A stretch of 52,646 nt of DNA from a virus (IMGVR_UViG_3300048592_000436:1-52646); one strand, 5' to 3'. Counted from the first letter of the stretch, positions 1 through 52,646 are shown. Numbers and translations: made by a program. Notes: generated from the letters alone by a model not told the origin.

Positions 1-162
1 GTCAGTCGGAATTTTATCGGGTCATACGTTACGACTGTTCGCGCGCTGCCGAACCTCCACACGATTTGCAGCGGGCCGGAGGGAGGGCTGGCGGTCGTGT
101 ATCGGGCCGATGCGAATTTGCCGGAGCCCCTGACGCTAGGTTATTGGACAGAGGGCGCCAAG
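1..162. repeat. Terminal direct repeat / circular overlap (copy 1)
   Basis: 1-162 equals 52485-52646 except T36 vs C52520. Confidence 0.97.
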
Positions 163-450
163 CCGCCATGCGAAGCGGCGCTCACGGCGGGGCATTACAT
201 CCTGCAAACCTGCGTCACGATCAACCCGGCCATCTGGTTTCTGGCGGAGCGGCAGGTTTGCCGGGACAGCCCGCCATTCGAGGTGGTGGAGCGCGCGGCT
301 GCGGCGGAGTGTGACCGCATCCGGGTTTCGCGGCGCGGGCTTTTCCATGAGCCCGGTGGGCAATGGTATGATAGCATCGGGCATCTGCTCGATTGCCTCG
401 ACACGGTGCGGGATGCGCGGGGCGCAGGTTACAGGAGGGCCGGAGAGTGA
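1..450 (+). CDS. 3' part of a membrane-anchored protein spanning the circular join (starts 52278; 218 aa in total)
   Basis: The frame of ATG 52278 continues through the overlap into ORF 97..450; TGA overlaps the endolysin GTG. Confidence 0.85.
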   Translation, partial: VSRNFIGSYVTTVRALPNLHTICSGPEGGLAVVYRADANLPEPLTLGYWTEGAKPPCEAALTAGHYILQTCVTINPAIWFLAERQVCRDSPPFEVVERAAAAECDRIRVSRRGLFHEPGGQWYDSIGHLLDCLDTVRDARGAGYRRAGE

Positions 451-1115
451 GGAAGTTCAGCCAGCGCAGCCTCGATAGCCTGAAGGGCGTGCATCCAGAT
501 TTGGTGCGCGTGATCGCCATGGCGTTGCATACGAGCCCGGTGGATTTCGTTGTGATCGAGGGCACCCGCACCAAGGCGCGGCAGGAGCAGCTATTCAAGG
601 AAGGCGCGACCCGCACGATGAACAGTCGCCACCTTTATGGGCTGGCGGTTGACCTGATGCCGATCGACCCGAAAACCGGCAAAGGCTCATTCGACTGGCC
701 GCTCTATCACAAGATGGCCCCGGCGGTTCTGGATGCAGCGCGTTCGCTCGGCATCTCGATAGAGTGGGGCGGCAACTGGACCACGTTCAAGGACGGGCCG
801 CACTTCGAGCTTACGCGGGCGATGTACCCCGACAATGTGCAATTCGTCCCAATTGACCCGATGTCCATAGCGCCCCCAGAGAAGCCCTCAGAACCGCAGG
901 AGGTAGCGCCCATGCCCGACACCGTGAAGATTGAGGAAGGGCCGCAGAAGGCGTTCGCAGGCGGCGCTGCGGTCTATGTTCTGGAAATGCTCCGCGAGAT
1001 GGGCATCGACCTCGGCCCGCTCGCGCCGATCCTCGAAAGCAACACCGGCATGGCCCTGATTGTCGGGGGCGTCGTGTGGTACATTGCCAACAGCAAGCGA
1101 AAGGTGATCGAATGA
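447..1115 (+). CDS. Endolysin, M15-family (L-Ala-D-Glu-type) peptidase with C-terminal hydrophobic extension
   Basis: FSQRSLDSLKGVHPDL, EGTRTKARQ, SRHLYGLAVD, WGGNW..FKDGPHFEL motifs; GTG 447 coupled to upstream stop. Confidence 0.93.
   Translation: MRKFSQRSLDSLKGVHPDLVRVIAMALHTSPVDFVVIEGTRTKARQEQLFKEGATRTMNSRHLYGLAVDLMPIDPKTGKGSFDWPLYHKMAPAVLDAARSLGISIEWGGNWTTFKDGPHFELTRAMYPDNVQFVPIDPMSIAPPEKPSEPQEVAPMPDTVKIEEGPQKAFAGGAAVYVLEMLREMGIDLGPLAPILESNTGMALIVGGVVWYIANSKRKVIE
912..1115 (+). CDS. Putative in-frame internal product of the endolysin gene (67-aa holin-like peptide with two hydrophobic segments)
   Basis: AGGAGGT at 898-904, 7 nt before in-frame ATG 912; hydrophobic segments AFAGGAAVYVLEML and GMALIVGGVVWYIA; basic C-terminus. 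Confidence 0.55.
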   Translation: MPDTVKIEEGPQKAFAGGAAVYVLEMLREMGIDLGPLAPILESNTGMALIVGGVVWYIANSKRKVIE

Positions 1116-1333
1116 AACGCCATCTCCCCCTCGCCCTGATCCCCCTGCTCGCCGCGTGTGCTGGCATCGGAGACGGTCGCGTATCCCCCGAAGAGTGCGC
1201 TGCGGCTCAGGCGGCGGCCATGACGGCCCGGGCGGAGTATGAGGCCGGGAAGGTCTCCGACGACACAGTGCGCCGTCTGGAAACCGCCGCGGCTCTGGCT
1301 TGCGCATTTGTGACGCCGGAGCCCGCGCAATGA
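1112..1333 (+). CDS. Lipoprotein, spanin-like candidate
   Basis: MKRHLPLALIPLLAAC signal with lipobox; ATGA overlap with endolysin stop. Confidence 0.75.
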   Translation: MKRHLPLALIPLLAACAGIGDGRVSPEECAAAQAAAMTARAEYEAGKVSDDTVRRLETAAALACAFVTPEPAQ

Positions 1334-1518
1334 GCAGCATCCTCGACACCCCCAGCCGCAGCCCGCGGAACACTGTGCACAGCGGTGTTGATTTCGGCCC
1401 GGCCTGGGTCAATTCGACGGGCTGGATTTGTCCGCGCTGCAATCAGGTCAATTCGCCGATTGCGACGCAGTGCCCATGCTCGCCGAAAGCGGGAGTGCGC
1501 GGGCCATGGCAAACGTGA
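1330..1518 (+). CDS. Small zinc-ribbon protein
   Basis: GWICPRCNQVNSP..QCPC motif; ATGA coupling. Confidence 0.65.
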   Translation: MSSILDTPSRSPRNTVHSGVDFGPAWVNSTGWICPRCNQVNSPIATQCPCSPKAGVRGPWQT

Positions 1519-1592
1519 ACCTCTGGGCCTTCTGGCATCCCGATCACTGGATCGCCGTGTGGGCGAGGTTCTGGCGGGACTACTGGGGATGA
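1506..1592 (+). CDS. 28-aa Trp-rich peptide (MANVNLWAFWHPDHWIAVWARFWRDYWG)
   Basis: GGGAG upstream; stop overlaps the next ATG (ATGA); below the ORF-track cutoff. Confidence 0.45.
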   Translation: MANVNLWAFWHPDHWIAVWARFWRDYWG

Positions 1593-1840
1593 TCGCCGCA
1601 CTCTGGCTCGCCTCCGCCCTATGCGCGCCATACGACGCAACGGCGAAAGTTCTGGCGGAGCAGTGCGGCGAGGAACGGCACGGAAGCGGGTATCAGGAGA
1701 CCAATTCGGCCATTGTCGAGATATGGGTCAACCGCCGCACCGGCTCCTGGACGATCCTGCGCATTACCTTGGACGGTCAGGCGTGCATGATCGGGAGCGG
1801 GCAGCACTTCCGGGCGTGGCCTATGGGCGTTCCGGCTTGA
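1589..1840 (+). CDS. Hypothetical exported protein of a Rhodobacterales-type family
   Basis: Hydrophobic N-terminus, CAPY...LAEQCGE...TGSWTI...ACMIGSG pattern. Confidence 0.7.
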   Translation: MIAALWLASALCAPYDATAKVLAEQCGEERHGSGYQETNSAIVEIWVNRRTGSWTILRITLDGQACMIGSGQHFRAWPMGVPA

Positions 1841-1928
1841 TGGGCTGCGGGGTGGGGCCTGCACCGAACCCCACAAATCGCTCCGGTTTCCCGTGCTACG
1901 GCATGCAGAATATCACCGTGTCACCCGC
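1841..1928 (-). ncRNA. Putative cloverleaf (tRNA-like) small RNA
   Basis: GCGGG/CCCGC closing stem, three hairpins (ACGGT/GCCGT; CGG-GAAA-CCG; GTGGGG/CCCCAC with GTTCG), 3' CCA; begins just downstream of a promoter. Confidence 0.5.
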
Positions 1929-1934
1929 TTGCGT

Positions 1935-1963
1935 AACATATACCGCCCCGCCGCTACACGCAA
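1935..1963 (-). promoter_or_regulatory. sigma70-type promoter TTGCGT-N17-TATGTT
   Basis: Same -10 hexamer and 17-nt spacing as the promoters at 5357-5385 and 5821-5849. Confidence 0.65.
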
Positions 1964-1993
1964 CCGCAGTTGTGCTTCATCGGTGCACCACAA

Positions 1994-2230
1994 ATGATCG
2001 TGCCCTGGCGTGACCTCTCCCGTCTTATCTCCCGCGCCACCTGCGGCCCGGATGGCTTGATGTGCTGTTCCCGTGCCTTCGAGTATCGGCGCCGTCCATG
2101 GTGGCGGGTCATAGCGGCGGTGCTGAACCGGGCGATGCGGGAGACAGAGCATTGCGCGCGGTGCCATGGCGAAGAGACGGGCTTCGGCGTCACCGATCCT
2201 CTGGCGGAGTGGAGACGGCGGGGGATGTGA
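1994..2230 (+). CDS. Hypothetical phage protein
   Basis: ORF with CSRA...WW...EHCARCH pattern typical of small phage proteins. Confidence 0.55.
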   Translation: MIVPWRDLSRLISRATCGPDGLMCCSRAFEYRRRPWWRVIAAVLNRAMRETEHCARCHGEETGFGVTDPLAEWRRRGM

Positions 2231-2597
2231 GGGCGGCTAGGACAGTTTCAGCTTCCGTAGACGGCCATGGCTTTTGAGCGTCGTCCCCGATAGCGTCTGC
2301 AAAAGCATCCCGCATTTGGCTCCACCACTCCTCCGAAACGAGTTGCGGGTCATTTGGGCAGGCTGCGCGAGGGGCGCCGTCCCGTGCCGAGATGGCGTTG
2401 AACTCGGCCCACGCGAACCACAGAAGGCCCCGCAGCCGTTCGATCTCCGCCTCGGCCGCTTCGAGGGCGTCGGCGGCTTTCATCGCCAAGTTGGCGTTCA
2501 GGCTGCATTCAAGTCCTCCATCCAGTCGGCGCCATGCAGTTCCACTAAGCATTTCTGCGGCTTCGTTGAGTTCCGCAATCAGTTCCTTGTTCGTCAC
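2190..2597 (-). CDS. Hypothetical protein (Ead/Ea22-like coiled-coil N-terminus)
   Basis: AADALEAAEAEIERLRG segment; last gene of the leftward operon. Confidence 0.75.
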   Translation of the reverse strand: MTNKELIAELNEAAEMLSGTAWRRLDGGLECSLNANLAMKAADALEAAEAEIERLRGLLWFAWAEFNAISARDGAPRAACPNDPQLVSEEWWSQMRDAFADAIGDDAQKPWPSTEAETVLAALTSPAVSTPPEDR

Positions 2598-2683
2598 GGT
2601 TCACCATCTCCCATCAGGTCGAACACCCACCATCCCAGATAGGCGAGGATGGCAAGGGCGGCGAGGGTTTCAGCGGGGGTCAT
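2594..2683 (-). CDS. 29-aa membrane peptide (MTPAETLAALAILAYLGWWVFDLMGDGEP)
   Basis: Fills the gap between Lar and the next gene; stop overlaps downstream GTG. Confidence 0.5.
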   Translation of the reverse strand: MTPAETLAALAILAYLGWWVFDLMGDGEP

Positions 2684-2852
2684 GGCGCGTGTTCCACGCC
2701 GTCTGTGCGTCCGAAAATCTCTCGCGCGCGACAGAGGGTCCAACCGGGCACCCAAGGCCGTTAGCGGAGCACTCGATTATAGCCCATTGCATTGTCAGGC
2801 GGAACACGGCAAACGCTCCGCAGAACGGGCACGGCTTCATTTCGTTGCTCAT
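2670..2852 (-). CDS. Lar-family restriction alleviation-like zinc-ribbon protein
   Basis: MKPCPFCG...IEC...C...AQTAWNTR signature. Confidence 0.8.
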   Translation of the reverse strand: MSNEMKPCPFCGAFAVFRLTMQWAIIECSANGLGCPVGPSVARERFSDAQTAWNTRHDPR

Positions 2853-3067
2853 CGGCCCGCAGCCTCCTTCATGATCGTAGCAACATGCGCTCCCGGCGGC
2901 GGGACATAATCCTCGCAGTCCGTCGAGTGGTCCCAGAACGCAACCGGCGCCCCCGGCTTGCCCCACCATTTCAGCGCGGCGGCTTCCTGATCTGGGCCAA
3001 AGCGCAGCTTGCAAGCCGTATTGCCGCAGTCGCTCGCGCAGAAGGTTATGTCTCGGAAGCAGAGCAT
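2849..3067 (-). CDS. Hypothetical Cys-rich protein
   Basis: MLCFRDITFCASDCGNTAC; AGGAGG upstream; coupled stop/start. Confidence 0.7.
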   Translation of the reverse strand: MLCFRDITFCASDCGNTACKLRFGPDQEAAALKWWGKPGAPVAFWDHSTDCEDYVPPPGAHVATIMKEAAGR

Positions 3068-3237
3068 GACGCCTCCTGTATGATCTTGGCGACGCGGAGA
3101 TATTCGGCGGCGGTTTCGAGGGCCGCAATGCGGGCCGGTAGGTATCCGCTCCACCGCTCCTCGGATGCGTTGTTGGAGGCGGCGATCAGCACATCCACCA
3201 CCAGCGCGACTTGTTCAGGGGTTAGGGGGAGGGTCAT
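3046..3237 (-). CDS. Hypothetical protein
   Basis: ORF in the tightly packed leftward operon. Confidence 0.55.
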   Translation of the reverse strand: MTLPLTPEQVALVVDVLIAASNNASEERWSGYLPARIAALETAAEYLRVAKIIQEASCSASET

Positions 3238-3400
3238 CTCTCATCCAATCCTCAATATCATCATTGGCGTTAACGGCTACGAAGCCGGCACCTTTGCATC
3301 GTTGGCAGGTCGCTTCGTATAGACCAGGACCAAGCCGCGGGTTGCGCCGCAAAACCCAGCCATCGCCATGGCATGCCCTGCACTCTTTCTCCACAATCAT
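3215..3400 (-). CDS. Small DnaJ-type zinc-finger protein
   Basis: CRACHGDG...CQRCKGAG (two CxxCxGxG). Confidence 0.7.
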   Translation of the reverse strand: MIVEKECRACHGDGWVLRRNPRLGPGLYEATCQRCKGAGFVAVNANDDIEDWMRDDPPPNP

Positions 3401-3591
3401 GCATCGTCTCCAGGGTGGTAACTTTCGCCACGCGCCAAGTCGTCTAGGCTATGACCGCTGTAGGGTGCGCCGTTCTCGACTAGACGGATAATTGCTAGCG
3501 TAGCCTCGTTTGCCTCGTGTACGGTGGCACAACTGAATGTGCGAATTGCGGTAAAGATTTCTTCTCGCAATCGGCTGGCCATTAATGTCAT
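3397..3591 (-). CDS. Hypothetical protein
   Basis: ORF coupled to downstream gene by ATGA; locally lower GC. Confidence 0.55.
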   Translation of the reverse strand: MTLMASRLREEIFTAIRTFSCATVHEANEATLAIIRLVENGAPYSGHSLDDLARGESYHPGDDA

Positions 3592-3642
3592 CCTGTCACC
3601 GGGAGCGGGTTATACCCCGCCCCCGCCTTTCGTGGTTGAGGT

Positions 3643-4161
3643 TCAGTTCGGCGCTCGGACCAAGCCCATGGCGTTGAGAACGCGCCATGCGTGCTGATCC
3701 ATCGTCGCGAGGGAAATGATCGCGGCGCGGCGCAGTTCCGGCGTCGGCTGGTTGAGCGCGTCGAGGATCATGTAATGCGTCTCGCGGTTGAGGCAGTTCT
3801 GGTCGATCGGGGAGACGTGGAAGCCTGCGCCGCCGAGGGGAACGGACAGGGACAGGCCCTGCGGCTTGATGCAGGGCGCGGTGCCCTGAGCTGCACCGAC
3901 GCCAAAGCCCGGAGCCTGATTGCGGTCCTCGATGTTGACGCTCTGCGTGTTGGTCTGCCGGTTCGCCTGCGACTGGCCCTGGATTTGGCCCTGCCCCTGA
4001 TGCTGCCCGGCCACGGCGGTAGCGGAGTTGCTGTTCAGGTTGGTGTTCCGATTGTCGACGCTGGCGCTGGACTGCGGGCCGTTGTTGTTGCCGTTGCCCC
4101 TGTCGGTGGCGAATGCCGGGGCGGCGAGGGCGAGGATCAGTGCGGTGGTCATCAGTTTCAT
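3643..4161 (-). CDS. Secreted protein with N/Q/G-rich low-complexity segment
   Basis: Signal peptide MKLMTTALILALAAPAFA; AGGAGG RBS; QHQGQGQIQGQSQ; two Cys in C-terminal domain. Confidence 0.85.
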   Translation of the reverse strand: MKLMTTALILALAAPAFATDRGNGNNNGPQSSASVDNRNTNLNSNSATAVAGQHQGQGQIQGQSQANRQTNTQSVNIEDRNQAPGFGVGAAQGTAPCIKPQGLSLSVPLGGAGFHVSPIDQNCLNRETHYMILDALNQPTPELRRAAIISLATMDQHAWRVLNAMGLVRAPN

Positions 4162-4222
4162 CGTGTCAGTCCTCCTAGAGCCCGGAACCGCCGGGCGCGG
4201 GTAGCCAAAGCGTGGAAATAGG

Positions 4223-4396
4223 TCATTCGGATGTGTCCATAATGGCCCAGCATACCGCGACGGGCATGACAACAGGCCAAGAAACGGCGAGCAATAGCAT
4301 ATCGGCCCGGCAAGGCCGTTTCGGATGCGCGGCAGCCAGAGAATACAACCCGATGCCTCCGAATACGTAGAGCCACGCCATGACAAAGATGGTCAT
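4223..4396 (-). CDS. Small membrane protein (two hydrophobic segments)
   Basis: Hydrophobic ORF with LAVSWPVVMP motif; coupled. Confidence 0.65.
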   Translation of the reverse strand: MTIFVMAWLYVFGGIGLYSLAAAHPKRPCRADMLLLAVSWPVVMPVAVCWAIMDTSE

Positions 4397-4674
4397 CCCG
4401 CCCACCCCGTCATCTGCGCCGCATCCCCTATCAGCTTCGCTGCTGCGACCACGTAGGACCGCGCGCCCTCGAACACGAGGATGGCAACGATCACGTAGAA
4501 CGTGCCCTCCCGCGCGAACCGGCGAAGCCTGCGCCAGTCAAACGGCTCGGGCGCAAGGATGGAAACCCGTTGCCGCTTACGCACGGGCAGGGGAACCACG
4601 TTGCCGAATGCCTCGGCGTCCGGCGCCTGCGCACGGGCAAGCTCTAGGTCTGCTATCTCACGATAGTGGCTCAT
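4393..4674 (-). CDS. Hypothetical membrane protein
   Basis: NVVPLP motif and FYVIVAILVF segment; ATGA coupling. Confidence 0.65.
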   Translation of the reverse strand: MSHYREIADLELARAQAPDAEAFGNVVPLPVRKRQRVSILAPEPFDWRRLRRFAREGTFYVIVAILVFEGARSYVVAAAKLIGDAAQMTGWAG

Positions 4675-5024
4675 TCCAGCGGCTCCGCTTTCAGGGTGTC
4701 CCATTGGGGGACGCCGGCGTGGGTCTGGAAGGTGAGGCGGACGTTGGGGCGGTGCCTGTCATCGTAGTATACCGCCCATTCGCCGCGGTAGTCAAAGTCG
4801 ATGCAAGCTAGCGCCGTCACCGTCTCCACCTTCGGCTTGATCTCGTAGCGATACCGGAGCACTTCGCTCCAACGCCAGTCACGGGCAGGAGTGTTCTTGT
4901 TCTCGCCCAAAAGTACCGCCCCCTTGAGAGGGCAAGTCGCCCAGATAATGCACTTCGCATCATCCGGCACATGCGCTGGCTTCTCTCCGCTATTGTGCCG
5001 GGTCCATTCGCTCCATTGGGTCAT
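4671..5024 (-). CDS. Hypothetical protein (MTQWSEW...)
   Basis: AAGGGAGG RBS; WRWSEVLRYRY motif. Confidence 0.8.
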   Translation of the reverse strand: MTQWSEWTRHNSGEKPAHVPDDAKCIIWATCPLKGAVLLGENKNTPARDWRWSEVLRYRYEIKPKVETVTALACIDFDYRGEWAVYYDDRHRPNVRLTFQTHAGVPQWDTLKAEPLE

Positions 5025-5050
5025 GCGGTCAGCCTCCCTTGTGATCTGGT

Positions 5051-5074
5051 GGCGGGGCCGTTAGGCCGCCGCCT
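5051..5074 (-). repeat. 24-bp hairpin element AGGCGGCGGCCTAACGGCCCCGCC (copy 1)
   Basis: Identical to 23379-23402 on the opposite strand. Confidence 0.9.
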
Positions 5075-5333
5075 CTAGCTGGTTGCGCTGAACGAAGTAA
5101 CGGGCGCTGGGGCGATCATCCGGGCCATCAATCATCCGCCACGGGTCAAGGCCCATGCGGTGCGCCTCGTCGCTGACCCACGCCCAAAGCTGCATGTCGT
5201 GATCAAGACCGACAGTCATGTACCAGTCTGCTGTGACTTCCTGCCGATTGCAGCGTTCCGCGACGCTCTGAGCGTAGTCGGTAACTTCGCGGAAACCGCT
5301 GGGCCAGATTTTCGTGCTGTGCTGGATCATCAT
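5061..5333 (-). CDS. Hypothetical cassette gene
   Basis: CAAGGGAGAGACG-ATG leader directly behind the repeated promoter. Confidence 0.8.
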   Translation of the reverse strand: MMIQHSTKIWPSGFREVTDYAQSVAERCNRQEVTADWYMTVGLDHDMQLWAWVSDEAHRMGLDPWRMIDGPDDRPSARYFVQRNQLEAAA

Positions 5334-5337
5334 CGTC

Positions 5338-5402
5338 TCTCCCTTGCTACACCCCAAACATAACCGCACGGCGCACGCATTGCAAGCAGAAAATGCGCCG
5401 CA
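5338..5402 (-). promoter_or_regulatory. 65-bp repeated promoter/RBS unit, copy 1 (TTGCAA-N17-TATGTT)
   Basis: 62/65 identical to 5802-5866; a 24-bp segment is also duplicated at 5364-5387 and 5398-5421. Confidence 0.85.
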
Positions 5403-5499
5403 CGGCGCACGCATTGCAAGCGCTCCATTGGGTCATGTCTGTCTCCCTTGTGATCTGGCGCATTGCGGAACCGCCCCGAAGGGCGGCTCTGGCAATGGG

Positions 5500-5796
5500 T
5501 CAGGCCCGCATTTCGGTCGGGTCATCAGCATAGCGATAGGCAAACGCGGCCTCGCCGTTCCGCGAACGCTCCCAGATCAGCAGGGCGTCAGTCGTGGCGC
5601 CAAGAAGGCCGAGGCGGCCGATGCTGATAGGCTTGCGCATACCGCGAACGTGGATTTCCGCACCTTCGTGGTCGATCCAACAATCGTTTGCGGCGTCGAA
5701 GCTCTCGCCACGCAGCGCCGAAAGCGCATCGAGCGAAAGATGTCCGTGATCATCGCGAAAGCGGGCCTGAAAGTCGTTGGTGCGGAAAGTTGTCAT
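5500..5796 (-). CDS. Hypothetical cassette gene
   Basis: CAAGGGAG RBS; followed by GCCGCCC-TTCG-GGGCGGT hairpin. Confidence 0.8.
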   Translation of the reverse strand: MTTFRTNDFQARFRDDHGHLSLDALSALRGESFDAANDCWIDHEGAEIHVRGMRKPISIGRLGLLGATTDALLIWERSRNGEAAFAYRYADDPTEMRA

Positions 5797-5801
5797 CTCA
5801 A

Positions 5802-5866
5802 TCTCCCTTGCTACGCCCCAAACATAACCGCCCGGCGCACGCATTGCAAGCGGAAAATGCGCCGCA
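5802..5866 (-). promoter_or_regulatory. 65-bp repeated promoter/RBS unit, copy 2
   Basis: TTGCAA (5844-5849)-N17-TATGTT (5821-5826). Confidence 0.85.
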
Positions 5867-5873
5867 TGGCAAA

Positions 5874-6221
5874 TCATCGCGGCACGGTGGTTCCGTCCAA
5901 CTTCCGTTTCCACGGCGTCCCCTTGCTGCCGGGAATAGGCGAGCGGGAACGCTTGGCGCCGAGGTGCTTGGCCTCGACGCGCTTGGCCTTGGCGAGGGCT
6001 CCGAGGTCAGTCGCGGTCTTGCCGCGGTGGCAGGAGGCGCAAGCCGGTTGCAGGTTGTCCGAGCCGGTGTCCTCGTCCCCACCCATGGCGAGGGGGATCA
6101 CGTGCTCGATGTCCCAGCGGTCGCGGGTGCCGTCTATCTTGACCCCGCAAATGTGACACATCCCCCCGGCCGCGGCGAAGATCGCCAGACGCTCGCGGGG
6201 GCCTATGTGGCGGCGGGTCAT
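5874..6221 (-). CDS. HNH endonuclease
   Basis: CHICG...WDIEHVIPLAMGG.D...NLQPACASCHRGKT. Confidence 0.93.
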   Translation of the reverse strand: MTRRHIGPRERLAIFAAAGGMCHICGVKIDGTRDRWDIEHVIPLAMGGDEDTGSDNLQPACASCHRGKTATDLGALAKAKRVEAKHLGAKRSRSPIPGSKGTPWKRKLDGTTVPR

Positions 6222-6544
6222 TCACACGGCTCGCTCGGTCGAAGGGCATCCGGGGCAACACCGCCAATCACAGGGCATTTGCCAGCGGCGGCAAGATCGA
6301 TCACATATTGCAGCGCGGCAAGGCATACCGGCCCCATGCCGCTATGGCGCATCAGTTCACGCCGACCCAAGTCGGAGACCTCGCCAAGGGTCATGTTCTT
6401 CCACGCGCCTTCGGCATACGGTCGGGGCGGATCGCTCTCCTTGTAGCCGAGAGAGTACCGTTTCAACTGCCACGCGCTGCGGCCCAGGTGCGAATGCAGG
6501 GACCGCCAGTTGATTTCCTTCATGGGGATTTCGCGCCAGTTCAT
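6218..6544 (-). CDS. Protein with RNA polymerase alpha-CTD-like helix-hairpin-helix domain
   Basis: TLGEVSDLGRRELMRHSGMGPVCLAALQYVI resembles the alpha-CTD pattern (TIGDL...ELL+.PN.G.KSL.EI). Confidence 0.6.
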   Translation of the reverse strand: MNWREIPMKEINWRSLHSHLGRSAWQLKRYSLGYKESDPPRPYAEGAWKNMTLGEVSDLGRRELMRHSGMGPVCLAALQYVIDLAAAGKCPVIGGVAPDALRPSEPCE

Positions 6545-6894
6545 CGCACCCTCACCAGCAAGCCCATACGATAGGCATTGACGATAGCGGCGGTGCGCAG
6601 GGCGTCCCATTTTGCATCCGCCGGATAGTCGGAAAACTCCGCGACGATCGAGCCGCGAACCTCGTCGGTGATCAGATGCCAGTCGTCGCCATCCTCGCCA
6701 CTGTTCCCGAAAGAACAGACGAGCCAGCCAGAACCGGCGTCCGTCGTTGCGCGCACAGGCATGACGCTCGCCGGGTCCGGGAGCAATTCCAGCGCCTCGT
6801 TTTCCTGCGCCTTCTGGTCGCGGAATGCGCGCCCGGTGCCGAAGCCGGGCATATTGGCTATGGCGGTCAGTCGCTCGCGTTCGGCAGGGGTCAT
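6541..6894 (-). CDS. Hypothetical protein
   Basis: ATGA-coupled on both sides. Confidence 0.75.
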   Translation of the reverse strand: MTPAERERLTAIANMPGFGTGRAFRDQKAQENEALELLPDPASVMPVRATTDAGSGWLVCSFGNSGEDGDDWHLITDEVRGSIVAEFSDYPADAKWDALRTAAIVNAYRMGLLVRVR

Positions 6895-7082
6895 GGCATA
6901 TCCATCGCGATCTTGATGCCTTCCCGATCGGCCCATTCTGCCATGGCGCGGCATTGCGCCTTGGTCCTACCAAAGGTCGTGAAGGCGTAGTTGCCGTCAT
7001 CATCAACGGCGATGATGAGCATTCGCGTGGCGTCGGTTTCGTTCGCCAAGCGCCGGCATTCAGGGATTGAGACGTTTTTCAT
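6891..7082 (-). CDS. Hypothetical protein
   Basis: MKNVSIPECRRLA...; coupled. Confidence 0.7.
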   Translation of the reverse strand: MKNVSIPECRRLANETDATRMLIIAVDDDGNYAFTTFGRTKAQCRAMAEWADREGIKIAMDMP

Positions 7083-7477
7083 GCCTGCACCGCCTTTCCT
7101 GCTGTCACTCGGCCCACGATCTTGACATCTGCCACCACGTCGCCGGGGTGCGCGACGTATCCCGCGTGGATGCGCCTGGCCTTCCCCGGCCGCCCGTTTT
7201 TCAGGACCGACCGATAATGGATGCGCCGCCACCAGCGATCCTTTGACGACCAGTGAATTTCGGTGCCTTCGTAGATGCCGCAATCCCAGCGCCCGATCTG
7301 GATCAGCGTTTCGCCGCGTTTCAGACCAGCCTTGCGAATGGCGATCTTTGCGACGCGGCGGGCCTCCTTGTTGATGCGGGCAAACTCGGCTTCCTGTTTG
7401 GCGTGAAGGGCCTGGATTTGTGCCGATATGCGATCAACCCGGCGCAGGGCGGGGGCAATGTCTTTCATCCGCATCAC
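7079..7477 (-). CDS. Hypothetical protein
   Basis: Coupled ORF; LKNGRPG motif. Confidence 0.7.
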   Translation of the reverse strand: MMRMKDIAPALRRVDRISAQIQALHAKQEAEFARINKEARRVAKIAIRKAGLKRGETLIQIGRWDCGIYEGTEIHWSSKDRWWRRIHYRSVLKNGRPGKARRIHAGYVAHPGDVVADVKIVGRVTAGKAVQA

Positions 7478-7689
7478 TCCATCATCATCCAGCCGCACGC
7501 GCGGCAGTTCAGGTGCAAATGCTTGCGCGGCCCGGCGAGGCGGGCGATAGCGGCGCCCTTCTCATTGCAGTGAGGGCAGCGGCATTTGGCGGCCTTTAGC
7601 CCGCGCGCCTTGAGCTTGTCCTTGATGCCCATGGCGGCGCCCATCTCGGCCATGATCGCGTCCATGTCTGGAATGTCGTCGTCGGTCAT
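7474..7689 (-). CDS. Small zinc-ribbon protein
   Basis: CPHC...HLNCRACG. Confidence 0.75.
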   Translation of the reverse strand: MTDDDIPDMDAIMAEMGAAMGIKDKLKARGLKAAKCRCPHCNEKGAAIARLAGPRKHLHLNCRACGWMMME

Positions 7690-8081
7690 GCGCGTTCCTC
7701 GTATGGGTTAGGTTCCGACCATGGGACATGGTTTTCATCGCCCCAGGCTTGAATGAACGTGATAAGGTCCGCCATCTGGCGCACCGTCATGCGCGACGAA
7801 CGGAACCCGGCGGGAAACGGTCGCCCGTCCAAACCTGGAAGGAACTGAACTTCCCAGCCGCAAGCATTCATGAATATGCACTTCCATTCCTCGGCGGTGT
7901 AGCGCAGGCCCTGCGGCTCGGCCTTGGATACGTCGCCGAGCATGGCCCAGAGGCGGGCGTTCTGCTCCGTGGTCCGCGTCGGCTCGCGCAGGGTGACGAT
8001 CCATCCATCCTGCGCGGCCATGACTTGCTCGCAGGCGTAGCGGCGCTGGGCATGGCCGACAAGGCGGATGGTTTCGGTCAT
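7686..8081 (-). CDS. ninB: NinB/Orf-family recombination protein
   Basis: RTTEQNARLWAMLGDVS...EEWK...RSSRMTVRQMADLITFIQAWG. Confidence 0.9.
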   Translation of the reverse strand: MTETIRLVGHAQRRYACEQVMAAQDGWIVTLREPTRTTEQNARLWAMLGDVSKAEPQGLRYTAEEWKCIFMNACGWEVQFLPGLDGRPFPAGFRSSRMTVRQMADLITFIQAWGDENHVPWSEPNPYEERA

Positions 8082-8713
8082 GCGTCGACGTTCCTTTCCT
8101 CAGCGGTGAAGGTAAGGGCGGCCACCCAATCGTTGCGGTCCCATGCGTCGGGGCCGTGGCTGGCGTTCCAGTAGTCGGCAAACTCCTCGATCAGCCCCTC
8201 GCAGCCCCATGGCCCGGAGGCGTTGCCGCGAATGCCTTCCGCTCGCGCATCGTCCTCGCGGATCTCCTGCACCCTCTGAACCCGTACATCCGTCACGGTC
8301 AGGGTGATCCTAGACGCCCAGCGGGGCATGATGGCGGGGGAGCGCCATGGAATGTTGTCGCGCCATGCGTCGTCGTCGCAGCCCGGCGTGCCGTCAGTCT
8401 TGTAAAACGTTCGCGCCGCAGCGATGGGCTTGCCGTCCCCGTCGAGCAGCCAGCCGTTCGCCCACGTCTCCCGCACCCATATCCGGTCGCCGGGGGCGAA
8501 GGGGAATGACTGCGCACAACGGAACCCGTCCGGGAACGTGCCGGTGTAAATGCGATCCCAATGATCCTGCGTGAAGCCACTTTGCGTCGGACGGGGAATG
8601 TCCCGCCATAAGCCGCCTTCGTCTGGCTGCGGCTTCAGGATCAACCGATGCTGCGTTTTCGTTCCTGCGAGAACCGCGCGGACCTCGGGGCCGGTGAGGG
8701 TGAGGTAGGTCAT
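8078..8713 (-). CDS. ASCH/PUA-like phage protein
   Basis: VRAVLAGTKTQHR, PGDRIWVRETW, WRSPAIMPRWASRITLTVTDVRVQRVQEI. Confidence 0.85.
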   Translation of the reverse strand: MTYLTLTGPEVRAVLAGTKTQHRLILKPQPDEGGLWRDIPRPTQSGFTQDHWDRIYTGTFPDGFRCAQSFPFAPGDRIWVRETWANGWLLDGDGKPIAAARTFYKTDGTPGCDDDAWRDNIPWRSPAIMPRWASRITLTVTDVRVQRVQEIREDDARAEGIRGNASGPWGCEGLIEEFADYWNASHGPDAWDRNDWVAALTFTAEERNVDA

Positions 8714-8714
8714 G

Positions 8715-9401
8715 CTAGAATGCCTCCTTCTCATGCCAGACGCGAACCCCGCCGATCTGCGCGGCCTTGTGGTTCCGCCGGACGTATTCCTCAATGAATG
8801 CGGTGACGGCCTCGCGGTCATTCGCTGCGATCCAGTGCAACGTGGCGCGGTGGTCCTCGATGGCGTAGCGCGTCACGGTGCGCAGGCCCTTCACGGTGTC
8901 TTTGGACGCGGCGGCGGCTTTTGCCAGCGCTTCCTCGGCTTCCCGCTGCGCGTCGGCTGCGGCGCGCTGCGCGTCGATGTTGGCAGCGTCGGCAGCCATG
9001 GCCGCTTCCCGTGCGGCGCGCATGGCAGCCTCGGCCTCGGCTCGGGCCTTGCGCTCGGCTTCCGCTTTCTCGGCTGCCAGTTTGCGCTTGAATGCGTCGA
9101 GGATAGCGAGCAGCCCCTTGCGGATGCGCTCCAAGTCCTCGCGCGTCGGGGCAAACCGCGCCTTGGCAGCCTTCCATGCGTCGTAATAGGGCTTGGCCTC
9201 GCTGTCCTCGGCGGTGGCAACAGCCTTCTCGGCGGCCTTGATGCCCTTGAGCAGGGCATCAACCGCCTTCATCTGGCCCTCGTTCTCGACGGCAGTTCCG
9301 TCTAGCCAAGTCTCGGCCTCGGAGATCACGTCGCCATAAGGGGCGAGGGCGTCGTCTAGCGGATCGGGCGGGTTATTGTGGCCCTTGGCGGCAAGCGTCA
9401 T
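8715..9401 (-). CDS. Coiled-coil protein with GHNNPP N-terminus (recombination-module associated)
   Basis: GHNNPP motif, long Ala/Glu/Lys coiled coil; adjacent to the SSAP gene. Confidence 0.8.
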   Translation of the reverse strand: MTLAAKGHNNPPDPLDDALAPYGDVISEAETWLDGTAVENEGQMKAVDALLKGIKAAEKAVATAEDSEAKPYYDAWKAAKARFAPTREDLERIRKGLLAILDAFKRKLAAEKAEAERKARAEAEAAMRAAREAAMAADAANIDAQRAAADAQREAEEALAKAAAASKDTVKGLRTVTRYAIEDHRATLHWIAANDREAVTAFIEEYVRRNHKAAQIGGVRVWHEKEAF

Positions 9402-9411
9402 CGTCATCTCC

Positions 9412-10152
9412 CTAATAGGGTATGTCATCGCCGAGAATTTCCTTGAACTCTGCCTTGCGCCGATCCTTGGCCTTGATAACGCCGGGCGTCGCCTTGACGC
9501 TTGTTGGCAGGTCGGCCCATATCGCGGCGAGAGCGGCGAGGTTGTCCGTCGCGTTCAGCGCGTTGATCGCGTGCTCTGTCGGGATGGGCGCCGTGGTTTC
9601 GAGCGGCTCCCGCGCGGCCTTGTGATCCGGCGCTGGCGTCGGGTCAGTTACGGCCTTGTCCGTCTCTTCGTCGTGCGCCGGCCCGTGAAGGTCGCCCTTG
9701 TGCCAGAGGTCGAGCGCCGCGCCGAAGCGCATCGCGGCATTCCGCAGCGCGTCGCCGATGCATTCCTTGATCGCGTCGCCGCCGGTCTTGCCGTCCGGGT
9801 GCCCATAGCCAAGGCGCGTCTGCCCGCAGACGGTTAGCTTGATCCACATGCCGCCATTCGCATCGAAAGCCGGGGTGCCGTCCTCGCGTGTGGCGACGGG
9901 CTCCCAGTTCCACGCAAGATCGCAATCAAGCAGCCGATCAGTCAGGGCGGCATGGCCAACATAGTCCAGATGAACCGCGTCCGGGTGATGCCACTGGCCG
10001 CAAAGCTGGCAGCGAATGCCTTTCTTGAAGTCGGCGCGGACCTCGTCGGTTTGCCGCTTCGTCGCCTTGGGCAGCTTGGAAATCTGGTTAGCCGGGAATG
10101 GCTCGCGCAGAAGCGCAAGGCCAGTCGGCTTTGTGGGCGCCTTGTCGGTCAT
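9412..10152 (-). CDS. Rad52/Rad22 (Sak-like) single-strand annealing protein
   Basis: LDYVGHAALTDRL...WNWEP...WIKLTVCGQTRLGYG...KECIGDALRNAAMRFGAALDLW. Confidence 0.88.
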   Translation of the reverse strand: MTDKAPTKPTGLALLREPFPANQISKLPKATKRQTDEVRADFKKGIRCQLCGQWHHPDAVHLDYVGHAALTDRLLDCDLAWNWEPVATREDGTPAFDANGGMWIKLTVCGQTRLGYGHPDGKTGGDAIKECIGDALRNAAMRFGAALDLWHKGDLHGPAHDEETDKAVTDPTPAPDHKAAREPLETTAPIPTEHAINALNATDNLAALAAIWADLPTSVKATPGVIKAKDRRKAEFKEILGDDIPY

Positions 10153-10325
10153 TCCCCTTCCTCCAGCTTTGCGAGGGCGGCGCGGATGCGAACGATGGAC
10201 ACAAAGGTGTCGTCGGCAGCGGCAGAGCCGGCCTGTCGCCGCATCTCCAGCCAATTTGAGCCCGTCACCAGCGCCCACGTCAGCGCCTCGATCAGTTCCT
10301 CGCGGGTGAGATCGACGGGGGTCAT
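10149..10325 (-). CDS. Hypothetical protein (58 aa)
   Basis: MTPVDLTREELIEAL...IRAALAKLE; ATGA-coupled; absent from the ORF track. Confidence 0.6.
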   Translation of the reverse strand: MTPVDLTREELIEALTWALVTGSNWLEMRRQAGSAAADDTFVSIVRIRAALAKLEEGE

Positions 10326-10404
10326 TCGGTCGGCTCCTTGACGTTGGCGCGAAGGCGATCAAGAGCGGCCGTGACGGCGCGGAGAAGGCCGGGGTTGATG
10401 CAGT

Positions 10405-10641
10405 TCATCCCAGCAACTCCTTGATCCGGGCACAGAGGATTGCTTCTTCGTTACCCTCGGGCCGACCGTGTTCTCCGGCGTCGATTTCGGCGCGCCTCTC
10501 AAAGTATTCCTCACACTGGCCGAGGACTTCTTCCATTTCGGCAATAAGGCGTACCGCCTCGCGAAGGAGGCGCTCCGACGTTAACCGTCCGCTTGCAGAC
10601 AAAGCGAATGCGAGGCCGGACAATTCGGATTTGAGCCCCAT
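10405..10641 (-). CDS. Hypothetical protein
   Basis: Coupled ORF in the leftward operon. Confidence 0.65.
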   Translation of the reverse strand: MGLKSELSGLAFALSASGRLTSERLLREAVRLIAEMEEVLGQCEEYFERRAEIDAGEHGRPEGNEEAILCARIKELLG

Positions 10642-10889
10642 CACAGCGCTCCTGCCGGCCACGTCCGCGAGGGCCCGCTGGTGTGCGCTTCCTCATACTC
10701 ACGGTCCCGCAGTTCGTTGATGACGGACCATGTTGCATCCGTGCAGGACTTGGCGGACGGGTCGCATTTCCAGACCTGAGCCGGATTGCGCTCGGTCTCC
10801 TGACACATGTCGACGCACTCGGACACGGTATCGCAGTGATACCATTCGACGGGGTAGCCTTCGAGGTTTAGCAGGAAATACATTGTCAT
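10641..10889 (-). CDS. Hypothetical protein, first gene of the leftward operon
   Basis: GCAAAGGGAG RBS behind a promoter related to the 65-bp repeat. Confidence 0.75.
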   Translation of the reverse strand: MTMYFLLNLEGYPVEWYHCDTVSECVDMCQETERNPAQVWKCDPSAKSCTDATWSVINELRDREYEEAHTSGPSRTWPAGAL

Positions 10890-11007
10890 TCTCCCTTTGC
10901 TCCCCCGCACATTAAACCGCTCGGCGTACCCGGCGCAAGCGAAAAATGCGCACGCCGGCAAAAAATATCGCTTGACGCCCGATAGCCGCCCGGTTTACCA
11001 ATGACGC
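10890..11007. promoter_or_regulatory. Divergent promoter/operator region
   Basis: Leftward TTGCGC -35 and rightward TTGACG -35; three operator-like CCG-N2-CGG sites at 10913-10928, 10947-10962 (degenerate left half) and 10982-10997. Confidence 0.7.
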
Positions 11008-11244
11008 ATGGCACACGAAAGACCCTTCCAGGAACAAGGCGCCCGGCTCAAGGCGATGCTTCGCGAGCGGCGCATCAAGGCCAACGATCTGGCCGCTCAG
11101 GCCGGCATTCACCACGGCTCGATAAGCCGCTACGTCGGCGGTTTCCGGCGCCCGGATGCCGAGCACGCGATCAGGATTGCGGAGGCGCTGGGCATCTCGC
11201 CGGCAGAGCTTCGGCCTGATCTGGCGGAGGCGTTCAGGAAATGA
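11008..11244 (+). CDS. Cro/XRE-family HTH regulator
   Basis: LAAQAGIHHGSISRYVGGFRRPDAEHAIRIAEALGISPAELRPDL. Confidence 0.9.
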   Translation: MAHERPFQEQGARLKAMLRERRIKANDLAAQAGIHHGSISRYVGGFRRPDAEHAIRIAEALGISPAELRPDLAEAFRK

Positions 11245-11250
11245 CGAGAC

Positions 11251-11468
11251 CTGCCGAGGCATCGAGGCGACCTGTCCTCCCTCTGCCCGCCTCGGCAGTT
11301 ACTACCGGGACCGCGTTTGATGGTTGCGCGTCATGTTCACACACATCGACTGCCCCCGTCTCGACCGGCGCGGTCCCGGTTTTTCCCATTCCCATCCCGT
11401 GCTGGCGCCTCCCTCGCCGCCGGGTCAGCCGCCGCCGGGCGCTCCCCCGTCACATGCCCGGCGGCGGC
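11251..11468 (+). ncRNA. Structured intergenic RNA: three hairpins, with CCTCCC/CTCCCC-type C-rich stretches
   Basis: Inverted repeats 11251-60/11289-98, 11304-15/11369-80 (followed by a T-run), 11428-40/11456-68. Confidence 0.5.
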
Positions 11469-11490
11469 GTTAATTCCTGAGGGCAAGCCA

Positions 11491-12147
11491 ATGACGCCGA
11501 TCACCAGCCTATCCCCCCGTATGCGCCCCATGTCCGACGCTGAGCGCGCAGCGGATGAGCGCGACGCGGCGCTGATCGAGGCCGCCCTGCGCAAGGTCCG
11601 TATCACCGCAGCCCAGCGCCGGGAGATGGACAAGGCCCACGCCGATGGCAAGCCGTACAAGGTCGGCGTGCTCACGATCTGCCCGCCAAAGGCATACAGC
11701 CCCGGCGCATGGGACATTACCCCGCTCCGCCAGCAGATCAAGGAAGAACACGCGGCCAGGAACCGCAAGCGCCCGGCGCACCTACGGGCCGAGGCGCGGC
11801 GGGGTTACGTCAAGAAGTTCCTCGATGGCAATTGGACCGGCCCGGAGATTATCGAAAAGGTCAAGGTCTACCACGAGATAAACATGGACATCCTGCATCG
11901 GGACATAAAGACACTGCGCGCGGAAGGCTTCGACGCCAAGCTGTCCAAGAGGCGCGGTCAGAAACCGATCGATCCCGTCATGGCGAAGCGGAACGCGGCA
12001 CTCCGGCGACTGTGCGACGGCACGCGATCCTATGACGAAATCGCCGCCATGCTCAAGCTGTCCGATGCCGTCGTCCGCTCGGCGGTCAAGCGACTGCGGG
12101 TGCGGGATCGGCGGCCGTACAAAGTGCTGGGGTCACCGGATGTATAG
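11491..12147 (+). CDS. HTH DNA-binding protein
   Basis: C-terminal SYDEIAAMLKLSDAVVRSAVKRLR HTH; a second HTH-like segment centrally. Confidence 0.75.
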   Translation: MTPITSLSPRMRPMSDAERAADERDAALIEAALRKVRITAAQRREMDKAHADGKPYKVGVLTICPPKAYSPGAWDITPLRQQIKEEHAARNRKRPAHLRAEARRGYVKKFLDGNWTGPEIIEKVKVYHEINMDILHRDIKTLRAEGFDAKLSKRRGQKPIDPVMAKRNAALRRLCDGTRSYDEIAAMLKLSDAVVRSAVKRLRVRDRRPYKVLGSPDV

Positions 12148-12361
12148 CGACCTGCGCGAGCGCGAGATGGCTGCCCTCACGGCGCTGGCGCATGGCGACT
12201 GGCATTTGCCAGAGACGCCCGCGATGGCCCGCAAGATGGCCGAGTTGACCGCCATGGGCCTTGCTGAGGGCGGGAAAGGGCCGCGGCGCCATCGCCGCAG
12301 GCGCGCGGTCTACCGGATCACGGAATATGGCGCGAAGCATCTGGAGGGCGCAGAGCCATGA
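12140..12361 (+). CDS. Small winged-helix-like protein
   Basis: LTAMGLAE...YRITEYG motif; coupled. Confidence 0.65.
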   Translation: MYSDLREREMAALTALAHGDWHLPETPAMARKMAELTAMGLAEGGKGPRRHRRRRAVYRITEYGAKHLEGAEP

Positions 12362-13029
12362 CCCCCTCCGAGCGCATGGCCGCCGCATCCCTCGCCGTTG
12401 GCGTGGTCATGGGCTGGGATGCGCTCTGGGCTTCGGAGCCGTGTCGGCTGGCGCTGTCCCTCGGCCTCGATAGCTCGCAGAGCGTCGATGCAACGGAATG
12501 GCGCTTGCAGGTTGAGGGCGTGGCGGCGGCCTTGCGCGACGACTGGCTTGCGGAAAAGTTGGTCGCGGCCCGGATGAAGCTGCACGTCTACGAATGGTCC
12601 CATGCCCAGTGGGTGATCCTGCCCGCGACGGCGATCGAAAGCCGCGCCGACCTCGAGCGCGCCGCGACGGCGGTCCTGCGGCACACGCGGCGAGGCAATG
12701 CCGGGACCGGGACGGGCGCGGCGATCCTGTTCGGCGCCCAGGCCATCGCCGAGGCGGGGTGCTGGGAAGGCGTGCTGGACATATCCGGCGATGAGGACCA
12801 GAGCCTGAACCCCGGTCCGCGCGCGGCACGCGAGGCGATTGACCCCGAGATCACGATCAACGGGCTTGTCGTCGGAGCGCCTGAGCATGTCATCACTTGG
12901 TATCAGGAAAACGTCATCCAAGGCCCCTTTGCGTTCGTGGAATATGCCGAGGACTTCACGCAATTTGCCGAGGCGATGAGGCGGAAGATGGCGCGGGAAG
13001 TCGCGGCGGCGGTGGCGAAAACCCCTTGA
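12358..13029 (+). CDS. DUF1194 / vWA-domain protein
   Basis: CRLALSLGLDSSQSVD (DxSxS), LDISGD, ITINGL, YQENVIQGPFAFV...MRRKMAREVA. Confidence 0.85.
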   Translation: MTPSERMAAASLAVGVVMGWDALWASEPCRLALSLGLDSSQSVDATEWRLQVEGVAAALRDDWLAEKLVAARMKLHVYEWSHAQWVILPATAIESRADLERAATAVLRHTRRGNAGTGTGAAILFGAQAIAEAGCWEGVLDISGDEDQSLNPGPRAAREAIDPEITINGLVVGAPEHVITWYQENVIQGPFAFVEYAEDFTQFAEAMRRKMAREVAAAVAKTP

Positions 13030-13053
13030 CATAATGCGCCGTCCGGCTAAGGT
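13026..13053 (+). promoter_or_regulatory. Promoter TTGACA-N16-TAAGGT with operator TGCGCCG-TC-CGGCTAA
   Basis: Consensus -35; operator between the hexamers; GGAGGAG RBS downstream. Confidence 0.65.
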
Positions 13054-13082
13054 GGCGCATGTGCAAAAGCGGGGAGGAGCTT

Positions 13083-14477
13083 ATGTCTTTCGACTATCAG
13101 CAATATCGCGACTTCATTTCCAGCAAGGGAGCTGCGGTCAAGGCCGTTGGCTTTGATCCGTCGAAGGACTGGCCGTCGCTTTTCGAGCATCAGCGCAGGA
13201 CACTGCAATTTGCCTGCGAGAAGGGCCGAGCGGCGGCGTTTCTGGATACCGGCCTCGGCAAGTCTCGCGTCGAGGCGGCCTTTGCCGAAGAGGCCCGGAC
13301 AAAGAGCAACCGCCCGACGCTGATCCTGACCCCGCTTGCCGTCGCCCGCCAAATGCAGCGCGAATGCGAGGCGGTCGGCGTAGAGGCGCGGGTGATCCGC
13401 GAGGATGCCGAAGTGTGGGCTGGCGTCAACATCGCCAATTACGAGCGCGTGCCGAAACTGGACCTATCCCGGTTTGGCGGGGTGGTTCTGGACGAAAGCA
13501 GTATCCTCAAGAGCTTCACCGGACCGACAAAGCGGATGCTTGTCGATGCGTTCAAGGATACGCCGTATCGGCTGGCAGCGACAGCTACGCCTGCGCCGAA
13601 CGATCATATGGAGATCGGGCAGCACTCGGAATTCCTCGGCGTCATGCCGGGGCCGGAGATGTTGTCACGGTGGTTCATTTCGGATCAGACGACAATGGGC
13701 GGCTATCGGCTAAAGGGGCACGCGGTCACTCCGTTTTGGGAGTGGGTTGCCTCGTGGGCGCGAGCCGCAAGTATGCCGAGCGATCTGGGCGGCGTCGATG
13801 ACGGATTCCGGCTCCCTCCGCTTCGGTATGTGCTGCATCAGGTTGCGGCCGATCTGTGCATTGATACGCAAGGCTTGCTCTTCCGTGTGCCGGATCAGTC
13901 GGCTACTTCTCTGCATCACGAAAAGCGCATAACCCTAGCCGAACGCGTCGGATTGGCAGCAGAGATCGCCAATCGAGAATCCGGCGCGGTGGTCGTGTGG
14001 TGCGAAACAAACGCTGAAAGCGCGGCTCTCGCCAAGGCGATCCCGGACGCGATCGAGGTGCACGGCAGCATGTCGCCAGAGGCGAAAGAGGCCGCTCTTG
14101 ATGCGTTTACCTTTGGCGAGCGCCGGGTGATCGTTACCAAGCCGAAGCTTGCCGGGTTCGGCCTGAACTGGCAACATGCCCGGACGGTCGTGTTCTCGTC
14201 AATCTCGCATTCCTATGAGCAGCACTATCAGGCCGTCCGGCGTCTCTGGCGCTACGGCCAGAAGGAAGAAGTGACCGCCCACATCGTTATTGCCGACACG
14301 GAGCGGCCAATTTGGGCGAACGTCCGGCGCAAAGCCGAAGATCACGAGCGTATGAAGAGGGCAATGACGCGGGCCATGGTGACGGCGCAGAAGGAAGCCG
14401 AGCTTCGCGTAAAGTACACTCGGCCGCCAGCTATAACCTTGCCAAGCTTCATGAGGGAGAAGACAGATGCAGCCTGA
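13083..14477 (+). CDS. SNF2-like SF2 helicase
   Basis: FLDTGLGKS, VLDESSILK, TATPAPND, GFGLNWQ, QAVRRLWRYGQ. Confidence 0.92.
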   Translation: MSFDYQQYRDFISSKGAAVKAVGFDPSKDWPSLFEHQRRTLQFACEKGRAAAFLDTGLGKSRVEAAFAEEARTKSNRPTLILTPLAVARQMQRECEAVGVEARVIREDAEVWAGVNIANYERVPKLDLSRFGGVVLDESSILKSFTGPTKRMLVDAFKDTPYRLAATATPAPNDHMEIGQHSEFLGVMPGPEMLSRWFISDQTTMGGYRLKGHAVTPFWEWVASWARAASMPSDLGGVDDGFRLPPLRYVLHQVAADLCIDTQGLLFRVPDQSATSLHHEKRITLAERVGLAAEIANRESGAVVVWCETNAESAALAKAIPDAIEVHGSMSPEAKEAALDAFTFGERRVIVTKPKLAGFGLNWQHARTVVFSSISHSYEQHYQAVRRLWRYGQKEEVTAHIVIADTERPIWANVRRKAEDHERMKRAMTRAMVTAQKEAELRVKYTRPPAITLPSFMREKTDAA

Positions 14478-15357
14478 TTACGAAGGAGCCAACTGGGGGC
14501 TATATAACGCCGATTGCGTCGAAGTGCTGGCCGGGATGCCGGATGACTGCATCGACGTGGCGGTTTTTTCGTCGCCGTTTTCGTCGCTCTATATTTACAG
14601 CGACAGCGAGCGAGACATGGGAAATTCCGGGTCGCATGACGAGTTCCTGGAGCATCATGCATATATGGCTCGTGAACTGTTCAGGGCCATGAAGCCGGGT
14701 GCCGTGATCTGCGACCATGTAAAGGATACGGTTTTCTACCAAAATTCGAGCGACACCGGAGAGGGCGGACTGTTCCCGTTCTCAGATGAAGCCTCTCGGA
14801 ACTATCGGGCAGCTGGTTTCTGCCTTCGCGCTCGCGTGACCGTGTGGCGTGACCCGGTTCGCGAAATGCAGAAGACCAAACATGAAAGATTGCTTTACAA
14901 GAACATCCGGGGCAACTCTCGCGTATCCGCGATGGGAATGCCTGAATATATCCTTGTGATGCGCAAGGAGTCGAAGGGGATCAATGTCGGCGAGCCGGTG
15001 ACCCACACGCGCGAGGATTTCCCGCTTGACCAGTGGCAGGAATGGGCTTCGCCAGTGTGGATGAACACTCAACAGACGAAGGTTCTTAACGCTCGGTTCA
15101 AAGCCGGTGGCGACGAAAAGCACATCTGCCCGATGCCGCTGGACCTGATCGAACGCTGCCTGACCCTCTACAGCAACCCCGGCGATCTGGTGCTTGACCC
15201 GTTCAACGGCATCGGCTCGACTGGCTATCAGGCCCTGAAGATGGGCCGGAAATACCTCGGCGTCGAGCTTAAGCCAGAATATGCGCGGCAGGCCGACAAG
15301 TTCCTGAAGGAAGCCGAGGCGTCCCGTTTCACGCTGTTCGATATGGCCGCCGAATGA
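14467..15357 (+). CDS. N4/N6 DNA methyltransferase (beta arrangement)
   Basis: Motif IV-like FSSPF precedes motif I VLDPFNGIGSTG; KHICP. Confidence 0.92.
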   Translation: MQPDYEGANWGLYNADCVEVLAGMPDDCIDVAVFSSPFSSLYIYSDSERDMGNSGSHDEFLEHHAYMARELFRAMKPGAVICDHVKDTVFYQNSSDTGEGGLFPFSDEASRNYRAAGFCLRARVTVWRDPVREMQKTKHERLLYKNIRGNSRVSAMGMPEYILVMRKESKGINVGEPVTHTREDFPLDQWQEWASPVWMNTQQTKVLNARFKAGGDEKHICPMPLDLIERCLTLYSNPGDLVLDPFNGIGSTGYQALKMGRKYLGVELKPEYARQADKFLKEAEASRFTLFDMAAE

Positions 15358-15701
15358 TCCTCCGCTTCCCCCGCCCTTTCAGCCTAAACAACATGCACGC
15401 CAACGTGCCGGGCAAAGGGCGGGTCCGATCTGGCGACTACAGGACATGGTGTCGACATGCGGACGATCTGGCGATGACGCAGAAGCGCCCGCGCTTCATC
15501 GGTCCTGTGGCGCTGCACATTCGTTTGGGGGAAATAGGCGTCCGCGAAACGTTTGACGGAAGCAACGCCATTAAAACGATAGAGGATCGCCTCGTGGCCT
15601 GGGGCGTGATCGAGGACGACAACCGGACAATCGTCAAGCGGTCGACATTCGAGTGGGTGCCCGATCTGGACGGCTGCGAGGTGGAGGTGGTGCCGCTATG
15701 A
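15354..15701 (+). CDS. rusA: RusA-like Holliday junction resolvase
   Basis: PFSLNN...DGSNAIKTIEDRL..GVIEDDN. Confidence 0.8.
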   Translation: MILRFPRPFSLNNMHANVPGKGRVRSGDYRTWCRHADDLAMTQKRPRFIGPVALHIRLGEIGVRETFDGSNAIKTIEDRLVAWGVIEDDNRTIVKRSTFEWVPDLDGCEVEVVPL

Positions 15702-15970
15702 AGCTGCTATGGAACGGCATGGATAACCCATTCGAGAAATGCTTGAACCCGCACTGCTTGAACGCAGTTCGGAGCCGTTTGGGGCCTGACGTGGACCCGT
15801 GGCAATTCTGGCGCGAGGTGCGGGAAATGGTAGAGCGAGGCGATGCCGTCGACTGTGATACGCGCGTGCGGGGGCGCAAGCGGAGCATCTATCGCGTCGC
15901 GTGGGGCGGCAGTGCGTGGCGCGTAGTTCTTGCGGACAATGGGACGCCCGTCACTGTCATGTCGCTGTGA
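15698..15970 (+). CDS. Hypothetical protein
   Basis: ATGA-coupled; GGAGG RBS. Confidence 0.7.
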   Translation: MKLLWNGMDNPFEKCLNPHCLNAVRSRLGPDVDPWQFWREVREMVERGDAVDCDTRVRGRKRSIYRVAWGGSAWRVVLADNGTPVTVMSL

Positions 15971-15973
15971 CCG

Positions 15974-16040
15974 TTGCCCGCCCCGTCATTCTCGGCTAGG
16001 GTAGGGCGGCGGGGAGCGAACTGCAATCGCTCAACCCGCC
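15974..16040 (+). promoter_or_regulatory. Promoter TTGCCC-N17-TAGGGT followed by a leader hairpin
   Basis: GGCGGGGAGCGA-ACTGCAA-TCGCTCAACCCGCC upstream of the replication gene. Confidence 0.55.
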
Positions 16041-16113
16041 AGAGCAGCGAAAGAGGAGTTCGCCACATGCCGCATGACTACCACGGTTTGAACCGTTCGC
16101 GCAAGAGGCGCGA

Positions 16114-16614
16114 ATGAAATTTGATGACAGCCAAGAGGCCGCATTCAGGCGGCTCGTTCGATCGGCAATTCGCAAGGGTCCATTCACCAAAGGCCAGCGC
16201 GATGTGACGTTAGCCTTAGTGGATCATTGGTTCCACCATAAGGGCGGGCCAAAGCCGTATATCCACCCAGGGCGCGCCAAGCTGGCCAAGAGGGCCGGGG
16301 TCACTGTCAAAACCGTTTCCCGATGCCTCGGAATGCTTCGTGCTTGTGGGGCGATAACGTCAATTGGCGCCCTCAACGGCAACCGTTACAAGGCGACGGA
16401 ATACAGGATTAACATAGGCGCTGTCTTGTCCCTTTGCGGCTGCGATTGGCTCGACCAAGTGACGCGAAATGTCCCGTCTAGAAATCCAGAAATGTCCCAT
16501 CTATGGCGGGACAAAATGTCCCACCGTCTTAATGACGTAAGACCCGACCTTCACCAGCGTCGGAAAGAACCATCGCCAAGAAAGGAAAACGAAGGGGGCG
16601 AAGGCGATGCTTGA
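16114..16614 (+). CDS. Winged-HTH replication initiator-like protein
   Basis: HPGRAKLAKRAGVTVKTVSRCLGML HTH; internal iterons; precedes helicase and primase. Confidence 0.75.
   Translation: MKFDDSQEAAFRRLVRSAIRKGPFTKGQRDVTLALVDHWFHHKGGPKPYIHPGRAKLAKRAGVTVKTVSRCLGMLRACGAITSIGALNGNRYKATEYRINIGAVLSLCGCDWLDQVTRNVPSRNPEMSHLWRDKMSHRLNDVRPDLHQRRKEPSPRKENEGGEGDA
16467..16522. repeat. Iteron cluster / putative replication origin
   Basis: AAATGTCCC at 16467, 16490 and 16514, plus inverted GGGACA at 16508. Confidence 0.7.
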
Positions 16615-19099
16615 TCGGGTCCGGAGGAAGGAGCTTAGACCGCATCAGGTCAAGGCTATCGAGATGATCCGTCAATCCATTGGCAAGGGCAATAGGCGCG
16701 TGGTCTGCGGAATGCCGACAGGCGCGGGAAAGTGCCTAGGGCTTGGAACGCCCGTGATCTTGGCGAACGGTGAAATTGTACCCGTGCAGGATGTCAAGGT
16801 CGGAGACCGGCTTGCGTCGCCAACCGGGGAGCCTGTGACGGTCCTATCGTTGGCAAGGGGGAGAGAGGCGATGTTTCGCGTGACCCCGGTGAAGGGCGAC
16901 CCGTGGACCTGCAATGCGTCCCATCTGCTTTCGTTGAAGGCGACCGGCGTCGGCCGTGGAAGGACGTTCTTTTCTGATGGGCAGTTCTTCAGCGGAAATA
17001 AGGGAGAAACCATCACGATCCGGGCGGATGCACTCTACGCGAGCAACAAGACTGCAAAGCATGTTGCGAAGCAGTGGCGCCCGCAGGCCGTGAAATTCGA
17101 CAGCGTCGGGGAATTGGAATTGCCACCGTACATTCTCGGCGTTTGGCTAGGCGACGGCACGGCAACCGGACCGAGCATGAGCAAGCCAGATGGGCAGGTT
17201 TCGCAAGCGTGGGTGGAATACTGCGGGAGCCTGGGGTGTCATACAAGGGTTTCTTACGGATCGACAGGCTGCCCGACGTGGCACGCTGCGACGGCGGCGG
17301 GGCTTGCGAACCCGGTCCTAGACAAGTTGCGCAGCGTTGGAGTTCTACGAAATCGCCACATCCCGGTTACTTACAAGACATCTTCGATCAAGGACAGGCT
17401 TGCGCTTTTGGCCGGGCTTTTTGACACGGACGGGCATCAGTCGCAAAATGGGGTTGATTTCATCAGCAAGTCGGAAACCCTCGCCCGCGACGTTGCCTTT
17501 GTATGCCGGTCTGTCGGTTTGGCCGCTTACGTTCGAAAGTGCCGGAAGGGCATAGCTTCCACGGGCTTTTCGGCAGATTACTGGCGGGTTTACGTCAGTG
17601 GTGATTGCGAGAGGGTGCCTTGCAAGCGGCTGCAATTCAGGCCACGCCGTCAGATCAAGGATCACCTGGTGACAGGGTTCCGGATAGAACCGATCGGGGA
17701 AGGGGATTATTTCGGGTTTGAGTTGACGGGCGATCGGCTGTTTATGCTTGGCGATTTCACGGTGACGCATAACACCGTAACAGCGGCGAAGTTGATCGAA
17801 GGCGCCTTGGCCAAGGGAAACCGGGTGATCTTCACCGCGCCCGCGATCAGCCTGATTGACCAGACCGTGACGGCATTCGAGGACGAGGGCATCCACGGCA
17901 TTGGCGTGATGCAGGCGAGCCACCCGAGGACGGACCCGAGCGCGCGTGTTCAGGTGGCATCCCTTCAAACCCTGGCAAGGCGGGACATTCCGAGCGCTGC
18001 GCTGGTGATAGTTGACGAGTGCCACATTCGATCCGAGGTTATCGAAGGCCTGATGGCCGATCGTCCGGACGTGTTCTTCATCGGGCTATCGGCTACGCCA
18101 TGGGCGCGCGGAATGGGGCTGCATTGGCAGGATTTGGTGGTTCCGGTGACGATCTCGGAACTGATCGAGGCGGGGCTGTTGTCGCGGTTCACGGCCTTTG
18201 CGCCGGATGTTCCGGACCTGCGCGGGGTAAAGGTCCGGGGCGGGGATTACGTCGAGGAAGCGCTGGCGAAGGTGATGGGCGAGGCGAAGCTGGTTGGGTC
18301 GGTGGTCGGGACATGGCTGGAACGGGCCGGTGACAGGCCGACGCTTTGCTTTGCCGTCAACCGTGCGCACGCGGCGCAGCTTCAGGCCGAATTTCAGCGA
18401 TGCGGCGTCTCGGCGGCCTATGTGGACGCCATGACGGATCGCGTCGAGCGGCTGCGGATCAACCGGCAATTCCGATCCGGTGACGTGCGGGTGATATGTT
18501 CCGTGCGGACCATGACAACGGGCGTCGACCTGCCGGTGTCGTGCATCGTGGATGCGGCACCGACGAAAAGCGAGATGCTGCACGTTCAGAAGATCGGCCG
18601 CGGCTTGCGGGTCAATCCTGGGTCCGAGGATTGCCTGATCCTGGACCACGCCGGAAACAGCCTGCGCCTCGGCTTGGTTACGGACATAGGCCGCACCGCT
18701 CTGGACTGCACCCCACCGGGCGCGAAGCAGGAACGGAAGGCGGCGGCGGAGAAACTGCCGAAGCCGTGCGCGTCCTGCGGGGGGCTGCACACGGGGGCCA
18801 AGTGCCCGGCCTGCGGGCATGAGCGGAAGCCGGCGCGTATCGAGGCGACAACGGGCGAACTGGTCGAGTTGACCGGGAGGGCGCAGAAATGGGACAAACA
18901 ACTTTTCTGGTCGATGGCCCTGCATGTGGACATGGCGCGGGGAAAGGGCGGGAAACTGGCCAAGGCGCTTTACAAGGGGTGTTTCGGCGTGTGGCCGCGG
19001 GGGCTTGTGGACATTGCCACGCCACCGGATGAGCGGTTCCGGTCATACGAGACCAGCCGCAGAATTGCTTACGCGAAGCGCATGTGTAAGGCGGCCTGA
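16607..19099 (+). CDS. DEAD/DEAH SF2 helicase with C-terminal zinc ribbon; intein-containing
   Basis: MPTGAGK|T, VDECH, GLSATP, QKIGRGLR, CASC...CPACG. Confidence 0.95.
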   Translation: MLDRVRRKELRPHQVKAIEMIRQSIGKGNRRVVCGMPTGAGKCLGLGTPVILANGEIVPVQDVKVGDRLASPTGEPVTVLSLARGREAMFRVTPVKGDPWTCNASHLLSLKATGVGRGRTFFSDGQFFSGNKGETITIRADALYASNKTAKHVAKQWRPQAVKFDSVGELELPPYILGVWLGDGTATGPSMSKPDGQVSQAWVEYCGSLGCHTRVSYGSTGCPTWHAATAAGLANPVLDKLRSVGVLRNRHIPVTYKTSSIKDRLALLAGLFDTDGHQSQNGVDFISKSETLARDVAFVCRSVGLAAYVRKCRKGIASTGFSADYWRVYVSGDCERVPCKRLQFRPRRQIKDHLVTGFRIEPIGEGDYFGFELTGDRLFMLGDFTVTHNTVTAAKLIEGALAKGNRVIFTAPAISLIDQTVTAFEDEGIHGIGVMQASHPRTDPSARVQVASLQTLARRDIPSAALVIVDECHIRSEVIEGLMADRPDVFFIGLSATPWARGMGLHWQDLVVPVTISELIEAGLLSRFTAFAPDVPDLRGVKVRGGDYVEEALAKVMGEAKLVGSVVGTWLERAGDRPTLCFAVNRAHAAQLQAEFQRCGVSAAYVDAMTDRVERLRINRQFRSGDVRVICSVRTMTTGVDLPVSCIVDAAPTKSEMLHVQKIGRGLRVNPGSEDCLILDHAGNSLRLGLVTDIGRTALDCTPPGAKQERKAAAEKLPKPCASCGGLHTGAKCPACGHERKPARIEATTGELVELTGRAQKWDKQLFWSMALHVDMARGKGGKLAKALYKGCFGVWPRGLVDIATPPDERFRSYETSRRIAYAKRMCKAA
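16733..17773 (+). mobile_element. Intein (347 aa) with LAGLIDADG homing endonuclease
   Basis: Starts CLGLGTPV, ends VTHN before Thr; PYILGVWLGDG and LLAGLFDTDG blocks; inserted in Walker A. Confidence 0.95.
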
Positions 19100-20028
19100 T
19101 GTTTCACCAGCGGACCACGGATGCGACAACAGGGAAATGGCGTGGCGTGCTGTTGGAACTTGGCGTTCCTGATGCGGCGCTCAACGGTAAGCATGGGCCG
19201 TGCCCGTTCTGCGGTGGAAAGGATCGGTTCCGGTTTGATAACCGTGAGGGGCGGGGTACATGGATTTGCAATTCTTGCGGCGCTGGCGATGGAATGGAGT
19301 TCGCCACCCGCTTCACTGGGTTGCCTTTCAAGGATGCGGCCTCGCGGATTGATGAGATCATCGGCAACCTGAAGCCCGACACCATCCGGCGCCAGATGAG
19401 CGACGAGGAGGTGAGAGCTGCCATTCGGGAAGTAGCTGCGGCATCGGTCCCGATTACGCCGGGCGACCCGGTAGACCGCTATCTGACGAGCCGGGGGCTT
19501 AGGGATAGCCTTTACCCGTCGAGCCTGCGCTATGCCGCCGCTATCCGTGACGGCGAGGGCGGGGTAAGGCCGGCAATGATCGCCTCGGTAAAGGATGCGG
19601 ACGGCAAGTCCGTGACGCTGCACCGCACGTTCCTGGACCCTAGCGGGCGCAAGGCCGAAATGGCGTCGCCCCGCAAGATGATGCCCGGCACGGTGCCGGA
19701 GGGCGCATGTGTGAGGCTATGCGACGGGCACCCTGGCAGCGTGCTCGGCATCGCCGAGGGCATCGAGACGGCGCTTGCCGCATCGCGGCTTTTTGAAATC
19801 CCGGTATGGTCCGCGATCAGTTCCAGCCTGTTGACGAAATGGCAACCGCCTGAAGGCGTCGAGGAGGTGGTGATCTTCGCGGATAGCGACCCGAAGTTCG
19901 GCGGCCAGGCGGCGGCATATCATCTGGCCTATCGGCTGGCGCGAACGCTGCAAGTCTCGGTGAAGATGCCCCCGCGGGAGGGGATGGATTTTGCCGACGT
20001 GTTGTTTGAAACGGCTTGTTCGCCGTAA
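19099..20028 (+). CDS. Zinc-finger/Toprim DNA primase
   Basis: HGPCPFCGGKDRFRFD...WICNSCG; GIAEGIETALA; IFADSD. Confidence 0.92.
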   Translation: MFHQRTTDATTGKWRGVLLELGVPDAALNGKHGPCPFCGGKDRFRFDNREGRGTWICNSCGAGDGMEFATRFTGLPFKDAASRIDEIIGNLKPDTIRRQMSDEEVRAAIREVAAASVPITPGDPVDRYLTSRGLRDSLYPSSLRYAAAIRDGEGGVRPAMIASVKDADGKSVTLHRTFLDPSGRKAEMASPRKMMPGTVPEGACVRLCDGHPGSVLGIAEGIETALAASRLFEIPVWSAISSSLLTKWQPPEGVEEVVIFADSDPKFGGQAAAYHLAYRLARTLQVSVKMPPREGMDFADVLFETACSP

Positions 20029-20044
20029 CGAAACGCGCTATGCT
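20016..20044 (+). promoter_or_regulatory. Promoter TTGTTC-N17-TATGCT
   Basis: Correct spacing; AAGGGGAGAGG RBS downstream. Confidence 0.55.
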
Positions 20045-20075
20045 GACGGTCTATCGGAAGGGGAGAGGCTTTGCG

Positions 20076-20252
20076 ATGTTGGAGCTAGCCGAGGCCAGAA
20101 TGGCGGAGCGGGACGCTGAGGCAGAACGGATTTACGACGCCGTAGCCGGGAGGGCCGTGGATCGGGAATACGAAAATCTCCGGCGGAAAAATTCGGTGCT
20201 AGCTATAGGCCGGAGACGTGAATCAGCGGCCCGCCGTGTGATTTGGTGCTGA
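20076..20252 (+). CDS. Hypothetical protein
   Basis: RBS plus promoter. Confidence 0.6.
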   Translation: MLELAEARMAERDAEAERIYDAVAGRAVDREYENLRRKNSVLAIGRRRESAARRVIWC

Positions 20253-20253
20253 C

Positions 20254-20466
20254 ATGACCCCCGCCGAACGCATGGCCCGTCTTCGCAAGCTCCGCCCCCT
20301 CGGATACGTGTCCGTTTCCCTCGGCTCTGGCCATCGCGCGGATACTGGTTGGGTTCCCACCGCCTTCGCAGACCGCATCCGCCGTGAGATCGCGGAACAC
20401 CGTGCAAGCGTAGACGCGGCACTGGCGCAAGGGCCGGTGAAGCAGTCCGAGGGGTGGGAAGGATGA
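20254..20466 (+). CDS. Small putative DNA-binding protein (ribbon-helix-like)
   Basis: MTPAERMARLR...GYVSV...GWVP pattern. Confidence 0.55.
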   Translation: MTPAERMARLRKLRPLGYVSVSLGSGHRADTGWVPTAFADRIRREIAEHRASVDAALAQGPVKQSEGWEG

Positions 20467-20708
20467 CCATGCATCAGCCGGTACCCGCCACAGAGCGCAG
20501 CCACAAGGCCCCGTGCCTGCGGATCGGCTACATCGCCCGGCCTTGTGACTCGTGACCGTCGACGGTGAAACCCTCACAGATGACGAGAGCCTCGTTGAAT
20601 ACCTGCCGAAGTCGTTCATGTGCCAGCGCGCGGCAGAGGAAGCCCTGATCGCCGCCCGCTTTGCCGAGGCGGACCTGCACCGGATCATGATGGGGGGGCG
20701 GGGGTGAC

Positions 20709-21239
20709 ATGGTGCTACGCCCCCGGAACGGACTCTCCCTCTGCGCAGGAGGTGGTGGCCTCGATATGGGCCTCATGCTTGCCGAGCCCGGCTTCCACAG
20801 CCGCGCCTTCGTCGAGTGGGAGGAATACCCCCGCAGCGTCCTCATCGCCGCCCAGCGGGCCGGATACTTCGCCCCTGCCCCGATCTGGGACGATCTCACC
20901 AGCTTCGACGCCAGCCCCCTCGCCGGGGCCATCGACACCCTGCTCGCCGGATACCCCTGCCAGCCGTTCAGCATGGCGGGACAGCGGCGCGGAGAGGATG
21001 ACGAGCGGCACCTCTGGCCCCACGTCGCCCGTGTCGCCCGCGAGCTCGGCGACGGGCTGCGCTGGATCTTCCTCGAAAACGTCGCCGGTCACGTCATGCA
21101 GCACCCGAAGGTCAAGACGTGTTCGGTTTGCGGGGAGACCTTCACTCCACACCCCGACACGAGGTCGCGCGTCAAGACGTGTTCGAAGGTGTGTCGGTAT
21201 CAGTCTCAGGCGCAGGCGATGCGCGCAAGGCATTCTTGA
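20709..21239 (+). pseudogene. Truncated C5-cytosine methyltransferase fused to a zinc-finger segment
   Basis: Motifs I (SLCAGGGG), IV (GYPCQPFS) and VI (FLENV) present; motifs VIII-X and TRD absent; ends KTCSVCGETF...KTCSKVC. Confidence 0.75.
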
Positions 21240-21404
21240 TATGGCAGCAGGACATGCGTGGCGCTCTCTCGCGGCTGCCCACGGCCTATGCCCCCTGGAT
21301 ATGGCAGGAGCCGGCGACTATCGCGCAACCGGAGCAGGCGGCGCTGGACCTGCGATGCACGGCGGACGGATAGATCGCATGGAATGCAAGCAGGGAGAGG
21401 GCGC

Positions 21405-21566
21405 ATGACTTGGAGAACGATAGCCGTCGATTGCGTGCACATGGCGCTGTTGGCCTTCGCTTGGTACATGGCCTTCTTCGTTCTGGGCGACCTGTTCGGA
21501 CTGACGTGGGCGTATACAATCGCGGCGGCGTGGATCGCATCGGCAAAAGTGGGAGAGGGCGCATGA
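21405..21566 (+). CDS. Small membrane protein
   Basis: Two hydrophobic segments; GGGAGAGGG RBS. Confidence 0.65.
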   Translation: MTWRTIAVDCVHMALLAFAWYMAFFVLGDLFGLTWAYTIAAAWIASAKVGEGA

Positions 21567-22165
21567 AGACCACCGAATATCTCAGAGGATACGAGGATGC
21601 GACGCGAGCGGCGGCGGAAACCGCGAGGGGCTGGGATGAAGAGGTCGTCGCCCGGTCGATCGAGTTGGAGGCCAAGAAGCACGTCGCGACCCTGACCGCC
21701 GAGATCGAAGCCCGCGCCGAAGCCACGCGGGAAATGTCACGGCTAGGGCAGGAGTGCGATGGCGCGATCGTTCGAGAGGCTGGGCGCGATTGGTCAGCCG
21801 AGCCTGTGTGGAGCCGCAACATCAGCATCAATGACCCGTTGCCGCAAAGCGCAGGCGGGACGTGGAAGGCCTTGTCTGAATTCGAGGTGATCCCGGACGG
21901 CCCGGTCTTGCTCTACTTCGGCGCCCGCCAATGGCGGACGGCGGATGGGGCCGCGGCACAACTGGACACGGTCAGGGATTATGTGGAGCGCGCCGGGGCG
22001 GCCTTCGCGGAAGCCGGCGACATCTTCGAGGCCGGCACCGCGCATAGTGTGTGGGAAGACTGGCGTTTCCCTTGCAACGTGCCAACGCATTGGATGCCGA
22101 TGCCGGCGGCCCCTGAAAATGCCAAGTGGACCGCTACCGACAGCGGCGCGGAGGGTGGGCTATGA
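21563..22165 (+). CDS. Hypothetical protein with DUF551-like C-terminus
   Basis: PTHWMPMPAAP motif. Confidence 0.75.
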   Translation: MKTTEYLRGYEDATRAAAETARGWDEEVVARSIELEAKKHVATLTAEIEARAEATREMSRLGQECDGAIVREAGRDWSAEPVWSRNISINDPLPQSAGGTWKALSEFEVIPDGPVLLYFGARQWRTADGAAAQLDTVRDYVERAGAAFAEAGDIFEAGTAHSVWEDWRFPCNVPTHWMPMPAAPENAKWTATDSGAEGGL

Positions 22166-22533
22166 AGCCTCTCGGACACAAGGCATATGGGTCAATCCCG
22201 CACCTGCCAATGTCTCGGCTGGGACCGGGTGATTATCACTGCCACGAGGGCCAGGCGCGGATCGCGACCGAAACTCTGCGGGACAGGCACGATCGGGTCA
22301 TTGTCACCGAGAAACTCGACGGCTCGAATGTAGCGGTTGCGAACGTCGGCGGCGAGATTTTTCCGCTCACGCGCGCAGCGATCGACCCGGTAGAGGGCGC
22401 GGTGTGGCGCGTAGAGAGGCGCGGCAAGTTCGATTTCATGGCGAAGTTCGTCCGGCACGACAAGTCGGATGGCAAGTACCTCGCCAGCGTGACGGGCGGC
22501 GATCCGGTTCCTCTGGCGGTGGTGTGGAAATAA
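22162..22533 (+). pseudogene. Internally deleted RNA-ligase-family protein
   Basis: Motif I TEKLDGSN and C-terminal VEGAVWR...AKFVR retained in only 123 aa; central motifs missing. Confidence 0.65.
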
Positions 22534-22537
22534 AACG

Positions 22538-23050
22538 ATGCCTAAAGCTCGCCGCCGCCCCGCCCCTCTTCCACCGCTGATGCCCCCTACGCCACAAGCG
22601 GCGGCCAAGGGCGCATACGAGGTGACGCGCCTGGAAAAGAACGGCGACCGCATCGCCATCAACGCCCATGTCTCGCCCCTCCGCTATCTGGCCGGGAAAA
22701 AGACCATCACACAATGGGAACGCGAGGCGGGCGAGCATTTCGAGGCAGCGCACAGGCTGGCGTGGGGCGGCGGTGGAACAAATGTCATAGCCAAGATGAT
22801 GGTGCTCGGCGTAGGCGGCATTCGCGGCGGCGGCATAGACGAGGGCCTGCACGTCAAGCAGTGGGCGGAGGGCAGGATTGACCAGATACGCCAGCTTGCG
22901 GGCTTCTCGGCTTATTCCATCCTTCTGGACGTAGCCGTCCACCAGCTATCATTCGGGCGCGGGCGTGGCAAACGGGCGTTGTCCAACCTGGAGCTACTGC
23001 GGGCGGGGCTTGGCGCGGCGGCGGACGTGTTCGGGGTTGAGCGGCGGTAA
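22538..23050 (+). CDS. Putative late transcription regulator / antiterminator (DUF6456-like)
   Basis: PLRYLAGKKTITQWEREAGEHF...LRAGLGAAADVFG; located before the late promoter. Confidence 0.65.
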   Translation: MPKARRRPAPLPPLMPPTPQAAAKGAYEVTRLEKNGDRIAINAHVSPLRYLAGKKTITQWEREAGEHFEAAHRLAWGGGGTNVIAKMMVLGVGGIRGGGIDEGLHVKQWAEGRIDQIRQLAGFSAYSILLDVAVHQLSFGRGRGKRALSNLELLRAGLGAAADVFGVERR

Positions 23051-23057
23051 AATAATT

Positions 23058-23135
23058 CCGCACAATGCCGGAAAACCCCCTTGCATGTGCGGCAGGTGCC
23101 GGATATATATAGGGCATCAGCAAGGGAGACGACAG
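23058..23135 (+). promoter_or_regulatory. Cassette promoter TTGCAT-N17-TATATA with GCAAGGGAGAC leader
   Basis: Inverted CCGCACA/TGTGCGG and two TGCCGGA repeats around -35; leader matches the left-arm cassettes. Confidence 0.75.
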
Positions 23136-23378
23136 ATGAGCGCAGCAACAGAAGCAATGGTGGCGGAAATGGCCGAAATCGTTCGCGCCGAGGGCATACT
23201 GTACCCGGCATTCCTTCAGCCCCGTCGCGGCGGGATCAGCGCGACGGTATCGGCAGCGGTTCGGATCGCCAAGAAGCGCGGCTTGATCGTCGAAGGCGGC
23301 AAGGACGGCTGGGGGAAACGGTACTACGTGGCGCCAGTCCCGCCCGCGACGCACCCGGCGCCCGGCAACATCAACTGA
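23136..23378 (+). CDS. Hypothetical cassette gene (winged-helix-like)
   Basis: Strong RBS; VSAAVRIAKKRGLIV. Confidence 0.75.
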   Translation: MSAATEAMVAEMAEIVRAEGILYPAFLQPRRGGISATVSAAVRIAKKRGLIVEGGKDGWGKRYYVAPVPPATHPAPGNIN

Positions 23379-23402
23379 AGGCGGCGGCCTAACGGCCCCG
23401 CC
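23379..23402 (+). repeat. 24-bp hairpin element (copy 2)
   Basis: Identical to the reverse complement of 5051-5074. Confidence 0.9.
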
Positions 23403-23422
23403 CATACAGAGGGAGAGACGAG

Positions 23423-23656
23423 ATGAATATCGACTTTGAATCCGCCGCCCGAAAGGCCCTGCCAGACATGGCCGATGGCGATTACTACATGCGGTTCACC
23501 GGCTACTGCCATGACCTGATCTGTACGCACGACACCAAGGCGGAGGCGGAGAGGCAGGCGCAGGCAACGCACAGCCAGACCGGCGAACGCACGGCCGCGG
23601 GGCCCTACTACAGCAACGGAAAATGGACGTGGGCGTCCGTATCCGTCGCGCCGTGA
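23423..23656 (+). CDS. Hypothetical cassette gene
   Basis: AGGGAGAGACGAG-ATG leader. Confidence 0.75.
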   Translation: MNIDFESAARKALPDMADGDYYMRFTGYCHDLICTHDTKAEAERQAQATHSQTGERTAAGPYYSNGKWTWASVSVAP

Positions 23657-23841
23657 CCACCCCCCCATCCACCCGCGCCGAACGTCTCACAAAGGCCGGC
23701 TTCGTCTGGATTGAAGGCTGGGTCCGCGAAGCCGACGCCCCCGCATTTCAGCGCGCAATCGCCAAGTGCCTGCCGCGTGTCGAGGAACTGGCTGCGCAGC
23801 CCCGAAAGCGAGGGGCGCCGAGAAGGGGAGAACGGAAGTGA
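23653..23841 (+). CDS. Small putative DNA-binding protein (DUF3018-like)
   Basis: RAERLTKAGFVWIEGWV; GTGA coupling. Confidence 0.55.
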   Translation: MTTPPSTRAERLTKAGFVWIEGWVREADAPAFQRAIAKCLPRVEELAAQPRKRGAPRRGERK

Positions 23842-23866
23842 CGGAAGGGAGCACGCAAATACCCCC

Positions 23867-23895
23867 TTGACGACTTGCCGCTTGCTCGCTAACCT
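23867..23895 (+). promoter_or_regulatory. Late promoter TTGACG-N17-TAACCT
   Basis: Upstream of terS. Confidence 0.7.
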
Positions 23896-23916
23896 TTCGG
23901 CAAGATGAAGTGTTGC

Positions 23917-23946
23917 GCCCGGGGGGAACCTCGGGCTTTGTTGTTT
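23917..23946 (+). terminator. Intrinsic terminator in the late leader (tR'-like)
   Basis: GCCCGGGG-GGAA-CCTCGGGC followed by TTTGTTGTTT. Confidence 0.65.
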
Positions 23947-23987
23947 CCGGGCAGTGAAAAAGTTTCACCACATTCAGGATCGGGGAT

Positions 23988-24332
23988 ATGGGCAAGGTCG
24001 GCGGAGCAAGGCCGGGGGCTGGACGAAAGCCGGGCAAGGTAAGCGCCGCGAAGCGCGCACTGGCGGAAATGGCGAAGGACTACGCCGAGACGGCGCTGGC
24101 GACCCTTGTCGAGGTCTGCACCAGCAAGGAGGCGGCGGACAGCGCGCGGGTAGCGGCGGCGAACGCATTGCTTGACCGGGGCTACGGCCGACCGCCGCAG
24201 GCCATCCAGCACACCGGCACAATCCAGACCGAGGACGTGACCAAGCGCGATGCGGAGTTGTTCGCCAGCAGAATGGCTAGCCTCGCAGCCGTTGGAGTTT
24301 CGGAAGAGGGAACTGAGCCGGTTAAGCACTGA
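23988..24332 (+). CDS. terS: Terminase small subunit
   Basis: GGARPGAGRKPG...AANALLDRGYGRP; precedes terL. Confidence 0.85.
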   Translation: MGKVGGARPGAGRKPGKVSAAKRALAEMAKDYAETALATLVEVCTSKEAADSARVAAANALLDRGYGRPPQAIQHTGTIQTEDVTKRDAELFASRMASLAAVGVSEEGTEPVKH

Positions 24333-25569
24333 GGCGCAAGCCGAACTGCTCTGGCGCTGGCGCGGCTGGTGGGCAAGGCCGAACCAGCTCGCCCCGGGCG
24401 GCGACTGGTCAACGTGGCTGGTGCTCGCGGGCAGGGGCTTCGGCAAGACGCGCGCCGGCACGGAATGGCTTCGGGAGCAGTGGAAAGCCGGGGCAAGCCG
24501 GATTGCCATCGTGGCGGAAACCGCGGCCGACGCGCGCGAGGTTCTGGTTGAGGGTCCGAGCGGCATCATGGCCGTCTCGCCGGAGCACGAACGGCCGACA
24601 TACGAGCCGTCCAAGCGGCGCCTGACCTGGCCCAACGGCGCGGTGGCGACGACCTACAACGGGACGGAACCGGATCAGCTTCGCGGCCCGGAGCACGACA
24701 CGGCGCTCGTCGACGAGCTTGCGAAATACACCTACGCGCAAGAGACCTGGGACAATCTGCAATTCGGTATGCGCCGAGGCGTTCCGCGCGTGATGGTCAC
24801 GACTACCCCGCGACCCATTCCGATCATCCGGGCTCTGATGAAAGACCCCTCATGCGTGGTGACGCGGGGTAGCACGTTCGACAACGCGGCGAACCTCCCC
24901 GCGCAGTTCCTGGCGCAGATACGGGCGAAGTACGAAGGAACCCGGATAGGCCGGCAAGAGCTATTCGCGGAAATCCTCGATGACGTTCCCGGGGCGCTCT
25001 GGACGCGCGACATGCTGGAACAGGCCCGTGTCAAAGCGGCGCCGGAACTGCGGCGGGTCGTGGTTGCTATCGACCCCTCAGGCACGCGGGGCGGGGATGA
25101 AGGCGCCGACGACGTGGGCATAATTGCGGCTGGCGTCGGAATTGATGGCCGCGGCTATGTTATGGCGGATCGCACGTGCAACCTGTCCCCGGCGGGCTGG
25201 GGGCGGCGCGCGGTTGATCTGTATCACGAGCTAAAGGCCGACAGGCTGGTGGCGGAACGGAACTTCGGAGGGGCGATGGTCGAGCATGTGATCCGCACCA
25301 CCGATCCGAAGGTGGCATATCGGGAAGTCACGGCCAGCCGCGGCAAGATCGCCCGGGCCGAGCCGGTCGCGGCGCTCTTCGAGCAGGGCAAGGTCTCGCT
25401 TGTCGGCGGGTTCGCCCCGCTCGAAGATCAGCTCTGTATGATGGCCCCGGACGGCTACATGGGCGAGGGATCGCCTGACCGCGCCGACGCGATGGTCTGG
25501 GCTCTGACGGACCTGATGCTCGAAGCGCAGTCCTCGACGGCCTCCGGTCGCGTTGTCGGGCTGATCTGA
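24250..25569 (+). CDS. terL: Terminase large subunit
   Basis: LAGRGFGKTR Walker A, LVDELA Walker B, VAIDPS and SPDRADA nuclease motifs. Confidence 0.96.
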   Translation: MRSCSPAEWLASQPLEFRKRELSRLSTEAQAELLWRWRGWWARPNQLAPGGDWSTWLVLAGRGFGKTRAGTEWLREQWKAGASRIAIVAETAADAREVLVEGPSGIMAVSPEHERPTYEPSKRRLTWPNGAVATTYNGTEPDQLRGPEHDTALVDELAKYTYAQETWDNLQFGMRRGVPRVMVTTTPRPIPIIRALMKDPSCVVTRGSTFDNAANLPAQFLAQIRAKYEGTRIGRQELFAEILDDVPGALWTRDMLEQARVKAAPELRRVVVAIDPSGTRGGDEGADDVGIIAAGVGIDGRGYVMADRTCNLSPAGWGRRAVDLYHELKADRLVAERNFGGAMVEHVIRTTDPKVAYREVTASRGKIARAEPVAALFEQGKVSLVGGFAPLEDQLCMMAPDGYMGEGSPDRADAMVWALTDLMLEAQSSTASGRVVGLI

Positions 25570-26951
25570 TGGACGTGACAACCAAGCATCCGCATTGGCT
25601 CGACCGGGCCGATGAATGGATGCTTATGCGCGACAGCGACCGGGGGGAGATCGCGGTCAAGAAGCGCGGCGAGACGTATCTCCGGAAGCCGCCGGGGTTC
25701 GGTTCTTCGCAGGAGGGCAGGGACCTCTACGACGCCTATCGGCACCGGGCGCAGTTCTCCGAAGCGGTCGGCCCCACGGTTCAGGGCATGGTCGGCGTTA
25801 TCCACCGCACGGAGGCGCAGATCGAACTGCCGGCCGCAATGGAATGGGTCTGGGAGACCGCAACACGGGACGGCCTGCCACTCGAAGCGTTCCACCGCCG
25901 GATCACGTCGGAAATCCTGCTGACCGGGCGCTACGGCATTCTCGCCGACGCGAACGCCGCTGGCCGGTCCTTCCTGGCGGGCTACACCGCCGAGAGCCTG
26001 ATCAACTGGAGCGAGGACCGCGACTTCTACGTCCTCGACGAATGCGGGCTGGTGCGCGACGGCTTCGTCTGGAACCAGCATGACGCCTATCGCGTGCTGG
26101 AACTGATAGAAGGGCGTTACGTGCAGCGGGTCTACGAGGGCGACCTCAAGATCGCCGGCGAGGAACTGCAGCCCTCGGCGCGCGGGGGCGTGGGGCTGAC
26201 GGAAATCCCCTTCGTCGTCGTCGGGCCGATAGACCTGACGATCCCGCCGCAAGACCCGCCGCTGATCGGCGTGGCGCGTGCGGCGCTGGCGGAATACCAG
26301 CTGTCGGCCGACTACCGCTGGCAGTTGTTCATGTCGGGGCAGGAGACGCTTTTCGTGATCAACGGCACGAAGCCCGACATGGTCGGTGCCGGCGTGGTCG
26401 TCGAGTTGCAAGGCGGGAGCGGGCCGGCCCCGGACGCGAAGTACGTAGGCCCCGCGGGAACCGGGATCGAAGCGCACCGGGTCGCGATGGCAGACCAGCG
26501 CGAGAAGGCGATCAGCATGGGCGCCCGCCTCTTCGACATGGGCAAGAAGGCGGCCGAAAGCGGCGAGGCGCTCAAGATCAGGAGTTCGGCGCAGACGGCG
26601 ACGCTCACAAGCGTTTCCATGGCCTCGGCGCAGGCGCTGGAACGCTCGCTGCGCTATCTGGCGATCCTCGAAGGCTTCCGGCCCGAAGAGGTCACCGTCA
26701 AGCCGAACCTCGACTTCCACGGTCAGCCCATGACGGCGCAGGACGCCGAGGCGCTGGTCAGGACATGGCAGCAAGGCGCGATCAGCTATCAGACGCTCTA
26801 CGAAAACCTGCAACGCGGCGAGATCGCCAGCGCCGAGCGGGACTTCGAGGCGGAACTGGCGCTGATCGATGCAGAGGAACCAAGCCCGGCCGAAAGCGGG
26901 CTGATCATTCCGCCCCGTGAGGCGGATAGCGGGCTGGCGACGTCGGCCTAA
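25569..26951 (+). CDS. Portal protein (DUF4055-type)
   Basis: Position after terL; YDAYRHRAQF, EIPFVVVG, YQLSADY, AESGEAL. Confidence 0.92.
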   Translation: MDVTTKHPHWLDRADEWMLMRDSDRGEIAVKKRGETYLRKPPGFGSSQEGRDLYDAYRHRAQFSEAVGPTVQGMVGVIHRTEAQIELPAAMEWVWETATRDGLPLEAFHRRITSEILLTGRYGILADANAAGRSFLAGYTAESLINWSEDRDFYVLDECGLVRDGFVWNQHDAYRVLELIEGRYVQRVYEGDLKIAGEELQPSARGGVGLTEIPFVVVGPIDLTIPPQDPPLIGVARAALAEYQLSADYRWQLFMSGQETLFVINGTKPDMVGAGVVVELQGGSGPAPDAKYVGPAGTGIEAHRVAMADQREKAISMGARLFDMGKKAAESGEALKIRSSAQTATLTSVSMASAQALERSLRYLAILEGFRPEEVTVKPNLDFHGQPMTAQDAEALVRTWQQGAISYQTLYENLQRGEIASAERDFEAELALIDAEEPSPAESGLIIPPREADSGLATSA

Positions 26952-26965
26952 AGCAGGAGGACCCG

Positions 26966-27712
26966 ATGGGTCTCAAAGCCATCCTCGAAGCCCTGGACGA
27001 TGTTCCGGAGGGTGTTCGGGAAGTGTACAAGAACGTCGATGGCAAATTCGTGCTGGACATCGAGGGCATCGACCAGCACCCGGCCGTCGCAAACCTGAAA
27101 TCGGCGCACGAACGGCAGAAGGCGGCGACGGCGGAAGCCAAGGCGGCGGCAGCGGAGGCGCGGGCGCGTCTCGAAGGCCTGCCCGACGACTTCACGCCGG
27201 AGACATTCGCGGAACTGCGCGCCAAGGCGGAAGCCGCGGGCAATGTCAAGCCTGATGATCAGATCGCGAAAATCCGTGAGACGCTGGAAAAGAAGCACGC
27301 GGCGGAACTGGCCAAGTACAAGGCCGACCTGGAGAAAGAGCGCGGCATTGCCACCAAGCTCCTGGTTGATGACGGCCTGACCGCGGCCCTCGCGGCGGTG
27401 CGCGTCAAGCCGGAATTGATGGACGGGGCCAAAGCCTATCTGCGCGGCCTCGTGAAGGTCGCGGACGAAGGCGGCGACCGCAAGGCAATCGTTGAGACCG
27501 ACATGGGTCCGATGGCGCTGCAAAGCTACATCGCCGAATGGGCCGGGTCGGAAAAGGGGCGGGCCTATCTCGCTCCGCCTTCCGGGGGCGATGCCCGCGG
27601 GAGCAGCTCGGGCGGCAAGGGCAAGACGATCCCGCGCGCAGAGTTCGACAAGATGGATCACCGGGCGCAGGCGCAGACGGTTCGCTCGGGCGTGAAGGTG
27701 ATCGAAGACTGA
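26966..27712 (+). CDS. Capsid scaffolding protein
   Basis: LDDVPEGVREVYKNVDGKFVLDIEG, coiled coil, Gly-rich C-terminus. Confidence 0.85.
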   Translation: MGLKAILEALDDVPEGVREVYKNVDGKFVLDIEGIDQHPAVANLKSAHERQKAATAEAKAAAAEARARLEGLPDDFTPETFAELRAKAEAAGNVKPDDQIAKIRETLEKKHAAELAKYKADLEKERGIATKLLVDDGLTAALAAVRVKPELMDGAKAYLRGLVKVADEGGDRKAIVETDMGPMALQSYIAEWAGSEKGRAYLAPPSGGDARGSSSGGKGKTIPRAEFDKMDHRAQAQTVRSGVKVIED

Positions 27713-27771
27713 CAAGTCCCGCCTCCGATGGGGGCCGGCAATTCTTAAACCCCCATCGCAGGAGAAACACG

Positions 27772-28938
27772 ATGGCCAATACGCTGACCAACCTCATCCC
27801 CGACATGTACGAGGCCCTCGATCAGGTCTCGCGCGAACTGACTGGGTTCATTCCCGCCGTATCGCGGGACAGCCGCGTCGATCGCGCCGCCCTTGGGCAG
27901 AGCGTTCGCGTGCCCGTCACCCGCGCCGCGAGCACGGGGGAGAACACCCCTGCCGTTACCGCGCCCAACACTGGCGATACCACGGTGGATAACGTCGAGA
28001 TCACGATCTCGAAGTCGAAGCATGTACCCGTCCGGTTCAACGGCGAGGAAACCCGCGGCCTCACCAATGCCGGCACGTTCTCGACCATCATGGCGGATCG
28101 CCTCTATCAGGGCATGCGCACGCTGGTGAACGAGATCGAGGCGGACCTTTGGGAGGAAGCCCGGACCAATGCCTCGCGCGGCTTCGGCGCCACCGCCGGC
28201 ACGGCGCCCTTCGCCACGGCGAACGACCTGTCGGATTTCGCGGGCGTCCGTCGCATCCTCGAAGAGAACGGCGCCCCTCTGGCCGACCTGCAGCTCGTCC
28301 TCGGCCATGCGGCCATGGCGAACCTGCGCGGCAAGCAGTCGGTGCTCTTCAAGGTCAACGAGGCCGGTTCCTCGGATATGCTGCGCGACGGCATGACCGA
28401 GCGGATCATGGGCATGGCGATCCGTCATTCCCACGCGGTCGGCGTGCACACCGCGGGCGCGGGCACGGGCTACGACGTGAACAACGCCCCGGGCTACGAT
28501 ATCGGGGATGCGTCGATCATCCTGCATGACGGCACGGTGAACGTGACCGGCATCAAGGCGGGCGATCTGGTGACTTTCGCCGGGGATACCAACAAGTATT
28601 CCATCAAGACGGGCACCACGGAGACCGGCGCAACCGTCGTGATTGGCGGCCCCGGCCTGCGGCAGACGCTGGCCACCGCAGTCGAAATGACCACCATCGC
28701 GAGCCACACGCAGAACGTCGCATTCTCGCGCGACGCGATCGTGCTGGCGACCCGCGCCCCGGCGATGCCGGAAGGCGGCGATGCGGCGTCCGATATGGTG
28801 ACGGTGGTTGATGACCGTTCCGGCCTCGCCTTCGAGGTGGCGCAGTACAAGCAGTTCCTCCAGAACGTGCTGCACGTCCGCATTGCCTGGGGATTCCGGG
28901 CCATCGCGGATCGTCACATCGCGATCCTGCACGGCTGA
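27772..28938 (+). CDS. Major capsid protein (P22 coat-like)
   Basis: MANTLTNLIPDMYEALDQVSRELTGFIPAV; AGGAGA RBS; SGLAFEVAQY...IAWG. Confidence 0.93.
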   Translation: MANTLTNLIPDMYEALDQVSRELTGFIPAVSRDSRVDRAALGQSVRVPVTRAASTGENTPAVTAPNTGDTTVDNVEITISKSKHVPVRFNGEETRGLTNAGTFSTIMADRLYQGMRTLVNEIEADLWEEARTNASRGFGATAGTAPFATANDLSDFAGVRRILEENGAPLADLQLVLGHAAMANLRGKQSVLFKVNEAGSSDMLRDGMTERIMGMAIRHSHAVGVHTAGAGTGYDVNNAPGYDIGDASIILHDGTVNVTGIKAGDLVTFAGDTNKYSIKTGTTETGATVVIGGPGLRQTLATAVEMTTIASHTQNVAFSRDAIVLATRAPAMPEGGDAASDMVTVVDDRSGLAFEVAQYKQFLQNVLHVRIAWGFRAIADRHIAILHG

Positions 28939-28989
28939 TCTTTGCCAGAGGGGGCGGGATAGCTCGCCCCCTTCGCCAAGCTCAGGAGA

Positions 28990-29745
28990 ATGCAAATGGC
29001 AACGATTTATGAAGTCCCGCCCGGCAGCACCCTGACCGCGACGGTATTCGACGGGACTGGATACGTTCGGCAGGTGGAAAACCCAGCGATTGCGGGGCTT
29101 GTCACGAATGCCGCGCCGCTGGTGTTCGGCCCGTATATCCAGCCTCGGCAATTCCGGGTGTCTGGCGACGTAGCTGTCAGCATTGCGGAGGTCGCGGCGT
29201 TTTCGGTGCCGGGTGTCGGGCTGCCGGCGAATGTGGTCGACATGTTCGGAGAAGGCGCCCCGGTCGCCCCGGTGCAGGCATCGCTGCTCGTCAACCCGGC
29301 GGGCGATGATAACGCGATCCTCTACACCGCGGCGGCCTATGGCGCGGCGGGCAATGCGATCAGCGTCGAATATATCGACCCGGGCGTTGATGACGCCGTG
29401 CTTGCGGTAACGGCTGAAAGCAACGCCCTGAAGGTTTACCTGGAGACGGACGAAAACGGGGATATCGTGACCACGGCGGCGGATATCGTGACTGCGGTCG
29501 AGGCGAGCGACGCTGCCATGGGCTTTCTGACGCTGGCAATTGACGCGACCGACGAGGACAGTGGCGGCGGCGTTGGCGTTGTGGCGGCGGCAGCGGCGGC
29601 CGTCCTCGAAGGCGGCGTCGGAACGGGCATCGGAACGGCGGGGGCTGGATCGCGGTACACCGCGACCGGGGAAACTCCCGCGGTCTACATGCAGACCGGG
29701 CCGATCGGCCAGCCGGCGTGGGTGCAGTTGGCGGAGGTGTCCTGA
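28990..29745 (+). CDS. Head decoration/fibre-like protein with an inserted domain
   Basis: GEGAP...GTGIGTAGAGSRYT...VYMQTG..QPAW motif interrupted by a ~120-aa domain. Confidence 0.7.
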   Translation: MQMATIYEVPPGSTLTATVFDGTGYVRQVENPAIAGLVTNAAPLVFGPYIQPRQFRVSGDVAVSIAEVAAFSVPGVGLPANVVDMFGEGAPVAPVQASLLVNPAGDDNAILYTAAAYGAAGNAISVEYIDPGVDDAVLAVTAESNALKVYLETDENGDIVTTAADIVTAVEASDAAMGFLTLAIDATDEDSGGGVGVVAAAAAAVLEGGVGTGIGTAGAGSRYTATGETPAVYMQTGPIGQPAWVQLAEVS

Positions 29746-29948
29746 TGCCTGATCCCTACGCGGGCCTTCTGAAGGTTGCCAAGCCGGGCAGCCTGCTCGG
29801 GTTTCACTACATCGACCCCGCGAACTTCGATCCGTCGCGGCATGTTCTGTTCGATAATGCGCCGGCCGCGACTGTGGTGACGGGCAATGAGTTCGTGCTG
29901 CCGCCGGCAGCCAAGCCGCGCGGACGGCCGCGGAAGATTGCCGAATGA
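29745..29948 (+). CDS. Small virion protein with AT-hook
   Basis: FDPSRHVLF; C-terminal PRGRPRK. Confidence 0.7.
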   Translation: MPDPYAGLLKVAKPGSLLGFHYIDPANFDPSRHVLFDNAPAATVVTGNEFVLPPAAKPRGRPRKIAE

Positions 29949-30460
29949 CCCTGACTGTCGCCCCGGCCTCTGGCGCCAATTCCTACGCCTCGCTCGCGGC
30001 GACGGACGCATATCACGCGGTCCGCGCCAATGCGACATGGACGGGCACGGACGAGGCCAAGGAATCCGCGCTGATCCGGGCGACGCAGTGGCTTGACGGG
30101 CGCTATCGCAGCCGCTGGCCGGGGCTCAGGACGGGCGGGCGCTCGCAGGCGCTGGAATGGCCCCGCTCCGGCGTTGTGGACATGGAAGGCAACGGCATTA
30201 CAGAAGACGAGGTGCCCGTCGAAGTGGTGAACGCGACGATGGAAGCGGCGTTGCGGGAACTGGTTGCGCCCGGCAGCCTTGCGCCGGACTATGTGGCGAA
30301 CACGGGCGTGAAGCGCGAGCGCGTCGGCCCGCTGGAAGTCGAATATCTCGGCGTTTCGGGGGCATCGTCGGTGCAGCCTGTGCTGACCGCGGTGGATGAA
30401 ATCCTCGCGAGCCTGATCGGGCCTTCGTCCGGGGTCGTCGGGCGTCTGGTGCGCGCGTGA
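29945..30460 (+). CDS. Head-tail adaptor (DnaT-like annotation family)
   Basis: ANSYASLA, KESALIRATQWLD, QALEWPR, VKRERVGPLEVEY. Confidence 0.88.
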   Translation: MTLTVAPASGANSYASLAATDAYHAVRANATWTGTDEAKESALIRATQWLDGRYRSRWPGLRTGGRSQALEWPRSGVVDMEGNGITEDEVPVEVVNATMEAALRELVAPGSLAPDYVANTGVKRERVGPLEVEYLGVSGASSVQPVLTAVDEILASLIGPSSGVVGRLVRA

Positions 30461-30705
30461 ACAAGGTTACACCGCTGTTCGGTGGTGAGGTGGCGGCCAC
30501 GGCAGAGCCGCGCGAGAGCGTGGTGGCGGTGGCGGAAGAACTACTGGAAATGGCACGGTCCGGACAGGCGCAAATGCTCGCGGTGGTCTACATGGGCCCG
30601 GATAACCTGTGCGGCTATCGTATAGCCGGGCTCACGGGGGCCTATAGCGCCATAGGGGCGGCGCAGATGGTGCTCTACAGGCTGATCGAGGAGGCAAAGC
30701 AGTGA
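30457..30705 (+). CDS. Hypothetical protein
   Basis: GTGA-coupled; LLEMARSGQ. Confidence 0.7.
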   Translation: MNKVTPLFGGEVAATAEPRESVVAVAEELLEMARSGQAQMLAVVYMGPDNLCGYRIAGLTGAYSAIGAAQMVLYRLIEEAKQ

Positions 30706-31145
30706 CCTTCGACTACGCCAAGTCGGGCCGCACGGCTGCGGGCCTGATCGCCAAGTTCGGCGAGTTCGCGGTCCTGCGTAAGGCAAACTTCACCGGCCCG
30801 GACTACGACCCGACGCCGGGGGAGCCGCTGTATGTGCAGGTCATGGCTGTCGATGTGGGCCGGAAGGACCGTGCCGTGGGTTCGGTGACGCAGACCATGC
30901 GCGAGGTCATCATCTCGACGGACGGCGTTCCGGCGCTTCCGGGGGGCAACTTGCTGGCTCCGGAGCGGGGCGACCGGCTACTCATGGACGCGCCGGAGGT
31001 GAGCCTGTACGATGCGCAGGTCTATCTGTCCGGGGCGATCCTGGACGATGGCGCCTTCGTGGGGCGGTCGCACGAGATCGCCGAGGTTCGGCCGCTGGCC
31101 CCTGCGGGCGTGGTGGTCATGTGGGAAGTGAGCTTGGTGATATGA
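30702..31145 (+). CDS. Head closure / neck protein
   Basis: FDYAKSGRTAAGLIAKFG...EVRPLAPAGVVVMWEV. Confidence 0.8.
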   Translation: MTFDYAKSGRTAAGLIAKFGEFAVLRKANFTGPDYDPTPGEPLYVQVMAVDVGRKDRAVGSVTQTMREVIISTDGVPALPGGNLLAPERGDRLLMDAPEVSLYDAQVYLSGAILDDGAFVGRSHEIAEVRPLAPAGVVVMWEVSLVI

Positions 31146-31444
31146 TGCCCTACACCCCTCAAATCGACTGGACCGGCGGGGAATGCCCGCTACACATCCG
31201 GCTTATCGACGGCGTGCCGGTGCTCTTCGATGACCGCGGGCGGATGGTGAAGGGGCAAGTGAGCGTCAAGGTCGAGAGCGCCGTTGATAAGATGATGGGG
31301 GTCACGGCGACGATCCTAGTCGAGCGGGAACCTTCGCTTTCGGCGGCAGAGGCGAAAGAGGAAGCCGAACGCCGCGAGATAGTGCGGCAAGCCATTCGTG
31401 ACATGACCGAAGAGGCGAAAGCCCGGGGGACAAGGCTCTTCTGA
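31142..31444 (+). CDS. Hypothetical protein
   Basis: Coupled ORF. Confidence 0.6.
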   Translation: MMPYTPQIDWTGGECPLHIRLIDGVPVLFDDRGRMVKGQVSVKVESAVDKMMGVTATILVEREPSLSAAEAKEEAERREIVRQAIRDMTEEAKARGTRLF

Positions 31445-32498
31445 TGGCCCGCCGCCCCTCGCAACGCCAAATCTTCAACGCCCTCGCCGAGCAGATGGAA
31501 CCGCGCATCCGCGCCGCCTTCCTCTCCAGCATCCGCGACATTCGCAGCGAGGCGCAACTCGCCGCCATCATCGGGCATATCGAGGCCGGGCGCATCGACC
31601 TCGCCCTCGCGGCGCTCAACCTGCGGCCGGAGTTCTTCGCGCCCCTCGATGACGCATTGCGGGGGGCATACCTCGCCGGGGGAGCGGCGGCCGTCACGGC
31701 CCTGCCTCGGATAGCCGACCCTTTTCCGGTGCGCGTCTCGCGGTGCGCTTCGACGGACGAAACCCGCGGGCGGAACGATACCTCGCGGAGAGATCAAGCG
31801 GACTGATCGTCGAGATACTGGAGGACACGCGCGACGGAATACGCGCATGGATCGCCAACGGCATGGTTGACGGCCGGAACCCGCGCAACACGGCACTGGA
31901 CATCGTGGGCCGGATCAACCGCGCCACCGGGCGCCGGGAAGGCGGGATCGTCGGCCTGACCTCGCAGCAAATGGGCTACGTCGCCAACATGCGGGCCGAT
32001 CTGGCGGACCCGGAACGGATGGCGGGGTATTTCGATCGGGCGCGCAGAGACAAGCGCTTCGACGGGCTGGTGCGCCGGGCCATGCGGGATGGCAAGCCTC
32101 TGGCGCAGGCGGACATCGACCGGATTGCGGCGCGCTATTCGGACAGGTTGCTGTCGCTGCGTGGTGAGACGATCGCGCGGACGGAAAGCATGACGGCGCT
32201 GAACGAGGCGCGATATGAAGCCGTGCAACAGCAGATCGACGCAGGAAATCTCGCGCCGGGTCAGGTAGAGTGGCAGTGGCAGGCAAACCTGGACGGTAGG
32301 GTAAGGGACAGCCATTCGGCAATGCACATGCAGACCGTTCGGCACGGCGATGCCTTCGTGAGCCCTGTGACCGGCGCGAGGATGCGTTACCCCATGGATC
32401 GGGCGCTTGGCGCAGGGGCGGGGGACATCATCAACTGCCGGTGTATCTTGGCGCCGAAAATTGACTATCTCGCCGGCTTGTCGCGACGAGTAGCCTAG
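31444..32498 (+). CDS. Minor head protein (Mu gpF / SPP1 gp7 family), two ORFs joined by a -1 frameshift (351 aa fused)
   Basis: C CCT TTT at 31719-31725; C-terminal ETIARTE, DGRVRDSH, IINCRC. Confidence 0.85.
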
Positions 32499-32698
32499 TT
32501 TCGTGTCAGTCGCCCACGGGAAGCGCAGTCGTCGGCAAGCGCCTTCATGATATTCGGGTTTTCGACGCCGGTTTTGGTAGAGGCCAGCCGCGTGACGGTT
32601 TCGCAGTGCGCGATGTCTTCGGCGCGGTCTGAATAGACATGCCATCCGGCAAAGCCGGAGGCCACAACGATGGTCAGGGCGACAATGGCTTTAGTCAT
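32495..32698 (-). CDS. Antisense moron: small membrane-anchored protein
   Basis: AGGAGG RBS; N-terminal TM segment; two Cys; fills the intergenic gap in the late operon. Confidence 0.7.
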   Translation of the reverse strand: MTKAIVALTIVVASGFAGWHVYSDRAEDIAHCETVTRLASTKTGVENPNIMKALADDCASRGRLTRN

Positions 32699-32737
32699 TG
32701 GGCGATCCTCCTGCGGGATATATAGGGGCGCGGACGC

Positions 32738-33184
32738 ATGGCGCAAAATTTCGCTGCGACGGTCGGTGCTTGGGTAGACGACTACAAGGACGCAGCCGAG
32801 ACGATATTCCGGGCATCGGCGCAGGAAGTGCTCAACGATGCGAACCTTTCGCGCGCAAGCGGTGGCAGCCGGCCGATCGATACGGGGTTTCTGGGCGGGT
32901 CTCTCACGGTCGGGATCAATGAGGAACCGGCAAACGTGAACGGGCTGCGGTCAAGTGGTTCCTACGCGCTAGAGATACTGCCGGCGAAACTCGGAGACGT
33001 GCTGATGGCGCGCTGGACGGCGGCATATGCCCGCCGGATGGAGTACGGCTTCAACGGGCAGGACAGCCTGGGCAGGACTTATCGCCAGCAAGGCTTCGGC
33101 TTCGTGCGGAAGGCGGCGCAGAACTGGGTCAGCATCGTCGCCAAGTACGAGGCGGCCGGAAAGCGGGTGCTGGGTGTCGATTGA
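32738..33184 (+). CDS. HK97 gp10-like neck/tail completion protein
   Basis: PIDTGFL, WTAAYARRMEYG, FVRKAAQNW. Confidence 0.88.
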   Translation: MAQNFAATVGAWVDDYKDAAETIFRASAQEVLNDANLSRASGGSRPIDTGFLGGSLTVGINEEPANVNGLRSSGSYALEILPAKLGDVLMARWTAAYARRMEYGFNGQDSLGRTYRQQGFGFVRKAAQNWVSIVAKYEAAGKRVLGVD

Positions 33185-33572
33185 AGCAAGCATTCGGGCG
33201 GCGCTATCCGAGCGCCTGGACGGACTTGATACCGATCTGCCGATCCTCTGGGAGAACCGGAAGAACCTGCCGACTGCCGGCAACTGGATGCTCGCGCAAC
33301 TGATCCGAAACCGCACCGCGCGCCTCGGGATCGCCCCTATGCATCGCTGGCCCGGCATCCTGCAGGTGTCGGTGATGACCGGGCTCGGCGAAGGGCCGAT
33401 GGCCGGGGACCGCATCGCGGAACAGGTAGCGGCGCATTTCCCGGCCGATCTGAGGCTGGTGCACGGGACGACGACGGTGCGGGTGACCGAGGCGCCGTCA
33501 GTTGCGGGCGGGCTAGTCTCTGGTGGCTGGTGGGAAGTGCCGGTCAGCATTTACTTCGAGGCGCTGCAGTAG
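33174..33572 (+). CDS. Tail terminator protein
   Basis: ILWEN, GILQVSV, VAAHFP, VPVSIYF. Confidence 0.85.
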   Translation: MSIEASIRAALSERLDGLDTDLPILWENRKNLPTAGNWMLAQLIRNRTARLGIAPMHRWPGILQVSVMTGLGEGPMAGDRIAEQVAAHFPADLRLVHGTTTVRVTEAPSVAGGLVSGGWWEVPVSIYFEALQ

Positions 33573-33629
33573 CACCTCGGCCCTTCAACGCGCCTTGGGC
33601 AAGCGGACCCTCAATCAAAGGAGGCCGCG

Positions 33630-34136
33630 ATGGCCACGCTTTTCCCCGTAGCGGGTTCCAAAATCTATATCGGCAACGCTGCTCTGGCGTCCGAAAGCGG
33701 CGATATGGTCCCCAGCGACTTCACGGCCGTCACCTGGGTCGAGATCGACGGCTGGATCAATGCAGGCGCCATCGGCGATACGTCCGAGACGATATCGACG
33801 CGGCTCATCAACCGCAACCGCACCATCAAGCAGAAAGGTTCGCGGGATGCCGGTTCGATGGAAAACGAGTTCGCGGCGCTCACTGCCGACGCCGGCCAAC
33901 TTGCCCTTATCGCGGCCGAGAAAACCAGCTCGGAATATCCGTTCAAGATCGAATGGGACGATGCCGATGTGGTTGAATTGCCCGACACTTCGACGCCGAC
34001 CACCTTCCTTTTCTGCGCCCTGGTGAACGGCGCCAGATACGGGCAGGGCACGGCGAACACAATTCACACGCTCAATTCGACGCTGGAGATCAACTCCAAC
34101 ATCGTCGTCGTGGCGAAAGCGGTCGTGGAGGGCTGA
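33630..34136 (+). CDS. Major tail tube protein
   Basis: LFPVAGSKIYIG, KQKGSRDAGSM, LEINSNIV; AAGGAGG RBS. Confidence 0.88.
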   Translation: MATLFPVAGSKIYIGNAALASESGDMVPSDFTAVTWVEIDGWINAGAIGDTSETISTRLINRNRTIKQKGSRDAGSMENEFAALTADAGQLALIAAEKTSSEYPFKIEWDDADVVELPDTSTPTTFLFCALVNGARYGQGTANTIHTLNSTLEINSNIVVVAKAVVEG

Positions 34137-34543
34137 TGGCGTTCAACCTCGCAGAGCAGGCGGAACGATCAGCGAAGCAGGAGGACGGCATCACCGTCCG
34201 GCTGGTCGATCCCGCCGGCCACGATACCGGGGCGACGATCACGCTCGCGGGGCCGGACAGCCGCCGGGCGCTGAAGTCCCGCCGCGCGGCGTGGCGGCAT
34301 GTGGTGATGAAGCGGGGCGACAAGGAACGAGAGCGGGAGGTGACAGCCGAGGAAACGGCCGAGGCCGGGTCGCGGCTTCTCGCTGGCGCCGTCATCGCAT
34401 GGGACGGCATGTTCCGCGGGGCGGACAATGAGCCGCTGGAATGCACGATCGACAACGTGCTGGAGACCTTCCGCAAGGTGCCCTGGGTCGAGGAACTGTG
34501 CGACGTTCATTTCGGTGTCCGTGAAAATTTTACGCAGGGCTGA
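34136..34543 (+). CDS. Tail assembly chaperone (gpG-like)
   Basis: ITLAGPDS; ends ENFTQG at the slippery site. Confidence 0.85.
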   Translation: MAFNLAEQAERSAKQEDGITVRLVDPAGHDTGATITLAGPDSRRALKSRRAAWRHVVMKRGDKEREREVTAEETAEAGSRLLAGAVIAWDGMFRGADNEPLECTIDNVLETFRKVPWVEELCDVHFGVRENFTQG

Positions 34544-34884
34544 TCCGGCGCGCGTGCGACGCGCTGCGGGGTCAGCTTGAAAGCCAGGGGCTTGCCGGTT
34601 TTCCGGCGGACTTGGAACATCTCTCGGATTGGTTCTGGGAACTGGATTCGCAGCGCCAGAGGACTGGCCTGGATGAGAACCCGATTTCATGGGCCGATCT
34701 GGCGGGGTGGTCGCAGATGACCGGCCACCGGCCGCGGCGATGGGAACTTGCCGCGCTGCGGCGAATGGACATGATCCGGCTCGGCCGGGTCGCGCAGGTT
34801 GACCGGGTGACCGGGGATCAGGCCAAGCCCAAGATGACGCCAGGCCTGTTTCTGGCGATGTTCGGAGGCGGGAAGAAGAAATGA
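34525..34884 (+). CDS. -1 frameshift extension of the tail chaperone (gpGT-like)
   Basis: A AAT TTT at 34525-34531; -1 frame open to 34884; WFWELD..R...NPISWAD. Confidence 0.85.
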   Translation, partial: KFYAGLIRRACDALRGQLESQGLAGFPADLEHLSDWFWELDSQRQRTGLDENPISWADLAGWSQMTGHRPRRWELAALRRMDMIRLGRVAQVDRVTGDQAKPKMTPGLFLAMFGGGKKK

Positions 34885-36701
34885 CAGATGCCCGCCTCGG
34901 ACTGAACATCGACAGCCGTTCGGCGGTTGTCGGTGTAAACGACCTCGACAATCTTGCCGCTTCGGCGCGGCGAACCGAGCAGGCCGTCGACAGACTGGCG
35001 ACAGGCGCAACTCAAGACCTGAACCGGATCAAGACGGCGGGTACGCAGGCAGCCGCGAGCGCGGATCGCATGAGCAGTTCCTTTGCCATGGCCGGGCGCG
35101 GGCAAATCCAGAACGTAGCCTTTCAGGTGGGCGACTTCGCAACGCAGGTCGGCGCGGGGACGAGTGCCTCGGTGGCGCTTGGGCAGCAGTTGCCGCAGTT
35201 GCTCGGTGGGTTTGGCGCGCTTGGCGCGGTGCTTGGTGCCGTGGTGGCGATCGGGGTTCCGCTGGCGGCGTCCTTCTTTCGCAGCGCCGATGGCGCGGAG
35301 GCGTTTGGCGAGGCGTCGGATGACGCAGCCGGTTCGGCGCAGGGGCTATTCGATCTGATCCAGAGCCGCGCAGAGACAATCGAGGCACTGACGGCGCAAT
35401 TCGGCGGGGCGGCCGACGCCGCGCTGCGATTGGCGGATGCCCAGATCATGCTTGGCAATGCAGTTGCGCAGGCGGACCTCAACTCGGCAATCGCAGAGTT
35501 TGATCGGTTTTGGGAAAGAACGACCTTCGGCGTCTCCGCGACCACTCAGGTTGAGGAACTGACGGATGCTCTGGGTATTTCCGTATCAGAAGCCTACCGG
35601 CTGCGCGATACGTTCCAAGAGTTGGGGCAGGCTCGTGGCGTGCAGGAGCAGGCGATGCTCCTGCAGAGCATAGTCGCGCAGATCGAAAGCGCAACGGCTG
35701 AGGGCGCAGAATTCACCGAAGAAGGCGCCAGGATGGCCGCGGCGATCCTGAGTGCGGCCGAGGCTGCGACTACGCTGGCCGGGAATACCGATCAGGCGAC
35801 AACCGCGGCCATGCGGGCGAGGGATGCCTACTACGAATTTGCCGACGCGATCCGTCTTGCCAATGCGCAGCAGGCGGCACGCCTGGCGGATGCTACGGCC
35901 GGCCCGGCATCGACCGAAGACCCGCGCGTGCAAGGGGTAACAGGGCAGGACTGGCAGGAAATAAATGCATGGCGTCGCGACCAGGCCGGCAAAGCGGCGT
36001 CTAGGGGAGGTGGTGGCGGCGGCGGTGGCGGCCGATCGTCGGCAATATCCGAAGCCGAACGCGAGGCCGCCGCAATACAGCGTGTGGTCCAGTCGTTGCA
36101 GGACGAAATCGCCATGGTCGGCATGTCCGATCTGGCGCGCGAGACGCATCAGCAACTCCGCGCGGCCGGGGTCAGCATTTACAGCCAGCAAGGCCAGGAA
36201 ATCGCCGATCTGGTGGATCAACTGTACAATCTTGAGCAGGCAGAAAAGGCGGCGCAGACTTCCGGCGAAGCCCTGATGAGCGCGGCCGGCGACATCGCCA
36301 GCGCCATGGGGCAGTTTGGCGGGGAATCTTTCCGGGCGGCGAAGATATTTGGCGCGGCCATTGCGCTGATCAACACCTATCAAGGCGCGTCGGAGGCGCT
36401 AAAGTTGCCGTTCCCCGCGAACCTCGCTGCAGCGGGCTCGGTTCTCGCCGCAGGCCTCGGCTTTGTGGCGTCGATCAAGAGCGCGCAGCCCGGTGGTGGA
36501 GGCAGCGGTTCGCGGGGGCGCGGTCGCGGGGCATCCTCGGCAGCCGCAGCCCCGGCGGCGGCACCGCAGGCCCCCTTGCGCGTGTTTATACAGGACATCA
36601 GCCCGGACAGCCTCATTTCCGGGGCGGCGCTGCAAAGCCTCTTCGACAAGCTGCTATCCGAGAACAAGGATCGCGGTTACGTGCTTCAGGTGGCCCGATG
36701 A
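34881..36701 (+). CDS. Tape measure protein
   Basis: QVGDFATQV...QQLPQLL; Ala-rich helical; position after chaperones. Confidence 0.93.
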   Translation: MTDARLGLNIDSRSAVVGVNDLDNLAASARRTEQAVDRLATGATQDLNRIKTAGTQAAASADRMSSSFAMAGRGQIQNVAFQVGDFATQVGAGTSASVALGQQLPQLLGGFGALGAVLGAVVAIGVPLAASFFRSADGAEAFGEASDDAAGSAQGLFDLIQSRAETIEALTAQFGGAADAALRLADAQIMLGNAVAQADLNSAIAEFDRFWERTTFGVSATTQVEELTDALGISVSEAYRLRDTFQELGQARGVQEQAMLLQSIVAQIESATAEGAEFTEEGARMAAAILSAAEAATTLAGNTDQATTAAMRARDAYYEFADAIRLANAQQAARLADATAGPASTEDPRVQGVTGQDWQEINAWRRDQAGKAASRGGGGGGGGGRSSAISEAEREAAAIQRVVQSLQDEIAMVGMSDLARETHQQLRAAGVSIYSQQGQEIADLVDQLYNLEQAEKAAQTSGEALMSAAGDIASAMGQFGGESFRAAKIFGAAIALINTYQGASEALKLPFPANLAAAGSVLAAGLGFVASIKSAQPGGGGSGSRGRGRGASSAAAAPAAAPQAPLRVFIQDISPDSLISGAALQSLFDKLLSENKDRGYVLQVAR

Positions 36702-37576
36702 TCGCCTACGGAACCGGGTACACCGGCAGCGGGCCGCTGATCCTCTGGCGGAACCTCTTCGCCATCGGCGACATGACGGCATCGAGCGGCACGGCGGACC
36801 GGCCGGCGGTCGGCGCCACGGTAGACGACACGGTGGCCCGGTGGCAGCCCACGGCGCTGCCCGCATGGATGCAAGCGGACATCGACGAGGACGATGCATG
36901 GATCGTCTCCGGTGACACGATCTTCGACGCGCCCGATCCGCCCGACGCGCCGGTCATGGATGGCGGGGTGATCTCGGGGGATTACCTCGGCCCCTTCGTC
37001 TCGGCGCTCGGGGTCGCGGCGCATAACCTCTTCTCCTGCGCCTGCACGGTCTACGCGCAGTATTGGGACGGCGAGGACTGGGTCACGGTGGCGGAGCATA
37101 CCCCGTCGCGGGATACCGAGGCGGTGCTGCTCGTCTGGGCGCCTGTGCGGGCCACACGCTGGCGGCTCTACATCGAAGGGGCGACGGCGCCGGTGATCGG
37201 CTATGCGTCCTTGGGTCTTGCTCTGGAAGTCCCGGGCGGCGTCGTGCCGGGATACCGGCCGCTCTACATGTCGCAGAAGGTGGAGAGCCGGGTTCCGCTG
37301 AGCGTCGGCGGGCAGAAGCTCGGCGCCTATGTCTCGCGCGAGGGCGTGAGCACGGCGCTTTCCTTCGCCCCGGTCGACCGGGAATGGGCGGCGACGACCT
37401 TCGACCCGTTCCGGCGGCACTTTAATGACGGCGGCGGGTTCTTTCTGGCGCCGACGCCGGTCATGTCACTGCGCGACGTGGCGCTTTGCTGGCGCGAGGG
37501 CGACGAGATCGGCCCGACGCACGACACGATCGGCGAGTGGTTCACGTTCCAGATGGGGGTTCGGGCGCATGGCTAG
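36698..37576 (+). CDS. Distal tail / baseplate protein
   Basis: Follows TMP; GVAAHNL motif. Confidence 0.75.
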   Translation: MIAYGTGYTGSGPLILWRNLFAIGDMTASSGTADRPAVGATVDDTVARWQPTALPAWMQADIDEDDAWIVSGDTIFDAPDPPDAPVMDGGVISGDYLGPFVSALGVAAHNLFSCACTVYAQYWDGEDWVTVAEHTPSRDTEAVLLVWAPVRATRWRLYIEGATAPVIGYASLGLALEVPGGVVPGYRPLYMSQKVESRVPLSVGGQKLGAYVSREGVSTALSFAPVDREWAATTFDPFRRHFNDGGGFFLAPTPVMSLRDVALCWREGDEIGPTHDTIGEWFTFQMGVRAHG

Positions 37577-39329
37577 GGAGGCGGTCGAGATCGTCGAGAT
37601 CGACCTGCCGTTCTGCCAGCGGGTCTATGGCGAGGGCGAATGCACGGCGGCCCTCGGCACAACCGGAGCACACAAGTGCTATAACCTCTTCGCGACGTGC
37701 CAAGCGCAGGATGCTTTCGACCCGGACGTGAAGACGCTGAAATTCGTTTCGCGGGGCACGACCAATCTACCGCTCGATGAGACCTATATCCCGGCGGTGG
37801 TGTCGGTTTCCTCGCAGCCGGTCAGCATCAACATCGCGGGGCAAGACCCGGACCGGGGCGCGCTCGGCCGGCGCACCACCAAGACGATCACGCTCAACGA
37901 CTTCGCGTCGTCGGAGATCGGGATCGACCCCTATGCGCTGGAACGGCGGACCGGGGCGGCGCAGGCGGACGGCGTCCCGCGCTTTCCCGAGCGGCTCGGC
38001 ACGTTCATGCCGAAGTTCAAGCTGCGCCACCTCTACTACGAGGGCACCGCGCTCCGCACCACGCGGGCGTTCATCGAAGATGGCGTGATCGTAGACGCGC
38101 AGACGACGCATCATTTCTGGCGCGAGTGGTCCGGGCCGAGCGACGGGCGGGTGACGTGGATCGCCTCCGACGTGTTCGACCAGGTGACGGACGAAAAGGC
38201 GCAGTATCCCCGGCAGTCGCGCGGCGTGCTGGCGGCGGGCATCAGCAACTCGGATGGCGCGGCGACGCTCGATCCCGAGGGCATCGGGGAGGCGGAATAT
38301 CCGGCGTCCGGGTACCTGACCATCGGCTCGGAGATCGTGGCCTTCACCCGCACGGGCGATGCGCTCACGCTTTCGCAGCGGGGCGTGGGCGGCACCGTGG
38401 CGGCGGCGCACAACGAAGGCGATACGGTGCAGGTCGCGGTCCGCTGGGAGAACAAGCGGATAGACGATGCGGCGGAGGAAGTGCTGGCGGCGACGGACAT
38501 CCCGTCATCCTGGATGCCGAAGGAAGAGCAATGGGAGCCGGAGATTACCCGCTGGGCATCGTCGATCCTGCTCAACGGATGGATCGCCAAGCCGACAGGG
38601 GTGACGGGGCTGCTCAATGAAATCTCGCTGCTCGGGGTGACGTTCATTCCCGACGAGATCGCGCAGAAGATATGGCTGCGCTGCAACCGGCCGGCGGACG
38701 GCACGGAGCCGGTCTGGCGGCTCAACGACGACAACATGGTCGGGATCAGCGCGACGGACAAGCCGGAGCAGCGCATCACCGACGTGCTGATGTACTTCGC
38801 CCCGATAGACCCGACCAAGGGCCTCACGGAGCCGACCAACTATCGGATCGCGCTGATCACGCCGGATGAACGCAACCCGAACGCCTACAAGGTGCCGCGG
38901 GTGCGGACGGTGTTCTCGCGGTTTCTCGGCGCGGGCCAGATGACGGCGGCGGGGATCATATCCTCGCGGATGCTGAACCGTTTCCGGACGATCCCGACGC
39001 TGCGAAAGGTGCGGCTGACTTCGGACTTCCGGGCGATTGCGCTTGCGGACGTGGCGCGGGTCACGACGGCCGAGGCGCTGGACGTGAACGGCGACGATCT
39101 GGCGGCGGCGTTCCAGATCATCGCGCGCGAGGAAACCGAGGGCGGCGAGGCGGTCGAGATCGAGCTTCAGAGCTTCGCGTTTGATCGCAGCCGCTATGCG
39201 TTCTTCATGGCCAACGATACCCCGGCCTATTCCGCGGCGACGGAACAGCAGAAGTCGCGCGGGGCGTTCTTCATTGCGGCGGCGGAAACCGAATTTGCAG
39301 ACGGCGGTGAGCCGTACCGCTTTATCTGA
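37569..39329 (+). CDS. Baseplate hub / central tail tip protein
   Basis: CQRVYG..CTA...KCYNLFATC; IGSEIVAF...RGVGGT.AAAH. Confidence 0.85.
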   Translation: MAREAVEIVEIDLPFCQRVYGEGECTAALGTTGAHKCYNLFATCQAQDAFDPDVKTLKFVSRGTTNLPLDETYIPAVVSVSSQPVSINIAGQDPDRGALGRRTTKTITLNDFASSEIGIDPYALERRTGAAQADGVPRFPERLGTFMPKFKLRHLYYEGTALRTTRAFIEDGVIVDAQTTHHFWREWSGPSDGRVTWIASDVFDQVTDEKAQYPRQSRGVLAAGISNSDGAATLDPEGIGEAEYPASGYLTIGSEIVAFTRTGDALTLSQRGVGGTVAAAHNEGDTVQVAVRWENKRIDDAAEEVLAATDIPSSWMPKEEQWEPEITRWASSILLNGWIAKPTGVTGLLNEISLLGVTFIPDEIAQKIWLRCNRPADGTEPVWRLNDDNMVGISATDKPEQRITDVLMYFAPIDPTKGLTEPTNYRIALITPDERNPNAYKVPRVRTVFSRFLGAGQMTAAGIISSRMLNRFRTIPTLRKVRLTSDFRAIALADVARVTTAEALDVNGDDLAAAFQIIAREETEGGEAVEIELQSFAFDRSRYAFFMANDTPAYSAATEQQKSRGAFFIAAAETEFADGGEPYRFI

Positions 39330-39338
39330 GGGCCGCGC

Positions 39339-39908
39339 ATGTCGAGCTGGACCGATCCGATCACGCTGAACTACAACCCGGATGATCCTGTGACGGCCGA
39401 ATGGGGCGCGGCGGCGATCGAAAACCCGATTACCATTGCGATAGGGGACCGGGAAGTTTCTGCGGTGCCGGTGTTCGGCGGGGCGCTGGAAATCTTCGCC
39501 GGGGTGGCGGATGTTCCGACATCTGCGACCTTCCCGACGTTCACCGCGATCGGCAGCGAGACCGGGCTGGCCCGAGTGATGAAGGTCACGGTGCAGATGA
39601 CGACCAGCGCGTCGGGCACCGTGCAGGCCCGGTTCAGCGCCAACGGCGGCGTGAACTGGGGCAGCGCGCAAAGTCTGTTCGCGGTCGATGCCGACGTGTC
39701 GGGCACTGCGGTGGTTTTCGTCGACCTGGTGTCTGGCCGGGTGCTTGGGACGCGCCCGCGCGCATTGCCGCAGTCGGGCGGTGCGGCGAACAAGGTCGAA
39801 AACACCGTCACCGTCCCGGCGGACTGCAACATGATCGAACTTCGGCGAACCGGCGGCGGCCCAATGACGGCGATCGTGGAATTCGCCGGTCGCTTGGCGC
39901 TGCCGTGA
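39339..39908 (+). CDS. Tail tip-associated protein
   Basis: MSSWT...PDDPVT...IENPITIAIGD N-terminus. Confidence 0.75.
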   Translation: MSSWTDPITLNYNPDDPVTAEWGAAAIENPITIAIGDREVSAVPVFGGALEIFAGVADVPTSATFPTFTAIGSETGLARVMKVTVQMTTSASGTVQARFSANGGVNWGSAQSLFAVDADVSGTAVVFVDLVSGRVLGTRPRALPQSGGAANKVENTVTVPADCNMIELRRTGGGPMTAIVEFAGRLALP

Positions 39909-40570
39909 CCCACGCCCTCGTGCGGGACGGGGCGATAACCGAACTGGCTCGCGACGAAGACATTCGCAGCCCGGCGCAGGGCCGATACACCGCCGCATGG
40001 ATTGCGGGGCTGAGCCGGGCCGAAAAGCTGGCGCTGCCGGTCATCTGGCAGGGCGCGGAATTCGCCGGCCTCTGGGAGATCGTCGCGGACCCGGTGCCGG
40101 ACGGAATGCGCGCGGTGGCGTGGGAATACACGGTCGAGGGCGATCACGTGCGGGCGAGCCCGACGCTGGCGCCGGAGCCGATGACGGTCGATGCCTTGGC
40201 CGCGGTGATACTCGCCACGGTGCCGGGCGTGACGGCGGAAAGCGGGGCGCCCCTGACGCTGGGCAAGCATTACCCGGCGGGCGTGATCGTGACGGAAGGC
40301 GACCGGCGCTTCGAGGTGCTTCAGGAGTTCTGGCACTACGACCCGAACTTCGGCGCCGACGCCTATGCGTCCCGGCTGCGCGAACTGCCGCCCGAGGGCG
40401 AAGCGGACCTGACCTGGGAACAGCGGTTCCCGCCGAACCTTTACGGGGCGGAATACGTGGGCCTTGTGTTCAGCTACGGCGGCCGGCGCTGGGAACTGAA
40501 TGAGCCGGACCAGTGGGGCTATCCGCCGCCGGCCTGGCCGAGCATCTGGGACGACCTGGGGCCGGAATGA
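39905..40570 (+). CDS. Fibre-associated protein with CBM5/12-like aromatic modules
   Basis: YPAGVIVTEGDRRFEVLQ; VFSYGGRRWE...WGYPP. Confidence 0.65.
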   Translation: MTHALVRDGAITELARDEDIRSPAQGRYTAAWIAGLSRAEKLALPVIWQGAEFAGLWEIVADPVPDGMRAVAWEYTVEGDHVRASPTLAPEPMTVDALAAVILATVPGVTAESGAPLTLGKHYPAGVIVTEGDRRFEVLQEFWHYDPNFGADAYASRLRELPPEGEADLTWEQRFPPNLYGAEYVGLVFSYGGRRWELNEPDQWGYPPPAWPSIWDDLGPE

Positions 40571-40761
40571 CTGAGACGCCAGAAGAACACCGCGCCCGGG
40601 TGGCGCGCAAGCGCATGACCAAAATCAGGGCGGTTTGCCTTGTCCGAGGGCCGGACGGGCGCCCGCTTTTCGACGGCGATCCGAGGGCACTGCCGGAGGA
40701 TGAGAAGGCCGCATATCGCGCGGTCATGACCCAATCCGAACAAAAGGAGTTTTTCGGATGA
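40567..40761 (+). CDS. Hypothetical protein
   Basis: ATGA-coupled on both sides. Confidence 0.65.
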   Translation: MTETPEEHRARVARKRMTKIRAVCLVRGPDGRPLFDGDPRALPEDEKAAYRAVMTQSEQKEFFG

Positions 40762-41114
40762 TCCTGGAAACCAATGCCCGCAATGCTGCGGTGGATGCCG
40801 TTGGAACGCTTCTCGATGGCGGCACGATGGAATTCGAGACGAGCGGAGACGTGGAGGTCGCCACCTTGACCTTTGACGCAACGGCCTTCGGAGCCCCATC
40901 CACCGGCACCATCACCGCCGCGGCGATCACGTCCGATACCGATGCGACCGGCGGCACGGCCGCGCAGGTCAGCCTTTACACCAGCGCGGCCGCCAAAGTG
41001 GCGGAACTGACGCTCGGGACTTCGGGGCAGGAGGTCAATATCTCGACGCTTACGATCCCGGCGGGCTCTACCGTCTCGGTTTCGTCCTTCACCCTGACGA
41101 TGCCCGCCTCCTGA
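40758..41114 (+). CDS. Small beta-rich fibre subunit
   Basis: AAGGAG RBS; ARNAAVDA...AFGAPSTG...TVSVSSFTLTMP. Confidence 0.8.
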   Translation: MILETNARNAAVDAVGTLLDGGTMEFETSGDVEVATLTFDATAFGAPSTGTITAAAITSDTDATGGTAAQVSLYTSAAAKVAELTLGTSGQEVNISTLTIPAGSTVSVSSFTLTMPAS

Positions 41115-41115
41115 C

Positions 41116-41457
41116 GTGCGACCGCTGCTAATCCCGGCGACCGTCCCGCTGCGGTTGCTGATCACGATCACGGACGGCGACCCGATGCCCGGCATGATTT
41201 GTGCCGCGGCATTGGGCGACGGCACGGCAACGCCGGCCGGGACCGACCTGTCTGGTCGGGTCGATCTGCTGTTGCCCGGCGTCGATCATGGGGATTGGGA
41301 TTTGCAGGTGCGCGCTGATGATGGAACCGACGCGCAGTCTTTCAACTTCGTGGTGGTCGCGCTTCCTACCGCGCTTGACGAAGTGGCGCCGCCGCCCGCG
41401 ACGGAAGTGGCGTTGACCCTGGACTGGCGCGAGCCTGTAGCAGTTGCGGTGACCTGA
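41116..41457 (+). CDS. Hypothetical virion protein
   Basis: In-operon ORF; TGATG coupling. Confidence 0.6.
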   Translation: MRPLLIPATVPLRLLITITDGDPMPGMICAAALGDGTATPAGTDLSGRVDLLLPGVDHGDWDLQVRADDGTDAQSFNFVVVALPTALDEVAPPPATEVALTLDWREPVAVAVT

Positions 41458-43106
41458 TGCGCGTCTTCAATTCCCTGCGCCTTGCGGTCACCTCGGCGAG
41501 CCCGATCACGGGCGGAACCGTCGAGGTAATTGCCAAAGGGCCGGCGGAATACGAGGCGGATAGCGTCGAGATCACCGGGGCCAATTCGGCCACGGCGTTC
41601 TTTGCGCCCAACACCATTTCCGAACCGGGTCGGTATCAGATCGAGGTCCGCATCACCGCGGGCGACCACGTGCAGACTGGCCGGGTTTTGGTAGCGGTGC
41701 TGCCGGACAACGGGCTGGGCGAAGTGATCCTCGGCAACCGCGGGGCGGGCACCCTTCCGGCGATGGCCGGGGCCGGTTCCGGAACAGTCGTCGCCCCGGT
41801 CTTCGTGGCTTCCGGGGCCGCTATCCTTCCGGCGCTTGGCGGTTCTGGCGCGGGCAACGTCCTGCCGTTCCTCATTGCCGATGGCGGGGCTACGCTGCCG
41901 ATGCTCACGGGGTCCGGTGCGGCCGTCTACACCCCGCCCGGTGTTGCGGGGTCCGGTGCGGCGAACTTGCCCACAATGGCCGTCAGCGGCGCGGGCACGG
42001 TCACTGCGCCGGGCTATGAGGCGATTGGCAACGCGGATTTGCCGCCGATGGAAGGCGCCGGGGCGGGAACGGTCACGCTTACCGGCAGCGGCGCGGCGGA
42101 ACTGCCCGGCATGACCGGCAGCGGTACGGGTGTGGTCGCAGTGCCGGGGACAGGTGCCGCCACGCTGCCCGGCATGGAAGGCGCCGGCGCGGGGCTGGTG
42201 GTTATCGCAGGTTCCGGCGCAGCCGATCTGCCGATGCTCGAAGCCTCTGCGGCGGCCGGATTGGGGATATTCGGGACAGGTGCCGCCACGCTGCCCGGCA
42301 TGACGGCATCCGGCACGGCCGGGGCGATCCCGACCAACACCGCCGCCCCGGCAATCACCGGCTCGGGCAAGATCGGCGACGAGCACACGACATCGGACGG
42401 CACCTGGACGGGCGCGCCGAGCGCCTACGAATACCGCTGGAAGTTCGACGACGGCGAGATCAGCGGCGCCACGCTGGCGGACTATACCGTCGCCGAGGCT
42501 GGCGATCTGACCGACCTTACCGCCGAGGTTCGGGCACAGAACGCGCAGGGCTGGAGCGCGTGGGCTTCCTCGGCCGCGGTGGCGATCACCTATACCGCCC
42601 CGGTCGCGAGCGGCACCCCGGGCGACTGGGACGAGACGGAGAACACGGGCGAGCAGACCTTCGACGCGAAGACGCTGTTCACTGTGTCGGGCGATGCGGA
42701 CCTGTCCGGCTGCACATTCTCGCTGATCGACATGGAAGGCGGGGCCTTCGAGGAAGGTATCTTCGAGGAAGGCGTATTCGAGGCGGCGGGCGAAGGCGGC
42801 CCGGAAGTCACGATCAACAGCGCGACCGGCGTCGTCACCGCGGATACCGATACTATCGGCCTGATCACAGATGGCGAGATCGGCGTTCGGGCGACCAACT
42901 CGGGCGGCTTTGATGACGCGACGATACTGCTGACGATCGCGGAGGACGTGGCGGAAGCCGAGGGCGCGACCTTTGACAGCACCGTGATCCGCTTCGACAG
43001 CACAGCCCGCACCATGGATGAGGACATCCCAGAAGATGCAACCTTCGACAGCACGTATTTCACTTTTGACCGCACCACGCGCACATTCGATGAGGAGGCC
43101 GCCTAA
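41457..43106 (+). CDS. Repeat-containing fibre scaffold protein
   Basis: Nine ~22-aa GAAxLPxMxGxG repeats, Ig-like domain, acidic-aromatic C-terminal motifs. Confidence 0.85.
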   Translation: MRVFNSLRLAVTSASPITGGTVEVIAKGPAEYEADSVEITGANSATAFFAPNTISEPGRYQIEVRITAGDHVQTGRVLVAVLPDNGLGEVILGNRGAGTLPAMAGAGSGTVVAPVFVASGAAILPALGGSGAGNVLPFLIADGGATLPMLTGSGAAVYTPPGVAGSGAANLPTMAVSGAGTVTAPGYEAIGNADLPPMEGAGAGTVTLTGSGAAELPGMTGSGTGVVAVPGTGAATLPGMEGAGAGLVVIAGSGAADLPMLEASAAAGLGIFGTGAATLPGMTASGTAGAIPTNTAAPAITGSGKIGDEHTTSDGTWTGAPSAYEYRWKFDDGEISGATLADYTVAEAGDLTDLTAEVRAQNAQGWSAWASSAAVAITYTAPVASGTPGDWDETENTGEQTFDAKTLFTVSGDADLSGCTFSLIDMEGGAFEEGIFEEGVFEAAGEGGPEVTINSATGVVTADTDTIGLITDGEIGVRATNSGGFDDATILLTIAEDVAEAEGATFDSTVIRFDSTARTMDEDIPEDATFDSTYFTFDRTTRTFDEEAA

Positions 43107-44209
43107 TGGCTAAGCAAACGATCGGCCTCGGCACCGAGGCGAATGATGGCACGGGGGATACCCTCCGCGTCGCAGGCGACAAGATCAACGACAACTTCGA
43201 TGAACTTTATGCGGTCATCAGCCCGGCCAGCGCGTCCGGGCCGGCATCGGTCGCGCTGGCCGAGGACACCGACAACGGGACGAACAAGATCACAATCAGT
43301 CCGCCCGCGTCCATCGCGTCGGACCGGGCGGTGACGCTGCCGGATGCGGCGGGCGAGATCATAATCGCTACGATCACATCCCTTGCGGCGAAGCACTCGC
43401 TGGAATACAACGGCTCCGCATGGGTCAACCGCCTTGGCGGGGAATACAAGACCGTCTGGAACGCCACTGGCAGCACGATCACGGCCGGGACGCTTGTCAC
43501 CATCAACGGCACGGCGGGCGCGGTTCCGACCGTCATCACGGCGGACAAGGACGACCACGACGCGGTGGCCGGCATCGTCGTAGCGAATATCTCGGCGGGC
43601 ACGGCTGGCGTCATCGAGAGCCAAGGCACGATCCAAGAGAGTTTCATCAACACCAACGGCATGACCTCGGCGGCGCTCCTGTACCTCGGGGATGCCGGGG
43701 CATACACGACGACCAAGCCGACATCTGGCAATATCGTGGTGGTCGGTATCGTGGGTGTGGCGGCATCGTCCAGCGGGTCAATCATCCTGAACTGCCCCGG
43801 CGTTGTGGAAGGGCCGTATTCAACAACGGCAGCGCTGCGAACCGGAACGGCGGTCACAGGGTCGCCGGCACCCGCAACAATCTATGCCGCCGGGGCGCTC
43901 GTCACCGTCACTTATGGCGCGACGGTGGCGCTCGACTTCGCCACCTTCAACTGCGCGAAGATCACCTTGACCGGCGATCTGGAACTGACGGCGCCAAGCA
44001 ATCTCGTCGTCGGCAAGATGGGCGTGATCCAGCTTATCCAAGATGGCACTGGCGGCCATGAACTGACCGCCGTCAACTCCGCCTTTCAGTGGGCCGGCGG
44101 CGATCCTCCGGTGCTCAGTACCGCAGCCAACGCCAAGGATGAAATTGCCTACTGGATCAGCGAGTCCGGCGTGGTGTCCTGCCGCTTTGTCGGGGATGTG
44201 AAGACATGA
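43106..44209 (+). CDS. Tail fibre with T4 gp9/gp10-like N-terminus
   Basis: MAKQTIGLGTEANDGTGDTLRVAGDKINDNFDELY; C-terminal IQDGTGG...LSTAANAKD. Confidence 0.85.
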   Translation: MAKQTIGLGTEANDGTGDTLRVAGDKINDNFDELYAVISPASASGPASVALAEDTDNGTNKITISPPASIASDRAVTLPDAAGEIIIATITSLAAKHSLEYNGSAWVNRLGGEYKTVWNATGSTITAGTLVTINGTAGAVPTVITADKDDHDAVAGIVVANISAGTAGVIESQGTIQESFINTNGMTSAALLYLGDAGAYTTTKPTSGNIVVVGIVGVAASSSGSIILNCPGVVEGPYSTTAALRTGTAVTGSPAPATIYAAGALVTVTYGATVALDFATFNCAKITLTGDLELTAPSNLVVGKMGVIQLIQDGTGGHELTAVNSAFQWAGGDPPVLSTAANAKDEIAYWISESGVVSCRFVGDVKT

Positions 44210-44691
44210 GACACGTAATCCTTGAGAACGACGTTCCGCGCGTGATGCACCTTCGGGAGGGCATCCTGGTCGGGGATCGCTACATCACGGCGGCGGGGCT
44301 GGCGAAGGCAAGCCGGGCGCAGAAGGCGCCGCTCAACATCTTCGAATTGCTGGAACCCACGATCGACAATTCGACCGGCCCGGATACGGTGTCGACGGTT
44401 TCGCCGCTGACGCTGAACGGCGACCACTACACCCGCACCACCACCATCCGCGACATGACGGCGCAGGAGATCGAGGACCGGAACACGGCCGAAATCGAGG
44501 GGCAGTTCTCCGAGGCGCAGATGGAAGGCATCTGGCTCCTGTTCAATGCGGCATTCTACGCAATCAAGAATCCAGCGGTCGGCGGCCTGACGCCACAGAG
44601 CTTCAAGGCAGCGATGAACGATCCGGACAACATGGTCATACCAAAGGAGAACCTTGTAACCTGGCTCCGTGAGCGGGTGAAGGGCGCATGA
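44206..44691 (+). CDS. Putative fibre assembly protein
   Basis: Follows the fibre gene; IRDMTAQEIE. Confidence 0.65.
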   Translation: MRHVILENDVPRVMHLREGILVGDRYITAAGLAKASRAQKAPLNIFELLEPTIDNSTGPDTVSTVSPLTLNGDHYTRTTTIRDMTAQEIEDRNTAEIEGQFSEAQMEGIWLLFNAAFYAIKNPAVGGLTPQSFKAAMNDPDNMVIPKENLVTWLRERVKGA

Positions 44692-45614
44692 CCATCTTCG
44701 GCGGATACATGATGATGGCCAGGCCCCCAGTCGCTGCTGGGTTCTCCTATGACTTTACTACGTTCGACCAGAGCGAAGCGAATGCGGTGGTCGGCGGGAC
44801 GCTTCCGGTTGGCACCACGTTCAACTCGTCCGGGACACTCGTCACGTCCACGTCGGGCGATCCAAGGCTTCAGCATACAGCGGCCGGGGCGCGGCAGGGG
44901 CTGCTGATCGAGCCGGAATTTACGAACAAGTGCCTGCGGTCCAGTGCATTCGGAACAGGCCCGTGGGCCGGCAGTTCCCAAGGTTCGGGCCAAGTGCCGG
45001 TATCTAACGGGACCGTTACCGGGCCGGATGGGGTTTCGGACTCCGCACAGCGCTGGACGTTCAGGCCGACAGGGACTGGCGGCGGTGATCGCAGTTTCCT
45101 TCAGCAGACCATTTCCTCGCATCCAGCATCGACAAGCGCAACCTTTACGATATGGGCGCGCGTCGCGTCTGGCACGCAGACCATGCGGTTCGCGATAAAC
45201 ATGGCGAGCACCGGAACGGGCTTTTCGAGCGGAGACAGCGAAACGACGCTGACCACAAGCTGGCAGCGCATAACCAGAACGGGAACCGGCGGCAGTTCTG
45301 GTGGGCAAATAACCCCGCAAATCTACATCCACGGCAGCTATACGGGCGGGGCAAACGTCGACATCGAGCTTTTCGGAGCGCAGGTAACGAATGGCACGAC
45401 GGTTCGTTCCTATGTGCCCACGACATCCGTGGCTGTCACGCGCAGCGCGGACGATCCCGCGCTCGATGCACTGGGGGTGGCCACGCTCGACGTGACTGTG
45501 ACCTATCTCGACGACACGACGACGGAACTGAACGGCGAGACGGTCGGCCCGACATACTGGCCGAGCGGGCTGTCGGACAAGATCATCAAGAGCATCGTGG
45601 GAGTGCCGGCATGA
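44688..45614 (+). CDS. Spike/fibre protein with carbohydrate-binding-like domain
   Basis: GLLIEPEFTN...LTTSWQRIT...FGAQV...SYVPTT..VTRSAD. Confidence 0.8.
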   Translation: MTIFGGYMMMARPPVAAGFSYDFTTFDQSEANAVVGGTLPVGTTFNSSGTLVTSTSGDPRLQHTAAGARQGLLIEPEFTNKCLRSSAFGTGPWAGSSQGSGQVPVSNGTVTGPDGVSDSAQRWTFRPTGTGGGDRSFLQQTISSHPASTSATFTIWARVASGTQTMRFAINMASTGTGFSSGDSETTLTTSWQRITRTGTGGSSGGQITPQIYIHGSYTGGANVDIELFGAQVTNGTTVRSYVPTTSVAVTRSADDPALDALGVATLDVTVTYLDDTTTELNGETVGPTYWPSGLSDKIIKSIVGVPA

Positions 45615-47674
45615 CGTTGTTTCGCAGGTCCGTGAAGGGTTCGCCCGGCAACGCCGCCGATCATGACGGGAACGTCGATCACTTCGACAACCGCACTCGC
45701 CACCTGATCAACGTAGCCGATTATGGCGCGGTCGGGGACGGCGTCGAGGACGACACCGCCGCAATTCAGGCTGCGATCGACGCGGCGTGGTCGGCCACCG
45801 TCGCGAACAAGGGCTCTTATCGTGTCCAGCTTCCGCCAGGGACCTACAAGATCACTGACTCGATTCGGCTGTTCCAGAACAACGGCACGACTTTCACGTT
45901 CACCAGCTTCAGCTTCGGCGGCGACGCTCGAGGCTATGTCAACAACCGCAAGACCGTCATCAAACCGACCTTCACCGACAAGCCCGCCATCATCGTGCAG
46001 GCGGCGCGCGGAACCAAGCTGAGTTATTTTTCTGTTCAGGGATCGGCAAACAACTTCACTCTACCGAGTTATGCCAATCTTCTGGATGACGAGAGCGATC
46101 CGTGGTGGAACACGGGTGCGGCGCGGGATCAGACATACTCGCCTTACTGTGGAATTGCGATCGACCCGTTCGGGGTGTCCGAGGATGAGAACAACCAGTA
46201 TCCTGGTCTGGACTACTACAACAAGGGCACGCAGGGCTCGACGGAAGTCTTCATCGAAGAGGTCGAGTGCCAGGGCTTCATCGTCGGAATCTGCATAAAT
46301 CCATCGGAGGCAACACAGCTTGGCGACAGCATCACCCTCCGCCACTGCAATCTTTCCTATAACCGGGTAGCGTGCTCGGTCGGTCAGTCGCAGAACCGAG
46401 GTGTGGTTCTGGAGAATTGCCATGTGAAGGCAGCTCAGGTCGCGATCGACACAACGCTGTACGGGCAAGGAAATGGCCCGTTCCCGAACGTGATCGGCGG
46501 CGTCTGGGTATTCATCAAGTGGCTGATCAGCGGCAACTCGGGCTGGGGGCAGGGCGCGATCACCAATCTCTATACCGAAAGCCTGTGGTCGCTCGGGTTC
46601 TGGGGACAGGCCAGCGGAGGCTTTCCGTTCTCGTTCAACGAATGTCACATAAAATTCGTTACGCCGGATGATGGTGGTGGCGGCAAACAGTCGGACGCGC
46701 ACCTGAACGCAGGCGGGCCGGTCATCTTCAATGGCGGGTATGTAGGGTATTACAAGAACAATTATCGCCGGCTGAGCATGTTCAATTCGGCAAAATTGGT
46801 CTTCAATAATGTTTGTCTGGACGGTGAACCTGTCGTGCACAGCCGCGAATTGTTGTCTATGAATGACTGCACCCTGCGGTATTCCGGCCAGGGGACGGCC
46901 TACGGCATCCAAATGCTCGTCAGGGGCTCCGATGTGGCCGTTCCCGGCAATGCTTACATTCCATTGCCGCCGGACGCGAGAGTCGTGACTTTGGGAATGG
47001 ATGAATGGACTGCCGGGGCATGGGATGTCGTGGCAGGCGACAGCAGCCTGACGATCACGGCGAACGGCGACGGCACGGGGTCGTTCACATCGTCAAATCC
47101 GGGGCGCTACTTTGTTGGGGCCTATGTAGCCCCGCTGGAGGCTTGGACTGGGGCAGGCCCGGCCGGCGCGCTTGGCCACAGCTACCGGCGAATGTCCATC
47201 GGCCGTGTCGCCAGCATCAGCGGCAGTACCATCAACCTAGCTGAGATGCCCATTTCTTTCACTACCGGCAGCTACACGCCGTACCTTTGGCGGCTGCCAA
47301 CCTACAAGCCGCGTTCGATCGGCACTACAACCAGCGGTTCGGCAGATATCACCAATGTGAGCCCGGTAGCGTCTTGGAACGTGGGCGACCGTATCAACGG
47401 CAATGGCATTCCGGTGGGGGCAACCATAGCCGCCAAGTCGGGCACCACGCTGACGATGAACGTCAACGCGACGGCCAGCGGGACCGTGGCGATCTGGGAT
47501 GCATCGATGACGCTGACGCGATCCTTCAAGTCCGCCGCGCCAACAACGGGCGTTTGGTTCCGAGGGGACAGGGTGCTGAACTCAGCTCCGTCAGCTGGCG
47601 GCGTCGAAGGCTGGGTCTGCACGGCGACCGGCGAGCCGGGGACGTGGAAGGCCTTTGGCGAGATAGCGCCCTGA
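45611..47674 (+). CDS. Tailspike / depolymerase (pectate-lyase-like beta-helix)
   Basis: INVADYGAVGDGVEDDTAAIQAAID...LPPGTYKI; C-terminal GWVCTATGEPGTWKAFG. Confidence 0.88.
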   Translation: MTLFRRSVKGSPGNAADHDGNVDHFDNRTRHLINVADYGAVGDGVEDDTAAIQAAIDAAWSATVANKGSYRVQLPPGTYKITDSIRLFQNNGTTFTFTSFSFGGDARGYVNNRKTVIKPTFTDKPAIIVQAARGTKLSYFSVQGSANNFTLPSYANLLDDESDPWWNTGAARDQTYSPYCGIAIDPFGVSEDENNQYPGLDYYNKGTQGSTEVFIEEVECQGFIVGICINPSEATQLGDSITLRHCNLSYNRVACSVGQSQNRGVVLENCHVKAAQVAIDTTLYGQGNGPFPNVIGGVWVFIKWLISGNSGWGQGAITNLYTESLWSLGFWGQASGGFPFSFNECHIKFVTPDDGGGGKQSDAHLNAGGPVIFNGGYVGYYKNNYRRLSMFNSAKLVFNNVCLDGEPVVHSRELLSMNDCTLRYSGQGTAYGIQMLVRGSDVAVPGNAYIPLPPDARVVTLGMDEWTAGAWDVVAGDSSLTITANGDGTGSFTSSNPGRYFVGAYVAPLEAWTGAGPAGALGHSYRRMSIGRVASISGSTINLAEMPISFTTGSYTPYLWRLPTYKPRSIGTTTSGSADITNVSPVASWNVGDRINGNGIPVGATIAAKSGTTLTMNVNATASGTVAIWDASMTLTRSFKSAAPTTGVWFRGDRVLNSAPSAGGVEGWVCTATGEPGTWKAFGEIAP

Positions 47675-47737
47675 CGCACCCGACCCTGACCCCCGCCTCC
47701 GCGGGGGCAAGCCTGACGGACTGAAGGACACCCCCAC

Positions 47738-50650
47738 ATGCTTCTTTTCCACAACCCCGATTCCGGGGGCGTGATGACCTTTGCCGAGGCGGTCGATCCA
47801 CAGGCCGCCCTGACGGCCGGCACGTGGGTGCCGTACACGGTCGGCAACAAGCTGCCCGGCACGATGACGGTCCCGGCGGGCGACGCGCTGGCTCTTGTCG
47901 AGCCGGGGCGGTGGTTCTGGTATCGCGATCCGGTGCTGGAAATCGACGTGGTGCTGGAAGGCGCGCTGCCGGTCCGGGCGCGGGGCCACATGCCGCCGCT
48001 GACGGCGGAGGTGCACGTCCTGAGCGCGCCGGGGGCGGAGATCGTCGTCGCGCCGTCCGCGCCAGGGGTGGCGTGGTCGCAAGGCTTCGCTGGCGCGATC
48101 CTGGTGTCCGAGGTGCCGGACGAGGACATGACGCCGCCCGCGCCGGACGACTGGAACACGCTCGACCCGGTCGGTGAGGGCCTGCGCGTCGAGGTGCGGT
48201 CCGTCCGGCGCGACGTGACGCCCTATGTCATCGACCGGGTAGAGGTGGCCGACGAGGACGACCTGGAGACGGCCTACACTGTCGCCGAGGCGCCCGACGA
48301 CCTGGAAGGCATCTTCACCGTCGCGGTCGGCACGCCGCGGACCACCATCTGGCGGCTGCGCTTCGTTGCGAACGGGTTGGCCGGGCCGTGGAGCGCCGGC
48401 GAGGTCGGCACCGCGGCCGGCGAGGAAGACCCGCCCGCCCCGGTGTCGTGGAGCCCGGGTTTCGACGGGGAAATCCTGGTCACCGAGCGTGTCGAGGAAC
48501 CGGAGGAACCGGGAGTCGGCGATCCGCCCCCACCGCCCCCGCCCCCGCCGCCGCTGCCGGACCTGACGGTCATCTGGGTCGACCCGACGCAGCTGGCGGG
48601 CGGCGACGGCCTGACCGCGGCCACGGCGCGGAGCACGCTGCCCACGGGGCCGTTCACCGCCGGCACCCGGATCAAGGTCCGAGGCGGCACCACGGTGCAA
48701 CTGCCCGACGCCGGGTTCCTGATCAACACATCCGGCACGGCGGAGCAGCCGATAACGCTGGACCTGAACTACTTCGACGACTGGGGCGACGGCCCGGCGA
48801 TCCTGAGCGGCAGCCGGCCGATCCCGAGCGGGTGGTCGAGCCACACCGTCAACGGCGCGACCGTCTGGCGCGTGGCGATGAACCCGCAGGAAATCGAGGA
48901 AGGGCTGATCGACCTCTACCAGGGCGCGGACAAGTTCTACGAATGCCGCTTCCCGACGCCTGCGAACATCCGCTTCCCGGCGGACTGGGGCCGGGCTGGC
49001 GAGTTCTGGGAAGTGCCGCGGTCGAGCCGCGTCAACTCGACCACGATCCAGATCCCCGAGGGCGCGATCCGAACTTGGCTGAACGCGGCCCACGCGGTCG
49101 AGGCGCTGAACGTGCGCTCCGCGATCATGATGCAGGGGGAGCACAATTCGACGCAGGTCCGGAATATCGTGTCCTACGACCCGGGCACGGGCATCCTGAC
49201 GCACGACGTGAACAATACGAACCCGGTGGCCGGAACGGTCTGGCGGCTCGGCCTGCGCAACCACCCTTCGGCGATGATCGTGGAGGGCCAGTACCTGCGC
49301 GACCCGCTGGCGGGGACGGTCGATGTCCTGACCTTCGACGGGGCGGACCCGACCACGGTCGAGATGGAGCGGAACGGCTTCATCCAGTGGGGCGTGCGGC
49401 TGACCGGGAACCACAACCGCCTGCTCGGCGGGATCATCCGGCGCCTGAACCCGACCGGCGCGGCGAACCCGAACCGGGAGCGCAGCGTGATCAGCTGCTA
49501 CGTCAGCAACACCGCAGAGCGGACCGGAGTGCACATCGTCGGGACGATCGTCGAGGATACGGGCGTCTGCGCCACGGCCACGATCCATATCGTGCGCTAC
49601 ATCGACACGATCATCCGGGACATCGTGGTTCGACGGGTGCGGGCCTACGGAATGCTGGCATCGGATTGCACGCGGCTGTTCGTCGTCGGGTCGACTTTCC
49701 TCCAAACCGGCTCGACATGCCTTTCGATGCGCCGCGGCATCGACAGCGGGGTCATCGGATGCACGACCCGCGACCCGGAAGGCAACAGCCATGCCAACGC
49801 GGTATCGATCTATAACGGCAACGCGAATTGCCTGTTCCTGTTTAACGATTTCAGGATCGTGGAACCGGAGGTGGGGAACAACGTCTTCACCAATCATTCG
49901 CTGGCCCAGTGCCTGGTCGCGTTCAACATCACGATGAGCGAGCGCCAGCCGGACGGGTCGAGCCTGCGCCGCAGTTCCTATGTCCAGTGGAACCAGGAGA
50001 GCAACTTCCGGCTCGGCGGGTCATCTGGCGCCGACGGCATCGACAACCGCTATTCGAACAACGTCTTCATGTGCCGCCGGAACCGCGAGGGCTTTTCGTG
50101 GCGGCAGAATGGCAACCCGGGCGCGTGGTGCACCAACAATATTGCGCACGGGCTGCTGGACACCGTGCGGGCGCCGGTCGGCGGCGCTTGGGTCGATCAC
50201 CTCGACAAGTACACCTGGACCGGCACGACGACGACGACGACAGCGACCAGCGGAGAGGCGGCGGTGTTCCTCGCCCCGCGGCAGGTCACGCGGAACGTCA
50301 TGACCGGCTATCCGGACCACCTGCAGTCAAATCGCAGGGCCACGCTGGCGGACCTGGTATCCTGGGGCAACATCGACCGCGTCGACGGGCTGAACGACGA
50401 CGCCAACCGGCGCGCGATCTTCCGAGACTGGGACGCGCGCGACTTCCGCCCTTCGCTGAGCTTCGCCACGCAGGAGATGGTGACCTCCGGCGAGCCGTGG
50501 ACCTTCGACAATGCGCTGGTGCCGGGCGTCAGCCTGACAGTCAACTGGATCGGCCGCTATCGCCCCGACGGCACGGAGGCCTTCGACTGGCGCCTGATCA
50601 ACTTCGCGAACCTGCCGATGAGCCAATACGGAGCGCTGCAGAATGTCTAG
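47738..50650 (+). CDS. Second large beta-helix receptor-binding/depolymerase protein
   Basis: IWVDP...GDG, SGTAEQPITL, Asn-ladder repeats; FN3-like domain and polyproline linker. Confidence 0.8.
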   Translation: MLLFHNPDSGGVMTFAEAVDPQAALTAGTWVPYTVGNKLPGTMTVPAGDALALVEPGRWFWYRDPVLEIDVVLEGALPVRARGHMPPLTAEVHVLSAPGAEIVVAPSAPGVAWSQGFAGAILVSEVPDEDMTPPAPDDWNTLDPVGEGLRVEVRSVRRDVTPYVIDRVEVADEDDLETAYTVAEAPDDLEGIFTVAVGTPRTTIWRLRFVANGLAGPWSAGEVGTAAGEEDPPAPVSWSPGFDGEILVTERVEEPEEPGVGDPPPPPPPPPPLPDLTVIWVDPTQLAGGDGLTAATARSTLPTGPFTAGTRIKVRGGTTVQLPDAGFLINTSGTAEQPITLDLNYFDDWGDGPAILSGSRPIPSGWSSHTVNGATVWRVAMNPQEIEEGLIDLYQGADKFYECRFPTPANIRFPADWGRAGEFWEVPRSSRVNSTTIQIPEGAIRTWLNAAHAVEALNVRSAIMMQGEHNSTQVRNIVSYDPGTGILTHDVNNTNPVAGTVWRLGLRNHPSAMIVEGQYLRDPLAGTVDVLTFDGADPTTVEMERNGFIQWGVRLTGNHNRLLGGIIRRLNPTGAANPNRERSVISCYVSNTAERTGVHIVGTIVEDTGVCATATIHIVRYIDTIIRDIVVRRVRAYGMLASDCTRLFVVGSTFLQTGSTCLSMRRGIDSGVIGCTTRDPEGNSHANAVSIYNGNANCLFLFNDFRIVEPEVGNNVFTNHSLAQCLVAFNITMSERQPDGSSLRRSSYVQWNQESNFRLGGSSGADGIDNRYSNNVFMCRRNREGFSWRQNGNPGAWCTNNIAHGLLDTVRAPVGGAWVDHLDKYTWTGTTTTTTATSGEAAVFLAPRQVTRNVMTGYPDHLQSNRRATLADLVSWGNIDRVDGLNDDANRRAIFRDWDARDFRPSLSFATQEMVTSGEPWTFDNALVPGVSLTVNWIGRYRPDGTEAFDWRLINFANLPMSQYGALQNV

Positions 50651-51944
50651 CATCGAGGTCGGCCAGGAATATGAGATTTTCTGGGACCCTACTGGCGGGG
50701 TCAATTCGACAGCGCATCGCAGGATCGTCCGCGTCGACATGGGCGAGGGGCTGGTCGAGCCCGACGACGCAAGGAACCTGACCATCGGTCCGGGGTTCTT
50801 CTTTGCCGACGAGGCCTATGCCGGGGGGGAGCTGGTTCTCGACGAGGAGATCGACGGGCTCGATGGTGGTGACGACCCCGTCACCCTTACCCGGCCGCAG
50901 ACGAGATACGACATCATCGGCACCGGCAGCACGGTCGCGCCGGTGATCACGGCGGCGCCGGTCATCAGCGTCGTCGGCGGCGGCGACCCGGCCGTTGGCA
51001 AGACCCTGCGCGTCACCACGCCCCCGACCGTGACCGGCGACCCGACGCCGACCGTCACCTACCAGTGGCGGCGGGACACCGGCAGCGGCTATGCCAACAT
51101 CGCCTCGGCGACCGGGACGGACTACGTGCTGACCGAGGCGGACGCGGGGGCGGATATTCTGGTCCGGCCGTCCGCGACCAACTCGGCCGGAACCGATGAC
51201 GGGTCGACCGACGAGAGCAACGAAATCGGCCCGATCGTGGTCGCGGCGGACTTCCTGTTCTACCGGGGCGAGCAGTTCCAAGCGGCGGGCTCGACCGCGA
51301 CCAGCGTCGATCTGGACATCGCCTATGCGGATGTGACCGGCGACACGCTCGGGGTTATCTCGATCCTGCGGCGCGCTTCGAGCGGCAATCCGACGCTTGA
51401 CGGCCCGGTGTTCCAGCCGCTCGACGGATCGAACGCGCCGCTCGGCTCGCCCGTCACGCCGGAGATCATCACCAGCAACATTCGCACCGCCAGCCGCGGC
51501 AAGGTCGGCGTGTGGTTCCTGAACAAGGCCGACCTGCCGTCCGGGCAGATCAAGTTGCGTGTGACCTATACCACCGACGCGGACGTGGACAACCGCGTCG
51601 CCGGCTTCGACATCGGCGGGGCATTCGACGACCTGAGCTTCGAGAGCGTGGTGACCACCTTCAACTCCGCGACCTCGTCCGCGATCAGCGTGACGCACCT
51701 GCCGACGACGGCGGTGGCGCCGGAATGGTCCGCGGCGCTGGTCGGCATGGGGATGCGCAACGGCACCCCGGTGACGACCGTCACCGACGGGGGCGACGTG
51801 AGCATCCGCATCGACCCGGAATCGAGCAGCCGCTGGGTGCTCGGCGCGGGCGACAACGTCGACGAGACGCGGATCGCCGTCGCGGCAAGTTCGTCAAACA
51901 CCGGCGTGATCAACACCGTCTTCATCTGGCGCGAGGCGCCGTAA
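50643..51944 (+). CDS. Ig-like domain virion protein
   Basis: APVITAAPVIS...PTVTYQWRR...YVLTEADAG..ATNSAG. Confidence 0.8.
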   Translation: MSSIEVGQEYEIFWDPTGGVNSTAHRRIVRVDMGEGLVEPDDARNLTIGPGFFFADEAYAGGELVLDEEIDGLDGGDDPVTLTRPQTRYDIIGTGSTVAPVITAAPVISVVGGGDPAVGKTLRVTTPPTVTGDPTPTVTYQWRRDTGSGYANIASATGTDYVLTEADAGADILVRPSATNSAGTDDGSTDESNEIGPIVVAADFLFYRGEQFQAAGSTATSVDLDIAYADVTGDTLGVISILRRASSGNPTLDGPVFQPLDGSNAPLGSPVTPEIITSNIRTASRGKVGVWFLNKADLPSGQIKLRVTYTTDADVDNRVAGFDIGGAFDDLSFESVVTTFNSATSSAISVTHLPTTAVAPEWSAALVGMGMRNGTPVTTVTDGGDVSIRIDPESSSRWVLGAGDNVDETRIAVAASSSNTGVINTVFIWREAP

Positions 51945-51978
51945 GCCGCGTTGATAATTAGCCGCAAGGGGTCGCGAT

Positions 51979-52281
51979 GTGTCTGATGAGGATAACCTGC
52001 ACGAGTACCTGCGAGCCCTCAGCAAACTTGGGCCGCCGAACGACATCGTTGCAGACATCGAAATCATGCGGGCGTATCTTGCGGCGTTCAAGGAACTGGG
52101 CCGCCCGCATGAGTTGAAAGAAGATATAGCGCTTGTGAAGGAGATGCGGCGCGGGGCCGAAAACCGGAGGTGGCTGGTGTCGCTGACAAAGACAACGGCG
52201 GTCTATTTTTCATCCATCATGCTGGCGTGGCTCTTGTTCAGGGACAACATTCTGGAGTGGTTCCGCGGAGGATCAAAATGA
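51979..52281 (+). CDS. Membrane protein, holin-like candidate
   Basis: Single C-terminal TM segment; first gene of the lysis region. Confidence 0.6.
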   Translation: MSDEDNLHEYLRALSKLGPPNDIVADIEIMRAYLAAFKELGRPHELKEDIALVKEMRRGAENRRWLVSLTKTTAVYFSSIMLAWLLFRDNILEWFRGGSK

Positions 52282-52646
52282 CCGCGACCAAGGCGAAGAC
52301 ACATTTCATCGGGATGTTCCTCGCGACGGCTCTTTTCCTCGTGGTCGGGGCCGGCGGCTATGCGTTGGTGGACCGGCAATTCCCGGCAAGCTACTGGTAT
52401 TCCCTGGACAGCGTGATCGTCACCGGCCCGGACGGAGGTGCGGTGGTGCGAGGCGAGCCGGTCTTCGTGGCTGTGCAGCGGACGGTCAGTCGGAATTTTA
52501 TCGGGTCATACGTTACGACCGTTCGCGCGCTGCCGAACCTCCACACGATTTGCAGCGGGCCGGAGGGAGGGCTGGCGGTCGTGTATCGGGCCGATGCGAA
52601 TTTGCCGGAGCCCCTGACGCTAGGTTATTGGACAGAGGGCGCCAAG
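52278..52646 (+). CDS. 5' part of the membrane-anchored protein spanning the join
   Basis: ATGA overlap; FIGMFLATALFLVVGAGGYAL TM segment; open to the window end. Confidence 0.85.
   Translation, partial: MTATKAKTHFIGMFLATALFLVVGAGGYALVDRQFPASYWYSLDSVIVTGPDGGAVVRGEPVFVAVQRTVSRNFIGSYVTTVRALPNLHTICSGPEGGLAVVYRADANLPEPLTLGYWTEGAK
52485..52646. repeat. Terminal direct repeat / circular overlap (copy 2)
   Basis: Matches 1-162. Confidence 0.97.

Follow-up and report, generated by a model that had tools for sequence, protein, structure and literature searches.

The window, a 52,646-nucleotide stretch of viral DNA (IMGVR_UViG_3300048592_000436:1-52646), encodes a siphovirus-type portal whose best match is in Paracoccus phage Pkon1 (39%), and its hairpin-bearing operons also encode the recombination proteins SSAP, exonuclease and NinB. 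Small genes lie in promoter-driven units on the two divergent arms (Table 1). The GCAAGGGAGA leader is found exactly at P1, P2 and P23, downstream of TTGCA-type −35 hexamers, 17-nt spacers and TATGTT or TATATA −10 hexamers, in agreement with a sequence-only reading of this DNA, which had described the leader and a TTGCA −35 as shared by both loci.

Table 1. Features around the two hairpin copies in the window.
Feature	Position	Strand	Remarks
geneC	4671..5024	−	117 aa; 3′ of hairpin copy 1; RBS AAGGGAGG 5040-5033, ATG 5024
Hairpin copy 1	5051..5074 (core 5051-5073)	−	Loop TAA 5063-5061 is the geneB stop codon
geneB	5061..5333	−	90 aa; C-terminus ...QLEAAA (stop)
P2 promoter and leader	5334..5422	−	−35 TTGCAA 5385-5380, 17-nt spacer, −10 TATGTT 5362-5357, leader GCAAGGGAGA 5347-5338
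Duplicated junction remnant CCAGATCACAAGGGAG..ATGACCCAATGGAGCG	5420..5458	−	Read directly from the sequence
Second, different intercistronic hairpin GCCGCCC-UUCG-GGGCGG	5470..5488	−	After geneA, followed by the remnant RBS
geneA	5500..5796	−	98 aa; no family match
P1 promoter and leader	5797..5885	−	94% identity to P2 over 69 nt; leader GCAAGGGAGA 5811-5802
Leftward early promoter and leader	10884..10972	−	Third member of the 69-nt repeat family, 67% identity
P23 promoter and leader	23081..23135	+	TTGCAT 23081-23086, 17-nt spacer, TATATA 23104-23109, GCAAGGGAGA 23120-23129
P23 promoter-proximal gene	23136..23378	+	80 aa; no family match
Hairpin copy 2	23379..23402 (core 23380-23402)	+	TGA of upstream gene (23376-23378) directly before
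Gene 3′ of hairpin copy 2	23423..23656	+	77 aa; RBS AGGGAG 23410-23415, ATG 23423
Canonical terminator-like hairpin and T-run	23915..23946	+	8 T in 10; closes the three-gene P23 unit

A search of the window finds the same 24-mer, without mismatch, on the minus strand at the first locus and on the plus strand at the second, with no further match in the window at up to three mismatches. The exact repeat reported earlier is thus borne out, as two matches arise in 0 of 100 dinucleotide shuffles of the window. Around the 24-mers the inverted repeat is 31 nt long and 90% complementary, and its arms are 18,290 nt apart. The sequence is predicted to fold as GGCGG-C-GGCC/UAAC/GGCC-CCGCC (−18.7 kcal/mol, z = −3.0), a 9-bp GC stem with a single bulged C and a UAAC loop. 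Both copies sit at the end of a promoter-proximal gene, as had been claimed, and they do so in two ways: geneB enters copy 1, so that its final three Ala codons form the 5′ arm and it terminates at the loop TAA, and the gene upstream of copy 2 ends at a TGA one base 5′ of the 24-mer. An RBS and a start codon follow each copy, the RBS being AAGGGAGG at copy 1 and AGGGAG at copy 2. There is 1 T in the 10 nt 3′ of either copy, and the A-tract on the 5′ side is weak at both (3-4 A in 8 nt). Since a terminator-like hairpin stands at the end of the P23 unit, copy 2 is internal to its operon.

In the minus-strand units, the remnant between the second hairpin and P2 repeats the spacer, RBS and opening five codons of geneC that also stand 3′ of hairpin copy 1 (5050-5009), and a 24-nt internal duplication at P2 yields a terminator-like stem-loop and T-run just upstream of the −35 hexamer. 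Homologs of geneB elsewhere end in ...ARAA and lack this hairpin, which is absent from two metagenome contigs that encode geneB homologs; the promoter grammar of the window recurs at a geneB homolog from a different contig. No relatives of geneC were found in viral contigs.

Among IMG/VR contigs, the 23-nt core of the hairpin is found in 100 stretches, to which an allele that keeps the pairing (C-G to U-A) adds 114. It is rare in prokaryotes: the 185,579 species genomes contain 2 loci, and a 7-kb phage-like MAG contig carries at least one of these; REP/BIME-type host repeats, by comparison, have many chromosomal copies. The element is also present exactly in two cultured Brevundimonas jumbo phages, where an annotated CDS ends in the loop TAA. 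Carrier genomes of roughly 35 kb contain one or two copies, and most contain a single one. Two of these carriers, G001 and G005, have podovirus-type portals and encode a RecE-like exonuclease in their hairpin operons; the G001-type portal is found in only 9 of 25 carrier records, and BLASTP detects no protein that the window shares with G001 or G005. Hairpin carriers thus include unrelated phage lineages. The motif search and tabulation of flanking genes that had been proposed as a check finds the motif in many genomes, tied to a gene boundary and an RBS, which indicates that the window 24-mer is a local instance of a widespread, conserved gene-end punctuation element of phages.

Sequence variation within the element follows its predicted fold. 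Across 24 distinct variants the TAAC loop and the adjoining GG/CC pairs are invariant, while the innermost pair is C-G in 17, U-A in 4 and U-G in 3, with no non-pairs. Paired cells amount to 92.1% overall, and the observed covariation is reached by 0 of 500 shuffles. Hairpin-anchored samples were chosen by exact match, so conservation within them is circular; a gene-anchored sample, which only partly escapes this circularity, keeps the hairpin in 9 of 9 aligned relatives (76-100% amino acid identity), the sole changes being pair-preserving or in the bulge. The hairpin is part of the minimum free energy structure in 72 of 83 contexts of 113 nt. These patterns point to a hairpin structure that is under selection. 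For the Shine-Dalgarno core, the predicted probability of being unpaired does not stand out, with a median of 0.51 and 36 of 74 contexts under 0.5, so an insulation effect is not visible in silico. Five loci gave no Rfam 15 covariance-model match at E up to 1.

To describe the gene boundaries, we analyzed 83 distinct contexts of the core allele and 89 of the variant allele, 172 junction contexts together. The layout comprises an A-rich gene end, a 5′ arm encoding Ala-Ala-Ala, a TAA stop in the loop, a CA-rich spacer, a AAGGGAGA RBS and a start codon. The loop TAA closes the longest upstream frame in 67/83 core and 71/89 variant contexts, and an RBS and start codon follow 15-28 nt 3′ in 75/83 and 80/89. 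The window and one outside gene family show the order promoter, RBS, cargo, hairpin, RBS that had been put forward as a common grammar; in the outside family, too, the hairpin follows the first gene behind a promoter. This order is not general: a preceding co-directional ORF is absent in only 21 of 42 upstream gene families and present in the other 21.

The hairpin coincides with mosaic breakpoints. The 83 core contexts resolve into 56 upstream and 63 downstream sequence families, and pairs of these contexts share the upstream flank only in 38 cases, the downstream flank only in 38 and both in 3. The variant allele replicates this (upstream only 35, downstream only 28, both 15), as do comparisons between the two alleles (34, 12 and 0, respectively). 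Where a pair shares one side only, similarity ends with the hairpin itself: 36/40 such pairs lose it at the 3′ edge and 36/39 at the 5′ edge. Flanking genes at hairpin junctions differ between related contigs, which supports the earlier proposal of exchangeable mini-modules and fits a role in recombination. The shared side of one-sided pairs has a median of only ~300 nt and the region is mosaic gene by gene, so other junctions exist, possibly without the hairpin, which may be a sign of where junctions are tolerated and not their cause. Homologs of the window's own flanking genes were not found in the fetched loci, and no exchange is demonstrable in its own lineage. Identity of 23 bp is short for efficient homologous recombination by lambda Red-type systems.

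The sequence, fold, conservation, pair-preserving variation, gene position and coincidence with mosaic breakpoints suggest that the element is probably a sense-strand intercistronic mRNA stem-loop that is no terminator and doubles as a 23-bp junction for swaps of accessory genes. A processing or stabilizing site, as had been considered for the hairpin, is plausible. This explanation does not account for the A-tract 5′ of the hairpin: A occupies positions −1 to −4 at 61-73% (24% in the background), and at least 5 A in the 8 nt 5′ of the hairpin are found in 24/56 upstream families (background 2.7%) and, for the other allele, in 30/56 (4.8%).

Such a tract is consistent with a polar terminator directed against antisense transcription, for which the opposite strand would supply a GC hairpin and U-tract while sense transcription passes, and the G001 and G005 carrier operons do sit between oppositely transcribed blocks. 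We nevertheless regard this as unlikely. The tract is missing in about half of the families and from both window copies and both G001 copies, and it may partly reflect a preference for Lys codons before Ala-Ala-Ala. Wobble variants also favor the sense strand, with sense G.U in 8 contexts and A.C, which would be the antisense wobble, in 2, one at a terminal pair and one in an unrelated sequence. The sense features are more constant: the TAA is in frame in 81% and 80% of contexts, and an RBS follows in 90%.

The near-invariant loop and inner stem (TAAC and GG/CC across the 24 variants) would be accounted for by an mRNA binding site for a protein or ribonucleoprotein, such as a nut/boxB-like antitermination site, a translational repressor site or a hairpin recognized by a host RNase. 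The low copy number in genomes of roughly 35 kb agrees with this, as do the promoter-proximal position in the window and one outside family and the presence of one window copy per divergent arm, with the plus copy upstream of the 23915 terminator that precedes the packaging genes. However, the in-frame TAA stop also explains the invariance of the loop, and the hairpin is not specifically promoter-proximal. Conservation does not extend into the flanks, so a second box as in lambda-type nut sites is unlikely, and the window shares no phage protein with G001 and G005, so only a host factor could serve as the binding partner. No Rfam family matches. We therefore consider a dedicated binding site improbable.

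Features of the DNA itself, namely an imperfect palindrome with an asymmetric center and one extrahelical base, recall a site-specific recombination site, either an invertase crossover that flips the 18 kb between the copies or a miniature attC-like site at which cassettes are inserted enzymatically. The attC sites of integrons, as characterized in the cited account, are imperfect palindromes of 57-141 bp that close promoterless gene cassettes on the 3′ side, with two simple sites, or pairs of integrase-binding boxes, and a requirement for IntI (PMC3053210). The loop region here (GCCTAAC/GTTAGGC) fits the inverse-core/core consensus RYYYAAC/GTTRRRY given there, but it does so only once, in a 23-nt element with one stem. 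In 7 contexts, whose upstream genes fall into 6 different families, the next gene downstream encodes a small serine recombinase, and a resolvase gene lies <1 kb from the hairpin in all 5 of the 25 carrier records that encode one. Resolvases are nonetheless confined to those 5 records and PF00589 integrases to 2 of the 25, neither occurs in the 5 complete genomes, and the window lacks proteins of both PF00589 and PF00239, the latter including the serine invertases of Gin/Hin-type segments. Most genomes are single-copy, the element invariably points the same way as the reading frame and RBS, and the sense-strand G.U pattern suggests RNA. Enzymatic recombination at the hairpin is thus very improbable. 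The flip of the 18-kb segment that had been suggested is likewise not supported, as neither a tyrosine nor a serine recombinase is encoded in the window and the identity spans only 24-31 bp; the copies are in opposite orientation because each is co-oriented with its genes on divergently transcribed arms.

An ordinary sense Rho-independent terminator or attenuator, duplicated by chance in the window phage, would explain a stable GC-rich stem-loop at gene ends (9 bp, −18.7 kcal/mol) but is most doubtful, given that the U-tract is missing (at least 5 T in the 9 nt after the stem in 0/83 core and 4/89 variant contexts, besides the T-poor window copies), that an RBS and start within 15-28 nt place the hairpin away from the end of a transcription unit, that separate canonical hairpin and T-run terminators close hairpin-bearing operons further downstream (window 23915, G001 22360, G005 30877) or, in two loci (L012 and L072), a separate terminator-like hairpin follows directly 3′, and that an exact sequence in >200 stretches is no local accident.

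Several known arrangements resemble parts of this organization. Morons, a concept mentioned in PMC3029335, are phage genes that have entered between older ones and bring a promoter and terminator of their own. By sequence patterns only, the P23 unit matches this description, with a consensus-type promoter (23081-23109), three small genes and the hairpin and T-run at 23915, and the P1 and P2 units resemble it; the hairpin, however, is not the moron terminator, as it separates the first gene from the second within the unit. Intercistronic mRNA stem-loops set segmental mRNA stability, for example in the Rhodobacter puf operon. They too are GC-rich, lack a U-tract, lie between cistrons of alphaproteobacterial-type operons and allow read-through, but they are locus-specific and carry no stop codon in the loop, whereas the hairpin is an identical 23-mer at hundreds of unrelated junctions. 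The start-associated sequences (SAS/ESAS) of Cluster K mycobacteriophages are short conserved motifs beside the translation starts of several genes, and are similar in being repeated within a phage group. Unlike the hairpin, they are not gene-end hairpins; to our knowledge they are confined to one cluster, overlap the RBS and have not been reported at mosaic junctions across lineages.

By analogy, the closest known counterpart is the PeSL (promoter-early stem-loop) of T4-type phages, described as a cassette of a strong sigma-70-like promoter and an effective-terminator stem-loop, present in multiple copies per genome; recombination between these copies gives mini-circles and has been put forward as a means of module shuffling (Arbiol et al. 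2010, PMC2839356). As in that description, the hairpin is a short conserved stem-loop motif flanking small non-essential genes in plastic regions, and it is found at the boundaries of insertions, deletions and replacements between related phages. It differs from the PeSL described there in that the unit consists of a stop codon, hairpin, spacer and RBS, without a promoter or U-tract. Its flanks are a gene end and an RBS, and the window promoters lie one gene upstream rather than being joined to it. It further differs in occurring in 1-2 copies per genome, overlapping the coding end and being common to unrelated phage lineages. Short conserved boundary sequences, or linkers, have likewise been proposed for modular phage evolution (cited in PMC3029335), where a short shared junction could permit homologous recombination of otherwise unrelated neighbors. 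Relative to linkers as cited there, the hairpin is one defined 23-mer with two alleles and 172 distinct junction contexts, at whose edges homology breaks, and it is also predicted to fold as a structured RNA element.

Our model of an intercistronic stem-loop that doubles as a junction would work as follows. On the sense strand, the stem-loop would form within polycistronic mRNAs of accessory or early genes, its 5′ arm translated as Ala-Ala-Ala and its loop providing the TAA stop, followed by an unpaired CA-rich spacer and the strong Shine-Dalgarno sequence of the next gene. Transcription would continue through the hairpin, as there is no intrinsic terminator, and the autonomous RNA fold may protect the 3′ end of the upstream cistron and insulate neighboring cistrons from one another. 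Co-infecting phages would trade small genes, either through recombination over short homology or through template switching at the palindrome. Because the 23 bp are the only sequence common to otherwise unrelated gene neighbors, they would be the crossover point, and recombinants would retain a stop codon upstream and an RBS downstream. The window copies would be inverted because each is part of its own promoter-driven unit of small genes, one unit on either of the divergent arms. The hairpin may thus be a natural splice point for gene exchange between phages.

The exact 24-mer AGGCGGCGGCCTAACGGCCCCGCC occurs twice in the window, at 5051–5074 on the minus strand and at 23379–23402 on the plus strand, as the sequence-only reading had proposed. 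No third match was found in the window at up to three mismatches, and none of 100 shuffled sequences yielded two matches. With a repeat finder, the inverted pair lengthens to 31 nt (90% complementarity; arms 18,290 nt apart); only 5 of the 8 added upstream positions match, so the extension is possibly due to chance. As RNA, the 24-mer is predicted to form a UAAC-looped hairpin whose 9-bp stem contains a single bulged C (−18.7 kcal/mol, z = −3.0), and this stem-loop is retained when it is folded in its local contexts. At the minus-strand copy, the upstream gene (geneB, 5061–5333) continues into the hairpin, where the loop TAA serves as its stop codon (...QLEAAA*); the gene before the plus-strand copy (23136–23378) ends at a TGA one base 5′ of the 24-mer. 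Read in the loop-TAA frame (window 23081–23392), the plus copy would end in ...QLKAAA*, resembling geneB, with a DNA match of 5/8 nt upstream. This likeness may be chance or a trace of the origin of the plus copy in a geneB-type gene end. The ribosome-binding site (RBS) reported after each copy is present at both, with a start codon. The shared leader is also borne out, with GCAAGGGAGA exact at three sites and followed by a start codon at each, and the proposed TTGCA −35 element corresponds to TTGCA-type hexamers, 17-nt spacers, and TATGTT or TATATA −10 boxes upstream of the leaders. Both copies are operon-internal and lie in the same orientation as their own genes, which alone explains the inverted arrangement.

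The window comprises 52,646 bp of an IMG/VR virus record with 64% GC. Its leftward early operon encodes the recombination proteins SSAP, exonuclease, and NinB together with an HNH endonuclease, and small uncharacterized genes come after these. The rightward arm begins with a Cro/CI-type HTH gene and continues with helicases, methyltransferases, RusA, and primase, then terminase, portal, and major head genes. The minus-strand hairpin belongs to a tandem pair of units, each headed by a promoter: P1-geneA-(UUCG hairpin)-remnant, then P2-geneB-hairpin-RBS-geneC. Because the geneC spacer, RBS, and first 16 nt are present in two copies (5458–5420 and 5050–5009), the P2-geneB-hairpin unit was spliced before geneC by recombination, whichever of the two arrangements is the older. 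The plus-strand hairpin lies inside a three-gene unit that runs from a consensus-type promoter of its own (P23; 23081–23109) to a canonical terminator, likewise its own, at 23915 (8 T in 10 nt). Four window promoters aligned with one from another contig have CTTGC, a TAT-type hexamer, and AGCAAGGGAG in common. Judged by this layout, the P23 and P1/P2 units resemble morons. The promoter grammar recurs before a geneB homolog on another contig, there without the hairpin. P2 carries an extra 24-nt internal duplication that gives a stem-loop and T-run immediately 5′ of the −35 box, and this terminator-then-promoter order recalls the promoter-early stem-loop (PeSL) cassettes of T4-type phages.

Other local features are collected in the table. 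The HNH gene could be a homing-type element that adds to local rearrangement. The end repeat may represent terminal redundancy or a circular assembly overlap, and the window genome would be complete if so read; IMG/VR classes the record as 'linear, no end repeats' and 76% complete despite this repeat. The late gene with the 46-nt units probably encodes a repeat-containing tail or fibre protein. The hairpin after the major head gene is a further intercistronic stem-loop, unlike the 24-mer in sequence.

Additional sequence features of the window
Feature	Position	Strand	Remarks
Direct repeat, 162 nt, 99% identical	1–162 and 52485–52646		Window ends
Promoter/leader repeat family, 69 nt	5338–5421, 5802–5870, 10891–10959	−	100%, 94%, 67% identity
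HNH endonuclease gene	5874–6221	−	Directly upstream of the P1/P2 cassette tandem
DUF1194 protein (E = 6e-47)	12358–13029	+	Early right arm; unusual phage cargo
Strong hairpin without T-run, then RBS and start	28950–28971	+	Directly after major head gene 27538–28938
46-nt unit, five copies, spacing in multiples of 63 nt	41949–42318	+	Inside large late gene

The 23-nt core of the hairpin is found in 100 stretches of the IMG/VR viral contig collection, and an allele in which the innermost C-G pair is changed to U-A is found in 114. A relaxed scan with the outer stem fixed gave at least 122 matches; among the matches listed, the inner eight bases were CTTAACAG 15 times, CCTAACGG 11 times, CTTAACGG twice, and CCTAACAG never, the remainder being unrelated GC-rich sequence. 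Across 185,579 prokaryote species (one genome each), the core occurs at two loci only, both in MAGs, and one of these is a 7-kb contig whose context is the same as in viral contigs. Of the 50,697 phage records on deposit, two alone have the exact core, the Brevundimonas jumbo phages Marchewka and Bambus, and three more have it at 22 of 23 bases. In phage Marchewka, which has one copy in its 348-kb genome, the annotated CDS end is the loop TAA.

Five long carrier records hold one or two copies each at up to three mismatches. The carriers G001 (35 kb) and G005 (34 kb) are podovirus-like and 99–100% complete, and their hairpins lie among small genes in a short operon, together with a gene for a RecE-like exonuclease. 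Their portal type is present in 9 of the 25 long carrier records (4 of the 5 complete ones), so further lineages bear the hairpin. The window portal belongs to a different family, with Paracoccus phage Pkon1 as its best match (39%), and BLASTP of the window against G001 and G005 returned zero shared proteins. The genes flanking the window hairpins have no homologs among the fetched loci, and 8-kb pieces around both copies gave no megablast match in the 50,697 phage records. No relatives of geneC were found in viral contigs; the geneB alignment likewise has none there and two in metagenome contigs, both without the hairpin. The hairpin is also absent from phage C72C1, the nearest cultured relative of G001 (portal 68% identical). 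From the Brevundimonas phages, weak Roseobacter phage matches, Sulfitobacter phages among the portal matches, and the Paracoccus match, we infer that the carriers infect Alphaproteobacteria.

After contexts identical over ±100 nt had been collapsed, 83 distinct ones were left from 114 instances of the core, taken with 200-nt flanks; two belong to the window. The loop TAA ends the longest upstream frame in 67 of the 83 (71/89 for the U-A allele), so that the 5′ arm is read as Ala-Ala-Ala; the preceding codon is Lys in about half of cases. Past the stem, 75/83 contexts (80/89 for the U-A allele) have an RBS, mostly AAGGGAGA, with a start codon at 15–28 nt, after a spacer composed of 43% A, 44% C, 6% G, and 7% T (580 nt, 74 contexts). 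Ten of the 42 upstream families scored are themselves preceded by an ORF ending 29–39 nt ahead of the family's start, a distance that matches hairpin-type junctions. The grammar of exchangeable modules put forward in the sequence-only reading is broadly right and reaches far beyond the window, but the tie to promoter-proximal genes holds for only about half of the families. Start codons show no frame bias relative to the hairpin (27, 31, and 17 of 75), and on this ground we reject programmed frameshifting and read-through fusion with the downstream gene. In silico folding gave no signal for unmasking of the Shine–Dalgarno (SD) sequence by the hairpin (median unpaired probability 0.51). The commonest upstream gene family (L231–L241, alignment A5) has a promoter-like region about 60–120 nt before the gene start, with a perfect palindrome, TACCACAGTGGTA, between −35-like and −10-like boxes; the palindrome could be an operator.

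A second family of junction hairpins has a UUCG loop, GGCGGGGC-UUCG-GCCCCGCC, and occurs at fetched loci including L105 (19490–19513), L006, L009, and L029, among others. It follows the same spacer and RBS grammar as the TAA hairpin, with the stop codon 5′ of the stem. The window hairpin at 5470–5488, after geneA, is of this general type.

The contexts are mosaic around the hairpin. The 83 contexts comprise 56 upstream and 63 downstream sequence families. Flank-sharing pairs with the core allele share the upstream side only in 38 cases, the downstream side only in 38, and both in 3; the corresponding counts are 35, 28, and 15 for the U-A allele and 34, 12, and 0 across alleles, the 'both' class being reduced by the collapsing of near-identical contigs. 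Taken by family, identity in upstream-sharing pairs runs up to the hairpin in 40/40 and stops at its 3′ edge in 36/40, with similarity extending 12–18 nt into the spacer and RBS in the remaining four. Downstream-sharing pairs show no similarity 5′ of the hairpin in 36/39. In the gene-anchored set, at least seven different genes follow one gene plus its hairpin. The shared side has a median extent of only ~300 nt, which makes the region a cassette-like array of single small genes; hairpin-free junctions are also present in these arrays. In all, 172 distinct gene junctions carry one defined sequence, with homology breaking at its edges. By inference we reject chimeric assembly as the source of these junctions: the larger k-mers of metagenome assemblers exceed 23 nt, and many samples yield the same families of junctions.

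The fold itself is under selection. Covariation was assessed in 24 distinct aligned variants, collected with a pattern that also allowed C-A at the innermost pair; this pair is C-G in 17, U-A in 4, U-G in 3, and a non-pair in none. Overall, 92.1% of cells are paired and four pairs are altered on both sides, a covariation matched by 0 of 500 shuffles, with slid controls 36–63% paired. The hairpin-anchored sets were chosen for exact matches. The gene-anchored sample consists of 11 relatives (76–100% amino acid identity) of one upstream gene, and the hairpin is kept in 9/9 aligned, where the only departures are a C→U that yields G·U, a switch of both bases to U-A, and a C→U at the bulged position; the last 65 nt of the upstream gene are variable at more positions than the hairpin. 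Single-sided changes give a sense-strand G·U in 8 contexts and A·C (an antisense G·U) in 2, one of which is the terminal pair and the other an unrelated sequence. This imbalance favors selection on the fold of the sense strand, either as RNA or as single-stranded DNA.

We regard as probable, with moderate confidence, a combined reading in which the element would act as a stem-loop in the mRNA and as a crossover junction in the DNA, and we place more weight on the junction than on any specific RNA role. The sense-strand stem-loop, selected for pairing, overlaps the upstream gene end, provides its stop, and would let transcription pass on; an unstructured CA-rich spacer and a strong SD come next. 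In the mRNA, the autonomous fold may block 3′-to-5′ decay of the upstream cistron after cleavage and prevent interference between neighboring cistrons. In the DNA, the 23 bp, which coincide with the homology breakpoints, may be the point of crossover, either by short-homology recombination through the annealing and exonuclease proteins of the phages or by template switching at the palindrome. The homology available to such a crossover is short (23 bp). Recombinants would be viable since the joint restores both the upstream stop and the downstream RBS.

Read from the opposite strand, the element could instead form a polar antisense terminator, with the hairpin followed by a U-tract. A occupies 61–73% of positions −1 to −4 before the hairpin, and at least five A in the 8 nt 5′ of it are present in 24/56 and 30/56 upstream families, against backgrounds of 2.7% and 4.8% (for example, at L005 1493–1500). 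The A-tract is nevertheless absent from half of the families, from both window copies, and from both G001 copies, and the wobble pattern favors the sense strand, which leaves this role unlikely. An RNA site bound by a protein, nut-like or other, would fit the invariant loop and low copy number, but we consider it quite improbable given that the flanks lack a conserved second box, that the window and the carriers G001 and G005 have no phage protein in common by BLASTP, and that the element is not confined to promoter-proximal positions.

A site for recombination or inversion is harder still to credit. The integron inverse-core and core have the consensus sequences RYYYAAC and GTTRRRY (PMC3053210). 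GCCTAAC (window 5057–5063 and 23388–23394) and GCTTAAC of the other allele fit the former, and their complement fits the latter; with a single 7-mer at stake in an element of 23 nt, the fit is probably coincidental. Directly after the hairpin, a gene for a small serine recombinase (208 aa; L056 1541–2167) recurs with six different upstream neighbors, and a resolvase is present in 5/25 carrier records (G002, G016, G020, G023, and G024), within 1 kb of a hairpin in all five. However, the window has neither a tyrosine nor a serine recombinase, each is found in 0/5 complete carrier genomes, and the element departs from attC in size and in the number of sites. Flipping of the 18-kb segment between the window copies, suggested earlier, is likewise unsupported. 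Finally, we reject a plain sense-direction Rho-independent terminator: at least five T in the 9 nt 3′ of the stem occur in 0/83 contexts (4/89 for the U-A allele), ordinary hairpin and T-run terminators end the same operons further along (G001 22360, G005 30877, window 23915), and L012 and L072 have a separate terminator-like hairpin directly 3′ of the element, so it is no intrinsic terminator in this direction.

The closest known system is the PeSL of T4-type phages, a cassette that pairs a promoter with a terminator stem-loop; recombination among its copies is proposed to reassort small genes (PMC2839356). The hairpin likewise sits at replacement boundaries; unlike the PeSL, it combines stop, stem, and RBS without a promoter or U-tract, differs in copy number, and is common to unrelated lineages. 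It agrees with the long-held notion that short conserved sequences mark module boundaries, although such sequences cannot be found at most mosaic boundaries (PMC3029335). By the features compared, the hairpin is unlike an attC site or REP element and is probably no nut site, and Rfam gave no match at E up to 1. We rate it among mobile regulatory or boundary cassettes; the motif itself is undescribed in the searchable literature, including full text for three 12-nt core strings, a scope that leaves most subscription journals outside. Searches for roseophage with stem-loop, hairpin, or terminator returned nothing relevant.

The origin of phage genome mosaicism is a long-standing question, and exchange at short boundary sequences was proposed early. 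We offer as a tentative possibility that the hairpin is a universal 23-nt 'cassette joint' in Alphaproteobacteria phages, a translated stop-codon hairpin by which small accessory genes become plug-and-play, spanning ~35-kb marine podoviruses, the 52-kb siphovirus-like window phage, and the 348-kb Brevundimonas jumbo phages. A bolder addition, following the logic of ssrA-type tags, is that the obligatory C-terminal Ala-Ala-Ala might be a protease degron that keeps early proteins short-lived. The element also supplies a rule for annotation, by which the upstream gene is closed at the loop TAA and the next start is placed 15–28 nt past the stem. Operons designed for Alphaproteobacteria may gain from it a compact natural part that combines stop, presumed insulator, and RBS. 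As the hairpin is common to lineages without a detectable shared protein and is also present in cultured Brevundimonas phages, the linker hypothesis is directly testable. If the cassette joint is real, recombination at the hairpin could join any gene that ends in it to any gene that starts after it without loss of correct termination, folding, or translation. Phages would then possess a counterpart of the integron attC system that needs no recombinase, and the joint would be the clearest natural case so far of the linkers postulated for modular phage evolution.
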